IMG/VR virus record: IMGVR_UViG_3300027278_000012
Span: 8,121 to 72,120 of that record
Strand: one strand, 5' to 3'
DNA from: a virus
Taxonomy: Duplodnaviria > Caudoviricetes
Length of the DNA: 64,000 bases
Program-made: the position numbers and the translations under genes
The notes under the pieces: model-generated
Seen by the model: only the letters and a program-made list of their open reading frames with translations
Told to the model about the DNA's origin: nothing
Databases searched by the model: none
Shown here: piece after piece, positions 1-64,000 of the stretch
How the letters are laid out: each line of letters starts with the position of its first letter
Numbering within the stretch: the first letter of the stretch is position 1

Positions 1-1
1 A

Positions 2-3000
2 TTAGGTCCTCAAGGAGTTGGTTCAAAAGCAGAAGATAATACATGGTCTAAAGTGGGAGGAGCGTTAGGTAAATATGCAGGACCAGTTGGAGATGTTATT
101 AGTGGTATTGGAGAATTAAAGAAAGAGAAAGAAGCAAGAAAAGCTGCTGAGCAAGCAAGAGATGTAAGTAAAATATCTCTTCAAGCAGCAACAAGTGTTG
201 ATGTAGATGCAAGAAGACAACAATCTGAAAACATAGCTAAGCAAAGAGAAGCACAAATGCCAGTTAATACAGGAGAAGAATTCTTTCCTATATATGGTGT
301 AGGTACAAATGTTCTTGCTAGAAATGGTATGATGTTACAAGGTGGCGGTGAAATACAAAATACATATGATCCATATGATATATATGAAGATAGTGGATAT
401 GAGCCATTGAATGATAGTAACGTGAAACAATACTACCATGGTGGAAGATTACATAAAATGCAAGATGGTGGAGGAACTCCTTGGGGAGCTATTGGACAAA
501 AAGCTACAGGCATAGGACAATCATTAATGGGTGGTCAAAATGCTGGTGGTAAAATTGGTGGTACAATAGGTTCAAGTATTGGTAATGCTATTGTTCCAGG
601 ACTAGGTGGAGCTATTGGTGGATTTGTTGGAGGATTAGCTGGTAATGCTTTAGATACTAATGCTAAGAGAATGAAGAAAGCACAAGATGCTACACAAAGA
701 AATATGCAAGGAATGGCTAATGCTAATATGGCTAAAGGTATTCAAGCACAGAACCAATCATATATGGAAGATGGTGGATGGGTATCTAACGATTGGACTC
801 CACAAGTTATAGCTTCATTCGGTGGTCTCGATGAACAAGAAGTATATGACTATGCACATGAAGGAATGGATACACTAAGAGCTGGTGGACATTTAAGAGA
901 TTACACACCTCCTAGTGATAGAGCTATGGAAATATATGAAGATGGTGGAGAGATTCAATCTTATGGATTAGGTGGAGAGTTACAAACACATTGGGGTGGA
1001 GGAGCTGAAACTATTTCACGTAACCCTTACTTACCTGGTACAGGAGAAACAATTATGTTTAGAGGTAAGAGTCATGAAGAATATTCTCCAAATGGAGAAA
1101 CAGGAATTGGTGTTACATATGGTGGTAACCCAGTAGAAGTAGAAAGAGGAGAACCTATGGTAGAATTAGAAGAAGGTGGAACAATAGATCCTGAAACAGG
1201 AGAAGTTCAAAAATCAGGAGTGGTGTTTGGTAATCTTCAAATACCTAATCAATATATAGATATGTTAGGAGATAAAAATGCAAAAGGTAAAAAGTTTAAA
1301 AACTATGTAGCTGATTTATCTAAGATAGAAGAAAAACAAAATACTATCATAGATAAATCATCTAAAGAACTTAATGCTCTTGATCCTGTAAACTCTTTTG
1401 ATAAATTAAAACTTACAGCATTGCAAGCTAATATACAAGGAGCTAATATGAAACTTAAAGATCTTGCTGATAAAAAGATAAATGCAGCTTCTCTTCAGAA
1501 TGCTATCAATGATACAGCAGAAGAACATGGATTAGTTGCTGATGATCTTGCTAGAGGTAAAGCAAAGGTTGATAAAAAAGCTTTACGAGACTATGCTGAA
1601 TATGGTAAACAAATGTTTGCAGATGGTGGTTCTATAATTGATCCTTTAGAACAATTAAAAGAATTACTAGGAAATAAAGGATTTGATTATAAACAATCAA
1701 GTGGTATAAGAACAGGTTCAAAAACTAAACAAGGAAAAGCATCTAGACATAGTACTGGAGAAGCTATGGATTTAACATTTCCTAAATTAGGAAAAGATTC
1801 ATACAACGCAATGTTACAAGATCCTGAGATAGCTCAATTCATGTTAGATAATAATCTTACAGCTATAGATGAATATGATGATGACATAAGAAAACAAACA
1901 GGAGGATCTGGAGGACATTTGCATATTGGATTAGATAAGGGTACAGCTGTTGCAGATAGATTTAGAAATCAAGCTCAAGCATTGTATGGTGCTAAAACAC
2001 CAGCTACTACAACTGACAATACTACTAGTGCAGCAACTACTACAACTGAGATTACTAAACCTCCAAAAATGACAACAGCAGAAGCTATTAGTAAAGGATT
2101 TAAATACAATCCAACAACTAAGCAATATGAAAAAACAGTTAAAGGAGTACAAGCAACTGATACTGCAACAAATGAAGGGACAGCATTAGAGAAAATTCCT
2201 GCAGGACAAAAACGTGGTACATCAGGTTTGTATGGTAAAGTGACACAAGAAGCTTTTGATACAGCTAAAAAAGAAAACCCTTGGTTTGATTGGACAGGTT
2301 TTGATCCTTCTAAGAAAGCAGATGTATTACGTTATCAAAATGCATTTAACACTAAAGCTAAAGAGATTGGATCAAAAGCTTATGTTAAACCAGATAGTGC
2401 ATTTGGAGAACAAACAGCAAGTGCTAGAATAGCTCAAGCTAAACAACAAACTCCTCCTGCTGATAGAGTAGAGATAGCAGATGTATACGAACCTGAAGCA
2501 ACAACAACTACAGAAGAAACTACTAAAACAAATTGGTGGGACACAGCATCAACTGCATTTAATGCAATACTTCCTAGTATTAGACCAAGTGATGCAGAAG
2601 GATTAGATACAGCTCAGTTATATCCAGAGATGTTTGCTATGGCTACTAACCAAGTGGCTCCTGTACAAGCACAAACATTCCAACCTGATTTAGGAGTTCC
2701 TTATGATATATCATATCAAGATCAGTTGAATGCTAATCAAGCAGACTATAGAGCAGCACAAAGAATGATGGGTTATAACCCAGCAGCTCAAGCTAATCTA
2801 AATGCACAGAAGTATCAGGCTAACCAATCTGTATTAGCTGATCAGTTCAGAGCTAACCAAGCAATGAAAGATAAAGTGTATGGTGAGAATAGAAACATGC
2901 TTAATCAAGCTAAACTTACTAACCTTGGTATCTTTGATAAGCAATACGAAAGACAAACAGAAGCATTAGCTAATACAAAAGCTACAACACAAGCTGCTTT

Positions 3001-3301
3001 GAATTCTATATCTGATAAGTATGCTAAGAATAAATTAGAGAACAGAGAGTTGAAAACATATGAGAATATGTACAACTATAGATTTGGTCCTAACTTCAGA
3101 GCACAGAACATGAATCCTTTAGCACAGTTTGATACAGATTATAAAGGAGCTTCAGCAGAAGAACTCGATGCTATGTCAGCTTATAAAAAAGCATTAGCTA
3201 AAAGAGAAGCTGCTGAAGAAAAGAAAAAGAAACCTTCATTAGCTGGAGAAAGTATTGCCAAAAGAAATGGTTCTATCGTAAAATCTTACAAGAATATATA
3301 A
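2..3301 (+). CDS. Virion cargo/ejection-type protein (5' partial) with Gly-zipper segments and an embedded peptidase M15-like domain
   Basis: Frame is open from position 2, so the track start at 53 is internal. Gly-rich hydrophobic stretch GLGGAIGGFVGGLAG; SRHSTGEAMDL ... GHLHIG fits the M15 Zn-ligand pattern; lies upstream of the vRNAP gene block. Confidence 0.6.
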   Translation, partial: LGPQGVGSKAEDNTWSKVGGALGKYAGPVGDVISGIGELKKEKEARKAAEQARDVSKISLQAATSVDVDARRQQSENIAKQREAQMPVNTGEEFFPIYGVGTNVLARNGMMLQGGGEIQNTYDPYDIYEDSGYEPLNDSNVKQYYHGGRLHKMQDGGGTPWGAIGQKATGIGQSLMGGQNAGGKIGGTIGSSIGNAIVPGLGGAIGGFVGGLAGNALDTNAKRMKKAQDATQRNMQGMANANMAKGIQAQNQSYMEDGGWVSNDWTPQVIASFGGLDEQEVYDYAHEGMDTLRAGGHLRDYTPPSDRAMEIYEDGGEIQSYGLGGELQTHWGGGAETISRNPYLPGTGETIMFRGKSHEEYSPNGETGIGVTYGGNPVEVERGEPMVELEEGGTIDPETGEVQKSGVVFGNLQIPNQYIDMLGDKNAKGKKFKNYVADLSKIEEKQNTIIDKSSKELNALDPVNSFDKLKLTALQANIQGANMKLKDLADKKINAASLQNAINDTAEEHGLVADDLARGKAKVDKKALRDYAEYGKQMFADGGSIIDPLEQLKELLGNKGFDYKQSSGIRTGSKTKQGKASRHSTGEAMDLTFPKLGKDSYNAMLQDPEIAQFMLDNNLTAIDEYDDDIRKQTGGSGGHLHIGLDKGTAVADRFRNQAQALYGAKTPATTTDNTTSAATTTTEITKPPKMTTAEAISKGFKYNPTTKQYEKTVKGVQATDTATNEGTALEKIPAGQKRGTSGLYGKVTQEAFDTAKKENPWFDWTGFDPSKKADVLRYQNAFNTKAKEIGSKAYVKPDSAFGEQTASARIAQAKQQTPPADRVEIADVYEPEATTTTEETTKTNWWDTASTAFNAILPSIRPSDAEGLDTAQLYPEMFAMATNQVAPVQAQTFQPDLGVPYDISYQDQLNANQADYRAAQRMMGYNPAAQANLNAQKYQANQSVLADQFRANQAMKDKVYGENRNMLNQAKLTNLGIFDKQYERQTEALANTKATTQAALNSISDKYAKNKLENRELKTYENMYNYRFGPNFRAQNMNPLAQFDTDYKGASAEELDAMSAYKKALAKREAAEEKKKKPSLAGESIAKRNGSIVKSYKNI

Positions 3302-3342
3302 TTAAACTCATTATAAAACATTACTACAAAATGTTATTAAAT

Positions 3343-3373
3343 TTTGATAGTATAATAATTTAAATTAAATTTG
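3343..3373 (+). promoter_or_regulatory. Bacteroidota sigma-A type promoter (-33 TTTG, -7 TAAATTTG)
   Basis: TTTG at 3343-3346, 19-nt spacer, TAAATTTG at 3366-3373, in the intergenic gap before ORF 3411. Confidence 0.65.
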
Positions 3374-3410
3374 CTAATCTACATATTTATATGTATTAAA
3401 ATAACAGACT

Positions 3411-5939
3411 ATGGCTTCATGGGCAGATAAAATACCAACTTTCAATCCTTACGTACAACAACTTCCTGTAGATGCTATGGTGAAGGTTGGTATGGCTAAA
3501 CAAGCTCAGTATGAGGAAGGGGTACAAAAGATACAAACAAGTATTGACAATGTTGCAGGACTTGATGTTGCTAATGATGTAGATAAAAAGTATTTACAAT
3601 CTAAACTTAACTCATTAGGTAATAACTTAAAATTGGTAGCTGCTGGAGATTTTTCTAATTTCCAGTTAGTCAACTCTGTTTCTGGTATGGCTAAGCAAAT
3701 TACCAAAGATCAGAACGTAATCAATGCTGTAAGTTCTACATCGTGGTTGAGAAAGCAACAAGCTGAAATGGAAAAAGCTATTTCAGAAGGAAAATCTTCA
3801 CAAGCTAATCAATGGGACTTTGGAGAAAAGGCAAATAGATATTTAAATTCTACTAAAGCTGGAGAAAAGTTTAATGGAAGATACACTCAATATACAGATG
3901 TAAACAAAAAATGGTTAGAAGTTTTTAAAACTTTACATCCTAGTATAACAGAAGAGGATATGCCATATGTTAAAAATAATGATGGCACTATAAATTATGG
4001 TAAGACAGCTGCAGCAATGACTGAAATAAGTAAAGAAACAGTATCTGAACAACAGATAGCAGATGCATTACGTTCTAGTTTAACTCCTGATGATCTAAAT
4101 CAATTATCTATAAATGGTAGATACCAATTTCAAAGTGCTGGTCCAGAACAATTAAATCAATACTCTACAAAAAAATATGAAAGTGCAGTTAAAGGATATG
4201 ATGGTTATATAAAACATTTTGAAGGTCTTGCTAACATGAGCAATGCTGATCCTGAAGTAAAGAAACAAGCATTAGCATCAATTGATTATTATAAAAAAGC
4301 TAAAGAGAATGCTAAGATAGAATTATCAGAAGATCTTGAATTGTCAATTAGTAATCCCGATGAAGCTAAATCTAAAATTTATAAGAATGGAGCCATAGAA
4401 GAATTTGCACATGCCTATTCTTGGGAAAGTAATAAATTAAAAATTTCAGAAAATCCTATATTAAGTGCTGAGTACAAAGAAAAGAATTATCGTTTAGACG
4501 TGGCTAAATATGATTTATCTGTTAAAGCTGAAAAATTTAACCAATGGAAAGATATAAAAACTTTAGAAAATTCAGATAGAGATTATGATTTAAAACTTAA
4601 AGAGTTAGTTCTCAAAACTACAGGAAGTCAAAGTGGTGCTGTTGTATATGGTGGTAAAGCTACAAATATAAAAGATCCATTAACAGCTATGAATAATGAT
4701 GCTGTAGAGTCTGACGCTGCTGCTAATTCTATTATATCTAAGTATGCAAAAGCAAACAATGTTAATTTTGATACAGCACAGAAAAGATTTGAAGCATACA
4801 GAAGAGGAGATAAAACTGCTATTGATAGTAGATGGCAAGGTGAAGCTCAAAACTGGAAAAAGAATACAACAGAATCTGAAAATATTTTAGAAGCAATTGC
4901 CTTAACTAAAAAAGAAGTATATAGTTCTGATGAAGCTAAAATAGCTAACGCTAAATTTAAAGCTGATGTTAATGCACTTCCTGCTTTAAAATATAATATT
5001 AATGGTAAAGTGTACTCTTTTACGAAAGAAGAATTAGTTGAGTACACAAAAAAAACTAAACCTATCACTGCAACTTATGGTTTAAATATTACTAATAAAC
5101 CATTAACATTAAAAGAAAAAATTCTAGATAGTATTTCAAAAAATGATATTACAGCAGCAAATAATTTAAATAGATATCGTGTTGCTGTTGATAATAACTA
5201 TAGAAATATTAAAAAATTAGATGATAGAGTTAATGAGATATTGTTAGATAGAAATGGATCATATGTTCCAGCTGTCTATAATATGAATGTAACAAATAAA
5301 GAAGGTGCTACGTCTAGAGATAATATGGAAGGAATAGCTATGAATGCATTATTAAAATTTGGTACAACACTAGGAGGTCAAAAAGGAGGTGCAGAAACTT
5401 TAAGTGCTGACAAAGTTAATATAGCAAGAGGGTGGTTAGCTGGAGAAGGTAAAGATGATATACAGTATAAAAGACTTAAACAAGGTAAAAAGCAATATAT
5501 TGTAATGATTAAAGGTGCTGAAGAAATTGTTGTACCATTAACAAATGAAGAAATACCGTTTCTACCTAAAAATGAAAATGAACCTTCTCCTGTAGAAGCT
5601 GATGTAATATCATTACAAGAAAAATTTAACGGTACAACAAATTATAAACATATTCCTCATAAAGGATATTTTCAACCAGAAGATTTTACAAATGTTAAAA
5701 ACTTAAATGTAACAGCTGATCTTGAATGGGATGAAAGTAATCATTCATTGAATTACATTAACTATAATATTAAACTTCCATCAGGTTGGTATTACATGCA
5801 ACTAGAAGGATATAAAATGAGTGCTGATGAAGCTGCAAAAGTTATACAAGGAAATACAGATAATCAGATAAAGCAACTGTTCTTAAATAATCCTAAAGTT
5901 GGTTCAAAGATTAAAAAAGAAATACTAAACCTTAAATAA
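3411..5939 (+). CDS. Large virion-associated protein preceding the virion RNAP (function unknown)
   Basis: 842-aa helical ORF in the position of the first of three giant genes typical of crAss-like phages. Confidence 0.55.
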   Translation: MASWADKIPTFNPYVQQLPVDAMVKVGMAKQAQYEEGVQKIQTSIDNVAGLDVANDVDKKYLQSKLNSLGNNLKLVAAGDFSNFQLVNSVSGMAKQITKDQNVINAVSSTSWLRKQQAEMEKAISEGKSSQANQWDFGEKANRYLNSTKAGEKFNGRYTQYTDVNKKWLEVFKTLHPSITEEDMPYVKNNDGTINYGKTAAAMTEISKETVSEQQIADALRSSLTPDDLNQLSINGRYQFQSAGPEQLNQYSTKKYESAVKGYDGYIKHFEGLANMSNADPEVKKQALASIDYYKKAKENAKIELSEDLELSISNPDEAKSKIYKNGAIEEFAHAYSWESNKLKISENPILSAEYKEKNYRLDVAKYDLSVKAEKFNQWKDIKTLENSDRDYDLKLKELVLKTTGSQSGAVVYGGKATNIKDPLTAMNNDAVESDAAANSIISKYAKANNVNFDTAQKRFEAYRRGDKTAIDSRWQGEAQNWKKNTTESENILEAIALTKKEVYSSDEAKIANAKFKADVNALPALKYNINGKVYSFTKEELVEYTKKTKPITATYGLNITNKPLTLKEKILDSISKNDITAANNLNRYRVAVDNNYRNIKKLDDRVNEILLDRNGSYVPAVYNMNVTNKEGATSRDNMEGIAMNALLKFGTTLGGQKGGAETLSADKVNIARGWLAGEGKDDIQYKRLKQGKKQYIVMIKGAEEIVVPLTNEEIPFLPKNENEPSPVEADVISLQEKFNGTTNYKHIPHKGYFQPEDFTNVKNLNVTADLEWDESNHSLNYINYNIKLPSGWYYMQLEGYKMSADEAAKVIQGNTDNQIKQLFLNNPKVGSKIKKEILNLK

Positions 5940-5946
5940 TAAACCT

Positions 5947-8900
5947 ATGCCAGATTTTGATAAAAATCTTCAACCTATAATTGAAAGTACAAAGTTTCCT
6001 GGATTTGATTTAAATGTACAAGAAGTAAGACCACAACCTATGCCAGATCTGTTATCAGGGTTTGGTGGAGGAACTTCTGATCATACTGAAAAAGATATTT
6101 ATGATATATTAGGACAAGCTCAAGCAAATTCTAGACAGAAAGGTAGAGGTGTTAGGGTTATGGATGCTCAATTAGTAGCTAATAAAAGATATGATTTCTT
6201 TAATCCTACTATAGAGAACTATGAAGACTTTGCATCTTATGGTCAATCTGGTTGGGAGAAAGCTAGGAATGGTGTACTTAAAGGAACTAATCTAGCAGGT
6301 ACAACAGTACTTGGTGGGTTTGGTATGTTATATGGTATAGGTAAATCTTTGTTTGGTTCAGAACATAAACTATCTAGTATATGGGATAATGAGATTATGC
6401 AAGGGTTAGATAAATGGAATAACAAAGTTGATCAAGAGTATCTACCTAATTACTATTCTGAAAAAGAAACAAATGCAGATTGGTATGATAGAGATAACTG
6501 GATGACTACTAATTTTCTATTTGATAAAGTTATTAAGAATGCTGGATTTGCTGTAGGAGCAGTATATTCTGGTAACATAGCTAATGGAGTGTTAGGTGCA
6601 GCTGGTGCTGTTATAGGAGAGTCAGCTATGGCTAGAGCTATAGCTATGGAATCTTCTCAAGTATTCAAAGCATTTGCTCCATTATTAAAGAATACAGCAA
6701 GAGCTTTTTCTAAAGCTAAAAATATTGAAGCTTCGGAAGTATTAAAAAAAGGTATAACATCTATTGCAGATGTAGCAGACCAATCTTCACAGATAGCAAA
6801 AATTGCTAAGATAACAAATCAATTTAATAATTTTAGTGATGCTGCAAGAAGAACAGCAATAGCTGCTTATTCATCAGGAGGTGAAGCTACATTTGAAGCA
6901 TTACAAACTTCTAATGAGCATAGAACTAATTTAATTAATAATTATAAAAATACACATGGAGGAGTTGGTCCTACAGGAAAAGATTTATCAGATATTGATA
7001 ATGAAGTTGCTGATGTAGGAAGAGCTTCTTTCTTAGGTAATATGGCTTTGTTATCTATAACAGAATATGTGCAGCTTCCTAAGTTATTAGGAAGTTCATA
7101 CGCTGCTGAGAGACAAGCTTCAAATAGTTTATTAGGGAAAGCAGATGATGTTCTTCTTGACAAAGGGAAATATATAGCTAAAGAAGCTACAACTAAGTTT
7201 GGTAAATTATATAACAGAGCTGCAGGAGTAAGTAGATATGTTTTTGATCCTAAAGAAGGTGGTCAAGAATTAGGACAATATGCTTTACAAGTAGGAACAC
7301 AAAACTATTATAAAAAATCTAGAGAGACAGGTGCTGCAAATATGTGGACTGATGGATTTGTTTATGGATTTGTTGGAACAGATGAAAAAGGAGAAGATGT
7401 TGGAGCTTTAACTTCTAAAGCAGGTGCTGAAGGTGGTATAATAGGTGCATTTACTGGAGGAGTTATGCAAGCAAGATCAACTTATGCTACAAAGAAACAA
7501 GCTAAAACAGGAACTGCTAACTTTTTAAATTTACTTAATGATGCACCAACATTTAGAGATGCATTTAAAGATAAATTAGATTCAGCTAATAGAGGTATTA
7601 AACTTCAAGAACAACAACAAGATGCTGTACTTAGTGGTGATAAATTAGAAGCTATTGATTTAAGATCAGACATGGCTATAAACTATTTATCTGCTCGTAT
7701 CAAGTATGGTAGAATGGATATGGTACAAGATGATATTGCTGACTTAAGACAATATAGTATAACAGAAGAAGGACTTGCATCATTGAAAGAACAAGGACTT
7801 GCTAATATAAATGATACAAGAGAATCATATCAAAAAAGACTTGATAGTTTTGAAACTATGTCTAAGAACATAGAACAAATATACAAAGCAACTGACTTAA
7901 TGTATAGTGGTGCTATACTAAAAGATGAAAAAGGTGATCCTGTAGTATCTCCTGATGGAAAACAATTAAGAAAATATTCTCCACATGTAATTGATAAAAT
8001 GGTTTATTCAGCCAGTAAAATTACAGATTATGATCTTCGTATACCAGCAGTCAATGCATCACTTATAGCTGCTGGTGTTAATACAATGGATGTATTACAA
8101 AGTATCATATTAAACAATAAACCTAGTAGGGAAGCTACAGATGCAGCATTAAAACAAATTAATGAACTTGACATACGCTCTGACTTGAAAGATCAACTTA
8201 AAGCAGATCTATCAGATGTTATTGAATTATCTTTACGTAGAAAACTATTCTTACAAGAGCATGCTGATATAACAAAGAACCCATTAAATTATGAATACAA
8301 TCCAGAATTTGAATTTGGTGAGTCTGAAGAACTAGATGTCAAAGTAGAGCAACAAGAAAAAGTTAAAGGGAAAAGAAAACCTTTAATCACAGAGAAAGAG
8401 TTAGAAGTTAACAAAGAGTATTCATTAAAGGAACCTTTAAGAAAAGAAGGGTCTACATTACAGCTTGCTCCAAAGATCACTGTGCTTTCTCAAACATTAG
8501 GTGGTGAGTTTGAGGTGAGACTTCCTAATGGTCAAATAAAGTTTCTTACACCAACAGAGTTTAAAGAATATAACATTTCAGATGAAGATAATACTTCTGA
8601 AGAAATGGGTGATATCTTAGATAAAGCTATTGACACTGTATTAGATAAAGAAGAATATGCTGATTACAAAGATCAATTAGAAATAGCTGGTGCTGAAAAT
8701 GTCTTTAGTAAACGAGAATTTATAAATGATCTAGATGATCAAAAGTTAATTGATGCTATTGAGAAAGAGTTCAACGCTAAAACAAAAGATTTATTAGCAC
8801 AAAGAGAAAAAGAAAGAATAGCAAAAGAAAAACTTGCTGCCACTAAAGAAACTCTTGATAAAGAATTAGAAAAGTTAGCACCTACAGGAGGTTCTGTAGA

Positions 8901-11900
8901 AACTGTTAATATTGTTGCAGGAGAAATTATTGGTACTGAAGATAAAAGACCTGATGTTAGTATAGTTTTTTTAAAAACAATTTCTCCTTCTGAAGAAGAA
9001 AAGAATAAAGAAACTAATAATATTCCTCATATAAAAAGAGCTAGAACGTTCTTGAATAATTTGAAATTCTTTAAGAATAGAAATAAAATAAAAGCAATTA
9101 TTGTCACTCCTAATAATGCTGAAGCTTTAGGATTAAAAGGAATTGTACAACTATCAAACAACAAACTTGAATTCAATGAAGATGGTAGTGTAATAGATAA
9201 TCTTACAAAAGAAGAAACTGATGTTGAAATGGGTTTCATGGCTCAAGTGTTTATTACACAAACAGCTGAAGGAGATTTCTTTGTTAATGAAAAAGGAGAG
9301 AAGTTAAGTAAAATAGGTCCAGGTAATCCTACTATACTTAATGATGTTGTATTTCAAACAATGACTTCTGCTAGTTTAACTACAGAGGGAGGATATACAA
9401 AAATTAGAAAAGGTCAAGAGGAAAAAGCTGAAATAGCTTTAGAAGCATATAAGATATTTAGAGCTGATGTATTTGCTCAAGAAGGATATACACCTTATTC
9501 ATTTTCTATATCAAGAGGTATACCAAATCAAATTGTAGTTAATGGTGTATATGAAGACAATCACATGTCTGATATACTTGGACCAAATGCAGAAAAAATA
9601 ATAGCTGAACATAATGGATTGATTGAAGTTGTAACTACTGGACAAGTAGAAAACAATGCAGAACTATTATCTTTTAATGAAGGAACAGCATTAATTAGAT
9701 TTGGTGATCTTTTAGATTTTGCAAACAACAAAGTCTTAACTAATAAACAAGCTCAGAATGTATTTGCTGTAATAGATGCAATGGCTAAAGATTTAATTGC
9801 TAAATCTAGTACAGCTAAAGCAGGAAGACCAGACTATGGATATATTACATTCTTGAAAAATGTTCTGTATTTTAAATTTAAAGGAAACCCAACTACTCCT
9901 AGTCAAATAAGTCTTGATACTAAAACAATGGAGTTTAGAATTGGAGACAAATCTTTTGATTTATTTAAAATTGCTGACAATAAACAAGCAATAACAAATG
10001 CTCTTCAAGATGCATTTATTAGTGTTAACAATAAAACATTAGCTGAAGGAACATCTAAAAAGTTTACAGAATATGTAACTGATAAAGATGGAAATTTAAC
10101 AAAGGTTGTATGGACAAATTATCAATCATTTTTATTATCTGGTAAAAATCCTGATGGTTCTAAAAGATCTACAGGAGAAACTCCTTTGATTACACATACA
10201 GCCAAGCCTACAGATAATTTAAATTCATACAAACAGAAGTATGCATTTATAACAGATACAGGTGTTCTTCCTTATGATAGAGTGCCAGTTAAAGAAGTTA
10301 AACCAGCTCCTGTTGCAACAACACCAGGTGTAAAAAAAATTGGTAAGTATGAAGTAAATAATGGTAAAGAAGAAACTCTTGAAGTTGGATCAGGTCCTGT
10401 ATTATTTACAGCAACATTATCTCCAGAAGGAGTGATTGATGTGGATATGAAAGATAATGACACAATAGAGGCATTGTCTACAAACCAAGGAAAACTTAAT
10501 GAGTTTGAACAAAAACTTACAAGTGGTGCATCTAAAGAATACAAAGATGCATATGAAAAACTTTCAAATGAGGAACAAGTTAAATTATTTCTTTCTACAG
10601 CAATAAAACAAATGCTGGAAAAAGAATATGCAACACAATTAGAAGCTCCAGTAGTTGAAGAAGTGGTACAACCAATAGCTCCACCAGAAGTTGTAGCTCA
10701 ACAAGATGTAGAAGCTAAGAAAGCTGATATAGAAAATAATGATTTTGTAATTAAAATAAAAAAGATAGGACAGAGCTATGCAGGAGGAAAACAGTTTGTT
10801 AATACAAAACAAACAGGAAAAGAATTTTTAGAACAGGTTAATTATGAAATGTATGGTGAAAAAGTTCAAGCAGAACATTTATTATATTTTAAAGATAAAT
10901 TTGATGGAGCATTATATGATTTAATTAATAGAGGATATAAAGAGCTTACTGGTAAAACTTTTGAAGAGTATGATGCAGAACTAGCTGCTTTAGAAGGTGG
11001 TGAAGAAACAAATATAGGTAAAGAGATTACAGCTGTTGCACCTTTCAATAAAGGAACCATCACTGGTAAAATAATAAGTGTAACAGAAAACAAAGCTAAA
11101 AAAGGATTATATTCTATTACATTAGATAATGGAGAAAGAGTTTCAGGAAGTTTTGAAGATAATAAATTTACTTGGATACAGAATGAAGATACTCCATCAG
11201 AGAAACCATATGATCCTTCTAAGTTAAAAGGAAGAGATGATGCTCCTGAGTTTAGAATGGTGGGAGCAGCAGATGTTTCTGATAGAATGACTAACGCTGA
11301 GTTAGAAATATTCAAACAATGGCATGCAGAAAAAGTTCCTTTCATTCCTTTTGAAGTTCTTGAAAGAATGGTTAATGTGAATGACACTGAAGAAGCTTGG
11401 GGTGTATTTGAAAATGGTGTAGCTAAGTTTGTAAGAGGTGGATTAAGAGGTACAGAGTATCATGAAATTGGTCATGGTATATGGACTATGTTATCTACTG
11501 AAGAACAAGAAGCTTTATTAAATGAATTTAGATCTAAACCTGGTACATTTACAGATAGACAAAGTGGTAAGAAGATTGAGCATATAGATGCTACAGATAC
11601 TCAAGCTGAAGAAAGAATATGGGATGACTTCTCTGATTTTAGACTTGGTAAACTTCCTGCTAGATCATTAGGAGAAAGAGTTCGTAGATTATTTAAAATG
11701 GTTATGGACTTCTTCAAATCATTTGGAAGTAAACCATCATTAAAAGATGAATTATTTGAAGCAATTGAAGCTGGTAGATTTAAAGAAACAAAACTATCAA
11801 AGAGAGCCAAGACTATGGCTCCTAAATATAGAGCAATAGAAGGACTAACAGAAGAGCAAACTAACAACTATATCAATGATATGGTGGTTCAAGCTAGTCG

Positions 11901-14900
11901 TATTATTTTTAGAGAAGGAAACAAAGATGTTTTATTCAATCCTGAGAAACTCACAGGAAGTCAAGTATTTGATAAAGTGAGAGAGGATTATGAATCACGT
12001 GGAGCAATAACTGCATTAGGAGAAAAAAGATATAATGAACTTGTTAAAAGAACCATTGATTCAATAAGAACAAGAGGTATATCATTTAATGCAGAAGAAG
12101 TTGTATCTATAAATGATGAGAACGCTAATGGAAAAGAATATGCACAAGATACATTCTCTGTAGATTGGAAGAAACATTCTACAGGAGCACTTAAGTTCTT
12201 ACTATCTACACTAGCTGAAAGAAAAGCATTAAATCAAAATAATGTTCAAAAAGGAACACCATTAAAACCTGCAGAATTTAACTTCTCTAAGGAAGGATAT
12301 AAAGTATTAAACTTCAATAGAGTGTTTGCTACATTGTTAGATAGACTGCATGGTACAAATGATCCTGCTGAGTTCACTGAAAAATTCATACAACTTGCAA
12401 AAGAAGATTCAAACTATCTTCCTTTGTTTGTATCATTAGGTGGTAACCCAGTTACACATACATTTGATTTTGCTGATCCTAATAAATTTAAAGAATCAGA
12501 TTGGAAACTATTTATACAGTTCTTTAATACATTTACAAGACAAAAACCTGATGCATTGATTCAATACATCTCTGAAGAAGGAGATGTATATACAGGATCT
12601 GCAAACATATTTACAACAGTTAAAGCAACAGTTGATAGTTGGGTAGATAACATGAAGGTTATTGGAAAAGGTCCAGGTGGATTGATTAGTTATGATAAGG
12701 CTAATAAAGTTTATAAAATAGACACTACACTTAAAACAGGAATTAAATCTCTTCCTACCAAACAATATCAAGACATGTTAAGTTTCTTAGGTAAGATAGG
12801 TGTAGAGTTTCCTATTGGAACTTATCAAGCATTAACTAATAGAGAGATTATTGTAAAAGGAGAAACAACTACAGAGATAAAAGAATTTAATAAAGCTGTA
12901 GCTCAAATAAAAGCTTATTTAGGAAAGAATAATGAACTGATGACATTTGATGCTAAGAAATTAGACATTGGTGGTCCTCTTAGAACATTAGCTGGACTAT
13001 ATACTAGAGTGAACAATCCTAATCAAGACTCTACATATTTTGGTGTAGAGGGGCAACGTATTGGTTCATTCTCAGAAAATAATGCTCCTTCTTATTTTGA
13101 AAATACATTCAATGAATCAAAAACATTAACTGAGCTTTTAGAAAAAATGCCTCAGTTAAATGATGTATATTCTAGAGGAAGTGAAATATTAAAACCAGGT
13201 GGTCTATTCTTCAATAAAGATGGAGAAAGAATAGCTACAATATCTGTAGGATATATTCAAGGAAGTAAGAATGAACTTACAGGAAAAGATAAATCTACAG
13301 CTAAGTTAGCTAAAGGAGAAAGATTTGTGCAAGAGATGAATCAAAACATTAACGGTAACTATTATGTTCTTATTCCTGGAGATAGTTCAACAGAATGGAT
13401 GATGAACTTAGGTAATGTCATATCTATGGATGATGTTATGTCAGGAGATCATTGGGGTAAAGTGTATAGTATTTATAGTAACTATTTAACTGATGATATT
13501 AATTTAGCATTAGAGAATAGAAAACAAAATATATATCAAAGAGCCAGGTCTCAAGAACTTAGAATCATGAGAGATATTCTTCCTCAGAATATTGTTGAGG
13601 ACATTGAAGAAATGATTGAAAATATTAATTTAAATTTTGAAGATTATACTTATGATGATATACAAGATTATATTTCTGCTAACAAAAAAGAAATAGATGC
13701 TTCTGTAAAATCTTTTATAGAAGGAACATCAGAAGGAACATTTGATACATTAATTAACTCCAATCAAATAAGAATGGTGGGAGAAAATAAATATAGTCTT
13801 GATAAATTTGATACAGAGTTTTTGAAAAAGTATAATTTAAATGGACAAGTTTCACTTGATGAAGTGATGAATCTTATAAACTTCACTAACATTAATTATG
13901 CAATAAACAATCAAGAATATCACAAAATACTGTTTGGAGATCCTTATCAATTCAAAACTGAGAAAGGAAAACTAGATGAAACAAAACGTATCAAATCATT
14001 TCTTTCAGGAAGAAGAAGAACATTTGATCATCCAGATTATAATAACTTCTTAAAGACAACATATAATAATGTAGATGGTGTTGAGTTAGATGATAAGACA
14101 CCAGGATATCATGAGTACAAAGAATACGCTAACACTATTACATTTGATGATGTAGAGATTGTTGGTAGCACTGTAAATATAAATACTGATTATGCTAAAG
14201 TTAATGAGACAGATGCAATGTCTTGGTTAATGGATGCTACGCACAAAGAGATTGCACTTAAAGAAGGACAATGGAGTGATGAAGCTGAAGCTTTTCATCA
14301 ATGGCACATGGCTTATACAAGAAGAGCATTTGATAAAAAAGGAATTAAAGCATATACAAGTGAACAATTAAAAGCAAAAGATGCTAAATTGTTAGAATCT
14401 CCTATACCTAAGCACAAACTTGCTGTAAGAAAACCTATCATCTCTGGTAATAAAAACAATAAAACAGAATTAGATATTGTATTAGATAAGACATCACAGA
14501 TGCCTCTTTACTATCACATGGTTGAGGATACTAGTTTAGGAACAATATATGAGCAAATGTTTGATCAAAACATTGGTTATGGTATTGTTATATCTGGTAG
14601 AAAGGTAGGGTCTGAAGGAAATCATAATATATATGTAGATGGTAAAGTTAATACAGCTAAGTTTGAAAACATAGTAGAGGTTCCTTGGAAGATATATGGT
14701 ACACAAGTAGAAACTATGTCTGAAGGAGAAAAGACACAAACTAGAGGTTCTCAACCTACAAAGGTGGCTACTATGGATCTTTATGAAAATGGAGAACCAA
14801 TTGGTGATACTCCTGAAAGAAAAGAGGTTATTAGAAAAGCTGTTAAAAGACATGATGGTACTTTAGACATGCTTAATGAAAATGCATACAATGAGTTATT

Positions 14901-17900
14901 GAATAGACTTGGTGTTGTAGATCTTGGAGATACATATGCTCTTGAGAATAATCAAATCATATCAGAAACTCTTATGTATGAGATGATGAGAAGAGATCTT
15001 TCTGAGAATGCTAAAGATACAATTCAGCTAGATGAGAATGGTGAATTCCCAATACCATTTGAAGCATCTCCTTCTTATATACAGATTAAGAATATTCTTT
15101 ATTCTATGGTGAATAAAGCATTAATTTCTCCTGCAATGAGTGGAGCTCCACATGTACAGGCTCCTGTTACAATGTTTGAACAAGCTACAGAGGGAAGAAG
15201 TTTTGCTAGAAAGATTGATAACAAATGGGTTAAGATTACTAAAGCTCAATATAAAGCTCTTACAGAAGAAGAAAAGAAGGGTGTGATGCTTACAGACGAT
15301 ACACTTAAGTTCTATGAAGATAAAGATGGTAAACGCTATTGTGAAGTGTTACTTCCTCATTGGTTTAAGAATAAGTTTGGAAAGATGACAGATGACCAAA
15401 TTCTTAAGTATTTAGATACAGATGAAGGTAGAAAGATATTAACTGGTATAGGTTTTCGTATTCCTACACAAGCTCTTTCATCTATGGAAGTATTTAAAGT
15501 GAAAGGATTCCTTCCTCAATATATGGGCTATACAGTGATAGTTCCTTCTGAAATTACTACTAAAGCAGGATCGGATTTTGATATTGATAAATTGAACATG
15601 TACCTTAAATCTATATACACAGATAAAAATGGAAATGTTAAATTAGTTAAATGGTTAGGAACAGAACAAGCTACAAAAGATTTCTTCACTAAGGTGTATG
15701 ATGAATCAACAGAAAGAAAAGCTTTAAAGAAAGCAGAACTTATAGAAGCTGTTGATACATTGGTCTATGGACTAGATGATACAAAAGGATTAATAAAGAA
15801 ATATGGAGAATACATTCTATCTATACAAGATAAGTATGATGATCCTTTTGCATTTAGAGCTGAGATGGAAAAAGAGTTAGATAAACTAACTGATGATAAT
15901 ATAAATGCTGAATTGAGACAAGCTTATATAAATAATATGTATAAGAAATCTCTTGAGAATGAATACTATGATTCATTAGAAGAACTTCTTACACTTCCTG
16001 AAAACTTCAATAGATTAATTACACCTGTTGATGATGCAGGTCTTGAGAAAATTGCTGAGTTGTTAGATGAAAAAAGAGGATATAATGAATCAAATATAAA
16101 AGGAAGACTTATCAATAGAAACTTCATGACCAATATGCGTCATGCATTTATCACTGGTAAGAGATGGGTAGGTATTGCAGCTGTTAATATTACAAACCTT
16201 TCATTAAGACAGAAGAGTAAAGTGTATTTAGATCCTTCTAAGATTACATCTTTATCTGCAAGAGAACGTGAGTTTGTAGAAGACCTTGTAGGAAATATTA
16301 GCATAGTTCTTCCACATAATACATTAGATGTTGAAGGAAAAACATATGTTTCGTTATCTGGAACAAGAACAGCTGATCTTAAACAACTTATTTCACAAAG
16401 ACTATCTGGATATGCTACAGCATTTGTGGATATTGCTAACAAACCTTTCATCACTAAGATTATAAAAAGTGATACAGTGGTGTCTACATTTATGTTCTTA
16501 GAAGCTATTGGTGCTGGTAATACAGGAATCTATTTCTTAAACCAACCAATCATTGAGAAGTATTTAGAATACTTAGATAGTATTGGATCAAAGAGTGTTA
16601 TGGGAAAAGATAATCTTTCTTATATTAGAGATCAATTCCCTACAACAGAAAAAGCAATGAGAGATGCTAGAATATCTGTAGATCAATTATTAGATAACAT
16701 ACAAGAGTATAGTGAGAAAGGTGAATTTGATCAACGTAAAAATGCTGAGCAACAATTGATATTGAATGAATTCATTAAATACAAAATATTAGCAGATCAA
16801 TTATTTAGTTATACACAGTCTACAAACTATGATACAACAAGGTTTGGTAGTTCAGATGCTCTTCTTAAGAAAGAATGGGCTACATTCAACACTAGCAACT
16901 TTAACTTGATATCTAATGTAGATGAGGTGTTGGCTAATACATTTATAGGTAAACAAGCTGAACTTCTTTCTAAATCATTTGCATCCTTTGGTGCTATAAT
17001 GAAGACAGAACTTCCTGAGATAAAAGCATACACTATTGCTACATTGAAAAAATATGCTACAAGAAAATACATGTCATCTGATGATTATGAAAAGATAGCT
17101 AACTTAATCAAGAATTCTTTTGTAGATTATGTTATTCAGAATAATACAACTATATCTAACATGGTTGAACCTTTGCTTGTGAATTCTGAAACTGCAGTGG
17201 TTAATCAATTAGAACAAGCTAAGCAGAAGTATCCTAATATGCAGATACTAAAAGATCTTATTCCTGTACTAGGGAATAGAGATGGAAGTGCTAAGTCTAT
17301 ACAGCTTAAAGCAAATGTTAAAGATGCATATAGTGAGAACTTATATGTAGGTATGATGAGAGAGATGAGAGACATTCCAGAACTTAATAATCTGTATAAT
17401 AACATTGTCAATGTTGCTATATTACAAGGAGTGGGTCAATCTGCTATATCTATAAGAAACATTATTCCTGTAGAAGATTATGCAGCTAAGATTGCTCCTA
17501 TTATACAACAGCTTACACCAAACCCAACATTAGATGCTTTCGAGAATGGAATGTTTGAAAGAAACAATTTCACAAACAAAGATGTAATCACTGATTTCAC
17601 ACCATATGTGTACACACCAGAGCCTGATGAGAATGGACAATACAATGAACTAAGTATAAGAACTAATCCTAATACAGGAGAAGATGAATTAGTTCATTTC
17701 TTACCAGCATTTACATCAATGAAAGGAGTTTCTAAAACATCAAGAAGATTATTAATGTTAAGTGATAGATTTAATTCATTTCAGTTGTCTTCTGATTTCT
17801 TAAGAATACCTAAAGTGATCACTGATAAGAATAGTGATGATGGTAAGAAGGTTAATGTAATGACAGGAATAGAAGTTACAAAAGCTGACTATGCTAAAAT

Positions 17901-19077
17901 GAAACAAAAAGGTTCACAAGATCTTTATGATTCATATTATTATAAGAAGGTGTACACAACTAACAAAGATAAGTTTGGTAATCCTATTCCATTAACAACC
18001 ATTGGTGCTACTAAGCAAGGTGACCCTTTGACTAATTACTATTATAAACTAATCAATGTGTATGGAGATGGTAATAGAGCTGTAGAGTTTAATAAAGAGT
18101 TTGGCCCTTCTGTTATTGATAATGGATCAATGAGAATCAAGCAAGAGTTGAATGATCAAGATATTGTTAATCAATTTGCTTCACAGATTGCAGAAGAAGT
18201 TGTATCTTTACCAACAGAAGAAGAAATAGTTGCACCTACACAAATGATTGGAAAACCAAAAGGAGTAGAAGTTAAAGAAGGAATCTATGTAAACCAAGAA
18301 GCTTTGTCTAAAGATGAGCAACTTGAATTATTTGATTATCTAAAACCATTCTTAGAAGAACAAGCTGCTAAAACTAATAAAGGAGAAGCTGCTAGTAAAA
18401 TGATTGGATTAGGATTGAGATGGGATTATAAGTCAAACAATCCTGGAAAACAAGCTATGAATATTCCAGATGTTATCAATCCAGGAAACAAAACTAAATA
18501 TGGATACTATGATAGTTCTATTAACAATCAACCTTTGGCACCTATCACTCCTCGTTTTAGAGAGTTAATGCAAAAGGCTACAGGTGTAGATATGACTAAT
18601 TATGATGGTGCCATTATTAATCTTTATGAACCTAATAGTTTTATTAGTTCTCATAATGATGTAGATGAAAGTAGATCCGCAATTGGTTATCCTGTAATAG
18701 GAATTAACATTGGTGGTACAGGAAACTTCTCTATTGAATCAAGAGATGGTGCTCCTAAACAATTAAATCTTAAAGCAGGTGCAGGATATGTATTTGGTGT
18801 TGATGGTGTAAACAGAGAAGTTTATCATAGAACTTTTGCTAAACCTCAAGATAGTTTCTTACCAGAATTAACAACTAAATTAGATGGTAAAGCTTACGAA
18901 CCAGGTTCATATAGAGTGACAGTTACAATGAGAAGAGTATTGCCTTTAGAACTAGGTATGCCTAGTAAACCAACTATTATATCTACAGAAACTATAAGTG
19001 AAAAACCTGAAGGAATAACTCAAGAAGAATGGGATGGCTTATCTCAAGAAGAAAAGAATAAAATAAACGAATGTTAA
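5947..19077 (+). CDS. Virion-packaged DNA-dependent RNA polymerase polyprotein (crAss-like) with zincin HExxH motif and C-terminal AlkB-like 2OG-Fe(II) oxygenase domain
   Basis: GFRIPTQ at 15457 and GSDFDIDK catalytic loop (DFDID at 15574-15588); YHEIGH at 11461; NLY...HND...VYHR...YRVTVTMRR at about 18620-18940. Confidence 0.9.
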   Translation: MPDFDKNLQPIIESTKFPGFDLNVQEVRPQPMPDLLSGFGGGTSDHTEKDIYDILGQAQANSRQKGRGVRVMDAQLVANKRYDFFNPTIENYEDFASYGQSGWEKARNGVLKGTNLAGTTVLGGFGMLYGIGKSLFGSEHKLSSIWDNEIMQGLDKWNNKVDQEYLPNYYSEKETNADWYDRDNWMTTNFLFDKVIKNAGFAVGAVYSGNIANGVLGAAGAVIGESAMARAIAMESSQVFKAFAPLLKNTARAFSKAKNIEASEVLKKGITSIADVADQSSQIAKIAKITNQFNNFSDAARRTAIAAYSSGGEATFEALQTSNEHRTNLINNYKNTHGGVGPTGKDLSDIDNEVADVGRASFLGNMALLSITEYVQLPKLLGSSYAAERQASNSLLGKADDVLLDKGKYIAKEATTKFGKLYNRAAGVSRYVFDPKEGGQELGQYALQVGTQNYYKKSRETGAANMWTDGFVYGFVGTDEKGEDVGALTSKAGAEGGIIGAFTGGVMQARSTYATKKQAKTGTANFLNLLNDAPTFRDAFKDKLDSANRGIKLQEQQQDAVLSGDKLEAIDLRSDMAINYLSARIKYGRMDMVQDDIADLRQYSITEEGLASLKEQGLANINDTRESYQKRLDSFETMSKNIEQIYKATDLMYSGAILKDEKGDPVVSPDGKQLRKYSPHVIDKMVYSASKITDYDLRIPAVNASLIAAGVNTMDVLQSIILNNKPSREATDAALKQINELDIRSDLKDQLKADLSDVIELSLRRKLFLQEHADITKNPLNYEYNPEFEFGESEELDVKVEQQEKVKGKRKPLITEKELEVNKEYSLKEPLRKEGSTLQLAPKITVLSQTLGGEFEVRLPNGQIKFLTPTEFKEYNISDEDNTSEEMGDILDKAIDTVLDKEEYADYKDQLEIAGAENVFSKREFINDLDDQKLIDAIEKEFNAKTKDLLAQREKERIAKEKLAATKETLDKELEKLAPTGGSVETVNIVAGEIIGTEDKRPDVSIVFLKTISPSEEEKNKETNNIPHIKRARTFLNNLKFFKNRNKIKAIIVTPNNAEALGLKGIVQLSNNKLEFNEDGSVIDNLTKEETDVEMGFMAQVFITQTAEGDFFVNEKGEKLSKIGPGNPTILNDVVFQTMTSASLTTEGGYTKIRKGQEEKAEIALEAYKIFRADVFAQEGYTPYSFSISRGIPNQIVVNGVYEDNHMSDILGPNAEKIIAEHNGLIEVVTTGQVENNAELLSFNEGTALIRFGDLLDFANNKVLTNKQAQNVFAVIDAMAKDLIAKSSTAKAGRPDYGYITFLKNVLYFKFKGNPTTPSQISLDTKTMEFRIGDKSFDLFKIADNKQAITNALQDAFISVNNKTLAEGTSKKFTEYVTDKDGNLTKVVWTNYQSFLLSGKNPDGSKRSTGETPLITHTAKPTDNLNSYKQKYAFITDTGVLPYDRVPVKEVKPAPVATTPGVKKIGKYEVNNGKEETLEVGSGPVLFTATLSPEGVIDVDMKDNDTIEALSTNQGKLNEFEQKLTSGASKEYKDAYEKLSNEEQVKLFLSTAIKQMLEKEYATQLEAPVVEEVVQPIAPPEVVAQQDVEAKKADIENNDFVIKIKKIGQSYAGGKQFVNTKQTGKEFLEQVNYEMYGEKVQAEHLLYFKDKFDGALYDLINRGYKELTGKTFEEYDAELAALEGGEETNIGKEITAVAPFNKGTITGKIISVTENKAKKGLYSITLDNGERVSGSFEDNKFTWIQNEDTPSEKPYDPSKLKGRDDAPEFRMVGAADVSDRMTNAELEIFKQWHAEKVPFIPFEVLERMVNVNDTEEAWGVFENGVAKFVRGGLRGTEYHEIGHGIWTMLSTEEQEALLNEFRSKPGTFTDRQSGKKIEHIDATDTQAEERIWDDFSDFRLGKLPARSLGERVRRLFKMVMDFFKSFGSKPSLKDELFEAIEAGRFKETKLSKRAKTMAPKYRAIEGLTEEQTNNYINDMVVQASRIIFREGNKDVLFNPEKLTGSQVFDKVREDYESRGAITALGEKRYNELVKRTIDSIRTRGISFNAEEVVSINDENANGKEYAQDTFSVDWKKHSTGALKFLLSTLAERKALNQNNVQKGTPLKPAEFNFSKEGYKVLNFNRVFATLLDRLHGTNDPAEFTEKFIQLAKEDSNYLPLFVSLGGNPVTHTFDFADPNKFKESDWKLFIQFFNTFTRQKPDALIQYISEEGDVYTGSANIFTTVKATVDSWVDNMKVIGKGPGGLISYDKANKVYKIDTTLKTGIKSLPTKQYQDMLSFLGKIGVEFPIGTYQALTNREIIVKGETTTEIKEFNKAVAQIKAYLGKNNELMTFDAKKLDIGGPLRTLAGLYTRVNNPNQDSTYFGVEGQRIGSFSENNAPSYFENTFNESKTLTELLEKMPQLNDVYSRGSEILKPGGLFFNKDGERIATISVGYIQGSKNELTGKDKSTAKLAKGERFVQEMNQNINGNYYVLIPGDSSTEWMMNLGNVISMDDVMSGDHWGKVYSIYSNYLTDDINLALENRKQNIYQRARSQELRIMRDILPQNIVEDIEEMIENINLNFEDYTYDDIQDYISANKKEIDASVKSFIEGTSEGTFDTLINSNQIRMVGENKYSLDKFDTEFLKKYNLNGQVSLDEVMNLINFTNINYAINNQEYHKILFGDPYQFKTEKGKLDETKRIKSFLSGRRRTFDHPDYNNFLKTTYNNVDGVELDDKTPGYHEYKEYANTITFDDVEIVGSTVNINTDYAKVNETDAMSWLMDATHKEIALKEGQWSDEAEAFHQWHMAYTRRAFDKKGIKAYTSEQLKAKDAKLLESPIPKHKLAVRKPIISGNKNNKTELDIVLDKTSQMPLYYHMVEDTSLGTIYEQMFDQNIGYGIVISGRKVGSEGNHNIYVDGKVNTAKFENIVEVPWKIYGTQVETMSEGEKTQTRGSQPTKVATMDLYENGEPIGDTPERKEVIRKAVKRHDGTLDMLNENAYNELLNRLGVVDLGDTYALENNQIISETLMYEMMRRDLSENAKDTIQLDENGEFPIPFEASPSYIQIKNILYSMVNKALISPAMSGAPHVQAPVTMFEQATEGRSFARKIDNKWVKITKAQYKALTEEEKKGVMLTDDTLKFYEDKDGKRYCEVLLPHWFKNKFGKMTDDQILKYLDTDEGRKILTGIGFRIPTQALSSMEVFKVKGFLPQYMGYTVIVPSEITTKAGSDFDIDKLNMYLKSIYTDKNGNVKLVKWLGTEQATKDFFTKVYDESTERKALKKAELIEAVDTLVYGLDDTKGLIKKYGEYILSIQDKYDDPFAFRAEMEKELDKLTDDNINAELRQAYINNMYKKSLENEYYDSLEELLTLPENFNRLITPVDDAGLEKIAELLDEKRGYNESNIKGRLINRNFMTNMRHAFITGKRWVGIAAVNITNLSLRQKSKVYLDPSKITSLSAREREFVEDLVGNISIVLPHNTLDVEGKTYVSLSGTRTADLKQLISQRLSGYATAFVDIANKPFITKIIKSDTVVSTFMFLEAIGAGNTGIYFLNQPIIEKYLEYLDSIGSKSVMGKDNLSYIRDQFPTTEKAMRDARISVDQLLDNIQEYSEKGEFDQRKNAEQQLILNEFIKYKILADQLFSYTQSTNYDTTRFGSSDALLKKEWATFNTSNFNLISNVDEVLANTFIGKQAELLSKSFASFGAIMKTELPEIKAYTIATLKKYATRKYMSSDDYEKIANLIKNSFVDYVIQNNTTISNMVEPLLVNSETAVVNQLEQAKQKYPNMQILKDLIPVLGNRDGSAKSIQLKANVKDAYSENLYVGMMREMRDIPELNNLYNNIVNVAILQGVGQSAISIRNIIPVEDYAAKIAPIIQQLTPNPTLDAFENGMFERNNFTNKDVITDFTPYVYTPEPDENGQYNELSIRTNPNTGEDELVHFLPAFTSMKGVSKTSRRLLMLSDRFNSFQLSSDFLRIPKVITDKNSDDGKKVNVMTGIEVTKADYAKMKQKGSQDLYDSYYYKKVYTTNKDKFGNPIPLTTIGATKQGDPLTNYYYKLINVYGDGNRAVEFNKEFGPSVIDNGSMRIKQELNDQDIVNQFASQIAEEVVSLPTEEEIVAPTQMIGKPKGVEVKEGIYVNQEALSKDEQLELFDYLKPFLEEQAAKTNKGEAASKMIGLGLRWDYKSNNPGKQAMNIPDVINPGNKTKYGYYDSSINNQPLAPITPRFRELMQKATGVDMTNYDGAIINLYEPNSFISSHNDVDESRSAIGYPVIGINIGGTGNFSIESRDGAPKQLNLKAGAGYVFGVDGVNREVYHRTFAKPQDSFLPELTTKLDGKAYEPGSYRVTVTMRRVLPLELGMPSKPTIISTETISEKPEGITQEEWDGLSQEEKNKINEC

Positions 19078-19078
19078 T

Positions 19079-22000
19079 ATGGCACATTGTGTAAATAGAA
19101 GTTCTCCAGAATTTATAGCATTAGCTGAACAATCTAATATCAATCCAATAATTCTTGCTGCAAAGGTTTCTTTGTGGCAGGAAGAAAACGGATTAGATAA
19201 TTTTCCTGCATTAGAAGATGTAGTAAAAACTACAGAGGAAGAAGTTATAGAACAGGAAGCTTCTCCAAAACTAATTAGTTTAATGAAGGAATTCATTAAA
19301 TCAATTGGTGTTGATTACAAACTTGTTAGCGATATTGTTGTAGATGGTGTTAAACAAGATGCAAATGGTGTAGCTCTTATAATGCAAAAGCTTATTCAAG
19401 TGGTAGAAGGACAAGAAGATGTAGCTCTTCCAGAAGAAGCTATGCACTTTGCTGTTGAGATTATAAGACAAACTAATCCAAAACTATATCAACAATTACT
19501 AAAAGAAATAAATGGACATCCTAAGTTAAATGCTGTAATAGCTTTATATGGTAATGATCCAGCTTATCAGAAAGATGGAGTTAGAGATATAGTAAAACTT
19601 AAAGAAGAAGCTATTGCTCAAGTGTTAGCTAATAGATTAGAAGATGTTGTAGGAAGAACTTGGTTTCAAAAAATTATTGATTTTCTAACACCTAGATTCA
19701 TGAAAGCTGGATTTGATAAAGCTTCTATGGATGTTCTATCAGGTAAGATAGCTAGTGTAGAAGATATAGATGTTTCTCAAAGAGGTGCTTATTTCCAACT
19801 CTCTACTGGAGAAAGAGTGTTTAATGATTTACTAGAAACATCTAAGAGAATAAAAACAAAAGATGGAGGATATGAATTAGATGGTATAAAATCTGTAAGA
19901 AGGGTTTCTGATTTTGCTAAAGAATTCTATGAAAGAATATTTCCACCATCAGCTAAGTCTGAATTTGAAGATGCTGTAAACTCACTTAAAGCAGAGAAAG
20001 GAACAGCAGGACATACTGATATTGAATATGCACTTAAGATGCTTGTAGATCCTACAACAGGACTTCTTAGAGAAGAAATGGAAGATGATAGTGATTACAT
20101 ATCAAAGCTTAATCCTAATGATAGAAGGATGTATGAGATACTTAGAGATAATCTAAAAGAACGTCTATTGGCTATTGATGAGAAGGCTCCTGGAACTAGA
20201 TTTATGTCTGAGGTAAAGATATTTGATAAGAAAAGAAAAATTGCTGGTACAGTGGATTTTATTGCTGTTACTCCTGATGGAAAGACTAGCATTCTTGACT
20301 GGAAGTTTATGGATCTTAATACAGATAGGTATGAAGATGTTCCTTGGTATAAAGTGGAAGCTTGGAGAATACAGATGGGTAAGTATAAAGATATCATCTC
20401 TACTAACTATGGTGTAAAGAGTCAAGACTTTGATCAAACAAGAATGATTCCTATATTGGCTAAATATACAAAAGCTGATTTTGAAAAACAAATTCTTCCT
20501 AGACTTTTAGAAGTGAAAATAGGAAGTGCAAACATTCAAAACATTGAAGAAGATTACTTACTTCCTGTAGGTTTAGCAGATGAGAAAACAGGAAACAAAA
20601 AGATTGATAAATTAATTGAGCAGTTCAATGCTACTTACAGAAAACTTGCTGAAGAAAAAGTTAATGAATCTGAAAGATCAAGTAAAGCTGAACAATTAAA
20701 TGCTTTGTATAAAGCTATTAGACATTTACAAATTAAAGGAAACGTTGTTCCATTAATTAATCAAGCTAAGATATTAAACAAACAAGTGTCAATGTTGTTG
20801 AAAAGATACAACACTGACTTTGAAGGAAAGGACCCTTCAGAAGTAGATGCAGATAAGATAAATGCTTTTGCAGGAATGATTAGAATTCACTTAGAAGCAT
20901 TGCAACCATACTTAAATCTTAAACAATTAGGAACATTACTTACTGATGAAACAGAAGAAAATGATAAACTAAAACTAGAACTTGGAGCTACAAGAGATAA
21001 AGTTGAAGATTATATATTTCAACTTGAAGAACTAGATGAAACTTTTGGAGAGAAATTTAATAATACTAGTAGTACACCAGAAAAAGTTGTAAAAGGTATT
21101 ACTAAATGGTTCTCTAGTATATCTACAATACAAGTTGCAAACATTCAAACATTATATAAACTTGCTAATAAAGCATTTGGTTTATCTAATATAGAAACTT
21201 TAGAACAGGTAAAAAGATTAAATGTTTTAAAAGATGAATACACTAAGTGGGCATCTAGTAAAGGATTGAGTATTGGTAACTATTTTAATATTCTTATGAA
21301 GAAAGATAAGAATGAACTAATAGATCAATACGATAAAAAGTTTTATGATGAGTTGAAATCAAGAATAGCAAAAAAAGATGTTGATTGGATTTTAGATAAT
21401 GTTAACAAAGATTTATATAGAGAGCACTTAGAAGAACTAACAGAAAAAGAAATACAATATATATTATCAAGACCTAGAGTTGGTACAGAAGAAGAAGTTA
21501 AAGCTTCTATCAAAAGAGACATGGCTAAGGTTTATGCTAAATATGATATTCAGAACAAAAATTCTAATGGTTGGTTGATGTATAAAGAAGTTAGGCAGTT
21601 CCCAAAAACAGATAAATGGGAATCTGAGGAATGGAAAGAACTAAACAAACCAGAGAATGCACCAGCTAAAAAATTCTATGATTATATTGTAGAAAGAAAT
21701 AAATATTTCCAATCAGTAGAATACTTAAATGGTAAAGCTTCAAGAAAGTTTCTTCCATGGATAAGAAAAGGTTTTACAGAAGGACTTGTATTTGAAGGTA
21801 AGTCTAGAGGACTTGGTGAACAATTCCTTAGAAACATATCAATGGATGAGAATGAAGCTGGATATGGTCAAACAGATCCTATTACAGGAGAGTTAATAAA
21901 TTCTGTTCCTAAGTATTTTACAAAAGATCTTGGAGAAGGTTATTCTACAGACTTGTTTAAAACAATGGCTTTATATAATGAATATGCTATTAAGTTTAAG

Positions 22001-23758
22001 AATTTAAAAGACATCGAAGAAAGAAGTTTACAATTGTTAAGAATAGAAAGAAATAAAAAATCTATCATGACTTCAACTTTTGGATCTTTATTAAAAGAAG
22101 GAGATGATTTAAAATACAATCCTAATAACTTAGAGAATTCTAAGCTTCTGGAAGACATGATCAAATCTGTTGTGTATCAACAGAAATATATTCAAAGCGA
22201 AGTGTTTGATGTAGCTCTTGGTAAAATATCTGGATTTGGCAAAACTCTTAATGAGAAACTAGGAATAACTTTATTTCCAGAAAATCTTGAAGAAAGACAA
22301 TTGTCAGCAAATAAATTTTTAGATACAATAAATACACAGTTTCAATTAAATACATTAGGACTTAATCCTCTATCTGCTATATCCAACTTATTTGGTGGTA
22401 CAGCAAATGGTTTAATTAATGCTGGTAAGTATTTTACAAAAACAGATTTCTTAAAAACACAAATGTGGATGCTTGGAGGTAAAATGACAGGTGGTGAAGA
22501 TAGACAAAAAGCATTAGCTGCTCTTGATTACTTTGTCCCTTTTGTAGAAAGTTATAATAAGAACGCTGCAAGAAAACTTTCATTAAATAAAATAGATGAA
22601 CAAGCTGTACAAGATTATCTAATGTTCTTGATGAGAAATGGTGATGAAGGTGTACAAGCGTTAAACTTTTATACATTTATCAAAAATACAATTGTTCAAG
22701 ATGGAAAAATAGTTAATGTTAGAGAGTATTTAAGAAGCACAGATGAATACAAAGCTTTTTATTCTGGAACACAACAAGAAAGAAAAGAGAGAGCTGATAA
22801 GTTTGAAAAAGATGTACAAGAATTATTAGATGATAAAGGAGTGTTGAAACTTGGAGAGGTAGTAGATGGTGAATTTGTTATTCCTGGTGTAGATAAGAAA
22901 TCTGATTCTGTTATAGAATTTAGAAGAATTGTTCAAAGTTTTACAGCAGATGCTCTTGGTTCTATGAGTGAAGAAAATAAAAGACTTGTAAACATGAATG
23001 TGTATGCATCTTCTATGATGGTATTTAAAAACTGGATACCTAGACTTGTTGATGTTCGTATTGGAAATATAAAATACAATGCTGCATCAGATGCTTATGA
23101 ATGGGGAAGAATGAGGATGATCTTTGGTATGGTATTTACAGACACTTTAAAATCAATCAATAGTTTACAATCTGCATTAGGAGGGAACAATGATGTTTGG
23201 TTAGAGCAAGTTAGGGGTCTTTATGAAAGAAAGCAATCAGAGTATGAAGCTAATACAGGAAAGAAACTTGATATGACTGAAGATGAATTTATAGCTCTTG
23301 TAAATCAAAACATTAAAAATCAAGCAGTAGATTTAATTATTTTGTTAGGTTTAATATCTTTACTGGCAGGTTTAAAAGCTGCAGCTCCAGATGATGATGA
23401 AGATGTTCTTGTTAGAAATCAATATAAGTTTTTATTAAAAGCTACAGATAAGTTAACAGATGAGCTTATGTATTTCTATAATCCAACCACTCCTCTTGAT
23501 TTAATTTCAGGTAAAGGAGGTATATTTCCTTCTATAGGATTATTGGATAATTACAAAAAGTTTTTTACAAATTTTGTTTCAGAGAACTATGGGATAATTA
23601 CTAATAACGAAGAGATACAAGATGATGCTACACCAATTAAATATTTAATGAAATCATTTCCTATAGCAAGTCAAGCATCTGGATATTTACCAATGTTCTA
23701 TCCTAGCTTAGCTAAAGATCTTGGGATCAAAATGCAATCACAATATGGAATTAGATAA
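19079..23758 (+). CDS. Large virion protein with degenerate zincin-like EEAMH motif and a PD-(D/E)XK nuclease domain
   Basis: KGTAGH ... SEVKI ... AGTVDFIAVTPDGKTSILDWK ... QMGKY pattern at about 19990-20390; third giant gene of the block. Confidence 0.7.
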   Translation: MAHCVNRSSPEFIALAEQSNINPIILAAKVSLWQEENGLDNFPALEDVVKTTEEEVIEQEASPKLISLMKEFIKSIGVDYKLVSDIVVDGVKQDANGVALIMQKLIQVVEGQEDVALPEEAMHFAVEIIRQTNPKLYQQLLKEINGHPKLNAVIALYGNDPAYQKDGVRDIVKLKEEAIAQVLANRLEDVVGRTWFQKIIDFLTPRFMKAGFDKASMDVLSGKIASVEDIDVSQRGAYFQLSTGERVFNDLLETSKRIKTKDGGYELDGIKSVRRVSDFAKEFYERIFPPSAKSEFEDAVNSLKAEKGTAGHTDIEYALKMLVDPTTGLLREEMEDDSDYISKLNPNDRRMYEILRDNLKERLLAIDEKAPGTRFMSEVKIFDKKRKIAGTVDFIAVTPDGKTSILDWKFMDLNTDRYEDVPWYKVEAWRIQMGKYKDIISTNYGVKSQDFDQTRMIPILAKYTKADFEKQILPRLLEVKIGSANIQNIEEDYLLPVGLADEKTGNKKIDKLIEQFNATYRKLAEEKVNESERSSKAEQLNALYKAIRHLQIKGNVVPLINQAKILNKQVSMLLKRYNTDFEGKDPSEVDADKINAFAGMIRIHLEALQPYLNLKQLGTLLTDETEENDKLKLELGATRDKVEDYIFQLEELDETFGEKFNNTSSTPEKVVKGITKWFSSISTIQVANIQTLYKLANKAFGLSNIETLEQVKRLNVLKDEYTKWASSKGLSIGNYFNILMKKDKNELIDQYDKKFYDELKSRIAKKDVDWILDNVNKDLYREHLEELTEKEIQYILSRPRVGTEEEVKASIKRDMAKVYAKYDIQNKNSNGWLMYKEVRQFPKTDKWESEEWKELNKPENAPAKKFYDYIVERNKYFQSVEYLNGKASRKFLPWIRKGFTEGLVFEGKSRGLGEQFLRNISMDENEAGYGQTDPITGELINSVPKYFTKDLGEGYSTDLFKTMALYNEYAIKFKNLKDIEERSLQLLRIERNKKSIMTSTFGSLLKEGDDLKYNPNNLENSKLLEDMIKSVVYQQKYIQSEVFDVALGKISGFGKTLNEKLGITLFPENLEERQLSANKFLDTINTQFQLNTLGLNPLSAISNLFGGTANGLINAGKYFTKTDFLKTQMWMLGGKMTGGEDRQKALAALDYFVPFVESYNKNAARKLSLNKIDEQAVQDYLMFLMRNGDEGVQALNFYTFIKNTIVQDGKIVNVREYLRSTDEYKAFYSGTQQERKERADKFEKDVQELLDDKGVLKLGEVVDGEFVIPGVDKKSDSVIEFRRIVQSFTADALGSMSEENKRLVNMNVYASSMMVFKNWIPRLVDVRIGNIKYNAASDAYEWGRMRMIFGMVFTDTLKSINSLQSALGGNNDVWLEQVRGLYERKQSEYEANTGKKLDMTEDEFIALVNQNIKNQAVDLIILLGLISLLAGLKAAAPDDDEDVLVRNQYKFLLKATDKLTDELMYFYNPTTPLDLISGKGGIFPSIGLLDNYKKFFTNFVSENYGIITNNEEIQDDATPIKYLMKSFPIASQASGYLPMFYPSLAKDLGIKMQSQYGIR

Positions 23759-23795
23759 TCGAACGCTATATTATACCATCTATTTTTCATAACAC

Positions 23796-23826
23796 TTTGA
23801 CGTTAAGTTTATAAACATTATTTTTA
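23796..23826 (+). promoter_or_regulatory. Possible host-type promoter before the tail fibre gene
   Basis: TTTG at 23796-23799, 19-nt spacer, TATTTTTA (one mismatch to TAnnTTTG). Confidence 0.35.
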
Positions 23827-23845
23827 CACATTATACAACATACCC

Positions 23846-26719
23846 ATGAATCAATTTTGTGAAGCTATTCCATGTCCTGTTATACTAAATGCTACCTGCG
23901 TATTCTACGAAGGAGCTAGTTTAGTATGTTCAGGAATCAATACTAATGACACTCTTGAGACTGTCATAGTTAAGTTAAATCAAAAACTATGTAATGTTAG
24001 TGGAACATCTGGTACAAGTGGGACCAGTGGGACTAGTGGTACAACTGGTACATCAGGATCTAGTGGGTCTTCAGGCACTAGTGGCTCAAGTGGTACATCT
24101 GCAACTAGTGGTACCACAGGTACTAGCGGATCTTCAGGTACAAGTGGATCAAATGGTGATAGATATAAAACATCTTCTACAACAGATTTCACATTAGGAT
24201 ATGCAGGAACGCTCACTGTTGATACTGGATTAGCATATACAACAGGACAATCTATTATAATAGTTCATGATATTAATAATTATCAAGAGTGTGTTACTAT
24301 TTCTTATAATACACTCACAGGTATATTAGTATTTGGTACACCAAATTTAACTGTAGGAGCAGGAGCATTTACATCATGGATTGTAAATCTTGATGGTGCT
24401 ACAGGTGGTGATGGTTCTTCAGGAACATCAGGAAGTAGTGGAACAGCTGGTACATCTGGAACCACAGGTACAAATGGTACAAGTGGAACTACAGGAACAT
24501 CAGGTAGTACAGGTTCTAATGGTACATCTGGAACAAGAGGCTCAAACGGAACAAGTGGCACAACTGGTACTTCTGGTTCTTCTGGTACTACTGGCACTAG
24601 TGGAAGTAACGGAAGTAATGGTACATCAGGTACCACAGGAACAAGTGGTTCTAATGGATCTAATGGTACGTCAGGAATAAATGGTATAAGTGGTACATCT
24701 GGATCTAATGGAAGCAGTGGAACATCAGGATATGATGGAATAAATGGAACTAGTGGAACTACAGGTACAAGTGGAACAAGCGGAACAAGTGGAGATACTG
24801 GTAGCAGCGGAACATCTGGTACAACAGGTACTTCTGGAACTACAGGTTCAGGTGGAACTTCTGGTACATCAGGGACTACAGGAACTAGTGGTACTAGTGG
24901 TGCAAATGGTATATCATCAGGACAGATTTATTATTTTAATGAATCTCAACCATCAGGAGTTAATACTTATAAAGTGTTATCTCCAACACCATCAGCAGCA
25001 GCTGAACAAATTGTAACTAAAACATTAACTAACACTCAACAGAATGTATTAATTTCAAGTTTTATAACACCACAGCTAGGCTTCTCAGTGATACCTGGAG
25101 GCTTACAAAGATTTCATTATCATTTCTTAAAACCAGCTAGTAACGATAATATTGATGTTTATGCAACTATACAATTAGCTGATAGTGCAGGGACACCAAT
25201 TGGACCAATTATACCTACAGGTGTTTCTGCAATTGGATGGGTTACTTCTACTATACCTGTTGAGGTGACAACAGATTTAACATTAACAACAACAACAATT
25301 GATCCTACAACTAGGGTGATTGTTAAAATTTATGCAAATAATAATGATAGTGCTTCACATATTTTAAACTGGTATACAGAAGGATCTTCATATTATTCAT
25401 TTATTGTTACATCTGTTGGTGTTGTATATGCAACTTCAGGCACTAGTGGATCTTCAGGAACATCTGGTGCAATTGGTTCAACTGGAAGCTCTGGAACAAG
25501 TGGAAGTAATGGATCTTCAGGTACTAGTGGTAATACAGGATTACCTGGAACAAGTGGTACATCTGGATTATTAGGATCATTATCTGCAATAGGAAGTGTT
25601 CCTAATGCTAATGCTGCTACATTAACAGGAAATGTATTAAATCTTCAACCTGCATCAGCTTCCTTTGGTGGTGTTGTTACAACGGGTACACAAACTATAG
25701 CTGGAGATAAAAGTTTTACTGGAGCTATAGATATTAATAATAGTGGAAATTCTTTAAAAGTAACTTCAGGTCAAGGAACTGCATTGGATATTGTGGGTGG
25801 AAATAATAGCAATTCAATAGCTAAATTTACAAATGTAACTGGAACTGTAGAGGTGGGAAGATTCGATGCAACGGGTTTAAAGTTACAGTTAGAAACAGCA
25901 TCTACAATAGCTTCATTTGATGCTAATAAAAATGTGGTTAGTTTGACTACAGCAAATGGTTATCCAACATTAACAGAGTTGAAATCTCTTGTTGGAGTTA
26001 GTGCTACAGCTATTCAAACACAGTTAAATGGTAAGCAACCGATTAATGCAAATCTTACATCTATATCAGCTTTAAGTACAACAAGTGGAGCCTCATTTGT
26101 AAGAGTGTTTAATGGAACTTATTATTTAGACAATGGAAACTATTTAACTTCTGTTGGAATAGCAAATTTAACTGCAACAGGTACACCATCTGCTACAACT
26201 TATTTACGAGGTGATAATACTTGGTCATCAATTCCAGTTTCATCTCAAAGTGCTTATACAGTATTAGCTAATAATACAAATGCAAGTGCAGTACCAACCG
26301 AACAAGTATATAAAGACGTAGGTCAACAAACCTATACAGCGACACCTACTTGGTCAACATCAGCTCCAACAACTATATTGGCAAACACATACGAGTGGAC
26401 TCAAATAGGAAGTACGGTAAATGTTAGAATAAGTTTAAGTTATAATACTGGTGCAGTTAATTCAAGTGTAATACTTCCAATGCCAGCCGACATGCCAGTA
26501 CCATCATCTATAACTGGATTTACTGGGGCATTAGATATACTTGCTTATGGAAGTGGTATGATGGTAAACGCTACAAATCAAAATCCTCCAGCAGTAACAG
26601 GAGCTAGAAACTGTTTGTTAAGAAGGAACGCTGCAAACACTGGATATGAGTTCTTTGTAAACATAAGTGTAACTGTAACCACAAAAGTAGTAATTGTTAA
26701 TTTAACATATTTTGCATAA
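23846..26719 (+). CDS. Tail fibre / appendage protein with collagen-like Gly-Thr-Ser repeats
   Basis: Cys-rich N-terminus, three long G-X-Y blocks of SGT/TGT/NGT, beta-rich C-terminal part; followed by a chaperone-like gene. Confidence 0.7.
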   Translation: MNQFCEAIPCPVILNATCVFYEGASLVCSGINTNDTLETVIVKLNQKLCNVSGTSGTSGTSGTSGTTGTSGSSGSSGTSGSSGTSATSGTTGTSGSSGTSGSNGDRYKTSSTTDFTLGYAGTLTVDTGLAYTTGQSIIIVHDINNYQECVTISYNTLTGILVFGTPNLTVGAGAFTSWIVNLDGATGGDGSSGTSGSSGTAGTSGTTGTNGTSGTTGTSGSTGSNGTSGTRGSNGTSGTTGTSGSSGTTGTSGSNGSNGTSGTTGTSGSNGSNGTSGINGISGTSGSNGSSGTSGYDGINGTSGTTGTSGTSGTSGDTGSSGTSGTTGTSGTTGSGGTSGTSGTTGTSGTSGANGISSGQIYYFNESQPSGVNTYKVLSPTPSAAAEQIVTKTLTNTQQNVLISSFITPQLGFSVIPGGLQRFHYHFLKPASNDNIDVYATIQLADSAGTPIGPIIPTGVSAIGWVTSTIPVEVTTDLTLTTTTIDPTTRVIVKIYANNNDSASHILNWYTEGSSYYSFIVTSVGVVYATSGTSGSSGTSGAIGSTGSSGTSGSNGSSGTSGNTGLPGTSGTSGLLGSLSAIGSVPNANAATLTGNVLNLQPASASFGGVVTTGTQTIAGDKSFTGAIDINNSGNSLKVTSGQGTALDIVGGNNSNSIAKFTNVTGTVEVGRFDATGLKLQLETASTIASFDANKNVVSLTTANGYPTLTELKSLVGVSATAIQTQLNGKQPINANLTSISALSTTSGASFVRVFNGTYYLDNGNYLTSVGIANLTATGTPSATTYLRGDNTWSSIPVSSQSAYTVLANNTNASAVPTEQVYKDVGQQTYTATPTWSTSAPTTILANTYEWTQIGSTVNVRISLSYNTGAVNSSVILPMPADMPVPSSITGFTGALDILAYGSGMMVNATNQNPPAVTGARNCLLRRNAANTGYEFFVNISVTVTTKVVIVNLTYFA
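23999..25570 (+). repeat. Three blocks of coding (GTS)n triplet repeats
   Basis: Blocks at about 23999-24155, 24407-24920 and 25432-25570, with synonymous variation between units. Confidence 0.9.
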
Positions 26720-27135
26720 TGAGACACATAAGACAAATAAATAGTGTAGGAACAAATAGCTACACAGTAGTTGTAGCTGAAGAGCCATTAGAGAGTCACA
26801 GATCAATTATAAATCATTCAGATCTTTTTGAGATATCAGAGGATGAATTACCTGAATTTGTACAGTATGTAGACATGCAGCCACCAACAGTACCATACGA
26901 AGTACAACTATGGAGAATTAGAACTGTGTTAAAGTTGATGCAGCTAGAGGCACAGATAGAGTCTGCTATAGACGCTATGCCAGAACCTTCTAAAACTGCT
27001 GCAACATATATATGGAAGTTTGGTACAACTGTAGAGAGAGCAAGTCAGACGGTTATGTTGCTACAGTCTGCATTGCAACTTACGGACGAACAGGTAGATG
27101 ATTTATTCATACAAGCAGAAGCAATCTTATTATGA
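26719..27135 (+). CDS. Putative tail fibre assembly/chaperone protein
   Basis: W...TTVERASQTV..LQSALQLTDEQVDDLFIQA ending resembles small proteins found downstream of tail fibres; TAATG coupling. Confidence 0.5.
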   Translation: MRHIRQINSVGTNSYTVVVAEEPLESHRSIINHSDLFEISEDELPEFVQYVDMQPPTVPYEVQLWRIRTVLKLMQLEAQIESAIDAMPEPSKTAATYIWKFGTTVERASQTVMLLQSALQLTDEQVDDLFIQAEAILL

Positions 27136-27449
27136 TACTATTTACAATAGCATATGTACTCTATCTTCCACTAACTCTAATCAACTGGCTATTCGTTAAG
27201 GAAAAGTCTGGATACTTTAAGAGCAGTGCTGTTAACTTAGATAGGTTTGGTAATAGAGAGTTCAGGACCTTGTTTAATAAAGTACTTATAAATAATAATG
27301 GGCATAGATTTGGTAATATTGAAGAAACCATATCTAGTGTTTTAGGAAAGAATCAACTAACAGGTACACTCACTTGCGCTGGAAAGATCTTAGTTTGGGT
27401 GTTAGACAAGATAGATAACAATCACGCAATAAAATCAATCAATGAATAA
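27132..27449 (+). CDS. Hypothetical phage protein (LDRFGN...ETISSVLGKN type)
   Basis: Coupled ORF with N-terminal hydrophobic segment. Confidence 0.5.
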   Translation: MILFTIAYVLYLPLTLINWLFVKEKSGYFKSSAVNLDRFGNREFRTLFNKVLINNNGHRFGNIEETISSVLGKNQLTGTLTCAGKILVWVLDKIDNNHAIKSINE

Positions 27450-27705
27450 ATTTATAGAAGAAAGATGGTACATGCACCTAATAGGTGGAGCCATTACAGT
27501 AACACCAATAATTTGGTTGTTGATTAAATTTGACCCATCTTTTGATATAGGTAAGATAGCTCAGGTATTTATTGCTGGCTTCTTTGCTTATTGTATTGGA
27601 TTTATGTGGGAGTATTACTTTGCTAAATTTCATGAAGCTCCATTTGATTATAATGACATTTGGTTCACAGTGTTAGGTGCATTAATCGGAACATCATTAT
27701 TATAA
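27442..27705 (+). CDS. Small multi-pass membrane protein
   Basis: Three hydrophobic helices in 87 aa. Confidence 0.55.
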   Translation: MNKFIEERWYMHLIGGAITVTPIIWLLIKFDPSFDIGKIAQVFIAGFFAYCIGFMWEYYFAKFHEAPFDYNDIWFTVLGALIGTSLL

Positions 27706-27706
27706 T

Positions 27707-27729
27707 AAAACCCTCTACATGAGGGTTTT
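27707..27729. terminator. Bidirectional intrinsic terminator
   Basis: AAAACCCTC-TACAT-GAGGGTTTT hairpin between convergent genes. Confidence 0.85.
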
Positions 27730-29811
27730 TATTTTTTCTATCACCATCTCTGGAGTTATACTAGTCTGACATTCAAACTGTCTATCTGTACCTTTGTGAA
27801 CAGGGCACCAATTCCAATCTCCTTTATCAAACTTATATTGTGGATCATTCCAACATCCATGGCATACATTTGTGTTAACTGGTCTATGGCATGAGAACTC
27901 ATGTTGTTTGTCAGTGAAATTACTGATCATTATCACTGGTACATCTAATCCCCAAGCTAACCAACTTAGTCCACTAGATAGTCCTATAAAGAATTCACTT
28001 TGTGTTATCCATTCTATTGTGCTCTCAATTGATTTGTCAAGTAATGCATCACAGTTGTCAAATGGATTGCTTTCTAGTGATACATTCTTCACTATATATC
28101 CTTGACCATGTAAGTAATTAATCACTTCTTGCCAGTTCTCTCTGGTCCAGAACTTACATCCAGCTGTACTATTTGTAGCTATTGTAACTAGTTTATAGTT
28201 TGCTTTAAGTCCTGAGTTATGTATTCTAGGTTTGATTTCTTTATAAGGAAGTCCTAGAATGTTTGTAGCTGTTTGCTGAAGAGGAATTGTATTAGGAAGA
28301 ACAGGTTCTTTATTATCATTATAGAACCAACCAATCTTATACATTGCATACAGATTATTAACTGTAGTTCCTGGTTCCACAAATTCTAACATTGGATATT
28401 CTTTTTCAAATAAGAAGTTCTTAAATGTACTTACAATAACTTCACAGTTATGTAGACATCTAAACTCTTCTACATAAGGCATCCAAGCTATAGTATCACC
28501 TAGAGATGAACTATCAAAAGCTATATACACTCTTCTGTTCTCTAGATTTAGTATGTTATTATACACTTCCACACCATCCTTATACACTATAGTTTGCCAT
28601 CTAGTAAAGTATTCTCTGTTAAGTCTTATCCAATGGTTGCACTTTATTGTATCATAATGAACTAATTTATCACTTTCTAGATCATAAAACTCTACATCAA
28701 ATGTGCTATTGCTAGTTCCTGTTATTTCAAGGAATGGTTGTCCAACAAAGTTTTGTATGATATTATAATCATTTATAGGCTTTTTGTTCGGAATAACGGA
28801 CATTGCTTTCTCATATAATGATATGTGATGTTTAGCAAAATCATCAGTTGTATTATTAGTTAGTATATGATAATTTGTATGATCTGTTAACATATCTTCT
28901 ACCTGACGTTTTAATTTTATAGGATTTAGAGTTGTAATATACCTAGTGAACATGTTCTTGTATTGAGGAAGATCTCTAGCAATAATCTTTTTACCATAAC
29001 TAATAGCTTCTCTTAATACTAATGGATTACATTCCCATGTACTATTAAACATGAATATATCAGCAGCCATTAGAAAATATTTAGCATCATCTCTTTCTCC
29101 CCATATCTTTACATTCTCAGGAAGATCTTTCATTAATGGTTTCCAATAGTCTTCAAAGTTACCAGCTTGATTACCTACAAAGTGAAACCCTATATTTGGC
29201 ATTTGTCTAGCTAATTCAAGCATCTCTCCTTGATTCTTTCCAGGAGTCCATAAACCAATGTTTACAACATGTTTCATCTTTAGATTCATACCAAGAGCTA
29301 TCTTAGCTTCATAACAGTTATCTTCTGACACTCTATAGTTATCAATGGGGAACTCAATCACTTCTCTATAACCATCTACATCTTTAAATGTATCTAAGTG
29401 ATAAGGACTGCAGAAAGCATATGCATCAGGTGTGAATATCTTCTCAGAAGGATTGAAAGAAACATCATGACATGTCTCAACTATTCTATATTTCCTATCA
29501 GGAGAATATAATCTTGTCACCATCTTAAGATCTAGTCTTTCAGACATCTCATCTATATGTATAATGTCTGGTTTAAACTCTTCCACCACCTTGAAGATTC
29601 TCATCTTATCTTCATTCAGTGTATATAAACCTGTGAGCTTTATAATTTCATCTCTCTGTACAACATAATCTTTGCTGTAACATTGATATTCTACCACTTG
29701 AATAGATACATTTGGCAGAGTTTGCAACGCTTGTATTCTCTTAAGAAGGAATGCAGGCATACCACCTGTAGATAGGTGAGGAGCAACAAATAATATTTTT
29801 AGTTTAGACAT
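27715..29811 (-). CDS. Two-domain glycosyltransferase: N-terminal GT4-like plus C-terminal TibC/AAH-like (autotransporter heptosyltransferase family) domain
   Basis: HLSTGGMP start and DIFMFNSTWECNPLVLREA (GT4); SSSLGDTIAWMPY, FIGLSSGLSWLAW and the four-Cys CHGCW...WCP...FEC iron-finger pattern. Confidence 0.8.
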   Translation of the reverse strand: MSKLKILFVAPHLSTGGMPAFLLKRIQALQTLPNVSIQVVEYQCYSKDYVVQRDEIIKLTGLYTLNEDKMRIFKVVEEFKPDIIHIDEMSERLDLKMVTRLYSPDRKYRIVETCHDVSFNPSEKIFTPDAYAFCSPYHLDTFKDVDGYREVIEFPIDNYRVSEDNCYEAKIALGMNLKMKHVVNIGLWTPGKNQGEMLELARQMPNIGFHFVGNQAGNFEDYWKPLMKDLPENVKIWGERDDAKYFLMAADIFMFNSTWECNPLVLREAISYGKKIIARDLPQYKNMFTRYITTLNPIKLKRQVEDMLTDHTNYHILTNNTTDDFAKHHISLYEKAMSVIPNKKPINDYNIIQNFVGQPFLEITGTSNSTFDVEFYDLESDKLVHYDTIKCNHWIRLNREYFTRWQTIVYKDGVEVYNNILNLENRRVYIAFDSSSLGDTIAWMPYVEEFRCLHNCEVIVSTFKNFLFEKEYPMLEFVEPGTTVNNLYAMYKIGWFYNDNKEPVLPNTIPLQQTATNILGLPYKEIKPRIHNSGLKANYKLVTIATNSTAGCKFWTRENWQEVINYLHGQGYIVKNVSLESNPFDNCDALLDKSIESTIEWITQSEFFIGLSSGLSWLAWGLDVPVIMISNFTDKQHEFSCHRPVNTNVCHGCWNDPQYKFDKGDWNWCPVHKGTDRQFECQTSITPEMVIEKIKTLM

Positions 29812-29848
29812 TGTTTAGACATTTGTTTAGACATTCGACTTTTAAAAA

Positions 29849-29856
29849 CAAAGATA
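29849..29856 (-). promoter_or_regulatory. -7 box TATCTTTG for the inverted glycosyltransferase gene
   Basis: Plus-strand CAAAGATA about 40 nt upstream of the start. Confidence 0.55.
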
Positions 29857-29931
29857 TAAAAATATATTTAGCTTATGCTATATTATGAAGGAAATGTGAG
29901 TTGACCATTTTATTATATGGAATATATGATT

Positions 29932-29939
29932 TACATTTG
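29932..29939 (+). promoter_or_regulatory. -7 box TACATTTG upstream of the lysis cassette
   Basis: Exact TAnnTTTG in the divergent intergenic region. Confidence 0.5.
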
Positions 29940-30021
29940 TTATAAATTTTTATAATTATTTCTTCTGCGCAATCACACTCTGTGATTGTCTATTATTATA
30001 ATACTCCCACCATCTGCAATT

Positions 30022-30345
30022 ATGGAAAACACATTTGAAAAACAAGTAGAACAAGAATTAAAAAGCATGGACCAACGCCTATATGATCTAGAGGAGAAGA
30101 TGACTTCAATAGACACAAAACTAACACAAGTTGTAGACGCTATATTAGGAAACGCATTAACAAAAGCAGGAGGATTTGTTGCTGAGTTGAATGAATTAAA
30201 GGGCAAAATAAAAACCCTAGAGGATAAATTAAGCAGACAAGAAAACTTTAAAAACAAAGTTATGTGGACTGTTGGTGTAGTGGTAGCTATAGGTGTTATA
30301 CTACAATATTTAGCAAGTATATATTATAATATAAAACGAGTATGA
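30022..30345 (+). CDS. Coiled-coil protein with C-terminal TM helix (lysis-associated, XhlA/holin-like)
   Basis: Likely start MENTFEK at 30022 within track ORF 29986-30345; heptad pattern, then VMWTVGVVVAIGVILQYL. Confidence 0.5.
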   Translation: MENTFEKQVEQELKSMDQRLYDLEEKMTSIDTKLTQVVDAILGNALTKAGGFVAELNELKGKIKTLEDKLSRQENFKNKVMWTVGVVVAIGVILQYLASIYYNIKRV

Positions 30346-30953
30346 TGTTTATAAAAAAGAACTACTTATATTTAATCATAGGCATTCTAGTGCTTGTGAT
30401 ATTTTTACAGAGATGTGACACTGATAAACCTATCACTCCTGTACCACCAACTGTAGAAATAGACACTGTATGGGTGAAACACGATAGTCTTATATATTCT
30501 AAGCCTAAAGTGATTACAGTTATCAAAGGAGTTCCTGAGATACAATATGTACCAGATACATCTTATGCAAAACTTGTTATACAATATAAAAGTTTAGTTG
30601 ATCTGTGCACAGCAAAGAATGTATACTCAGATACATTGAAAATAGATTCTATTGGATATGTAAATGTTTTAGATACAATTTCAAAAAACAGAATACAAGG
30701 AAGAAGATTCAAGTATGATTTAAAATATCCTGTAGTCACAAAGACCATCACTCTTCAAGCACCTCCTAAAACACAAGTGTATATAGGTGGAGGCTTACAA
30801 GGAAACCAGTATAACATAGTTAATCAGTTTAGTGCAGGATTACTCCTCAAGACTAAGAAAGATCAAATCTATGGAGTGTATACAGGAATGAACACAGATG
30901 GAAAAGTACAATATGGCTTACAAAGCTATTGGAAAATCAAATTAGGTAAGTGA
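30342..30953 (+). CDS. Membrane-anchored lysis-region protein (possible spanin-like)
   Basis: N-terminal TM/lipoprotein-like signal (IFLQRC), DTVWVKHDS repeats; position in the lysis cassette. Confidence 0.45.
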   Translation: MMFIKKNYLYLIIGILVLVIFLQRCDTDKPITPVPPTVEIDTVWVKHDSLIYSKPKVITVIKGVPEIQYVPDTSYAKLVIQYKSLVDLCTAKNVYSDTLKIDSIGYVNVLDTISKNRIQGRRFKYDLKYPVVTKTITLQAPPKTQVYIGGGLQGNQYNIVNQFSAGLLLKTKKDQIYGVYTGMNTDGKVQYGLQSYWKIKLGK

Positions 30954-31213
30954 TAAAACTATTTAAATACATAGAACCATTATGGTTAGGAACCAACAAT
31001 AAGATATCTATACGCAAGATTTTATCGTTGGCTTTTTCTATTGATTTTGTAAGCAACATTTCTTTTGTTATACATAAATGGGAAATAGGAAAATCATATT
31101 CTGATGTAGCTATGTTACTAGGACTAGAAGCTGCTCTTATAGCTGCTCTTCTATCACTCACCACATATTCAACTATGGTGGCAAATAAAAACTCAAACAC
31201 AGAAATAGACTAA
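30950..31213 (+). CDS. Putative holin
   Basis: 87 aa, two hydrophobic helices, directly upstream of the endolysin. Confidence 0.55.
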   Translation: MIKLFKYIEPLWLGTNNKISIRKILSLAFSIDFVSNISFVIHKWEIGKSYSDVAMLLGLEAALIAALLSLTTYSTMVANKNSNTEID

Positions 31214-31632
31214 TGGTAACAAGTGCACAAGCTTTAAAGAAATACGGAGACCCAACTAAAGAATCTAGTATGACATTATGGGATGTACCAAAAGAATTAG
31301 AAATTGGTGTACTCCCTAAGAGATTGTATTGTAATAAAGATATGATCCTACCATTAACGAAAGCTTTTAAAAATCTTATATCTACAGGATGTGTTAAAGA
31401 ATTAAAAACTTGGGATGGATGTTTCAATATAAGAAAGAAAAGAGGACTTGCATCAATGTCATTACATTCATGGGGAATAGCTATTGATGTAAACGCTGCA
31501 TGGAATGGATTAAACAAGGAGCCACAATTGAGTAAAGAGTTTGTTAATTGTTTTACATTAGCAGGATTTGATTGGGGTGGAACTTGGACTGGTAGGGTCG
31601 ATGGTATGCATTTTCAGTTAAAGACTATATAA
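31213..31632 (+). CDS. Endolysin, peptidase M15 family
   Basis: SLHSWGIAIDVN ... FDWGGTW ... DGMHFQL. Confidence 0.85.
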   Translation: MVTSAQALKKYGDPTKESSMTLWDVPKELEIGVLPKRLYCNKDMILPLTKAFKNLISTGCVKELKTWDGCFNIRKKRGLASMSLHSWGIAIDVNAAWNGLNKEPQLSKEFVNCFTLAGFDWGGTWTGRVDGMHFQLKTI

Positions 31633-32153
31633 TGAAAAATAGAGAAGGTTATAGAGTATGTTCTTGTTGTAAGAAAGAACAAGAGCTTATTTCTACTAAC
31701 TTCTGTTCAGATAAAAACAGAAAATCTGGATTTTCTTATAGATGTAAAAAATGTGATGCTATTAAAAAAGATAATAGAAAAGAAAGATATAAAAAACTAT
31801 CTGAAGAACAGAAAGAAGTATATAAAAGTAAAAATAGAAAATATACATCGGAAGGTTTGGGAAGAGCAACTTCACTAATATGTGCTTATAGAAAAGTAGA
31901 TAAGAAAAAAGGACAAGTTTGTAATTTAGATAGAGAGTTTATGATGACTCAAATTTTTAATAAGTCTTGTATTTACTGCAAGTCTATACAAAATATAGGT
32001 TGTGATAGAATTGATAACACTATAGGACATATAAAAACAAATGTAGTACCTTGTTGCAGAATTTGTAATACAACAAGAATGAATAATTTTTCACATGAAG
32101 AAATGTTTTTATTAGGAGAAGTTATTCAGAAGATTAATAAAAACAAAAAATAA
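31632..32153 (+). mobile_element. Free-standing HNH-type homing endonuclease
   Basis: N-terminal CxxC...CxxC finger and CIYC...CDRIDNTIGHIKTNVVPCCRICN core. Confidence 0.75.
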
Positions 32154-32608
32154 TGAGAAGATGTAATGATGTATATGAAATAGTAACTGTTTACTATCCC
32201 ACTGGCTGTGTTAATACAACTAGTACACCTACATCAACTACAACAACTACATTACCACCAACTACTACCACAACAAGTAGTTCCACTAGCACTAGCACAA
32301 GTACATCAACATCTACATCAACAAGTAGTACAACTACAACCACAACAACAAGTAATTATAATTCATATAATTATCAAGCACAATATTATGATTGTGATAC
32401 ATGTGTTAATATTGGAGGACTATCTTTAGCTAATATTGAACCTTTAACAGTTGGAAAGTGGTATAATTATACTAATAGTATTACTAACATTTCAAGAAAA
32501 GTACAAATAGTTACATATCTAGGACCTAGTTTAAGTTCACCTAATACTATTATATTAGATTCAACTAAACAAGATACATGTGGTGCACTGCCACCATGTC
32601 CAGAATAA
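32153..32608 (+). CDS. Mucin-like Thr/Ser-rich protein with Cys-containing C-terminal domain
   Basis: About 45-residue T/S tract; TAATG coupling. Confidence 0.65.
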   Translation: MRRCNDVYEIVTVYYPTGCVNTTSTPTSTTTTTLPPTTTTTSSSTSTSTSTSTSTSTSSTTTTTTTSNYNSYNYQAQYYDCDTCVNIGGLSLANIEPLTVGKWYNYTNSITNISRKVQIVTYLGPSLSSPNTIILDSTKQDTCGALPPCPE

Positions 32609-32621
32609 ATAATTTAAAACC

Positions 32622-32759
32622 ATGGCAAAACAAACCAATTCAGTACAAAAGAGAGTGAAGGTTAAAATAAGTAGACCAGGCATTCATTCTAAAAACAAAA
32701 CATCTAAACTTAAATCTTCCAAGAATTACAAAAAAAGTTATTCTGGGCAAGGTAGATAA
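32622..32759 (+). CDS. Small basic protein (45 aa, ...SKNYKKSYSGQGR)
   Basis: Read by hand, below the track cutoff; fills the gap between genes. Confidence 0.6.
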   Translation: MAKQTNSVQKRVKVKISRPGIHSKNKTSKLKSSKNYKKSYSGQGR

Positions 32760-32814
32760 CTTTTTTGATTATTTTAATTCATTAACAATCATGTATGTTT
32801 ACATAAATTATTCA

Positions 32815-32822
32815 TATTTTTG
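32815..32822 (+). promoter_or_regulatory. -7 box TATTTTTG
   Basis: Exact TAnnTTTG about 25 nt before ATG 32847. Confidence 0.45.
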
Positions 32823-32846
32823 TAACTACCAAACAAACAATCAATT

Positions 32847-32990
32847 ATGGCAATACCAGCTAAACAAGTCGGACAATCAGCGGAAGCTAATCTATTGTGG
32901 CAAATATCTAAGCAGTTGGAACTTTTAATTAAAGTGACAGCAGCTGGTGTAATCACTACCACCACTACTACAACTACAGCAGCACCATAA
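32847..32990 (+). CDS. 47-aa protein: MAIPxKQ leader plus poly-Thr tail
   Basis: MAIPAKQVGQSAEANLLWQISKQLELLIKVTAAGVITTTTTTTTAAP; paralogous to the N-terminus of the next gene. Confidence 0.75.
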   Translation: MAIPAKQVGQSAEANLLWQISKQLELLIKVTAAGVITTTTTTTTAAP

Positions 32991-33000
32991 TAATATAAAA

Positions 33001-33726
33001 ATGGCTATACCAAGTAAACAAATAGGTGGAAGTATAAACTATAATCTTCTTTGGCAGATATCTAAGCAATTAGAAAGATTAATTGAAGTTAGATCAAATG
33101 TTACTACATCTACTACTAGCACATCAACAAGTACAACCACTAGCACAACTACATTAGATCCTAATCTTATACCTATAGGTACCCAAATATGGACTAATAG
33201 AAACCTTGATGTTACAACATATAGAAATGGTGATGTGATTCCTCAAGTAACAGATCCAACTGCTTGGGGAGCATTAACAACTGGTGCCTGGTGTTATTAC
33301 AACAATGACCCTACAAATAATGCAGTTTATGGTAAATTATACAATTGGTATGCTGTTAACGATGCAAGAGGATTAGCACCTTTAGGCTATCATATACCTT
33401 TAAATAGTGAGTGGACAACATTGATTTCATTTTTAGGAGGGACAAGTATTGCAGGAGGGAAAATGAAATCAACAGGAACGTCACTTTGGCTAAGTCCTAA
33501 TACTAATGCAACAAACTCTAGCGGTTTTACAGGTCTTCCTGGAGGTTATCGCGTCAGTGATGGTAGTATATTCTACGGCATTGGTGAGACCGTTTACTGG
33601 TGGACTTTTTCGCAGTCCAATATTATAAACGCAGTGACCAGGTTCCTGGTTTACTATGCTGGTGCTATTAGTGTTACCACCTACGATAAGAAAGGTGGTT
33701 TCCCAGTAAGATTAATAAAAGATTAA
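33001..33726 (+). CDS. MAIPxKQ leader, Thr/Ser linker and Fibrobacter succinogenes major domain (Fib_succ_major/FISUMP)
   Basis: IGTQIWTNRNLDVTTYRNGD ... YGKLYNWYAV ... GFTGLPGGYR ... GFPVRLIKD. Confidence 0.85.
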   Translation: MAIPSKQIGGSINYNLLWQISKQLERLIEVRSNVTTSTTSTSTSTTTSTTTLDPNLIPIGTQIWTNRNLDVTTYRNGDVIPQVTDPTAWGALTTGAWCYYNNDPTNNAVYGKLYNWYAVNDARGLAPLGYHIPLNSEWTTLISFLGGTSIAGGKMKSTGTSLWLSPNTNATNSSGFTGLPGGYRVSDGSIFYGIGETVYWWTFSQSNIINAVTRFLVYYAGAISVTTYDKKGGFPVRLIKD

Positions 33727-33748
33727 AAACATAATAAACCAACTACAT

Positions 33749-34765
33749 ATGAAAGATTTAAAATTTGTACAAAGCTGCCCAAGTGATGTATATTACACAT
33801 GGCAAGTGCATTTATGGCTTGAGAGCTTAAGAAACATTGGACATAGTGATAAAGCTATATCAGTGATATTCACACCCAAGGGGAGAGAGAATAGAGACAA
33901 ATGGAAACAGATAGAAGACCTCTATCCAGAATCAGAGTTTCATTATTATAATGATGAAGACAATTTAAATCAACTGTTAGGAATATACATTCCTGTACTA
34001 AGACCATATGTACTTTGGAAACATTTTAAAGCTAATCCAGAACTAAGTGAGAAAGCAATATTCTATTGTGATTCAGATATTCTATTCACTAAAGATTTTA
34101 ATGTAGACAAGTTCTTAGATGATGAGGTTAATTATCTATCTGATACAAACAGCTACATCAATGCTACATATTTTGATAGTAAAGAAAGAGATGTTCTCCC
34201 AGAGAAGCTAGAAGCATACAAAACAAGAGATGTTCTTGGAGAAATAGCTAGTGTTATTGGTATAGATAGAGCAACATGTGAAGCTAACAACCTACACTCA
34301 GGAGGAGCACAATATCTACTAAAGAATGTAGATGGTGAGTTCTGGAGTAAGGTGATGAATGATTGCATTCTTATTAGAACCTATTTACAAACAGTGAATA
34401 GAGAATATTTTAAAGATGAGAATACAGGTTATCAATCATGGTGTGCAGATATGTGGGCTGTTCTTTGGAACTTATGGTTTAGAGAACAAGAAACAAAAGT
34501 GGTTCCTGAACTAGCATTTACCTGGGCAACAGATCCTATATCTAAACTAGACAGTCATACAATCTTTCATAATGCAGGAATAACAGGAGTATCAATGAAT
34601 GGATATCCTTGTTTCTACAAAGGAAAATATCATCAAGGGACTGATCCTACAAAGGATCCACATTTAGATGATGTATTAAATAACATAGAATCACAGAAGT
34701 ATTGCACATGGTTCTATGCAAACGAACTTAACAACATAAAACAAAAATATAAACTTAATTATTAA
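33749..34765 (+). CDS. GT-A glycosyltransferase resembling plant peptidyl-Ser/Hyp O-glycosyltransferases (GT96/GT95-like)
   Basis: YYTWQVHLWLES, YIPVLRPY, YCDSDILF (DxD), SGGAQY, SWCADMWAV follow the motif order of SGT1/HPAT. Confidence 0.6.
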   Translation: MKDLKFVQSCPSDVYYTWQVHLWLESLRNIGHSDKAISVIFTPKGRENRDKWKQIEDLYPESEFHYYNDEDNLNQLLGIYIPVLRPYVLWKHFKANPELSEKAIFYCDSDILFTKDFNVDKFLDDEVNYLSDTNSYINATYFDSKERDVLPEKLEAYKTRDVLGEIASVIGIDRATCEANNLHSGGAQYLLKNVDGEFWSKVMNDCILIRTYLQTVNREYFKDENTGYQSWCADMWAVLWNLWFREQETKVVPELAFTWATDPISKLDSHTIFHNAGITGVSMNGYPCFYKGKYHQGTDPTKDPHLDDVLNNIESQKYCTWFYANELNNIKQKYKLNY

Positions 34766-34782
34766 TAACAAAAACAATTATC

Positions 34783-34992
34783 ATGAGTAACAAGAGAGAC
34801 CTTAAGGCCTATGTAAGATTCGATGGATCTGGCAGAATTGTAGCAGGAAGTTTAGTTCTAAGAAGAAGTAAACCAAAGGTTGGTAAGTGGCAAGAAATTA
34901 CAGCATATGAATGTTGTAACTATACACCTACCACTACCACCACAACAACAGCAGCTCCTACAACAACTACAACAACAACCCCTGCACCTTAA
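34783..34992 (+). CDS. Small protein with poly-Thr/Pro tail
   Basis: 69 aa ending CCNYTPTTTTTTTAAPTTTTTTTPAP. Confidence 0.7.
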   Translation: MSNKRDLKAYVRFDGSGRIVAGSLVLRRSKPKVGKWQEITAYECCNYTPTTTTTTTAAPTTTTTTTPAP

Positions 34993-35002
34993 TATTTAAA
35001 TT

Positions 35003-35416
35003 ATGGCAATGAAATCACTATTCCCAGATGAAATGATGGGAGATAAAGGCTCTAGTCTTACATTAGAGACTATTGCAGGAAAGCTAACTTATTTTCATGA
35101 GCAGCTACATTTAACTCATTGGCAAACTAAATCATATGCAGAACATCAAGCTACTGGAGCATTGTATGATTATGTGCACGATTTCAAAGATGGATTGATA
35201 GAGAAGATTATGGGATATACAGGTAAAAGACCTGGTCCATATAAAATAGAACCTCTTATAAACTGTACAGGAATGCAATGTGCATCAGATCTTTTATCTT
35301 TTGCTTCAGAGTTAAAAGCATATGGTGAAAAGAATTCCTATCATGATGTATGTAATCTAGCAGATTCATTATCTGGAGAAGCAGCTAAAACTAAATACCT
35401 ATTAACACTGTCTTAA
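35003..35416 (+). CDS. Ferritin-like protein (DUF5856-like)
   Basis: LHLTHWQTKSYAEHQA...DGLIE...YLLTL pattern. Confidence 0.65.
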   Translation: MAMKSLFPDEMMGDKGSSLTLETIAGKLTYFHEQLHLTHWQTKSYAEHQATGALYDYVHDFKDGLIEKIMGYTGKRPGPYKIEPLINCTGMQCASDLLSFASELKAYGEKNSYHDVCNLADSLSGEAAKTKYLLTLS

Positions 35417-35704
35417 ATGCTTGTAAATAAAAAACATTTTCCAAAATTGATGCAAGATAATGATGAAACATTTCTTGCTCATTTGGAAGGTGTAATAAGC
35501 TCTGTTGATGAACTGTGTAGTCTGGAGATAACAAAGCTCTCAGACAGCTATAGATTTAGAATAGCAGCAAGCCTTCCTAAGTATAACAATATGCTTATAG
35601 AAGAAGTATTAAAATTTTGCAACATGTTCAACATAAGAGTTGATATGAGCAAAAGCATCAAGACTAGTTCTGTAATAACATTTGAAATTAGTTTGGAAGT
35701 GTAA
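35417..35704 (+). CDS. Hypothetical protein
   Basis: 95-aa ORF abutting the upstream stop. Confidence 0.6.
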   Translation: MLVNKKHFPKLMQDNDETFLAHLEGVISSVDELCSLEITKLSDSYRFRIAASLPKYNNMLIEEVLKFCNMFNIRVDMSKSIKTSSVITFEISLEV

Positions 35705-35723
35705 CATATTTGTTATACATTTG
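35692..35723 (+). promoter_or_regulatory. Bacteroidota-type promoter (-33 TTTG, -7 TACATTTG)
   Basis: TTTG at 35692-35695, 20-nt spacer, TACATTTG at 35716-35723. Confidence 0.65.
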
Positions 35724-35755
35724 TTACAATTATAAACCAATTAAATATTTACATT

Positions 35756-36010
35756 ATGGCAGAGTATAATCCTAACGCTAGGTATACATGGACTCCTGAA
35801 GACAAGTTTGAATTATCAGGACAAGAATTTGGTCTAATCCTTAATATGGTAAGATCTTATTTAGCATCAGAAGATGGCGCACGTTTTCAATTGATGTCTC
35901 AAACTAACGAAGTTATTGAGAAAATCATGAAAGCTGGTGTTGAAGCAGATGTTATCAAGGAAGTCCTTGACACTCCTACAGAAGCTCTAGAAGCTGAAGT
36001 GATGCAGTAA
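35756..36010 (+). CDS. Hypothetical acidic protein
   Basis: 84-aa ORF after the promoter. Confidence 0.65.
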   Translation: MAEYNPNARYTWTPEDKFELSGQEFGLILNMVRSYLASEDGARFQLMSQTNEVIEKIMKAGVEADVIKEVLDTPTEALEAEVMQ

Positions 36011-36069
36011 ATCACAACATACCTGTTGGGTGACGAATAACAGGTGTTCTCGAACAAAAGCACTTCTCT

Positions 36070-36273
36070 ATGAGAATATACGAACCAAAGAATAGAATAG
36101 ATGTTATAACACCTAAGGGAGAGGGGGTAATATGGTTAGTGACTGATTATGGTCATGAAACTGATACTATCTATACAATTATTATTAATACAACAGGTGA
36201 GATGTGGCAATACGCTCACAAAGATATAATCGTTAAACCTAATATAACATTTAAACGCTATGGCAAAGATTAA
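36070..36273 (+). CDS. Hypothetical protein (SH3-like small beta fold possible)
   Basis: 67-aa ORF, VITPKGEGVIW...GEMW. Confidence 0.55.
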   Translation: MRIYEPKNRIDVITPKGEGVIWLVTDYGHETDTIYTIIINTTGEMWQYAHKDIIVKPNITFKRYGKD

Positions 36274-36694
36274 AAAAGCACAAACAGGTAAAAAATTAAC
36301 TGTTTCTAAAACTAGACAAGTAGCAGATTCTTTAGATAATGAAGCAGCTAGAAAAACTAGATTGATGTATAGACAAACTGAACAAAATAAAGGACAAGCT
36401 ACAGATGAATCTGTAAAAAACTACAAGTCATCATCAAAAGATAAATCTAATGCAGATCGTTATAGAAAACTAGCAGATGCAGCTGAAAAGAAAAATAAAA
36501 TGAAAAATGGTGGAAGTCTAACTGGACTTAAAGCCTCCAACAAAAGAGTTGGTCCTGTAGATCCTAAAGGAGCATACACAAAGGTACAAAAGAAAACATT
36601 AGCTGGTGCTAAAGGAAAAGCTTCTCTTACCAAAGACAAACAACTTGGTGCTACAAAAATGGCTAAATGTGGAACTAAAATGTCTAAGAAATAA
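36260..36694 (+). CDS. Small Lys-rich protein (KKAQTG family)
   Basis: Starts MAKIKKAQTG; highly basic. Confidence 0.7.
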   Translation: MAKIKKAQTGKKLTVSKTRQVADSLDNEAARKTRLMYRQTEQNKGQATDESVKNYKSSSKDKSNADRYRKLADAAEKKNKMKNGGSLTGLKASNKRVGPVDPKGAYTKVQKKTLAGAKGKASLTKDKQLGATKMAKCGTKMSKK

Positions 36695-37044
36695 TGGCTG
36701 CTATTAAGAAAGCGCAGACTGGTAAGCGTGTAGATCCTAAAAAATATTTAGAAGAATCTCGTAAGAGAGTTGAGACTGTTACAGATTCTGCTAGAAAAGC
36801 TGAAACACGTAAAGGTATCAATACTTATGACGATTACTTAAAGTCTAAAGTTAAAGAAAAATCTAAAGCTAAATCAGGAGTTACTATAGCCAAAGATGGT
36901 ATGTGGATGCAAAAAGCTGCAGCATCTATCAAGAAGCGTGGTACTGCTGGTAAATGTACACCTATCACTAAACCTGGTTGTACTGGTAAGGCCAAGACTC
37001 TTGCTAAAACTTTCAAAAAAATTGCTAAGAAAAATAAGAAATAA
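36694..37044 (+). CDS. Small Lys-rich protein (KKAQTG family)
   Basis: Starts MAAIKKAQTG; C-terminal KCTPITKPGC. Confidence 0.7.
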   Translation: MAAIKKAQTGKRVDPKKYLEESRKRVETVTDSARKAETRKGINTYDDYLKSKVKEKSKAKSGVTIAKDGMWMQKAAASIKKRGTAGKCTPITKPGCTGKAKTLAKTFKKIAKKNKK

Positions 37045-37286
37045 TGGCAAAGAATATAACTAAGGTTCCTGATGGTCCTCTTATTAAGAAGACAGGAAAA
37101 TTCAAAGGAAGTACATTGAAAGCTGGTGGTATGATTAAACGTGCTGATGGTTCTTTTTCTAAACGTGGATTATGGGATAATTTGAGAAGCAAAGCAGCTC
37201 AGAATAAAAAAACTGGTGCAAAACCTAAAGCTCCTACTAAAGCAATGTTGACTCAGGAGAAAAAAATAAAGTCTAAAGGAAAATGA
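37044..37286 (+). CDS. Small Lys-rich protein
   Basis: KAGGMIKRADGSFSKRGLWDN; TAATG coupling. Confidence 0.65.
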   Translation: MAKNITKVPDGPLIKKTGKFKGSTLKAGGMIKRADGSFSKRGLWDNLRSKAAQNKKTGAKPKAPTKAMLTQEKKIKSKGK

Positions 37287-37906
37287 TATTAGATATTAGT
37301 AATGAGCATAAACAAAAATACTTTTCTCAGAAAGAGAAAGGAGGAGTTGTTTATAAAATCACTAATCAAATTGATGGTAAGTTCTATATAGGAAGTACAA
37401 ACAATTTGATAAAAAGATATTACACTCATATTAATCATATAAGAACTAGTAAATCTACATGTGTAAAACTAATTAGAGCAGTTAATAAGCATGGAGAAGA
37501 TAACTTCACATTTGAAATTTTATGTGAATGTTCTACTCAAGAAATACTAAAGACTGAACAAAGTTATATAGATAGTTTAAATCCTACTTATAACATTGCT
37601 AAGATTGCTGGAAGTAATCTTGGAATCAAAAGAACAGAAGAAGTTAAGCTTAAAAAATCTATATCTCAAAAAGAAAATTGGAAAGATGATGATTATAGAA
37701 GTAAGCATTTAAAAAATTTATCAAAGAATTGGAAAAGTGGAGCTTCTCATAGAATGGCTAAGCTTACAGAAAAACAAGTAATTGAAATTAAAAAACAATT
37801 AGCAAGTGGTCTTCTTCCTAAACAGGTAGCAGACAAACTTGAACTTAGTTATTACTCTATAAAAGATATTCATAGAGGAAAGACTTGGAAAAATATAAAT
37901 ATTTAA
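37283..37906 (+). mobile_element. Free-standing GIY-YIG homing endonuclease
   Basis: GVVYKITNQIDGKFYIGS...R..H...E...YN core plus NUMOD-like and HTH C-terminus. Confidence 0.85.
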
Positions 37907-37918
37907 AACTAAGAAATA

Positions 37919-38188
37919 ATGGCAACAGCAGCATGGACTCGTAAAGAAGGAAAGAATCCTTCTGGCGGATTAAACAAAAAGGGTGTAGCTTCATATAGAG
38001 CTGCTAATCCTGGTAGTAAATTAAAAATGGCTGTTACAACTAAACCTTCTAAACTTAAACCTGGAAGTAAGTCTGCTAACAGAAGAAAATCTTTTTGTGC
38101 TAGAATGGGTGGCGTAAAAGGACCTATGAAGAAACCCAGTGGTAAACCTACACGTAAAGCATTAGCATTAAAAAAATGGAACTGTTAA
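37919..38188 (+). CDS. DUF6321-like small basic phage protein
   Basis: WTRKEGKNPSGGLNKKG...RRKSFCARM...ALKKWNC. Confidence 0.7.
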   Translation: MATAAWTRKEGKNPSGGLNKKGVASYRAANPGSKLKMAVTTKPSKLKPGSKSANRRKSFCARMGGVKGPMKKPSGKPTRKALALKKWNC

Positions 38189-38252
38189 ACAAAAATGGGA
38201 AGCCTGGTCCTCCCCCTCCTCCTGGATTATAACAACTAAACAATAATATATT

Positions 38253-38813
38253 ATGGCAACAATAAAAAAAGCACAAAGCGGTGCTAAAACTACTAAAAAA
38301 CCTAAAACTGTTTCTCAAAGAATTGGAGACATAACATTAAGAGATGTTAAAAATGCTGGCGAAGATGCCTTGAATATTTCTACACTTGGAGGTTATAGTA
38401 AAGTTAAAAAAGCTCTTGGAGGTGAATATAAATATAAAAAAATAGGAGAAAAAAAGAACGGTGGTCCTGTCAAAGCTAAAAATGGTAAATCATTCCCTGA
38501 TCTTAATAAAGATGGAAAGGTTACAAAAGCAGACATCCTTAAAGGACGTGGTGTTATAGCTAAGAAAGGTGCTACAATTAAGAAAGCACAATCTGGTATT
38601 AATACATTATTACCTGGTGGGTATGCTCCTAAATCAAGAGAAGAAAGATACAACAACTATCCTAGTACAAAACCTAAACCTAAAGCTAAACCTAAAGCTA
38701 AATCTACTATTGAAGAAGCAACTCCTGAACAAGTAAAAAAATATGGAATGATGGGTTCACAACAGGCTAAATCAGGAGCTAAAATGAAAAAATGTAAAAC
38801 TGGTTGTAAATAA
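38253..38813 (+). CDS. Lys-rich protein (KKAQSG family) with an EF-hand/dockerin-like loop
   Basis: Two KKAQSG copies; FPDLNKDGKVTKADIL. Confidence 0.7.
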   Translation: MATIKKAQSGAKTTKKPKTVSQRIGDITLRDVKNAGEDALNISTLGGYSKVKKALGGEYKYKKIGEKKNGGPVKAKNGKSFPDLNKDGKVTKADILKGRGVIAKKGATIKKAQSGINTLLPGGYAPKSREERYNNYPSTKPKPKAKPKAKSTIEEATPEQVKKYGMMGSQQAKSGAKMKKCKTGCK

Positions 38814-38974
38814 TGACTTCTGGTAAAGCAAAGAAATCAGGAGCACCAAGAAAAGCTCCTAAGGTTGGAATTCCTAGAAAGGATAAACCTTTTTCAAAGA
38901 CTAAGTCAATGGATGATAAAGCTATTAGAACTTCTCCGCAACAACCAATGAAGCAAAAGAGATTATCAAAATAA
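38813..38974 (+). CDS. Small basic protein (53 aa)
   Basis: Read by hand: MTSGKAKKSGAPRKAPK...; TAATG overlap, ends just before the terminator. Confidence 0.6.
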   Translation: MTSGKAKKSGAPRKAPKVGIPRKDKPFSKTKSMDDKAIRTSPQQPMKQKRLSK

Positions 38975-39007
38975 AAGAAAGCCCTTCTATTTCTAGAGGG
39001 GCTTCTT
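38975..39007. terminator. Bidirectional terminator at the convergence of the two genome halves
   Basis: GCCCTTCTA-TTTC-TAGAGGGGC stem flanked by A-rich and T-rich tracts. Confidence 0.8.
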
Positions 39008-39079
39008 CATTTAATAGAATTGTAGTTCTATTAGCCAACATTTATTTGTTTTCACGAAGTTCAAATATACAACATTTAT

Positions 39080-39709
39080 TTATATATTATTTAATTTTTT
39101 TAATTTACTTCCCCAAGATGATATCCCTGAAGCATGATTTAAATAGTATTCCCATTCTTCTGGTATCTCATTCAAATACCAAGGGACATGCTTGATACAA
39201 TAAGGCTTATCTAATCTGATTGCTTTATATGTGAACGGTGAGTTAGGTGGATACAATGCAAATGTAGTATCTATATCAGCAATCCAACCATGTTCATTTT
39301 TGTTAATCCAAAACTTACTCTCCCACTCTATTATATTCTGTTTTAGAGGTGTTTCAGGAAGATCTAAATCTAAAGAGAATCCAACCTTCACATTGTTTTT
39401 TGCAATGTTTAACATTACATCTAACCAATCATCTGGAACTCCTTCATAAGAACAATCTGAATCAGCTATTATAAAATAATCTGTCAAGTGTTGTTTTAAA
39501 TCATTTCCCCAAACACTATGAGGACCTCCATTCACTTTAGAATATACAATCTCTACAGGACAAGTTTTATAGTATTCTAATAATGGTGGGTATGTAGATT
39601 GTTGATCATATATAATCACATCTATTCTACTCTCTTTAGATAAGAACTCTACTGTTTCTTTTAATGTAGTTAGAAGATTTCTATTTACTATTATTGCTTT
39701 CACTGACAA
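39080..39709 (-). CDS. GT2-like glycosyltransferase
   Basis: IIVNRN...VIIYDQQSTYPPL...YFIIADSD (DxD). Confidence 0.7.
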   Translation of the reverse strand: MSVKAIIVNRNLLTTLKETVEFLSKESRIDVIIYDQQSTYPPLLEYYKTCPVEIVYSKVNGGPHSVWGNDLKQHLTDYFIIADSDCSYEGVPDDWLDVMLNIAKNNVKVGFSLDLDLPETPLKQNIIEWESKFWINKNEHGWIADIDTTFALYPPNSPFTYKAIRLDKPYCIKHVPWYLNEIPEEWEYYLNHASGISSWGSKLKKLNNI

Positions 39710-40445
39710 AATCTTTTAACATTTGTGCATAGTCTTTGTTCCAATGAGGATTTAAATGAATATCTCCTGTAGGGATAAGATTTTTTTGTCTCAAGGTTTC
39801 TATATGTTTACTATGTCTTTGTATGATGTTAGGCTTATCTGCAGTGTCTGTACCTTCTCCAGATTGATGATAACCTCTACCACCCCACATATAAAACCAA
39901 GAAGCTTCTGAGTCAGGCATTTTTGCATCAATAACATGTGCTCTACCAAAGGAATGTATTCTACTAACTAATGTAGTATCTCCTCCAGCATTCTCTATAG
40001 GACTCTTTCCAATTGCTTCCCAAACTTTTTTACTGTATACAATACCTGAGTTACCAATTCCCATTATCTTTGTTATACTGGGCTCATTGTAATACACACC
40101 TGTTTGCCAATGCAAGATGTTAGTATCTTCTTTCCAAAATTTAGCTATGTTTGATAGATGATTAGACAAAGCTATATCATCATCATCCCATACAGCTATT
40201 AGTTCTCCAGAACATCTTTCTATAGCATAGTTTTCTTTATCTCCAATAGTGGGAAATGTTTCATCTAGATTATAAATTTTTATCTCTGGGTGATCATACA
40301 CTAACTTCTGAAGAGGGTAATCATTAACTATAATAAGTTCTTTCTTACCAGGATACTCTTGTTGGAGGAAACTTTGTATAGATTCCTCCAGAGTATCTAC
40401 TCTTCCATAAGTAATGCATTTAGCAGATATGAAAGGATATTCCAT
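39681..40445 (-). CDS. GT2 family glycosyltransferase
   Basis: CITYGR...SFLQQEYPG.KELIIVND...IGDKEN...AVWDDDD. Confidence 0.85.
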   Translation of the reverse strand: MEYPFISAKCITYGRVDTLEESIQSFLQQEYPGKKELIIVNDYPLQKLVYDHPEIKIYNLDETFPTIGDKENYAIERCSGELIAVWDDDDIALSNHLSNIAKFWKEDTNILHWQTGVYYNEPSITKIMGIGNSGIVYSKKVWEAIGKSPIENAGGDTTLVSRIHSFGRAHVIDAKMPDSEASWFYMWGGRGYHQSGEGTDTADKPNIIQRHSKHIETLRQKNLIPTGDIHLNPHWNKDYAQMLKDFVSESNNSK

Positions 40446-40446
40446 T

Positions 40447-40725
40447 TTACCACACCATTATAACATCAAATGGAGAAACTAATAATACGTTCTCTTCATC
40501 TGATAGTGGAATTAATGGAGCTTTCTGTAGAGCTTGTGGATCTACAAGAACAACATCTCCTGCTTTAACATCCATGTTAGCTGTTCCTACACTGTGAACA
40601 GTTAATCTGGCCATCTTTTTGTACATTTCTTTCTCTAAAGCTTCTTTTGTATTCTCATCTACAATAAGTTTGCTCTCTTCTTTCTTTGGTATCTCTAAAT
40701 AGATACGATTTCCTAATAGTTTCAT
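40447..40725 (-). CDS. groES: GroES-like co-chaperonin
   Basis: KLLGNRIYLE...VHSVG...VKAGDVVLV. Confidence 0.7.
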   Translation of the reverse strand: MKLLGNRIYLEIPKKEESKLIVDENTKEALEKEMYKKMARLTVHSVGTANMDVKAGDVVLVDPQALQKAPLIPLSDEENVLLVSPFDVIMVW

Positions 40726-40741
40726 ATTGGTTTTTTAATTG

Positions 40742-40954
40742 TTATACACTTACTACTAATGTCCAAACATTAGATATTGATGGTGGGAACTTTTCCCCTT
40801 TTGTCAAAGCTATAAATTCTTTGCCACTTCTGAACAATCCACTAACTCTTGTTCTTTGTCCTGTTTTTGCAGTGATGTTTTCACTGTTTAGCTCCAATAG
40901 GGCTAATAATAATTGTTTAATCATAGTTTTAGTTATTAAGTTCTTTTGCATCAT
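40742..40954 (-). CDS. YjzC-like small protein (true start probably MIKQ)
   Basis: KTGQ...SGLF...IALTKGEKFPP...W. Confidence 0.45.
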   Translation of the reverse strand: MMQKNLITKTMIKQLLLALLELNSENITAKTGQRTRVSGLFRSGKEFIALTKGEKFPPSISNVWTLVVSV

Positions 40955-41195
40955 TTATTTCTGTAACAATAGCTTTGTATTTCTCTAATGGCATAGATCC
41001 AGACAATCTGTGCACCTCTTTACCATTTCTCAAGAACACTAATGTAGGAACACTACGTACATTGTACTTCATAGCTGTTTCCATATCTTTTTCAATATCT
41101 ATGTTAGTTATACCAACTACATCTTTTAATGTATATGCTAACACCTTACAAGGACCACACCATGTGGCACTGAATTTAAGCACTTCGATTTCCAT
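40929..41195 (-). CDS. Thioredoxin
   Basis: FSATWCGPCK; VRSVPTLVF. Confidence 0.95.
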   Translation of the reverse strand: MEIEVLKFSATWCGPCKVLAYTLKDVVGITNIDIEKDMETAMKYNVRSVPTLVFLRNGKEVHRLSGSMPLEKYKAIVTEINDAKELNN

Positions 41196-41201
41196 TGTTT
41201 T

Positions 41202-41849
41202 TTAATTGTATTCGTTATCTAATATTTTACCAACAAGATCACTTCTGTGATTAGCTTTAAGTTTGATCCATTCTATACCCTCTATCTTCTTAGAGATGTC
41301 TATAGCATATGATAAGCCTGTATATGATTCTTTGATGTCTTTCTGTTCATTGTCACCATTAATGATAATCTTACCTGTTTTACCAAGTCTTGTTAGTATA
41401 GCAAGCATTTCTCCTTTTGACAGGTTCTGTGCTTCTTCTACAACTAATACATCATCAATAGTTTTACCACGTATAAACTGAACAGGATAAGCAATAACCC
41501 TCTTGTTCTTAACCAGTTCTTGAATCTTGACTTTATCATAACACTTTTCAAGGTTTTCCTGAAATGCTTCTAGGTAAGGATTGAACTTCTCTTCAAGGTC
41601 TCCTGGAAGAAATCCTAATGATCCTCCCACCTCAATTGTTGCTCTTGTAACATAAATATGATTACATTGTTTCTTCATTAAAAAATCTAAAGCTGCTTGG
41701 GCACATACTAAAGACTTACCACTTCCAGCTCTACCAGTAACAATAACTATTTGGTTATCTATTATTAACTGTTTAGCAAGCTTCTGTTCTTCGTTGAGGG
41801 TAACAGCATATTTAATATCACTTTTACGTTCCCTGTTAGGTTCTTTCAT
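41202..41849 (-). CDS. phoH: PhoH-like ATPase
   Basis: GRAGSGKS, LGFLPGDLEEKFNPY, FIRGKT, EEAQN, LTRLG, GDNEQKD. Confidence 0.95.
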   Translation of the reverse strand: MKEPNRERKSDIKYAVTLNEEQKLAKQLIIDNQIVIVTGRAGSGKSLVCAQAALDFLMKKQCNHIYVTRATIEVGGSLGFLPGDLEEKFNPYLEAFQENLEKCYDKVKIQELVKNKRVIAYPVQFIRGKTIDDVLVVEEAQNLSKGEMLAILTRLGKTGKIIINGDNEQKDIKESYTGLSYAIDISKKIEGIEWIKLKANHRSDLVGKILDNEYN

Positions 41850-42252
41850 ATTTAAGTTTTAATTGATTACGTCTTTCATTAACCTCCTCATACTTATACA
41901 TATCGTTTTCAACGTTAGAATGCTCCTCTAGCGTCAAAAGTATAATATTTTCTTCATCTAAACAAGCTTCTGGATACTTTTCTTTTGGTAAAATGTGATG
42001 GAAGTATGTAGACATAGCCTCACTACCAAGATATACACCACTCACTTCTGATTTATGTGGTCTTTTTTTCCATATAGATAGAAAGAAGTCTCTTTGTATG
42101 ATAACTCGTTCATTATCTTTCTTTGGAGCTTTAGTGAATGATTTACCATTCATACTACTAGTTAAACCCCTACCAGAAGGTAAGGGTTTTCTAGATTTAT
42201 GAGCAAAACAGTATTCATTGTCTGCGTTCTTTCCACATGTTTTACACTTCAT
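41836..42252 (-). CDS. HNH-like / NinG-like nuclease
   Basis: FHHILPKEKYP...ENIILLTLEEH; N-terminal CxxC. Confidence 0.5.
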   Translation of the reverse strand: MKCKTCGKNADNEYCFAHKSRKPLPSGRGLTSSMNGKSFTKAPKKDNERVIIQRDFFLSIWKKRPHKSEVSGVYLGSEAMSTYFHHILPKEKYPEACLDEENIILLTLEEHSNVENDMYKYEEVNERRNQLKLKYERT

Positions 42253-42254
42253 CT

Positions 42255-42575
42255 TTAAATATTAGGTGGTTTAGGTGTAAACGGATCAGTAAGAGTAGAA
42301 GTGTAAGGATCAATTCCTGCAGTGTATGGTTGTGTACTACCAATTGTAGGAGCATTAATATCACTAGTTATTGATAAATTACTAAATGGTGTAGGTGTAC
42401 AATCACAACTTCCTTTCCATGGAGCATTTATCTTTCCACATCTATGACATTCCCATGATAAAGAAACTTTAGGACATGTGCACATTTGTGGTTGCCCTGT
42501 ACTGTTCCAACTATAAGGCATAGATTTATACCCTTGGCAAGTTGTACATTTCTGAGGGAAATCAAAACTAAGCAT
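42255..42575 (-). CDS. Cys-rich hypothetical protein
   Basis: CxxC motifs; WECHRCGKINAPW. Confidence 0.55.
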   Translation of the reverse strand: MLSFDFPQKCTTCQGYKSMPYSWNSTGQPQMCTCPKVSLSWECHRCGKINAPWKGSCDCTPTPFSNLSITSDINAPTIGSTQPYTAGIDPYTSTLTDPFTPKPPNI

Positions 42576-42873
42576 CTTTCTGGAATTGTCCGTTCACCAT
42601 TTTACCTGTACGTTTAGCAATTACATTGTATGCACTCTCTAAACATTCTGTCAAACTCACTCCTTGCAGTTCTGCTTGGATGATGATTGTAACAAGGATG
42701 TCACCTAGTGCATCAACTATCTCTTCTTTATTGTTATCAAAGATAGCATCTGATAGTTCTTGTACCTCTTCTAATGTTTTATCACATTGTCTAGCTGGTG
42801 TACCATTTTGAAAGATTCCTTTCTGTGTTGCCCATGCTATAACAAGAGCTTCTAATTCATTGTAACTTTTCAT
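42568..42873 (-). CDS. MazG-like NTP pyrophosphohydrolase
   Basis: KTLEEVQEL...EEIVDALGDILV. Confidence 0.85.
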   Translation of the reverse strand: MKSYNELEALVIAWATQKGIFQNGTPARQCDKTLEEVQELSDAIFDNNKEEIVDALGDILVTIIIQAELQGVSLTECLESAYNVIAKRTGKMVNGQFQKDA

Positions 42874-43511
42874 ATTATTTTTTCTGTTATTAATATTATT
42901 CTAACTTTTTCTATTAGATCTTTTATAGATCCATCATTAATGATTTCATAATCAAACTCTGCTTTATCAAGACTTGTCTCACTAGGATGTAATCTTGCAG
43001 GTGTTTTACTTTTCTCAACTGGCCTAACCACTTTAAGTGTAAGTCCTTTTACATCCTCTACAGCTTCTAACTCATTGGGAAACCTAACATCTGTAATAAT
43101 CCAATTGCTTGGATTGTACTCACTCATCTTTGGTCTTTTATACTCACACATCAATGCGTTCACCCAAGCATTAGGATGTAATCCATCACGTATAGCTTCT
43201 GTACCAAGCTTCTGAAGAAGTTCTCTTACAGACATTAAATGATTAAATTCAATATTTTCAAACACTGGGACAGCATTGAGAGGATTAGATTCAACAGTTC
43301 CCCATTCAGCTCCAAGATATGATTTCTTAAATTCTTGATCTTCAAAATCCTCTACAGGAATACCAGTGAGTAGGGAAGCTATTTGTTTTAGCTTCCCTGC
43401 AAACTTCTTAACTTCAAACACTGGACCATGATTACTAAGACATAACTCTTGTATAATTTCTCCAACAGTGTCTTTACCACTTCCTATTCTACCTGCTATA
43501 CCTATTATCAT
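42870..43511 (-). CDS. Deoxynucleoside monophosphate kinase
   Basis: IIGIAGRIGSGKDT, FAGKLK, RELLQKLGT, ITDVRFPNE, HPSE. Confidence 0.9.
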   Translation of the reverse strand: MIIGIAGRIGSGKDTVGEIIQELCLSNHGPVFEVKKFAGKLKQIASLLTGIPVEDFEDQEFKKSYLGAEWGTVESNPLNAVPVFENIEFNHLMSVRELLQKLGTEAIRDGLHPNAWVNALMCEYKRPKMSEYNPSNWIITDVRFPNELEAVEDVKGLTLKVVRPVEKSKTPARLHPSETSLDKAEFDYEIINDGSIKDLIEKVRIILITEKII

Positions 43512-44599
43512 AACTCTTCGTCATTAAATAAACTATGATTAGCACATGCTGCTACTGGAACAACATCTTCTTCAACTTCTACTTCCTCAACAGGAAGATC
43601 AGTTTGGTTGATTGCAGCTACAATCTTCTCTTTAAGCTCATCATAGAACTCTGGGTTATCAACTACCAACTGTTTGAATTCTTCTAAGTCATACTTAGTT
43701 CCATCTACTGTCATAGTTTTACCATACTTACGTCCTAGTTCAAACTCATTAAGAAGAGTCATCATCTCATCAAGAGTGTCAATACCTTTACCATACACAA
43801 TCTCAAACTCTGATTTTCTATATGGAGGAGACATTTTATTCTTGACAGCTTTTAGCTTAGTAATGTTACCATAGTTTACATCACCATCTTTAGCTAATGT
43901 TCTGCTCACTTCTATTCTTACATCACTGTAGAATTTAAGAGCATGTCCTCCTTGTGTTGTTGTTGGGTTACCAAACATAACACCAATCTTCTCTCTATAT
44001 TGGGATATTACGATAACACATACATTATGTTGTGATAGAGCCCCTTTAAGCTTTGGATAAGCATTACTGTTCAATAAAGCTTTTCTACCGATTGTAGAGT
44101 CTCCTACATCACCATCAAGCATCTTCTTAGGTATCAATGATGAATCACTATCGATGATAACCAAATCAATCTCTCCAGTGTTAATCATTTCCATAGCAAT
44201 ATTGAATCCCTCCTCACCACATGATGGTTGAGCAATCAACATCTTTGTTGTGTCCACTCCTAGTTTCTTGAAATAGTTCTTGTCAACAGCATGCTCACCA
44301 TCTATATATAGAACAGTTCCTCCTGCTTTTTGACATTCAGCTGCAGCATGTCCACATATTGTAGATTTACCTGTGCCCTCCCAGCCCATAAGTTCATAGA
44401 GTTTCCCCTTTACAAATCCTCCTACACCAAGTGTGATGTGATCAAATCCAATACTTCCTGTACTGATAACATCATAAGTTTCTCCTCCTGGTTTAGAATC
44501 TAACGCTAATATTGAACCAACACCATAGGTCTTGTTCAACTTGTCCATTGCATCTTGAAACTTGTTATTAGTTTCTTTAACTACTTTCTGTTTTGCCAT
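43508..44599 (-). CDS. recA: RecA recombinase
   Basis: GWEGTGKST, YIDGEHAVD, QPSCGEE, SQYREKIGVMFGNPTTTQGGHALKFYSDVRIEV. Confidence 0.97.
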   Translation of the reverse strand: MAKQKVVKETNNKFQDAMDKLNKTYGVGSILALDSKPGGETYDVISTGSIGFDHITLGVGGFVKGKLYELMGWEGTGKSTICGHAAAECQKAGGTVLYIDGEHAVDKNYFKKLGVDTTKMLIAQPSCGEEGFNIAMEMINTGEIDLVIIDSDSSLIPKKMLDGDVGDSTIGRKALLNSNAYPKLKGALSQHNVCVIVISQYREKIGVMFGNPTTTQGGHALKFYSDVRIEVSRTLAKDGDVNYGNITKLKAVKNKMSPPYRKSEFEIVYGKGIDTLDEMMTLLNEFELGRKYGKTMTVDGTKYDLEEFKQLVVDNPEFYDELKEKIVAAINQTDLPVEEVEVEEDVVPVAACANHSLFNDEEL

Positions 44600-44757
44600 T
44601 ATTTAGTTGTTTTAATTGTTTAAAGTTAATCATTTTTGTGTTTATTTCCAAGTAAAATGTCAGGTTTCTTCCATCATTTACTTTACCTTTTGTGGTAGGA
44701 TAGACCCCATTTTTTAGGGTTTATCTATCCACGATTGGTCCCTTATATCCTGTAAAT

Positions 44758-44848
44758 TTGGGACGAAATAGGTATTCTTGGTGAAAAATAGGTATATCTG
44801 ATCTGTTTTGGTGAAAAATAGGTTTGACTATTAATAGTCAATAGTCAA
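44758..44848. repeat. Three 16-bp direct repeats plus an 18-bp perfect palindrome
   Basis: TTGGGACGAAATAGGT (44758), TTGGTGAAAAATAGGT (44778, 44808); TTGACTATTAATAGTCAA at 44824-44841. Confidence 0.85.
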
Positions 44849-44878
44849 AAAAACCCTATATTGCTATAGGGCTCTTTC
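44847..44878 (-). terminator. Intrinsic terminator
   Basis: Minus strand CCCTATA-GCAA-TATAGGG followed by T7. Confidence 0.8.
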
Positions 44879-44919
44879 TTCACAATTTAAAAAAACATAA
44901 CAAAACAGAACAGAACTTT

Positions 44920-45099
44920 TTATTCACTTGTTCTAAGTGATGTATTACCTTTTTCACATTTATCATACGGACAATGTCTACATTCATTACCACAGCATTG
45001 TTTCTTAGTCTTCAATAGATACTCCTTAGTGAAATGAATTCTTCCTTCTTCTAAGTAATAGTCTTGAAATTCTTTGAATTCTTTCTTCTCTTCACTCAT
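44920..45099 (-). CDS. DUF5522-like Cys-rich protein (59 aa)
   Basis: Read by hand: DYYLEEGRIHFTKEYLLKTKKQCCGNECRHCPY. Confidence 0.75.
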   Translation of the reverse strand: MSEEKKEFKEFQDYYLEEGRIHFTKEYLLKTKKQCCGNECRHCPYDKCEKGNTSLRTSE

Positions 45100-45377
45100 T
45101 ATCTATTCATTTTAGATTCATATATATAATAAGTAATTACAACTGGTGCTTGATTGCGTTCATTTATTAAATGTTCATACGATAGATCATTTAACTTCTT
45201 ACTTCCTCTCAATAATTCAACTTGTTCATCTGTGTACAATGCTAATCTATTTTTATTAGTCTTATACTTTTTTAAACCTAATCTTGATATTTTATTTCTT
45301 GTAGATTTCTGAGTTATACCTAACATTATAGATATATCAAGAATGCTGTAATATTTATATGTTCTTACTTGTTTCAT
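45099..45377 (-). CDS. HTH DNA-binding protein (MerR/excisionase-like)
   Basis: YSILDISIMLGITQKSTRNKISRLG...LYTDEQVELL. Confidence 0.55.
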   Translation of the reverse strand: MKQVRTYKYYSILDISIMLGITQKSTRNKISRLGLKKYKTNKNRLALYTDEQVELLRGSKKLNDLSYEHLINERNQAPVVITYYIYESKMNR

Positions 45378-45600
45378 TCATAGATTGTTTTATAAGTTCT
45401 CTTTCATCCTCAAATGCATATCGATACTTAGCATCTTTATATTCATCCATAATGTATGGATTTTGAAGTTTTCTAGAAAAATCTTTACTAGTAGTTTCTA
45501 TAGCTAGAATGATGTGACTATCGTTATATCCACAAACATGTCCCTTATAATTAGGATGCACTATCAACATTCCTTTAAACTGGTTGAATACTTTTTCCAT
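45355..45600 (-). CDS. Hypothetical protein
   Basis: Overlapping operonic ORF. Confidence 0.55.
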   Translation of the reverse strand: MEKVFNQFKGMLIVHPNYKGHVCGYNDSHIILAIETTSKDFSRKLQNPYIMDEYKDAKYRYAFEDERELIKQSMNETSKNI

Positions 45601-45913
45601 CTTTGTCTAGGTTTAAACTTGCTAATCTATTCTCTAACTCATATTCCACTTTCAGAATAAAATTAATCTTGTCCTCAATCTCTTGATCTAAGATTCTTCC
45701 TGCGAATGGCATTATCTCCTGAAGATTTGTATACACTCTAGCAAGACCAAATTTTGTTTTTATTTGTTGGTATTTAAATTCTGGAATCTTTGTAAGATCA
45801 TTGAACACCTGATCAACATAAGCTAATACAGAAGGTTCATCAATAGACATTCCATAATGTCCTTCTTCTAAATAATCTGTATACTTCTCATTAAATTCTT
45901 TACTTGTTCTCAT
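45575..45913 (-). CDS. Hypothetical protein (QIKTKFG motif)
   Basis: Operonic ORF after a promoter. Confidence 0.6.
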   Translation of the reverse strand: MRTSKEFNEKYTDYLEEGHYGMSIDEPSVLAYVDQVFNDLTKIPEFKYQQIKTKFGLARVYTNLQEIMPFAGRILDQEIEDKINFILKVEYELENRLASLNLDKDGKSIQPV

Positions 45914-45933
45914 ATTTTTGTATTATAGGGAGA

Positions 45934-45941
45934 CAAATATA
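45934..45941 (-). promoter_or_regulatory. -7 box TATATTTG inside a 7-bp hairpin
   Basis: CAAATATA on plus, enclosed by AGGGAGA/TCTCCCT. Confidence 0.55.
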
Positions 45942-45961
45942 ATCCATCTCCCTGATTATTC

Positions 45962-46348
45962 CTAATTAATTTCTTCTATTTTTGGAGATAGTTTGTTCTC
46001 TAAGAGTTTAAATGCAGAATCAATAGCAAACAATTCTGCTTCTTTTCTTGTATTCCATGAACCATCAAGAAAGAAACTTAAGCCATTAATGTGATATTCA
46101 AACTTAGAATCTTTCATATCAATGAAAATAAATATTTCATTATCATCAAATACATCTAATAACATTCTAGGATTTGAATCAATCATGATTGATAGTTTAT
46201 CATCTTCTATACCTGTTTCTCTCATCATGTCTTTGAATTCATCTGGAACATCTGCTGTCTGCAATGATTCAATCATCTTCTCTAAGAACCATGCTCTAAT
46301 AATCTTAGCTGATTCTGGGTACTTATTTAATAATTCTATTCCTTTCAT
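45962..46348 (-). CDS. Hypothetical protein
   Basis: 128-aa ORF in operon. Confidence 0.6.
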   Translation of the reverse strand: MKGIELLNKYPESAKIIRAWFLEKMIESLQTADVPDEFKDMMRETGIEDDKLSIMIDSNPRMLLDVFDDNEIFIFIDMKDSKFEYHINGLSFFLDGSWNTRKEAELFAIDSAFKLLENKLSPKIEEIN

Positions 46349-46349
46349 A

Positions 46350-46556
46350 CTAGTCTTCTATTATTGGTTGTTCATGTAATGCTAGAGAGGCTTCTATCCA
46401 CCACACTCTTTCAAAATCAAATTCAGTTAATGGTTCCTTTTCTTTGCATGCTTTGTACTTAAGATCGTACATCATTGCAGCCATCTCACAAAATAGAGCA
46501 GATTTCTCTGCTCCATACTCTTCTATCAGTGATTCTAATATTTGTCTATTAAACAT
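46350..46556 (-). CDS. Hypothetical protein
   Basis: 68-aa ORF in operon. Confidence 0.55.
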   Translation of the reverse strand: MFNRQILESLIEEYGAEKSALFCEMAAMMYDLKYKACKEKEPLTEFDFERVWWIEASLALHEQPIIED

Positions 46557-47100
46557 GTTCTTTTAATTTATCGATTACTAACACTTCTTTTTCTTCATCC
46601 CAGCCTTCCCACACTTCAAAATCATCTTCAAATGTGATTCCTATTTTGTCTTCCCAGAATTCTATAAGATCTGCACTCTTCTTAAATATTCTAAGTTGCA
46701 AACTTATTTCATCTTTACTTAGTCCTGATTTAATAACCTTGACAGACTTAGGGAATTCACTCTGGAATGCTTTTGATGTTTTAGAATATTTCCCCTGTTT
46801 AACAAGTTCATAATCTTGCTTGAATCTTTCATTGAGCTGATATACAACAACAACAAATCCATCTTCATAATCATAATCTTCTATTATGGATTTAGTTCTT
46901 TCATATTCTCCATCTAAGAACTCCCTAAACTTATCTAGATTGTCAGGCTTAAATAAAAGATAGATAGGATCTTCATATCCATGTTGCATTTTTTCATCTT
47001 TAATGTATCCATTTATGAATCCATTTGAGCGTAAAGCATCCTTTGGTACCCGAAGAGTGGGCACCATAAAGATACTAGTTATATTCTTTTTTACTTCCAT
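46549..47100 (-). CDS. Hypothetical replication-module protein
   Basis: 183-aa ORF adjacent to the exonuclease. Confidence 0.6.
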   Translation of the reverse strand: MEVKKNITSIFMVPTLRVPKDALRSNGFINGYIKDEKMQHGYEDPIYLLFKPDNLDKFREFLDGEYERTKSIIEDYDYEDGFVVVVYQLNERFKQDYELVKQGKYSKTSKAFQSEFPKSVKVIKSGLSKDEISLQLRIFKKSADLIEFWEDKIGITFEDDFEVWEGWDEEKEVLVIDKLKEHV

Positions 47101-47103
47101 ATT

Positions 47104-48156
47104 TTATCCCTTGATGTTAACTATTCCATTAGACAAATAGTTTTTGTGGCTTATATTCCATGTTTCTGTTTCTTTACACCATTTAAGTGCTTTAACAATA
47201 TCTTCTACACCAGGATATGTTCTTCCTTTATGTACAAATCCTTCATATGCAGCTAGCATATCAGACTTATCAAGTGTATATATTAATGGTTGATAGTAGT
47301 TAGTTGAATCACATACAATAAATTGTAAGAATTCCACTGTATATCCATAATACTCACTCTCTGGATCTTTTGCTAAATGTAACATTGCATGAAAATACAA
47401 ATAAGCTTGGAGATATGCTCTTCTGTAAAGATAGTATTCTTCATAGAAATTCTCTACACTCCATGTACATTTTAAATCATAAGGCTGGATAACTCTTTTA
47501 TCATGATCAATGATCACTTTATCAAGCATACTCTTTAGAGGAAGACCATCTATTTCATATCCTTCAATCTGCATCTGATCTATCACTGTATATCTAGAGC
47601 TGTTCACTAGATTAACAATTGGTGCTGTTGTACTGTTAGTCTTTAGTTGCTCAACAATCTTTTCAGCAACAGACACTTCCATTGTGTTCACCACTGTCAA
47701 ATTCTTGCTTCTGACAGTGCGTATTTCATTATAATATATTTCAGCATCAGATCCATAAAACTTAGCTATCACAGCCTCGTATTTAATCTTAAATCCTGAT
47801 AGAGCATATGCTTCTTGAGATATATCTGCAAAGTCTCTCTTCACTACACCAAATTCATCTGTAGCATCTCTTGTTACACGATATAATGCTTCAGCAAACT
47901 CAAGCATAAGTCCTGTTGGTGTAGATGTACAAGATGACATATAGAACTTCTCATCAAATAAATGAGGTTCCATAAGTAGGGTTTCTACTATTCTACCCAT
48001 ATTAGCCGCAGCTGAATCTTTGTCTTCTACCTTCTCACCAAGATAATATTTCTTGTAATATTTCTTTCTATCTTGTGAGAATTCTTTTAATGAACTACTA
48101 CTGTCCATTACCACTGCTCTGTATTGAGCTTCTGTTTTTGCTACTCCTTGTATCAT
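47104..48156 (-). CDS. PD-(D/E)XK exonuclease-like protein
   Basis: SSSSLKEF...G...ETLL...KSMLDKVIID...PYDLKCT...Y.YLQAYLY. Confidence 0.75.
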   Translation of the reverse strand: MIQGVAKTEAQYRAVVMDSSSSLKEFSQDRKKYYKKYYLGEKVEDKDSAAANMGRIVETLLMEPHLFDEKFYMSSCTSTPTGLMLEFAEALYRVTRDATDEFGVVKRDFADISQEAYALSGFKIKYEAVIAKFYGSDAEIYYNEIRTVRSKNLTVVNTMEVSVAEKIVEQLKTNSTTAPIVNLVNSSRYTVIDQMQIEGYEIDGLPLKSMLDKVIIDHDKRVIQPYDLKCTWSVENFYEEYYLYRRAYLQAYLYFHAMLHLAKDPESEYYGYTVEFLQFIVCDSTNYYQPLIYTLDKSDMLAAYEGFVHKGRTYPGVEDIVKALKWCKETETWNISHKNYLSNGIVNIKG

Positions 48157-48162
48157 GATTGT

Positions 48163-48330
48163 TTATTTATATATTAATATTGTACTGTATAATGACAGTG
48201 ATGATTTTGGATCCTCTGTAGCTACTAAAGACATTGACACAACAGTCTTAACTATCTTATCATCTAATAATTGCTGTAACTCTCTATTTATAATAAAGAG
48301 TTGTTGGTTCTCCCATATCCAGGTTTTCAT
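48163..48330 (-). CDS. Hypothetical protein (55 aa)
   Basis: Read by hand (MKTWIWENQQ...); ATGA-coupled. Confidence 0.45.
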   Translation of the reverse strand: MKTWIWENQQLFIINRELQQLLDDKIVKTVVSMSLVATEDPKSSLSLYSTILIYK

Positions 48331-48500
48331 AATGATTGTTGTCTTATTTCAAGTTGTTTTCTTACTTCATCCCATTCATGTATGTTGTTCTCAACTTCTT
48401 CATAATCCTCAAGGACTATTAACATATGTTCTGCTAAATAAAGGGCACCGAAAACTCCTAGGTTTTCTACTAATTCTTCTACTTTTTCTTCTGGTGTCAT
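48327..48500 (-). CDS. Hypothetical protein (57 aa)
   Basis: Read by hand (MTPEEKVEEL...); ATGA-coupled. Confidence 0.5.
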   Translation of the reverse strand: MTPEEKVEELVENLGVFGALYLAEHMLIVLEDYEEVENNIHEWDEVRKQLEIRQQSL

Positions 48501-48646
48501 AATGTTTCTTTATAAATTTTATCAATTACTTCCTCAAACTTTTTAGTTTGTTTCAGTCCTATTTTCTTAATAAGTTTAGTAATATTAATACTGGTCTCAT
48601 CAAAATAATTACGTAATGCTTCAGCTTCTTCTTTTGTTAGTGTCAT
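48497..48646 (-). CDS. Hypothetical protein (49 aa)
   Basis: Read by hand (MTLTKEEAEAL...); ATGA-coupled. Confidence 0.5.
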   Translation of the reverse strand: MTLTKEEAEALRNYFDETSINITKLIKKIGLKQTKKFEEVIDKIYKETL

Positions 48647-48873
48647 AATGTTTGTTTAAATGCTTCTATAATTTGTGGGTAAAGAGCTCTTACCTCCCTT
48701 GGTACTCTTGAGAAAAACCATCTCACCTCTAGTTCATACTGATCTCCATTTGAATCTAGTCCTTGTGGATGTATTAACCAGAAATAATGATATTTACCTT
48801 CATGCTCTACGTGGCCCTCATGCCATATTTCAGAGAATGAGGGAGTCTTGTTGATTGTTATTGCGTTAGTCAT
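48643..48873 (-). CDS. Hypothetical protein
   Basis: 76-aa operonic ORF. Confidence 0.55.
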   Translation of the reverse strand: MTNAITINKTPSFSEIWHEGHVEHEGKYHYFWLIHPQGLDSNGDQYELEVRWFFSRVPREVRALYPQIIEAFKQTL

Positions 48874-49279
48874 CTATTGTTATACTATTAATTATACGAT
48901 AAGTTAATTCTTCTATTATTATATTCTCTAACCATGGAGCAATTCTACCTCCCAAGTCTTTTAGAATATTTGCAAGATGAGTATTTGACATATCAGCTAT
49001 AGATTTGTATGACAATGGTGATCTACCATCTTTACCTCTATTACCCCAATGAGCAGCACTTCTATTCATCTCATGATCATCTGATAGATATATTGTAGAA
49101 CTAGCATCAACTAAATCTAGATCTTTTCCTCCATAACGTTGATACTCTGTACCACCATCTACCATTGTTTCATTCTCACATTCACATGTTTTGTAATCAT
49201 GTCTGTTATATGATGTGAGAACTTCTCCACAGTTTTTACACTGTACTCTGTTGAGTATTATTTGTTTTACTTCATTCAT
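48866..49279 (-). CDS. Zn-binding hypothetical protein
   Basis: CKNCGE...RHDYKTCEC...VDGG. Confidence 0.65.
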   Translation of the reverse strand: MNEVKQIILNRVQCKNCGEVLTSYNRHDYKTCECENETMVDGGTEYQRYGGKDLDLVDASSTIYLSDDHEMNRSAAHWGNRGKDGRSPLSYKSIADMSNTHLANILKDLGGRIAPWLENIIIEELTYRIINSITIDD

Positions 49280-49607
49280 GATTCAAGTTTTTTAAGTCTT
49301 CATCAATTCTTCTTAAAAATGATTCATCACCATCATCTCCTGATAATAACCAATCCATTCTATGCATATAGAGTTGTGCTTTTTTAATCATCATTGAAGA
49401 AACTTTAAACTGTTCAATCACTTCATCAGAATATTTATAATGAAACTTATCTTCAGGATATTTCTCATACCATTCATCATCACACCATCTTTCTTCTTTG
49501 AGTTCTTCTTCAGTTTTAGGTTGACCATTTTTTTCAATTAATTTATCTATATCCTCTGCTACATCAGTAAGTCTATACTGTAAGTAGTCCCAATGTCCTC
49601 CGCTCAT
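49272..49607 (-). CDS. Hypothetical protein (MSGGHWDY type)
   Basis: MSGGHWDY...DWLLSGDDGDESF. Confidence 0.6.
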   Translation of the reverse strand: MSGGHWDYLQYRLTDVAEDIDKLIEKNGQPKTEEELKEERWCDDEWYEKYPEDKFHYKYSDEVIEQFKVSSMMIKKAQLYMHRMDWLLSGDDGDESFLRRIDEDLKNLNHE

Positions 49608-49610
49608 AAT

Positions 49611-49709
49611 TTATTTGTTTTGTTTATTACAGGTTTTACATTTTAGTGTCTCTGGATCAAAGTTTCTCTCTGTCTTACACTTGTCACAATATTGATATAA
49701 TGTTATCAT
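49611..49709 (-). CDS. 32-aa zinc-ribbon peptide
   Basis: Read by hand: MITLYQYCDKCKTERNFDPETLKCKTCNKQNK. Confidence 0.5.
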   Translation of the reverse strand: MITLYQYCDKCKTERNFDPETLKCKTCNKQNK

Positions 49710-50095
49710 ATCTTCTTCTTTTTAGCTTGTTTCTCTTTTAAAGTTTTCTTATCATGGCAGGTCATACATAGCACCTGAAGGTTATCTTGTTCACAGAACA
49801 ATCTCTCCACAAATAGTGGTAGGTCTTGTGATGTGTTTAAACTTCCTGCAGGAATGATATGATCTACATTAATATTTTTTTCAGTAGTCCAAGTTTTGCA
49901 CTTGTTGCATTGATATTCATATTTCTGACGCTTACTAGGTCCTTTGTAATCTCTGCGTGCATTTAATTTACATACTGATATGGGCTTCCACCATCTACTC
50001 TTCTGTCTCAAAGCACTTCTTATGAAGCTCCAGAAGGCTGCCTCACTCATTGTACCATTGCATCTTGTCTTTGGGACTAACACTCTCTTTGCCAT
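49706..50095 (-). CDS. HNH-fold nuclease
   Basis: YQCNKC...VDHIIP...NLQVLCMTCHDKKT. Confidence 0.8.
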   Translation of the reverse strand: MAKRVLVPKTRCNGTMSEAAFWSFIRSALRQKSRWWKPISVCKLNARRDYKGPSKRQKYEYQCNKCKTWTTEKNINVDHIIPAGSLNTSQDLPLFVERLFCEQDNLQVLCMTCHDKKTLKEKQAKKKKI

Positions 50096-50118
50096 ATTAT
50101 TATAATTAAGTTATGTCG

Positions 50119-50126
50119 CAAATGTA
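50119..50126 (-). promoter_or_regulatory. -7 box TACATTTG upstream of ORF 49706-50095
   Basis: CAAATGTA on plus, about 24 nt before the start. Confidence 0.5.
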
Positions 50127-50128
50127 AT

Positions 50129-50569
50129 CTAAATTTGTGAATTATTTATGTAGTTAATTGCTGATGTTAATATTGAAATATCATCATTAGAAACTCCTAG
50201 TAATATATTACACTTAGTACACAATAGTCCTCTAACTTTTCCAGTAGTGTGACAATGGTCAATATACAATCCACCATGTTTTGATACTGTAGAATGTTCT
50301 ATATTACATATCTTACATTTTTTATCTTGAGCAATGTATAAACTTTCTACTTCTTCTAAAGTTAAATTATATTTATTCAGTATTCCCCTATTTCTACTTT
50401 TTACATAGTCATAAGAACTCTTTTTCTGAATACTATTACAAGATTTACAGTAATGATGAACTCCATGCTTTCCAACTTTATTTTTATGAAAGTCAGTCAG
50501 TTGTTTTTCTTCTTTACATTTACTACATATTTTTTTCATAATGATATATTTAAACAATAAAGATAACAT
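50129..50569 (-). mobile_element. Endonuclease VII-like homing endonuclease
   Basis: CKICN...LYIDHCHTTGKVRGLLCTKCNILLG; likely start MKKIC at 50539. Confidence 0.85.
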
Positions 50570-50656
50570 ACTCTTGTGACAAATTGCGACAAAAGTATGT
50601 TAAATTTATGTTAAATAATCAATTACAAATTTGCGACACAACTGTAATTAATTTTA

Positions 50657-52171
50657 CTACTTAATCGTATTCACACGATTAGTAATCTTGGCTTTCATTT
50701 CATTAAGATTCAACACAATAGCATTGATCTCAGCTGCTGATATAGAAGGCATGTTAAACTCATGTTTCTTAGCTTCAGTTGCAAATCCTTCTTTCGCTTT
50801 TTCAGCTAAGCTTTCCAATTCACGAATAGCATATTGCTCATCCAATTGTAAGAAATCAAAGCTTCTATCGTTCATGATTTGATCTGCTTCAGCAACAGTG
50901 GTTAACATGAATGGAAGATATTCCCAACATCTACCTTTCTCTGTACCAATACCTACCACCTTCATAGGATTATGAAGAGTCATAACAGTGGTGTCACCAC
51001 AAAGAACATAAGGAGCTGTATAACCTGCAAAGTGTAATCCTGCTGTAGCACAATCTTGTGTACTCCAGTTACATTCTTCTTTAGGCATACTAACAACTTG
51101 TCCCACACGAATATCAAATGTTCTAGTCCAGTTATCAGTGAATCTATTTTCTTCTCTATTAGGAAGATCTAGATAGATTTCTGTAAGTGTACCAATTCTT
51201 TGTCCATGGTCTATAGGCCATTCTTCATTATAAGTGTATTCTGCCACTTCTCCTGTTCCATCACATCTTTCACACTCTACCCATTCTCCATCTTCCCATG
51301 CATCTTCATCTTCCCATCCACCATCACCTAAGCAATCAGGACATGTGGTTGTTGTATGAGGTTCAATCTTGGTTAGATTATCTTTATGTACAAGTTTGTA
51401 TTCTCCTTCTTCTAAGAAGATTGTATAATCATCTGGGTTCTTCTTCCACACAGCTTTCACTTTGTTGTAAGCATTACTTACAAAGTATACAAGCTCTGGT
51501 GAACCATGAAGTGTTACAACATTTCTAAGAGCTACAAAGAATCCTTGTTTAGTAATCTTGAAACTATTGTCTGTTAAGAATCTGTATAGTTCGTTAGCAA
51601 CCTCAGCTCTTGGATTAAGACAACACCACATGAAGAAGTTCTTATGGGCCATGTAATCATCATCTTCATTCAATGAATCAGGAGTAAAACCAAATCCTTT
51701 GTGATATTTAACTCTATCAACTATCTCAATGAATTTCTCTACAAGTAATTGAGGCATACTTCTAGATGTTCCTGTTAGATAAACAGAATTACCCTCTACA
51801 GTGAAATCAGGAAGATCACCAAGCAATTGAATTCCTTTCTGTAGAGCTTGTATTCTCGCTGCTTCAGCTTTTGCTTTTTCTACATCAGCTGCAACATCTT
51901 TAGAACCTATAATAGCATGTATTTCATGTGCACTTTTTGCTTCAATGATTGCATAGTAATCATCTTCTGTTGCTCCAGGTTTACTAAGTACAGTCCCATC
52001 AGTTAACACTACAGTGAGTGTGTCATTAGCTAATTGAATTCTAAGATAGGGTTTTACCCTTGGAGTTTCCTCTTCTTGCATTAAACTCTCTAGCTTTTCA
52101 GCTACCACTTTAGTAATTGCAGATTCTGCTGTTTGCTTGAACCAGTCAAGACTTAAAAATTTGTTTTCCAT
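50657..52171 (-). CDS. rIIB: rIIB-like protein with an inserted DnaJ-type CxxCxGxG finger
   Basis: FLTDNSFKITKQGFFVALRNV...FDIRVGQVVSM...C.TAGLH; downstream of an rIIA-like gene. Confidence 0.7.
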   Translation of the reverse strand: MENKFLSLDWFKQTAESAITKVVAEKLESLMQEEETPRVKPYLRIQLANDTLTVVLTDGTVLSKPGATEDDYYAIIEAKSAHEIHAIIGSKDVAADVEKAKAEAARIQALQKGIQLLGDLPDFTVEGNSVYLTGTSRSMPQLLVEKFIEIVDRVKYHKGFGFTPDSLNEDDDYMAHKNFFMWCCLNPRAEVANELYRFLTDNSFKITKQGFFVALRNVVTLHGSPELVYFVSNAYNKVKAVWKKNPDDYTIFLEEGEYKLVHKDNLTKIEPHTTTTCPDCLGDGGWEDEDAWEDGEWVECERCDGTGEVAEYTYNEEWPIDHGQRIGTLTEIYLDLPNREENRFTDNWTRTFDIRVGQVVSMPKEECNWSTQDCATAGLHFAGYTAPYVLCGDTTVMTLHNPMKVVGIGTEKGRCWEYLPFMLTTVAEADQIMNDRSFDFLQLDEQYAIRELESLAEKAKEGFATEAKKHEFNMPSISAAEINAIVLNLNEMKAKITNRVNTIK

Positions 52172-52186
52172 TTTGTTTTTATTTAT

Positions 52187-54487
52187 TTAGTTTATTAATT
52201 GTTCAATACTTACTTCGTCTAACACTTCATCATTTATTCTAATTTTATAATTCTCAAGATTCACTCTATGTTTGTGATATTTGAACAAGTCAGTCATCAA
52301 GCTACATAATGGATCTTCAGCGTTAAAATAACCCATTCTTGAACACAAAGGATTCAAGAAATACAATTTATCAAGCAAAGCTTTCATCTCTAGATACTCT
52401 GTGTATATCAATGGATCAAATAGATTATGATCTTGTGCTACAGATAACATTGATTTAACTAATGCTGGATCACTTGTTACATAATTCAAACGCTTATATT
52501 GAACTAGCTTCTCTAGTTTATCAGCTAGATCTTTAGAAGTGTAAGCAATCATTTTTGCTTTATCAAATACATATCTATTTCTTTCAATCAGCTCATATAC
52601 TAGCACTGATGTAATCATTCTTTTGAATGGTGCATTCTTTCCTTCCATAAATTTATCATATGATATTAAATTGTGTATCTCTAATTGGTTAACTATCTTT
52701 AATTCTCTATCTGAAAATGTAACCACTTCCATCACTTGTTTTTGCATCATTGCATAAAGAGAATCAAGTTTCAATGAATCTTCATGTTTAGCATATACAA
52801 TCACTTGTTTACGTTTGTGTAACTCTTCCAGTTTATACAATTGAGAATCAAATTTACAGTTTCTACCATTACTATATCTAGCCAATGGAACACCTTTCTT
52901 ACATATAATCTCTCCTTGAATCTTAAGTCTTTTACCACTAGCTACACCAGCTGTACTAACTTTCACTTTCTTTCTACCATCAATAAATGATTGTGACACA
53001 GTAATTGCATCTAGATCAATGAAGTTTGCTTCAATAAGAGATAGAACATATTGATATTCCTTAATCACTTGTCTCCATTCATGTCTTTTATACTGATGTA
53101 ATTGTAATCTGTGGTAGTAAGTGTCTGAATCATAACTGCTAGGTTTACCTAGCTTCATAGGTTTATTTCGTTTAACAAAACATTGCTGAACATCTGTTCT
53201 GCATATAGATTTCATATAGTCTTTCTTCAATTGAGAAATTCTATCTTCATATAAATACACATTAACCTTACCATTACATATATTCTCTACGTTATACCCC
53301 CAACTATAATGCTTAGTAGCATCTTTCATCTTCTTATCCTTCAATGTGAATTTAAGAACATATGCACTATCTAGCATATGTGACTTAGTTCTACCATATA
53401 TAGCAGGGAAATCTAATAGAGTTACACCTTTTAGTTCTGGGACAGCTGCTTTAATAGTGGCATATTTAATCAAAGGACTAATGCTGAGTGTTTTATTATT
53501 TGTCATTTCAACAAAATGTCCATTCTTCTCCAAGTAATTAATCATAGATTTGATATCATCACTCTTGATTACAGTTTCATTATACTTACCAATGAAATAA
53601 TCTGCTACCTGTGCAAGTTTTTTCTTGATGATGTCTTTAGCCTCTTGTGTATATCTCAATGATTCTCTATTTGGTGTAGGAAACAATCCATCAGTTAAAG
53701 AGAATCTAAGAGCTAGAGGAAACTCAAGTCTGTCTATACCAAGTTTCTCAAAGTCTAGTGGATAATATACATTGTCTAAGCAGATGTGTAATCTAGTATC
53801 TGTAGACATTTCAGAGAATTGAAAATGTGGATGTCTGGATATTACAAAATCATTATTAATAGATGAATCTTCTGGTACATCAAAATACACACTCTCGAAA
53901 TAACACAATTGTTCTTTAATCTTTCTTTGGAAGTTATACTTATCACCATACTTAACAGGAATAATAATCTTTACACCATTAGCTTCTGTTGTTTCTGTTT
54001 CATACAAAAGATCAATAGTGTTAGTGTCTTCTCCTTCATACATCATATACTTACGTTCCATACCATCTTTTCTACATACAAAATAGAAACTAGAACTATA
54101 TGCTAGAGGAGCCTTGAAGCCCAATCCCATCATACCTAATTCTGTAGCACTATTTCGTTTTGTACTCTTACCATACTTACTAATGATGTTACGTACATCA
54201 TCAGCATCTAGGCCTATACCAAAATCTTCTACACAAAACTCATAATTATTATATGATGCAGCTTTTAATGAAACCACAATTGGTGTGTCCACACCAGCTC
54301 TTCTATGACTATCAAGAGCATTACTTGCGCATTCTCTAATAGCTGAGCCTATATCATCAGAATATAAATTCTTACTTAACATCTGCATCAATATCTGTGC
54401 AGAATCTAAGTCTAAGGACATACCAATACTTTCTTGTGTTTGTCCTTCTGTTAGGACGTGTGCTTCTGTCTGTTTTTCTAATATCAT
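52187..54487 (-). CDS. rIIA: rIIA-like protein (GHKL ATPase N-terminus)
   Basis: LYSD...AIRECASNALDSH, VEDFGIGL, YGKSTK...LGMMGLGFK. Confidence 0.8.
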   Translation of the reverse strand: MILEKQTEAHVLTEGQTQESIGMSLDLDSAQILMQMLSKNLYSDDIGSAIRECASNALDSHRRAGVDTPIVVSLKAASYNNYEFCVEDFGIGLDADDVRNIISKYGKSTKRNSATELGMMGLGFKAPLAYSSSFYFVCRKDGMERKYMMYEGEDTNTIDLLYETETTEANGVKIIIPVKYGDKYNFQRKIKEQLCYFESVYFDVPEDSSINNDFVISRHPHFQFSEMSTDTRLHICLDNVYYPLDFEKLGIDRLEFPLALRFSLTDGLFPTPNRESLRYTQEAKDIIKKKLAQVADYFIGKYNETVIKSDDIKSMINYLEKNGHFVEMTNNKTLSISPLIKYATIKAAVPELKGVTLLDFPAIYGRTKSHMLDSAYVLKFTLKDKKMKDATKHYSWGYNVENICNGKVNVYLYEDRISQLKKDYMKSICRTDVQQCFVKRNKPMKLGKPSSYDSDTYYHRLQLHQYKRHEWRQVIKEYQYVLSLIEANFIDLDAITVSQSFIDGRKKVKVSTAGVASGKRLKIQGEIICKKGVPLARYSNGRNCKFDSQLYKLEELHKRKQVIVYAKHEDSLKLDSLYAMMQKQVMEVVTFSDRELKIVNQLEIHNLISYDKFMEGKNAPFKRMITSVLVYELIERNRYVFDKAKMIAYTSKDLADKLEKLVQYKRLNYVTSDPALVKSMLSVAQDHNLFDPLIYTEYLEMKALLDKLYFLNPLCSRMGYFNAEDPLCSLMTDLFKYHKHRVNLENYKIRINDEVLDEVSIEQLIN

Positions 54488-54488
54488 G

Positions 54489-54854
54489 TTATATAAATTT
54501 AATTTGTTCTAAAATTTGTTTTGATTCTATATATCTATTTAAGTCTTCTGGATCTGTAAATAAACTCTCTGGGTTTTCTATTTTCATCACTCTCCATTTC
54601 CAATTATTTACATATGATTTTGCTATCCAGTTTTTATTAAACTCTTCTGAATTAGCTTTCTCATGATCTCTATATGCTGCATCAGCTTTCACTCTGTTAT
54701 AATGATCTAAAGATGTAGTAGGCCAATGTGTTTCAAAATATTGTAATGTATTTTTACCTTCTCCACAATACCAACCAAGTGTAAGTCCACCTGAATAACT
54801 AATAACTATAAAGTCTCCTATTTTAAGATCACCTCCATAATTTACTGTTCTCAT
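54489..54854 (-). CDS. Hypothetical protein
   Basis: 121-aa operonic ORF. Confidence 0.55.
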   Translation of the reverse strand: MRTVNYGGDLKIGDFIVISYSGGLTLGWYCGEGKNTLQYFETHWPTTSLDHYNRVKADAAYRDHEKANSEEFNKNWIAKSYVNNWKWRVMKIENPESLFTDPEDLNRYIESKQILEQIKFI

Positions 54855-55195
54855 ATTGTTTCTCTTTTTACTAACCAGATTTGTTTAAAGTTTAAGTCAA
54901 ATTTCTCAACAGGACTATCCTCTTCAGGAGCTTCTATTTTATAACTCTTTATATCATATGTATAAGGAACACTTTGTCTTAATACACTATCCCATTTTTG
55001 ACCTTGTCCTTGTCTGATAGTTACATTAACTCTACATTTTACACTTATGTATCTTTCATCAAGTGGTCTCCATTTATGCACCACTTTACTCTTTCTAGGA
55101 ACTTCCACCAATTTTAAATACTTAGGCTGTTGCGTAAGTGTTAAGATTTCATCTCCTATTTCAAGCTCTTCTATCTTTATTAATTGATTTTCCAT
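54851..55195 (-). CDS. Hypothetical protein
   Basis: 114-aa operonic ORF. Confidence 0.55.
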   Translation of the reverse strand: MENQLIKIEELEIGDEILTLTQQPKYLKLVEVPRKSKVVHKWRPLDERYISVKCRVNVTIRQGQGQKWDSVLRQSVPYTYDIKSYKIEAPEEDSPVEKFDLNFKQIWLVKRETI

Positions 55196-55200
55196 ATTGT

Positions 55201-55518
55201 TTAACTTAATAATGATACTTTTTCTAATAATTGTTTAGTTGCTCTAGCAACCATTTTATCTTTAACAGACTTAGATATTCCTGCTATAAGTCCTTTTTCT
55301 ACATGATATAATGATACGTGATTAAATGTTTCTGGTGTTTTAGAACCATTTCTATCTGCTGTCCATTTATCTACTGTATAGACATGATCTCCACTATAAT
55401 CTCCATTATCTACAAGAAACTTTGTTATTTGTTCTCTTATACTTTTTGTAAATTCGCTGATCTTAGTATTTACTTTTTCTTCAATCAATCTGTCTAATTG
55501 TCCTGTTGTTTCTGCCAT
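55201..55518 (-). CDS. Hypothetical protein
   Basis: 105-aa operonic ORF. Confidence 0.55.
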   Translation of the reverse strand: MAETTGQLDRLIEEKVNTKISEFTKSIREQITKFLVDNGDYSGDHVYTVDKWTADRNGSKTPETFNHVSLYHVEKGLIAGISKSVKDKMVARATKQLLEKVSLLS

Positions 55519-55537
55519 GTTTTCTATTTGTTTTAAA

Positions 55538-55780
55538 TTAATCTACTATCCCTCCTTTATAATAATTTTCAATTGTATTATGTTTTGGTAAAAATTCTTT
55601 TCTATATCTTTCACTAACATCTTTATCTACAATAATATAATGACTTCCATTACAATATTTTAAGCTGTTGTTAGCATCATAGAATTTAACAAAAGACTCT
55701 TCTGTATCAGGCCATTCTTCTGTTCTAGCTAATTCTGATTTTGCTCCTCCATAAGGAGAATTCCAATATTCTATTTTCAT
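55538..55780 (-). CDS. Hypothetical protein
   Basis: 80-aa operonic ORF. Confidence 0.55.
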   Translation of the reverse strand: MKIEYWNSPYGGAKSELARTEEWPDTEESFVKFYDANNSLKYCNGSHYIIVDKDVSERYRKEFLPKHNTIENYYKGGIVD

Positions 55781-55789
55781 ATTGTTAAA

Positions 55790-56509
55790 TTAAAAAGGTA
55801 CATCTATTGGCACCCATTGAACACTAAATCCGTTATTTTCTTCTAATAGTATGTCCACTTTACTGAACACACCCTCTGTATCCCATTCAGAATGTTTATA
55901 TGCAGCACTAGCTGGATGACTAAGCTCAAACACATGAGTAAATATCCCTGTGTATTTTTTATATCTAGCTGCATCCTTACCAAGAAACACAATTGGCACT
56001 CCTAAATGATTAATTACCTCTTCAAACAGATATTTAACAAGTGGTTCCCATGCATCTAGATGACTACCTGCTTTGTTAATCTCTGTTGTTAAAGCTGCAT
56101 TGAACATAAGAACACCCTGATGAGCCAAATGACTAACATCTGGATCTTTAATGATGTCAAAGTTCAATCCATTATAATATTCTCTCTCTATGCCCATATA
56201 GAAATGTTCTAACGTAGGCTGTAGTTGTTCTGTAATAGAACATCCCATAAGTAGCCCATCTGCAACAGGCGCATCATTCTTAAGTGTGTGATAGGGACAT
56301 AAGCCTACCATCACCACTTTTAGTTCATCTAATGGTGTCTCTAAGAAACATCTCCAAACATGCATAGAGAGAGGAGCAACTCGCTTGCCCCTCTTACTCT
56401 CTGCTTTTAGGAATGCATATATCTTATCACACTGCTCACTCTCTATAAATGGACGCATTTTAGCATGCCATGATGGGTGAAACTGATGTTTAAAATTGCT
56501 CCAATTCAT
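55790..56509 (-). CDS. ung: Uracil-DNA glycosylase (family 1-like, divergent)
   Basis: LKVVMVGLCPYH, LAHQGVLMFNAALT, SH...W, LSHPAS. Confidence 0.85.
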   Translation of the reverse strand: MNWSNFKHQFHPSWHAKMRPFIESEQCDKIYAFLKAESKRGKRVAPLSMHVWRCFLETPLDELKVVMVGLCPYHTLKNDAPVADGLLMGCSITEQLQPTLEHFYMGIEREYYNGLNFDIIKDPDVSHLAHQGVLMFNAALTTEINKAGSHLDAWEPLVKYLFEEVINHLGVPIVFLGKDAARYKKYTGIFTHVFELSHPASAAYKHSEWDTEGVFSKVDILLEENNGFSVQWVPIDVPF

Positions 56510-57276
56510 TACACTTCAAATAATTCTAATTGATTAACAGTTGGTATAACTAATTCTTGTTTAGATGTAATAATATCTGCTGCTCCTGTAAAGAAACTAT
56601 GAGCATCAATATGATTGTTCATCCATAAGCTTGGGTGTACTTGTTTCATACTAAATGTTGTAAACTGATAAAGCTCCCATAATGAATTGCTAGCATTGTA
56701 ATCATGAGTTGGTTTATCCAATTCTCTCTTAATGATGTTCAATTGTGTTGATTCAATAAATTGTTCTTCAATGTACATTCTACCAATCAATTCAGCTTGT
56801 GCTCTTTTATCAAGATCAATGTTCTTCATAGTTTCTCTTTCCACTTGCATCTTTGTAAATGCTTCTCCTGCTCTCTTGATATATTCTACAATAGCTTGTG
56901 GTGTAAATGTTTGTATTTCTCCTTGGTGTTTCTTTTTGAATGCACCATAATCACCACTAACACATCCATTCTCACAAATGAATATTCTTGTACCAATAGC
57001 AAACTTCAATGATAATGACTTATCATAGCTATTCTGCCATCCTATTTGTAATTGCATTTCACTATCTGCCACATTTTTAATTGTGAACTTACCATTAGCA
57101 ACTTTACCTTCTCTTGCAGAGGTGTATAGTTCTTGGTCTAGAACAAATCCTGATTGATGTATACTCTCAAGTGTGAGGTCCATCAATTGTTCATGACTCA
57201 CTGGTTTGTAAGTTTTGGTCTGTTGAGGGATTGGTGCTGCTAGCAACATTCCTCTTGCTGTATTATAATTTTCCAT
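56509..57276 (-). CDS. DUF932/DUF945-like protein
   Basis: YKPVSH...GWQNSYDKS...GTRIFICENG...KKH...LWELYQ. Confidence 0.75.
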   Translation of the reverse strand: MENYNTARGMLLAAPIPQQTKTYKPVSHEQLMDLTLESIHQSGFVLDQELYTSAREGKVANGKFTIKNVADSEMQLQIGWQNSYDKSLSLKFAIGTRIFICENGCVSGDYGAFKKKHQGEIQTFTPQAIVEYIKRAGEAFTKMQVERETMKNIDLDKRAQAELIGRMYIEEQFIESTQLNIIKRELDKPTHDYNASNSLWELYQFTTFSMKQVHPSLWMNNHIDAHSFFTGAADIITSKQELVIPTVNQLELFEV

Positions 57277-57277
57277 G

Positions 57278-57583
57278 TTAATTTAATTTTAATGATTTTC
57301 TTTTGTTTTGTTCTATTAGTAATATATCTTTCATCTCAAGTATTGAAGTTGTTTGATTTCTTCCCATCTTATCAATCCAATATATTGAGTTTTGTAAATG
57401 TGAATCAGTCATATTCTGAATAAGCACATTGTTACCATCTTTTCTGCACCAAAATAATTCTCCTTTAAAATACTCTCTTAGCAATGCTGTATAATGAATA
57501 CCGTTATAATGAGTATTATGATGTTCCCATCTTAACTCTGCATCAAGACCTCTCATCATTAAATCATCTGCAAAATCTCCCAT
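57278..57583 (-). CDS. Hypothetical protein
   Basis: W..KDG...IQNMTDSHLQN motif. Confidence 0.55.
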   Translation of the reverse strand: MGDFADDLMMRGLDAELRWEHHNTHYNGIHYTALLREYFKGELFWCRKDGNNVLIQNMTDSHLQNSIYWIDKMGRNQTTSILEMKDILLIEQNKRKSLKLN

Positions 57584-57589
57584 AATGTT

Positions 57590-57757
57590 TTATTCTAATG
57601 TTGATAATGTTTCCTCTAAGTCTTGTATTCTATTGTGTAAATTGTCTATTTCTTTTTCTTGATCATCTATTATACTTAACAGTTGATCAATTACTGATTC
57701 TACACTTGTTTTTACAGAATAAATTTCTTTTTCTAAATCTCTTGGTAATGTTGGCAT
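57590..57757 (-). CDS. Small coiled-coil protein (55 aa)
   Basis: Read by hand: MPTLPRDLEKEI... Confidence 0.5.
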   Translation of the reverse strand: MPTLPRDLEKEIYSVKTSVESVIDQLLSIIDDQEKEIDNLHNRIQDLEETLSTLE

Positions 57758-57758
57758 A

Positions 57759-57926
57759 CTATCCTAAGCTTAATGATGTCTTTCTATGAAAGAACCTTGT
57801 TAATATTCCTTCTAAATTCTCTATTCCTATACATTCCACTTCATAATATTCTGTAGTGGATAACCATTCGATATTCTCTTTAATCTCTTCTTCAAGTATT
57901 TCTAACTCATCATCTGTTACTCTCAT
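57759..57926 (-). CDS. Hypothetical acidic protein (55 aa)
   Basis: Read by hand: MRVTDDELEIL... Confidence 0.5.
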   Translation of the reverse strand: MRVTDDELEILEEEIKENIEWLSTTEYYEVECIGIENLEGILTRFFHRKTSLSLG

Positions 57927-58132
57927 AATCCTTTTTCTTTTTTAAATTTCTCTAACATATCCTTATTTGTATAATGAAAATACTTATCCGCATTTTCTAT
58001 AGTATCATTTTTCCTCATCCATCTATGAAATCCAATAGCAAAATCATCTGCTATTTCTATTTGTTTATCAATCATTGTCATTTGCCAAATAGGATTAATA
58101 ATTACTTCTTTAAACTTTTCTCTTAGTGTCAT
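57923..58132 (-). CDS. Hypothetical protein
   Basis: IADDFAIGFHRW...LEKFKKEKGL. Confidence 0.55.
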   Translation of the reverse strand: MTLREKFKEVIINPIWQMTMIDKQIEIADDFAIGFHRWMRKNDTIENADKYFHYTNKDMLEKFKKEKGL

Positions 58133-58134
58133 AA

Positions 58135-58533
58135 TTAATATTCTAAAATTCCTGAATCTCTAATTGCTTCATAAAGCTCTTTCTTCTGTGGAGGGAATAA
58201 CACTGTAGCATCAATCAGAGCTTCTAAATACCTCTTTCTGGATGATATATCTAATATGTTATTCACCTTAAGTGCACTATCTATTCTATTTGATAGTTCC
58301 ATTATCACTGTAGCTCCTCTTTTGAAATGTTCTGCATCTTCTTCATCTCTCACTTCAATAAGTTTACCTACATAGCCTTCAATGTGTGGAATAGTTTGTT
58401 TAAGAGACTGTTTAGCTCTATGTGTAAACAAATTATTCTCATTCATTGTTTCGAATCTCTCCAATAATGCAACAGAGAGGGATAAGCTCTCTATCACTAT
58501 GTCATTTAGTTCATCTGATGTTAATTTACTCAT
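58135..58533 (-). CDS. Hypothetical protein
   Basis: 132-aa operonic ORF. Confidence 0.55.
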   Translation of the reverse strand: MSKLTSDELNDIVIESLSLSVALLERFETMNENNLFTHRAKQSLKQTIPHIEGYVGKLIEVRDEEDAEHFKRGATVIMELSNRIDSALKVNNILDISSRKRYLEALIDATVLFPPQKKELYEAIRDSGILEY

Positions 58534-59534
58534 ATAATTTCTCTTTGTGTTAAATATCTCTCAATTGTTTTTAATCCATGTGTTCTGGCAAGGTCTGCCC
58601 AATCTTTTATTCCTTCTTCTAAATAGATTCTTGGTACATTACAATACTCAAACCCAAACTTTTCTGTTATGAGTTGAGAATTCTTTACACCAGTTTCATC
58701 TGAGTCAAACGAGAGGATTTGTGTGTCAGAGTTTTCTTTGATGTATTCTACATTCTCTTCAGAGAAACATCCTAGTCCTTCATTCTGTACAGCACAACAA
58801 CATGGTACAACCTTCTTCATCACCATATAATCTTTCTTACTCTTATTGATGAATGCAACATCACAATTTCTTATGTCAGTTAATCCATCCATCATTGTAA
58901 TAGGGACATTGTTAGGCATCCATTTATTCTTCTTGTCTGCAAATGGTCTATAGATCTTCCAATAGCTTTCATATAGATACCCAAATCTAAGCTCATTATC
59001 CATTAATGGAAACTTTTTCTTGTTTAGATATACAGTGTCTATTGAATATACATTGTTAGCTCTAAGATCATCTATGTCCTGATAGTATTCATTCCAGTAT
59101 GCCAGTTCTTCGTGTGTGAAGTTTCTTGTCTTCACTTGAATAAAGAATTCACGTTTGCTCACTGGTGGTGGTTGCTTATATTCAGAAACAATTCTCTCAT
59201 AGTTCTTTGTAGAGGAAGAATTAACAATACCAAGATCAAAATCTCTATCAATCATCATAAGAACATCATTCATGTTAGCAAGATTGAATAATGTCATTAC
59301 AAACTTGAAGCAATTACCTTTAATGCTTGTATCACCAAAATCAATATATGTTAATGCTTTACCTGGATATCCTATAAGGAAAGAAGGGCTCTTCTCATTT
59401 CTAAATGGTGAATAAGTAACTTGGTTTATCTTCCAGTTTTGATGAGGCATGTACATTCGATATATATCATACTCTGATATTTTGTTCAATACATTTTCAA
59501 ATGTTAAATCTATTCTCTTTGTTCCTTTTATCAT
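58530..59534 (-). CDS. DNA primase-like protein (TOPRIM-type)
   Basis: SPFRNEKSPSF, YIDFGD...GNCF, KSKKD, ILSFDSDETG, IKDWAD. Confidence 0.7.
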   Translation of the reverse strand: MIKGTKRIDLTFENVLNKISEYDIYRMYMPHQNWKINQVTYSPFRNEKSPSFLIGYPGKALTYIDFGDTSIKGNCFKFVMTLFNLANMNDVLMMIDRDFDLGIVNSSSTKNYERIVSEYKQPPPVSKREFFIQVKTRNFTHEELAYWNEYYQDIDDLRANNVYSIDTVYLNKKKFPLMDNELRFGYLYESYWKIYRPFADKKNKWMPNNVPITMMDGLTDIRNCDVAFINKSKKDYMVMKKVVPCCCAVQNEGLGCFSEENVEYIKENSDTQILSFDSDETGVKNSQLITEKFGFEYCNVPRIYLEEGIKDWADLARTHGLKTIERYLTQREII

Positions 59535-59599
59535 AGCTCTAAATGTAAATTATTGCTATTAGTACCAATTATTGGTACTTTTCGCAAACTATTACTAAT

Positions 59600-59637
59600 A
59601 AAAAACCCTCTCCAAATTAATGAAGAGGGCTTTTATT
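59600..59637 (-). terminator. Intrinsic terminator
   Basis: Minus strand CCCTCT(TC)...(GG)AGAGGG followed by T6. Confidence 0.75.
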
Positions 59638-59650
59638 AACAACAAACGAA

Positions 59651-60520
59651 TTAATAATCATCACCATCTTCACTGATATATGCATCAGACGCAACTAAGT
59701 TATCATCTGCATTATAATCTTGTAAGTCTTTGAGGATGTAATAGTCTTTACAACCATATTCTCCAATAACATTCATTACAAACTTCTCATGTGCTTTTAA
59801 ATCACGAGGTTTCTTATTCTTAAGATCACCTTGCACTCTCTTACTTCCATAATCAACAAGTCTGAATTGTTTAAGAGCATAACCTCCTAAGAAAGCTTTG
59901 TTATAGATTCCTTGATACTCTTTAGATTCTCCATCACGTTCTTTAACAATCACTGTAGCTAGTGCAGCAACTGTATCACACCATTCTCCATCAACTTGAT
60001 CTTTTAAGTCTTTCAAGTTACCTCTCATCAACTTCTTCCATTCTAATTGTAGAACAGTGTCTGCATCACGATAATCTAATTTACTCAACCATGTACGCAT
60101 GAAGTTATAAAGATCTTCTTCTCCTACATATGCAATTCTATAATCTCTTCCTTTGGTAAACCATTCAGCTAGATCATTCTCATCACCTGCCCAAGAACAC
60201 ATACCAATAGAATTTATATATTGATGTTTTGTACCATCTTTATTCTCACGTTCTTTATCTTCTAAGAAGAAGCTCACCTTGAACTTATCTTCTTGATTAA
60301 CTCTTTGTAACCATATATCAATACGAACATAGCTATTACCATCTTTAGTCTCACCTAAATACTCAGCAGCTTTGCTATCTTCTTTTAGGTCCATACCAAG
60401 TTTATCTTTAAACTCTTCTATTGTTGGGTTAATAGCTATTACGTTAGCCTCGAAGAGGCCTACCTTTTTTCCAAAATCTCCAGATCCTGTGTTTTCTCTT
60501 TTCTTTCCTCCAATTTGCAT
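59651..60520 (-). CDS. Putative ssDNA-binding/annealing protein
   Basis: Acidic C-terminal tail (EDGDDY); adjacent to the AAA ATPase and primase. Confidence 0.45.
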   Translation of the reverse strand: MQIGGKKRENTGSGDFGKKVGLFEANVIAINPTIEEFKDKLGMDLKEDSKAAEYLGETKDGNSYVRIDIWLQRVNQEDKFKVSFFLEDKERENKDGTKHQYINSIGMCSWAGDENDLAEWFTKGRDYRIAYVGEEDLYNFMRTWLSKLDYRDADTVLQLEWKKLMRGNLKDLKDQVDGEWCDTVAALATVIVKERDGESKEYQGIYNKAFLGGYALKQFRLVDYGSKRVQGDLKNKKPRDLKAHEKFVMNVIGEYGCKDYYILKDLQDYNADDNLVASDAYISEDGDDY

Positions 60521-60533
60521 AATTTCTATTTAT

Positions 60534-61208
60534 TTAAGCGTTATAATATTCATTTAATGTATTCACTACTAGTTGTAAGTCATTTGGTATTTTTAGTTCA
60601 CTAAACATTCCATCAGGACTTTTTGCAGGTACCTTTTTAAAACGATTTGTTACAAAACCGTATTGTACACTTCCATCTTTACTCTCTTCTACATTAGTGT
60701 ATAACACCACTGTAAATAATCCTTCAAGATTGATTTGGTTATCAATAAGTTTTCCAGATGTCTTCATCTTGTATCCTATAATATCTCCACCATCTTCAAT
60801 AGTGTCTGGATGAGAGAAATAGAACACAGTGATGTCATCTCTTAACTGTCTAGCAGTTTTAATCATTGTAACAGTGTCTTTTGCCATTACGCTAAACTTT
60901 TCATACCCTTTCTCAGTTGCTTTATCAAGCATTGTGAAACCCATTACATAATTTGAGTCTTCTAGGATGATGTTCTTAATGTGTGGAGCTTTTTCAGAAA
61001 TAGTCTTTAGCAATCGAGATATCTCGTTAGCATCATCTACCTCTTTGTAATTCTTCTTTTCTACATTGTAAAGCTTTTCACTCCCCTTAAATGGAAGCTC
61101 TTTCTTTGCAACATTAATAATGTACGTTTCCTCTGGATTTAGGTGTTTGATACTGGTTGATTTCCCTGTACCTGTGGCACCAACAATCCCTACTAGCTTT
61201 GAACTCAT
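60534..61208 (-). CDS. AAA-family NTPase (AAA_24/Sak4-like)
   Basis: GATGTGKSTS, IILEDSNY, YKMKTSGK, EGLFTVVL, KSPDGMF. Confidence 0.8.
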   Translation of the reverse strand: MSSKLVGIVGATGTGKSTSIKHLNPEETYIINVAKKELPFKGSEKLYNVEKKNYKEVDDANEISRLLKTISEKAPHIKNIILEDSNYVMGFTMLDKATEKGYEKFSVMAKDTVTMIKTARQLRDDITVFYFSHPDTIEDGGDIIGYKMKTSGKLIDNQINLEGLFTVVLYTNVEESKDGSVQYGFVTNRFKKVPAKSPDGMFSELKIPNDLQLVVNTLNEYYNA

Positions 61209-61269
61209 GTGTTTTAATTTATTTAATTAGTTATTTTCATTGTATAAAGATACAAAATAATTATTTCAA

Positions 61270-62352
61270 TTACAAGTATTTTATCTTATTTTTATCAAAG
61301 AATTCAAGTGCTTTTTGTAACCACTTTAGCTCTACAAGCTCATCACTACTGACAATATATATGTGAGCTTTCTTATCTGGTGTGTTATACTCCATAGCCA
61401 TACATCTATTTATCTTCTGTGCTAAGTTCTCTGCATTACTATCGAAATAGTTTATTATCACCTTGTCTAGAGGTTTATATGTCACACCTGTGTTACCAAT
61501 TTTCACTACAGCTAGATGATTACCTTTTCCTTCAGCAAAGTCTTCAAAGATTTCTTTTTCTTTAGACTTATTATGATAGGAAGGAATACCTAGATTATCT
61601 GCAACAGCAGTGGTACCGCAGAACACTAAGACTCTCTCATTTTTATACTCAGCCAAAAGTGCCTTTGTAGCTATAGATTTGGCTAGGGATGATTGAATCA
61701 AACGCATTCTCGCTAGACGTAAAAACATTGTATCTGTGCCACTATTCTGTAGTTTGTTAATCACCCAGGATATGCCATCATAATGTTTCTTCTCAGTTTT
61801 GAGCTTACCCTTGTAATCATTGTACACAGTGTTATCTAGAGGAACTCTTATCACATGTATTTCATAATCTACAATAACTCCCTCTTCAATTGCTTTTTCA
61901 ATTGGATAGTGAGCTATTACATGTAAATCAAGTTCTTCTTCTAATTTTCTTTCTGTCCAACTGGATAGTGTACCAGTGAGACCAAGAATCTGCCCATTAA
62001 CATCGAACAGGTCCTTACAAACTTCTATCTGAGCTTCACTCAGTAGATGTATTTCATCTATGATAACAACATCAAAGCTTAACTCAGCATACTTCTTTAA
62101 TGATAGATGGGTTGTATATGTGACAATACTGTCATCAAACCCAAGATCATTAAAATCAGTTTGCCAAGATTCTTTAATCTTATTATCTGGATAAGCAATA
62201 AGTATGCTTTCAGGTTTAAGCTTCTCTAATATCTTAATACTAGTTCTACATTTTCCCATTCTGGGACACAAGTTGAGTATACCTGTTTTTTTTCTTAACC
62301 ACATGTTAGCAAATTCTTCTTGACGAATATCTCTTAAAGTTTTTACTTTCAT
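61270..62352 (-). CDS. Superfamily 2 helicase
   Basis: CPRMGKC (motif I), IIDEIH, LGLTGT, VLVFC, QKINR. Confidence 0.8.
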   Translation of the reverse strand: MKVKTLRDIRQEEFANMWLRKKTGILNLCPRMGKCRTSIKILEKLKPESILIAYPDNKIKESWQTDFNDLGFDDSIVTYTTHLSLKKYAELSFDVVIIDEIHLLSEAQIEVCKDLFDVNGQILGLTGTLSSWTERKLEEELDLHVIAHYPIEKAIEEGVIVDYEIHVIRVPLDNTVYNDYKGKLKTEKKHYDGISWVINKLQNSGTDTMFLRLARMRLIQSSLAKSIATKALLAEYKNERVLVFCGTTAVADNLGIPSYHNKSKEKEIFEDFAEGKGNHLAVVKIGNTGVTYKPLDKVIINYFDSNAENLAQKINRCMAMEYNTPDKKAHIYIVSSDELVELKWLQKALEFFDKNKIKYL

Positions 62353-63131
62353 AAATTTTTATCTAAATGTTTCATAAATCTTTCTTTTTTTCTTTCTAAG
62401 CAAACTGTTGAGTCTTTATAAATAAACTTTCCAAAATTTCTAGCATCTTTTCCTGAAAATTCACTAATATGAACTTCTTTGGCGTGTTTAACTTGTCTAT
62501 GCTTTATTTTATATTTTGGAATATTTAAAAGATCGTGGATAGGTTCTAAAAATTCTTTAGTTCCAACAATAGAAACTGAAATGCTTTTTTCTGGTTTACT
62601 CACACTACCATCTCCATCAAAATAACCTCTAACAAAATGGGATATCAAGTCATCATCTAGTTTAGGAAAAGTTAAAACTAAAGATTTCTTATTAACACAT
62701 CCTATTTTTTTTAAATCATTTACAATCTCTGGATCTTGAAACTGTAATCTACATCTATTAAGTTTACTATCTATGTATATTTTTCCTTCAAATTGAAAAA
62801 ACTTTTTACATTCTTGTAAATGATGTATATCTTTTAAAGATAATGATAGTTCAAAATTTGAAGTGGTAGATACGTAACCATCAGCATAAATAAAACCTAA
62901 CCAATAAGATTTTTCCTCTGTATCTATATTATTAAACACAGAGGAATTTATTTTAGCTTTGTTTACTTTAGAATACTCACAACCTGCCTCTCTTAACCAC
63001 TTACCTACAGTTTTTCTATATATTTCTAATTCTTCTGCAATTTGATTACAGTTTAAGCCAGAATAGAATAAAGACACTGCTTTTGGTTTTAATAAAGAAT
63101 AATCTTTACCAAATCTTTTAAATTTATACAT
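62349..63131 (-). mobile_element. Double-motif LAGLIDADG homing endonuclease with N-terminal HTH
   Basis: YWLGFIYADGYV and HFVRGYFDGDGSV. Confidence 0.9.
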
Positions 63132-63153
63132 ATTAATATTTTTCTGTAAATTT

Positions 63154-63260
63154 AAAAATTAGTATTGATATTTCCTAATCGTGGGGCTAAAAGTTATTAA
63201 CATTCCTTTTTAATAACCAAATTTTTAACAAACTTTTTGTCTTTTATCTCTTATTGTCAT
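63154..63260 (-). pseudogene. Decayed copy of the SF2 helicase 5' end
   Basis: MTIRDKRQK, then frameshifted FVK..WL..K...LAPRLG, aligns to TLRDIRQEEFANMWLRKK...LCPRMG at 62352. Confidence 0.65.
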
Positions 63261-63436
63261 TCTTCTTTGTTTACTTTTATACAATAATCAGGAATATAAT
63301 ATCCAACAACATAACCACAGTCAAACTTCTCACGAAACTCACCATACTCAATTGTCTCTTCTATATCTCCATCTCTAAGAACTGTATCTCCTGGATACAG
63401 ATCATTACCTTCTCTGTCTTGTGCTATTGGTTTCAT
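63257..63436 (-). CDS. Hypothetical protein (59 aa)
   Basis: Read by hand: MKPIAQDREGNDLYPGDTV...; ATGA-coupled on both sides. Confidence 0.55.
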   Translation of the reverse strand: MKPIAQDREGNDLYPGDTVLRDGDIEETIEYGEFREKFDCGYVVGYYIPDYCIKVNKEE

Positions 63437-64000
63437 TCTCTTAGGAAATATGATTTGTTAGTAATTGCTGCATAATCAGAATCTGTTATATCTTTCTTTC
63501 TAGGCAACTCCTTAAATAAACCGATTTCACCCAAGAATGCAAGTCCTATTCTTAAATCGTCTGCACCATAACTATTTTTAATTAGTCTGACACTTCTGAA
63601 ATACTTAGCTCCGTATTGATCTTTTAGTTTATCTAAGTCATAACCACTAGGGTCTGCTACTTTATATCTCATAGGATCAAATAATGCCATAACAACATCA
63701 GCATCATTCTGTGTTGCTGAGCTGTCTGCAAAATCTTCTAGTTGAGGTTCTACATCACCATTCTTTATCCTAGAAGGATTAGAAATGTCACGATTGAACT
63801 GACTAACTACCACTGGTGAATATCCGTAGAAATCTCTAGCATATCTAAGTTCATCAGACATCTTATCAATAGCTTGTTTCTTTGTAGGTTGATCTTTAGT
63901 TAGCTTAAGCAAACCAATGTGATCTATCACCACCATAGTGATTTGACTTGGGTCATTAGGAACATATATTTTATTCCATTTGTCCAATTGTTGTATCTCA
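63433..64000 (-). CDS. dnaB: DnaB-like replicative helicase (C-terminal part; 5' end outside window)
   Basis: VVIDHIGLL, VVVSQFNR, DFADSSATQNDADVV; frame open to the window edge. Confidence 0.8.
   Translation of the reverse strand, partial: EIQQLDKWNKIYVPNDPSQITMVVIDHIGLLKLTKDQPTKKQAIDKMSDELRYARDFYGYSPVVVSQFNRDISNPSRIKNGDVEPQLEDFADSSATQNDADVVMALFDPMRYKVADPSGYDLDKLKDQYGAKYFRSVRLIKNSYGADDLRIGLAFLGEIGLFKELPRKKDITDSDYAAITNKSYFLRE

Follow-up and report, generated by a model that had tools for sequence, protein, structure and literature searches.

This stretch of phage DNA carries four glycosyltransferase (GT) genes among genes for Ser/Thr-rich proteins, and the question is whether those enzymes act on the phage's own proteins, as an earlier note had proposed, or on something else. 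The window, meaning the whole stretch of 64,000 nucleotides that was analysed, comes from a viral record estimated to be 64% complete, and every feature described in the earlier note was found in it at the expected position (Table 1). The best reading, which we regard as fairly probable, is of two separate cytoplasmic O-glycosylation modules that target the phage's own structural proteins. In the first, the enzyme is of the TibC type and its partner a collagen-like tail fibre; in the second, a glycogenin-like enzyme is paired with poly-Thr stalk proteins. Most likely both add sugars to the phage's own particle.

Table 1. Features of the two proposed modules and neighbouring genes, in window coordinates
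Feature	Coordinates	Strand	Basis or context
Tail fibre, 957 aa; proposed acceptor of GT4-TibC	23846..26719	+	Pfam Collagen E 9e-37; PHROG tail-fibre families
G+C-rich hairpin followed by T run, terminator-like	27707..27729	.	Between convergent 87-aa gene and GT4-TibC gene; consensus scan only
GT4-TibC, bifunctional glycosyltransferase, 698 aa	27715..29811	-	Family and PDB matches; residue conservation in 72 phage homologues
151-aa proposed acceptor; 31-residue pure Ser/Thr run (37-67), Cys-containing C-terminal domain	32153..32608	+	Homologues in relatives
47-aa proposed acceptor; shared N-terminal module MAIPxKQ...LLWQISKQLE, then T8-AAP	32847..32990	+	Kept near p338
241-aa proposed acceptor; shared N-terminal module, S/T stalk, Fib_succ_major (FISUMP) domain	33001..33726	+	PF09603 E 2.5e-40
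p338, soluble GT-A glycosyltransferase, 338 aa, PHROG 4417; proposed poly-Thr O-glycosyltransferase	33749..34765	+	Fold, DxD, context
69-aa proposed acceptor ending T7-AAP-T7-PAP	34783..34992	+	Residues 3-47 kept beside p338 in relatives
GT2-like protein, 209 aa, overlapping end of 254-aa GT2 gene	39080..39709	-	PF00535 E 8.5e-06, 26.2 bits vs cut-off 23.3
Soluble GT2, 254 aa; possible chain-extending enzyme	39681..40445	-	PF00535 E 7e-12, 46.0 bits vs cut-off 23.3

The fibre contains 144 Ser and 167 Thr, in keeping with the hundreds claimed for it. What had been described as GTS repeats are collagen-type triplets, given the Pfam Collagen match and the arrangement of 91 G-X-Y triplets in four blocks (residues 53–106, 184–357 and 532–579), the longest of 58 triplets. 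Measured against the collagen repeat (PF01391), the G-X-Y periodicity is uninterrupted, but the X and Y positions are not rich in Pro/Hyp: the triplets take the form G-[ST]-[STN], with Ser/Thr at 145 of 182 X/Y positions and Pro at 1 of 182. The fibre also has globular domains and a conserved N-terminal anchor of about 50 aa, of which 48–50 aa are kept even in relatives with collagen-free fibres.

The 698-aa enzyme is a TibC/AAH-like GT fused to a GT4 domain, as had been suggested. Its N-terminal part (residues 176–321) matches PF00534 at E 2e-09 (37.6 bits vs a gathering score of 26.4), and the GT4 EX7E motif corresponds to E260 and E268, the former invariant and the latter present in 69 of 72 phage homologues. 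The C-terminal part (residues ~370–698) is a TibC/Aah-type O-heptosyltransferase domain, which scores 269 bits (cut-off 200) with the equivalog model TIGR04414 over residues 369–696 and matches TibC itself (PDB 4rap) over residues 373–690 at E 6e-52. All of the following are invariant in the 72 homologues: D439, cognate to the catalytic base Asp-110 of TibC; T549, K553 and W617, cognate to the donor contacts Thr-226, Lys-230 and Trp-305; and C650, C653, C669 and C681, cognate to the iron-finger residues Cys-339/342/358/370, for which metal binding is predicted.

Two elements of TibC are missing. Arg-286, which contacts adenine N1 and is the basis of ADP-sugar specificity, is replaced by Thr598; in this column the 72 homologues have T (64), V (3), K (3) or L (2), never Arg. 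The beta-hairpin thumb that builds the TibC dodecamer ring (Phe-265/Val-266) falls in a 10-residue query gap opposite TibC ~261–270 in the HMMER alignment. The phage enzyme may thus depart from TibC in its donor and its quaternary structure. The same alignment begins only at TibC residue 43, and the N-terminal beta-barrel model PF21129 (TibC_1st) was unmatched in the window protein; on the homologue from Mel-JY01 it gave a weak match of 20.5 bits, under the cut-off. The GT4 and TibC domains are encoded by separate genes in some relatives and are fused to methyltransferases in others.

The second group centres on p338 and the four poly-Thr genes that had been noticed around it, all of which we recovered. 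The 47-aa protein is 53–100% identical beside p338 in relatives. The stalk of the 241-aa protein spans 17 residues (35–51), and we propose that it displays the FISUMP binding domain. Stretches of 7 or more Thr codons are confined to the coding strand; the backwards-read control pattern was found 0–3 times in 17 of 18 genomes, the exception being G029, with 22 control vs 3 real runs. The poly-Thr runs are thus not explained by chance.

No Pfam or NCBIfam model matches p338, whose only match is to PHROG 4417, a family of unannotated function. Its predicted structure (AF2 pLDDT 97) has a GT-A fold of the GT8-like retaining type, with a Foldseek match to such enzymes at E 4e-07; the nearest folds to the model are glycogenin (Z 14.3) and AgtA (14.2), then LgtC, UGGT and GlyE (13.2). 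The DxD motif is D108-S-D110, and both of its Asp are invariant in 58 sequences. The fold thus upholds the identification of this protein as a glycosyltransferase, but not its proposed kinship with the plant SGT1/HPAT enzymes. The HPAT model PF23452 gave 0 matches for the window protein and one, at E 0.012, among 58 family members, although it is found on 10% of the members of one Atlas neighbour cluster. Fold searches with p338 returned no solved structure of the SGT1/HPAT family among their matches.

Both remaining GTs score above the PF00535 cut-off, confirming them as GT2s, but their participation, as the earlier note had it, was not supported: they have a generic fold whose nearest matches are GTs for polysaccharide and teichoic acid. 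In the 254-aa protein a DDDD motif at 87–90 is invariant in 17 sequences, and the AF2 model (pLDDT 85) matches GT2 folds at Z 16–18, the closest being heparosan synthase, TarS, TarP, RmlT and SpsA. The genes terminate a replication-side operon and share the minus strand with genes of early or replication type. A dNMP kinase gene (PF21448) lies near them.

These properties suggest another reading: that the targets of the GTs, or at least of both GT2s, are glycans of the host envelope (LPS, capsule or other polysaccharide) during infection, leaving the Ser/Thr-rich proteins as unmodified linkers. The effect would then be to exclude superinfecting phages, or to keep progeny from re-adsorbing to lysed cells. 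Besides the folds and the operon, NCBIfam matches to EPS, colanic-acid and teichuronic GTs point this way, though they are weak and far under cut-offs, and serotype-changing phage GTs are well known (reviewed in work cited in PMC12619734). We nevertheless consider this unlikely. Enzymes of the TibC type are soluble and O-glycosylate proteins; they are not enzymes of lipid-linked glycans (PMC4358343). No membrane segments were predicted in any of the four GT proteins in the models made. The GT2s themselves are confined to p338-positive genomes (13 of 13), and a homologue of the 254-aa GT2 adjoins a p338 homologue at three loci (L031, L068, L075). GT4-TibC and p338 each follow their own repeat class through gains, losses and unrelated phage lineages, which a host-directed enzyme would have no reason to do.

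For p338 this tracking extends well beyond close relatives. Among 17 near-complete relatives (at least 90%), runs of 7 or more Thr codons numbered 0–1 in the two p338-less genomes and 1–30 in the 15 p338-positive ones, and the same poly-Thr genes flank p338 in relatives that have neither GT4-TibC nor collagen. In a p338 clade only ~32% identical, an [ST] run of at least 7 lay within 1.5 kb at 67 of 95 loci, and the gene directly upstream encoded a multi-poly-Thr protein in all 6 inspected; no strong S/T repeat was found within reach at the other 28 of the 95 loci. Homologues also occur within the head and tail modules of siphoviruses, and in cultured phages they adjoined genes for poly-Thr-bearing proteins in 10 of 10 inspected. 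These neighbours are annotated head or tail proteins ending in poly-Thr in phiFL1A, iLp84, VPE25, 1706, phiCTP1, bIL285 and Semele, and unannotated proteins in PT94 and MA9V-3; those in ENFP1 carry (TTVAP)n repeats and no pure Thr runs.

GT4-TibC keeps different company. All 9 of the near-complete relatives that encode it have 5–27 Collagen matches; among the 8 that lack it, 6 give no such match and the other 2 give two weak ones each. Of GT4-TibC-centred loci of at least 18 kb, 38 of 41 contain an ORF in which S/T makes up at least 45% over 150 aa, most of these being divergently placed, Pro-free collagen-like fibres; in the other 3 no strong S/T repeat was found nearby. Outcomes that the earlier note had named as damaging to its proposal, such as GTs in relatives that lack the Ser/Thr-rich proteins, were thus mostly not seen: in near-complete relatives GT4-TibC always came with Ser/Thr collagen, and genomes without p338 were nearly free of poly-Thr runs.

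Fibre and GT genes lie within 1–10 kb of each other at nearly all loci, so that co-transfer of a cassette by linkage alone could yield the co-occurrence: GT4-TibC would hitch-hike with exchanged fibre cassettes while its target lies elsewhere, for example in a host protein. Tail-fibre regions are recombination hot spots, and countable independent transitions number only 4–5. On a tree of the neighbouring 1559-aa protein, GT state required 5 changes, always in concordance with collagen state, but well-supported branches gave only 4 independent contrasts (sign test, p 0.125). Even so, we judge pure linkage improbable, somewhat more so than action on the envelope. In jumbo-size contigs (160–326 kb) the same enzyme adjoins ~1000-aa (TPTxT)n proteins instead of collagen, which is hard to fit to the hitch-hiking of one cassette; the catalytic residues are strictly conserved; and the substrates of known family members are repetitive, Ser-rich passengers whose genes lie beside those of the enzymes (PMC4358343).

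Glycosylation of phage DNA, giving hypermodified bases that evade restriction, is very improbable: DNA is a common target of phage GTs (Pyle et al. 2024, cited in PMC12619734), and the dNMP kinase gene is close to the GT2s, but no genes of thymidylate-synthase or hydroxymethylase families were found in the record or 17 near-complete relatives, the BAHT, GT4, GT8-like and GT2 types differ from known DNA glucosyltransferase families, and the siphovirus homologues of p338 sit among head and tail genes.

We therefore return to modification of the phage's own structural proteins. The self-glycosylation idea survives in that two GTs of protein-modifying type or context each track their own Ser/Thr-repeat structural class in many phages; the single four-gene pathway of initiating and extending enzymes was not supported, the evidence favouring two independent modules. 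From the enzyme families with their catalytic residues and folds, from the acceptor-like repeats, and from the way in which these genes recur together and side by side in many phages, we infer acceptors, sugars, order of action and biological effect as follows. Both modules would work in the cytoplasm, before or during phage assembly. In the first, the TibC-type domain would add the first sugar to Ser/Thr at X/Y positions of the fibre, and the fused GT4 domain a second. In the second, p338 would glycosylate, as a GT8-like retaining enzyme, the poly-Thr stalks or tails of its four small neighbours. The host would supply the sugar donors; no genes for sugar-nucleotide synthesis (GmhA-type or nucleotidyltransferase) were found in 18 relatives. 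The GT2s might lengthen the glycans of both modules, the weakest step of the scheme. Likely effects would be shielding, and a stiffening or stabilisation of both the stalks and the triple helix that lacks Pro.

The closest known systems for the first module are TibC-TibA and Aah-AIDA-I of E. coli (bacterial autotransporter heptosyltransferases, BAHT; TIGR04414; PDB 4RAP/4RB4; PMC4358343). The phage C-terminal domain is ~40% identical over ~320 residues; conserved in it are the catalytic Asp, the Thr, Lys and Trp that contact the beta-phosphate and the sugar, and the iron finger with its four Cys. In both cases a soluble cytoplasmic enzyme adjoins a gene for a highly repetitive, Ser/Thr-rich fibrous protein. 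BAHT enzymes transfer heptose from ADP-heptose to a beta-helical autotransporter passenger, whereas here a collagen-like fibre with G-X-Y triplets, or else a protein with PT repeats, is the candidate acceptor. Unlike them, the phage version is phage-encoded, is fused to GT4 (to methyltransferases in relatives), and has neither the Arg-286 adenine contact nor the dodecamer-building thumb.

The p338 model aligns over 208–249 residues (Z 13–14), DxD included, with glycogenin, GlyE of the S. pneumoniae serine-rich-repeat adhesin pathway (5gvv), AgtA, which acts on Skp1 (6mw8), and the UGGT catalytic domain. Several GT8-type enzymes among these matches transfer sugar to proteins or protein-bound glycans, but p338 is only 8–13% identical and belongs to its own sequence family. 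The plant enzymes SGT1 (peptidyl-Ser galactosyltransferase, GT96) and HPAT (Hyp arabinosyltransferase, GT95) likewise have repetitive, Ser/Hyp-rich targets.

For the fibre itself there are parallels in cellular and animal proteins. The exosporium protein BclA of Bacillus anthracis bears O-linked oligosaccharides on its GXT repeats, and the cuticle collagen of Riftia has a triple helix that is poor in Hyp and is stabilised by galactosylated Thr. As in the phage fibre, Thr replaces Pro/Hyp in the triplets, and in those proteins it is these Thr that carry the O-glycans; the enzymes are different ones, and neither protein is a phage fibre.

To our knowledge, glycosylation of phage particles has so far been measured only in mycobacteriophages. 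There, according to the papers that cite the work, phage-encoded GTs O-glycosylate virions, and capsid and tail-tube subunits carry the glycans in their C-terminal parts (Freeman et al. 2023, Cell Host Microbe, PMID 37329881; cited in PMC12619734, PMC13313380 and PMC11256854). So far as those accounts go, the likeness lies in phage-encoded GTs combined with Ser/Thr-rich structural extensions, such as the poly-Thr tails on head and tail proteins near p338 homologues, here read from the genes. The host phyla differ, the phages considered here being Bacteroidota-type and Bacillota phages; the enzymes here are a BAHT-GT4 fusion and PHROG 4417, and the candidate acceptors include collagen-like fibres and free-standing stalk proteins. 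Since virion O-glycosylation has been published for mycobacteriophages, the concept is not new; what is new here is the enzymes and the proposed acceptors.

Two predicted intact, soluble glycosyltransferases encoded in the window each lie beside one class of Ser/Thr repeat and, judged by comparison of related sequences, are co-distributed with it. The features named in the earlier note were all present at the stated coordinates. The 957-aa fibre holds 311 Ser plus Thr; Ser or Thr fills 145 of the 182 X and Y positions in its 91 G-X-Y triplets, and Pro fills one. Searches placed it with Pfam Collagen (E 9e-37) and with tail-fibre families of PHROG. Convergent with it is the gene for a 698-aa enzyme that joins a GT4 domain to a TibC/Aah-type (BAHT) domain. 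The gene for the second, 338-aa enzyme is surrounded by four genes with pure Ser/Thr runs; two of the four products share a 30-residue N-terminal module, followed by T8 alone in one and by an S/T stalk and FISUMP domain (PF09603) in the other. Two overlapping GT2 genes stand at the end of the minus-strand block.

Positions of features in the window, in loci (L) or whole records (G) of relatives, and in cultured phages
Source	Feature	Position	Strand	Remarks
Window	4376-aa ORF	5947-19077	+	PHROG match absent at E 1e-05
Window	957-aa fibre	23846-26719		collagen-like
Window	698-aa GT4-TibC	27715-29811	-
Window	M15 endolysin	31213-31632
Window	173-aa Cys-rich, Lys-rich protein	31632-32153	+	several CxxC pairs
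Window	338-aa enzyme	33749-34765	+	PHROG 4417
Window	small Lys-rich proteins in a row	36260-38813	+	144, 116, 80, 89, 186 aa
Window	GIY-YIG endonuclease	37283-37906	+	PF01541, E 1e-10
Window	209-aa GT2	39080-39709	-
Window	254-aa GT2	39681-40445	-
Window	ResIII/Helicase_C to DnaB_C-type helicase genes	61270-63987	-
Window	LAGLIDADG endonuclease	62349-63131		between the two helicase genes
L031	glycosylation cluster	5188-11899		1156-aa FkbM-GT4-TibC adjoins DUF6165, 338-aa homologue, GT2, Methyltransf_24 protein
L046	glycosylation cluster	4070-12172		1210-aa methyltransferase-GT4-TibC with extra 313-aa GT9 neighbour; 1064-aa (TPTxT)n protein alongside
Microcystis phage Mel-JY01 (L246, PP395634.1)	1226-aa GT4 + TibC-type protein and neighbourhood	4750-8430; 11243-13162		annotated 'methyltransferase FkbM'
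Lactococcus phage 1706 (L247)	head/tail proteins ending T9-10-(H/R)HD	468-2528; 3238-3975
bIL285 (L251)	head/tail protein ending T9-10-(H/R)HD	6129-6737
G008	clustered poly-Thr runs	54.9-60.1 kb
G004	clustered poly-Thr runs	49.9-62.3 kb
G033	clustered poly-Thr runs	84.1-85.6 kb

The window (bases 8121-72120, G+C 30–38%) comes from a 72-kb record estimated to be 64% complete; near-complete relatives span 104–125 kb. A minus-strand replication block (PhoH, dNMP kinase, RecA, helicases, endonuclease VII) abuts a plus-strand structural block with the 4376-aa ORF, for which, as for its neighbours, a PHROG search gave nothing useful, and a 1559-aa protein. A crAss-like affiliation, based on genome layout and the 1559-aa protein, is plausible and short of established, because the whole region had no DNA-level match or similar isolate in the phage collection and the protein is just 22% identical to that of uncultured crAss-like phage cr108_1.

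Several other genes of the window drew attention. Three of the small Lys-rich proteins share the start motif MA(K/A/T)IKKAQ(T/S)G, repeated within the 186-aa one; they had no family match, and the row may comprise paralogous virion-internal or DNA-binding proteins. The GIY-YIG gene, among small basic protein genes, is probably a homing endonuclease, and the LAGLIDADG gene may have entered the replication module as a mobile element. The 173-aa protein, encoded between the endolysin and the first poly-Ser/Thr gene, had no Pfam match; a search of 80 related loci found no homologue, which makes it look like an insertion specific to the strain.

The C-terminal domain of the 698-aa enzyme scored 269 bits against the TibC/Aah equivalog model (cut-off 200) and matched the TibC crystal-structure sequence at E 6e-52. 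Key residues were mapped from the TibC structure paper (PMC4358343), and conservation was scored over 72 distinct phage homologues of 47–88% identity. Invariant among these were the catalytic Asp (D439), the donor-contacting Thr, Lys and Trp, and the complete set of four Cys in the iron finger; the GT4 domain retains its EX7E motif, and the stereoselectivity site holds Ser, which Aah also has there. By contrast, TibC's adenine-contacting Arg-286 is never Arg in the phage homologues, and the tip of the beta-hairpin thumb, which joins TibC dimers into a dodecamer, is deleted in the phage enzyme. Because of these two changes, its quaternary structure probably differs from that of TibC, and its nucleotide donor possibly does. 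By its residues the enzyme is a catalytically intact relative of TibC, one that passes the BAHT family model and appears to work like a BAHT, yet is an atypical member.

The fusion was found in 251 viral contigs. Some relatives carry the TibC and GT4 domains as separate genes and others have an FkbM or class-I methyltransferase fused ahead of GT4-TibC; both arrangements fit a small glycan-building assembly. The glycosylation clusters of L031 and L046, two loci of relatives, are tighter and bigger than that of the window, and their methyltransferases suggest methylated glycans.

Of 41 loci with the fusion at their centre, each 18 kb or longer, 38 contain an ORF with at least 45% Ser/Thr across 150 residues, usually a divergent, proline-free collagen-like protein of 500–3000 aa. 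Contigs reaching as much as 326 kb instead hold a ~1000-aa (TPTxT)n protein, and there the fusion has an additional methyltransferase domain and a second GT9 neighbour. Relatives were identified via the neighbouring 1559-aa protein and then searched as whole records, 17 of them at least 90% complete. All nine of these that carry the enzyme have Collagen matches (5–27 each); of the eight without it, six have none and the other two yield two weak matches, one of them Pro-rich, not Ser/Thr-rich. G004, the complete relative closest by the 1559-aa protein (71% identity), has neither fibre collagen nor enzyme and more distant relatives have both, which we read as loss of both in G004. On the 1559-aa protein tree the enzyme state changes five times, four of these forced by supported branches, and the collagen state is concordant in all. 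With just four independent contrasts (sign test, p 0.125) significance is out of reach, and the enzyme and fibre genes are linked. More weight against hitch-hiking therefore falls on the second putative class of acceptor, the (TPTxT)n proteins found in a different genomic background.

A GT4 + TibC-type protein also occurs in the cultured cyanophage Mel-JY01, where its annotation looks incomplete. Alongside it is a non-repetitive 508-aa structural protein with 26% Ser/Thr, a cytidylyltransferase-like protein is nearby, and no neighbour is strongly repetitive. This phage may be a tractable system.

The 338-aa protein had no sequence match in Pfam, NCBIfam or the PDB. It belongs to PHROG 4417, whose function is unannotated (2741 close relatives by word-index search, 758 representative clusters), and is highly conserved in metagenomes. 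A model made with 57 diverse relatives (pLDDT 97) has a GT-A fold, nearest in structure comparison (Z 13–14), and likewise in Foldseek, to the GT8 group: glycogenin, the Skp1 galactosyltransferase AgtA, LgtC, the catalytic domain of UGGT, and GlyE from a serine-rich-repeat adhesin pathway. Both Asp of the DxD motif, D108 and D110, are invariant. The kinship to plant SGT1/HPAT proposed in the earlier note could not be demonstrated, as Pfam scans of the enzyme and the 57 relatives lent it no support and the fold is GT8-like.

Across the sequences compared, the link between this enzyme and poly-Thr is the most consistent pattern that we found. Poly-Thr genes still flank it in relatives without collagen fibre and GT4-TibC. 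The two of 17 near-complete relatives that lack the enzyme have 0 and 1 runs of 7 or more Thr codons, versus 1–30 in the 15 that have it. Among these relatives the co-occurrence check offered in the earlier note largely held for both transferases. Metagenome contexts of distant relatives were drawn from IMG/VR, with single distant proteins as queries. For a clade ~32% identical we compared 95 loci, and in 67 a run lies inside 1.5 kb of the homologue. The backwards-read control for this count is biased, since reversed Thr codons still give Ser, Thr, Pro or Ala, and we give weight instead to the near/far ratio and to genomes lacking the enzyme. The gene directly upstream had multiple poly-Thr runs in all six loci inspected from this clade. 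In cultured phages the homologue adjoins poly-Thr-carrying proteins in 10 of 10 inspected, mostly head or tail proteins ending in poly-Thr.

Poly-Thr proteins near PHROG 4417 homologues in cultured phages
Phage	Proteins near the homologue
phiFL1A	major tail protein
iLp84	major head protein, major tail protein, 125-aa protein
VPE25	major tail protein
ENFP1	(TTVAP)n proteins
1706	tail protein, head protein
phiCTP1	tail tube, 132-aa protein (annotated major head protein)
Semele	115-aa poly-Thr protein directly upstream; 168-aa protein with poly-Thr end
PT94	unannotated 109-aa protein (T14) directly upstream
bIL285	major tail protein
Chryseobacterium phage MA9V-3	unannotated protein directly upstream

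The shared ending in 1706 and bIL285 suggests a defined C-terminal tag, not a random low-complexity tail. Poly-Thr runs also cluster far from the enzyme's gene in three whole records of relatives (G008, G004, G033). Additional structural proteins beyond those of the window probably carry the tag, and the missing 36% of the record may hold further ones.

Both GT2s scored above the Pfam threshold, and PDB sequence searches with both returned nothing. All 13 GT2-bearing genomes have the 338-aa enzyme, and four genomes lack GT2; in three loci of relatives (L031, L068, L075) a GT2 directly adjoins its homologue, near GT4-TibC and with methyltransferases. This weakly suggests that the GT2s extend glycan chains. 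The modelled 254-aa protein has a generic soluble GT2 fold, with polysaccharide and teichoic-acid enzymes nearest, and the GT2s possibly act on the host envelope. Host-envelope modification would leave unexplained why the 698-aa and 338-aa enzymes each track their own repeat class. Glycosylation of phage DNA is unlikely and we discarded it: no hydroxymethylase or thymidylate-synthase-family gene was found in 18 records, the transferases are of families unsuited to that role, and homologues lie in structural modules.

Under virion O-glycosylation, the reading we prefer, the TibC-type domain would start O-glycosylation on fibre Ser/Thr in the infected-cell cytoplasm, and the GT4 domain would add a second residue. 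The GT8-like enzyme would glycosylate poly-Thr stalks, and the GT2s might lengthen the glycans. Sugar donors would come from the host, since no phage-encoded SIS_2 (GmhA-type) or NTP_transferase gene was found in 18 relatives. The glycans would stiffen and protect the stalks and might stabilise the Pro-free triple helix; glycosylated Thr stabilises the triple helix in some animal and bacterial collagens.

We propose tentatively, at slightly less than even confidence, that poly-Thr runs and triplets of the Pro-free G-S/T-S/T kind serve as portable 'glyco-tags', read by PHROG 4417 enzymes and BAHT-GT4 fusions in phages of Bacteroidota, Bacillota and cyanobacteria alike. Were this so, many phage particles would wear a self-made glycan coat, including those of Enterococcus, Lactococcus, Lactobacillus and Staphylococcus phages relevant to therapy or as dairy nuisances. 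Glycan would replace hydroxyproline as triple-helix stabiliser in collagen-like fibres, and the transferase would therefore be an obligatory maturation factor. The proposal would also bear on phage immunogenicity and stability, on the folding of Pro-free collagen-like fibres, and on short, genetically encodable tags with which proteins could be glycosylated in bacteria. It gives the large unannotated family PHROG 4417 a testable function, and because predicted enzyme-acceptor pairs are present in cultured phages (phiFL1A, VPE25, iLp84, 1706, phiCTP1, MA9V-3, Mel-JY01) it is directly testable.

To our knowledge the TibC/Aah family has been known only as a proteobacterial adhesin-maturation factor, and our literature search found no paper in which TibC-type enzymes or PHROG 4417 are tied to poly-Thr tails or phage fibres. 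Phage-encoded virion O-glycosylation is on record in mycobacteriophages (Freeman et al. 2023, as cited in PMC12619734 and PMC13313380); as far as these citing papers tell, the only phages in which glycosylation of the virion by phage enzymes has been measured are actinobacteriophages, and there antibody recognition was altered. BAHTs are known from E. coli adhesins, whereas here the family appears extended to phage fibres, and is widespread there.

Follow-up and report, generated by a model that had tools for sequence, protein, structure and literature searches.

A 64,000-nucleotide stretch of phage DNA (the window) comes from an IMG/VR virus record of 72,120 bp with an assessed completeness of 64%. 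In it the gene for a glycosyltransferase of 338 amino acids lies among genes for proteins with runs of threonine, and many phages that are not related to one another either have both this enzyme and head and tail proteins with threonine tags or lack both. The reading preferred here, at a probability of roughly 0.7, is that a soluble GT-A enzyme with a DxD motif moves sugar directly onto the threonine or serine of poly-Thr tracts in phage proteins. Direct transfer to these residues had been suggested in an earlier note from the surroundings of the gene, and comparative genomics points strongly that way.

The gene is as that note had it, a real open reading frame at 33749..34765 on the + strand with an ATG start, and the motifs named there are all found in the same order: YYTWQ…LES, YIPVLRPY, FYCDSDILF, SGGAQY, FW..V..D and SWCADMW. 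They coincide with the top-conserved columns of a 70-sequence alignment (Y80, R85, D108, D110, G185, G186, W199 and D234). In a set of 101 sequences taken from four different genomic contexts, D108, D110, S131, Y136, G186, Q188, Q229, F257, H274 and K291 are invariant, and Y80 too is counted among the invariant residues of the enzyme. The DxD, D108-S-D110, comes immediately after the strand formed by residues 103–107 and is without exception in both sets; H274, in HNAG, is a candidate for the C-terminal histidine that completes the metal site in GT8 and GT6 enzymes. The match to PHROG 4417, whose function is unknown, is full length (E 1.7e-54, residues 5–331 against positions 2–292 of the 293 in the profile). 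Neither Pfam (E<=1) nor NCBIfam assigns a family, and PDB sequence searches, both with the single protein and with the family profile, gave noise only. The family itself is large, with 2741 matches in a 90%-clustered collection, all of them unnamed, and 758 clusters at 50% identity. Its members number in the thousands, in phages and bacteria, and it is not plant-centred.

What, then, allows it to be called a glycosyltransferase? The AlphaFold2 model, made with the 70-sequence alignment as input (pLDDT 96.7, pTM 0.93), is a single Rossmann-like alpha/beta/alpha domain of the GT-A superfamily, and Foldseek returns a probability of 1.00 against glycogenin, alpha-1,3-galactosyltransferase, UGGT and XXYLT1. 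Together with the DxD, this fold bears out the earlier assignment. Identity to the retaining GT-A enzymes of GT8, GT77, GT24 and GT6 (glycogenin, LgtC, GlyE, AgtA, which is the alpha-galactosyltransferase of Skp1, UGGT and alpha3GalT) is 8–13%. Pfam GT8 (PF01501) has no match on the query (E<=1) or in five homologue-bearing phage genomes; with GT8 the phage enzyme shares only the fold, having extra helical insertions and 338 amino acids against about 260. It is probably of the retaining type. A membrane segment is absent, and because in the model the first strand is at residue 4 and there is no hydrophobic N-terminus, the enzyme is predicted to be soluble.

That the gene sits between two poly-Thr genes, as had been noticed earlier, is correct: 33001..33726 is upstream and 34783..34992 downstream, and two further such genes, 32153..32608 and 32847..32990, are farther upstream, all on the + strand. 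Throughout the 72-kb contig every run of at least seven Thr codons falls within window positions 32330–34979, with none for a reversed-pattern control, so that the clustering around the glycosyltransferase gene is far beyond chance. The four products, for which PHROGs give no function, are the candidate acceptors and are here called P1 to P4 in map order. P1 (151 aa) has an N-terminal poly-Thr/Ser tract, encoded at 32231–32353, and then a small Cys-containing domain that is weakly similar to the domain of P4 (pairwise E 0.003). P2 (47 aa) is an adaptor module followed by a TTTTTTTTAAP tail and nothing else. The same module, 73% identical over 30 amino acids, begins P3 (241 aa), where this N-terminal helical adaptor (MAIP.KQ…LLWQISKQLE) is followed by a poly-Ser/Thr linker, 33103–33153, and a FISUMP/Fib_succ_major domain (PF09603, E 2.5e-40). 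P4 (69 aa) has a 47-aa N-terminal domain and a C-terminal tail, 34930–34980, of two Thr blocks ending in PAP; poly-Thr tails have one to three such blocks, and PAP, AAP or VAP are the usual endings.

Is this layout a peculiarity of one contig? The window’s own lineage, represented by 80 viral contigs whose enzyme is 63–99% identical, has same-strand Thr/Ser tracts within 1.5 kb of the gene in 79 cases, their density being highest in the 1-kb bins flanking it on both sides, and opposite-strand tracts near the gene occur in none of the 80. The most conserved partner is P4: a mini-protein of its type is encoded in 76 of the 80 loci, about 20 bp downstream of the glycosyltransferase gene. The adaptor module of P2 and P3 is present in 74 of them, and in a close relative it carries a different cargo; P1 is present in only five. 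A DUF5856 protein of 137 amino acids (35003..35416, + strand; PHROG 858, annotated ‘starvation-inducible transcriptional regulator’) is kept just downstream of the enzyme and P4 gene pair in 73 of the 80. Among phages with enzymes 95–99% identical, the P4-type tail varies between one and three Thr blocks and the 47-aa domain is almost identical (loci L006, L008, L009 and L010, with window 34783–34992), a pattern that suggests fast length change of the tag. Complete relatives carry 7–20 tracts per genome, borne by proteins that include a 781-aa virion structural protein and, far from the glycosyltransferase gene, a C-terminally tagged protein of 369 amino acids, so the full genome probably encodes more acceptors than P1–P4.

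The association extends to cultured phages with much more divergent enzymes. Thirteen have a homologue, 22–36% identical to that of the window, their hosts being Chryseobacterium, Enterococcus, Lactobacillus and relatives, Lactococcus, Staphylococcus, Clostridium and Arcanobacterium. Thr-rich tails are encoded directly upstream of the enzyme in all 13, and in 11 the gene or genes just upstream have strict poly-Thr runs, often at the extreme C-terminus of a major head, major tail or small protein. ENFP1 and LP65 had been candidate exceptions to the poly-Thr rule and were rejected as such on finding their C-terminal repeats, (APTTV)n and (TTTETQTQTQ)n. Immediately ahead of the enzyme gene, phages of Gram-positive hosts have a small gene that encodes repeated T5-12 blocks with VKP/VAP-type spacers, e.g., L185:3282-3659 (iLp84_8), L004:4655-5002 (Semele gp075), L087:8474-8629 (VFW, unannotated) and L088:9720-9926. 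The products of iLp84_8 and Semele gp075, which have a short N-terminal domain, are annotated ‘major tail protein’; such genes may encode dedicated glyco-decoration proteins.

A controlled comparison is offered by Lacticaseibacillus siphophages, whose head proteins differ only in their final residues and whose tail proteins are 90–96% identical; whole genomes were searched for the enzyme alongside positive controls. R9.1 and iLp84 have the enzyme, and the C-termini of both their head and tail proteins bear T7-9 tags; for R9.1 PHROGs identify the tagged proteins as major head protein (E 3e-90) and major tail protein (E 1e-53). iLp1308, CL1, CL2, R10.1 and R24.2 lack the enzyme and both of their proteins are untagged. 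The same is true of LfeSau, whose tail protein is 54% identical and whose head protein differs, and JNU_P10, also without the enzyme, has an untagged tail protein, its head protein being outside the locus compared. The enzyme-negative phages are closely related and so represent few independent losses.

How might such a system work? After infection, the soluble enzyme would, in the host cytoplasm, bind a nucleotide-sugar by means of its DxD, a metal and H274/K291, and the sugar would go to the hydroxyls of threonine (and serine) in extended, genetically encoded poly-Thr tracts, transfer probably being with retention to give an alpha linkage. In this phage the acceptors would be P1–P4, modular proteins made of an adaptor or small domain, a tract and an optional cargo such as FISUMP, and in other phages the same enzyme family would serve C-terminal poly-Thr tags on major head and tail proteins. 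Virion-associated proteins, among which P1–P4 are provisionally placed, would be expected to end up with a mucin-like brush of glycans. Host enzymes could contribute to the glycosylation.

Would the 338-aa enzyme set the first sugar? Some 4 kb away, at 27715..29811 on the - strand, is a gene (phrog_2170) for a two-domain glycosyltransferase of 697 amino acids with a GT4-like (GT-B) N-terminal domain and, at residues 368–695, a match to TIGR04414 (269 bits for a cut-off of 200; 27–373 of the 374 profile positions), which places it above the NCBIfam equivalog cut-off for Aah/TibC autotransporter O-heptosyltransferases. A phage copy of that family, a known protein Ser-glycosylating one, is unusual in itself; the protein is possibly a second protein-glycosylation enzyme or a glycan extender, and it could be the initiator in this phage. 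With this enzyme, or one of the host, putting the first sugar on threonine, the 338-aa enzyme would add the second. The glycan-extending GT8 enzymes LgtC and GlyE are among its top structural neighbours, so fold alone cannot tell a protein acceptor from a glycan acceptor, and longer relatives have GT2, GT6, GT32-type and methyltransferase domains in the same polypeptide, which fits glycan assembly. Against such a secondary role, the 697-aa gene is present in 29 of the 54 lineage loci with enough upstream DNA and missing from 25 that keep both the enzyme and the tags. Five complete small siphophages with the enzyme and tagged head or tail proteins have no match to GT2, GT1 or GT8, so that the enzyme’s family is the only recognisable glycosyltransferase in them. 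A role confined to extension is rather unlikely, and initiation by the 338-aa enzyme itself is favoured.

A second question is that of kinship with plants. In the earlier note the motif order of the phage protein had been likened to that of plant SGT1 (GT96). Pfam HPAT (PF23452, GT95) is the most recurrent Pfam match among the relatives, below threshold, with two of 70 and three of 106 at E about 0.012 and under the 23.9-bit cut-off. HPAT is also carried by 22 of 30 named clusters of ESM-Atlas neighbours, a lead only, with shares of 10–58%. GT95 is predicted to be GT-A-like (PMC8476585), and a relationship between GT95 and GT96 has been described (PMC8012813). Yet no sequence reached the HPAT cut-off. 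HPAT has no match on the query at E<=1, none in ten short relatives scanned singly, none on the contig at E<=10 (the control set was likewise without HPAT, making that absence weakly informative) and none in five phage and five bacterial genomes with homologues, their controls also being without it. Peptide-directed O-glycosylation of a repetitive, extended sequence would be common to the phage enzyme and to HPAT and SGT1. However, the plant proteins are type II proteins of the Golgi membrane, and the phage enzyme, in which no anchor of the HPAT kind was found, would be soluble and cytoplasmic; it probably acts on runs of Thr, where the plant enzymes use Hyp or the Ser of Ser-Hyp4. What survives of the plant likeness is that the two are plausibly distant kin among GT-A enzymes of the retaining type. 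True membership of GT95/GT96, with the same active site and mode of peptide recognition, is decidedly improbable.

Relatives in bacterial genomes, a set of 80 loci with the glycosyltransferase domain, bear on the nature of the acceptor in another way. Prophage-like loci show the tag pattern again, and it is absent from a block of Sphingobacteriia/Chitinophagia chromosomes. The Sphingobacteriia loci were considered as exceptions to the poly-Thr link and set aside as such, since their context is instead a different one, peptide maturation. There the domain forms the N-terminal portion of proteins of 450–670 amino acids, in which it is fused to a second domain. Encoded nearby are Peptidase_C39-ABC exporters (28 loci), VKOR/thioredoxin proteins and a radical-SAM enzyme, with, at 14 loci, small peptides that have a Bacteroidota double-glycine leader and a core that is Ser/Thr-rich and then Cys-rich. 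Examples are L119:1994-10716, L155:1311-12350 and L111:2562-7746, and there are about 45 more (L109-L166); the genera include Pedobacter, Sphingobacterium, Chitinophaga, Mucilaginibacter and Elizabethkingia. Judged by gene content the layout is that of a modified-peptide (bacteriocin-like) cluster, which would again indicate Ser/Thr of a ribosomal polypeptide as acceptor. The Bacteroidota clusters seem to represent a class of glycosylated ribosomal peptides that is so far undescribed, and no glycosylated Bacteroidota RiPP of such a kind was found in the literature searched. Action on a non-protein acceptor (a cell-wall polymer, a lipid or phage DNA), the poly-Thr being flexible linkers that travel along, would accord with phage glycosyltransferases being best known for DNA and host-surface modification (PMC12619734), but these peptide clusters, the gain and loss of tag and enzyme together in near-identical phages, the location of the siphophage gene between head and tail genes and the missing membrane segment make it very unlikely, for DNA and host surface alike.

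Beyond direct transfer to poly-Thr tracts lies a wider and distinctly more tentative view, in which poly-Thr tag and dedicated cytoplasmic GT-A enzyme form a portable module, found in phages of at least three bacterial phyla. Tag and enzyme would be gained and lost together, sugar-coating head, tail and accessory proteins; in Bacteroidota the enzyme would have been taken into the making of glycosylated ribosomal peptides, and its family would be a prokaryotic and viral sister of the plant extensin glycosyltransferases (GT95/GT96).

Several described systems invite comparison. In Gram-positive bacteria the serine-rich repeat adhesins are glycosylated by a GT-B enzyme, GtfA/B, that initiates, followed by GT8-type enzymes such as GlyE; there the substrates are exported adhesins and here they would be phage proteins. 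Glycocins are glycosylated bacteriocins made by SunS-type GT2 enzymes. The chromosomal long forms resemble that arrangement in sitting with C39-ABC exporters, thiol-disulfide oxidoreductases and GG-leader Cys-rich precursors. However, their family is not GT2, and the cluster context is that of bacterial relatives and not of the window’s phage gene.

A close parallel is virion O-glycosylation in mycobacteriophages (Che8, Rita and others; Freeman et al. 2023, as cited in PMC11256854 and PMC12619734), where, according to those two citing papers, the glycans are at the C-termini of capsid and tail-tube subunits and phage-encoded glycosyltransferases are involved. For mycobacteriophages, phage enzymes are thus already known to glycosylate capsid and tail proteins at their C-termini. 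The window enzyme’s relatives similarly sit beside head and tail proteins that bear tags at their C-termini, and the two co-occur strictly. The present proposal has an unnamed and apparently different glycosyltransferase family and, as putative acceptor, an explicit homopolymeric Thr tag. The hosts also differ, being Bacteroidota, Bacillota and Actinomycetota and not mycobacteria, and the tagged proteins in this window are small accessory ones, not head or tail subunits. In the literature searched there was no description of this family or of phage poly-Thr tags as glycosylation sites, and measured virion glycosylation has until now been confined to mycobacteriophages (PMC11256854, PMC12619734).

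The family is spread through phages of lactic acid bacteria, enterococci, staphylococci, clostridia and Bacteroidota. Were direct transfer to prove true, sugar-coated phage particles would be common and predictable from a signature, a gene of this family plus poly-Thr tails, with a bearing on phage stability, adsorption and mucus binding, on immune recognition in phage therapy and on dairy-phage biology. For glyco-engineering of proteins in the cytoplasm, a short homopolymer tag and the one soluble enzyme that reads it would make an attractive tool. The relatives in bacteriocin-like clusters suggest that Bacteroidota have a class of glycosylated ribosomal peptides that awaits description.

As for the rest of the window, it is AT-rich (about 32% GC), 20 kb of it gave no cultured-phage match by megablast, and its genes include ones for tail fibre, lysis, rIIA/rIIB and homing endonucleases; a head gene is absent from the contig. 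A single ORF of 4376 amino acids occupies 5947–19077 on the + strand and is followed by ORFs of 1559 and 957 amino acids, the latter a collagen-like tail fibre. Between the endolysin gene and P1 is an endonuclease VII/HNH-like gene (31632–32153, + strand, 173 aa) that has a counterpart in none of the 80 related loci and so is probably a recent mobile insertion. Downstream, 36260–38974 on the + strand encodes a series of small, very basic, Lys-rich proteins (36260..36694, 36694..37044, 37044..37286, 37919..38188, 38253..38813 and 38813..38974). The series is split by a GIY-YIG homing endonuclease gene at 37283–37906, and three of its members, those beginning at 36260, 36694 and 38253, have the start M(A)xIKKAQ(T/S)G in common.
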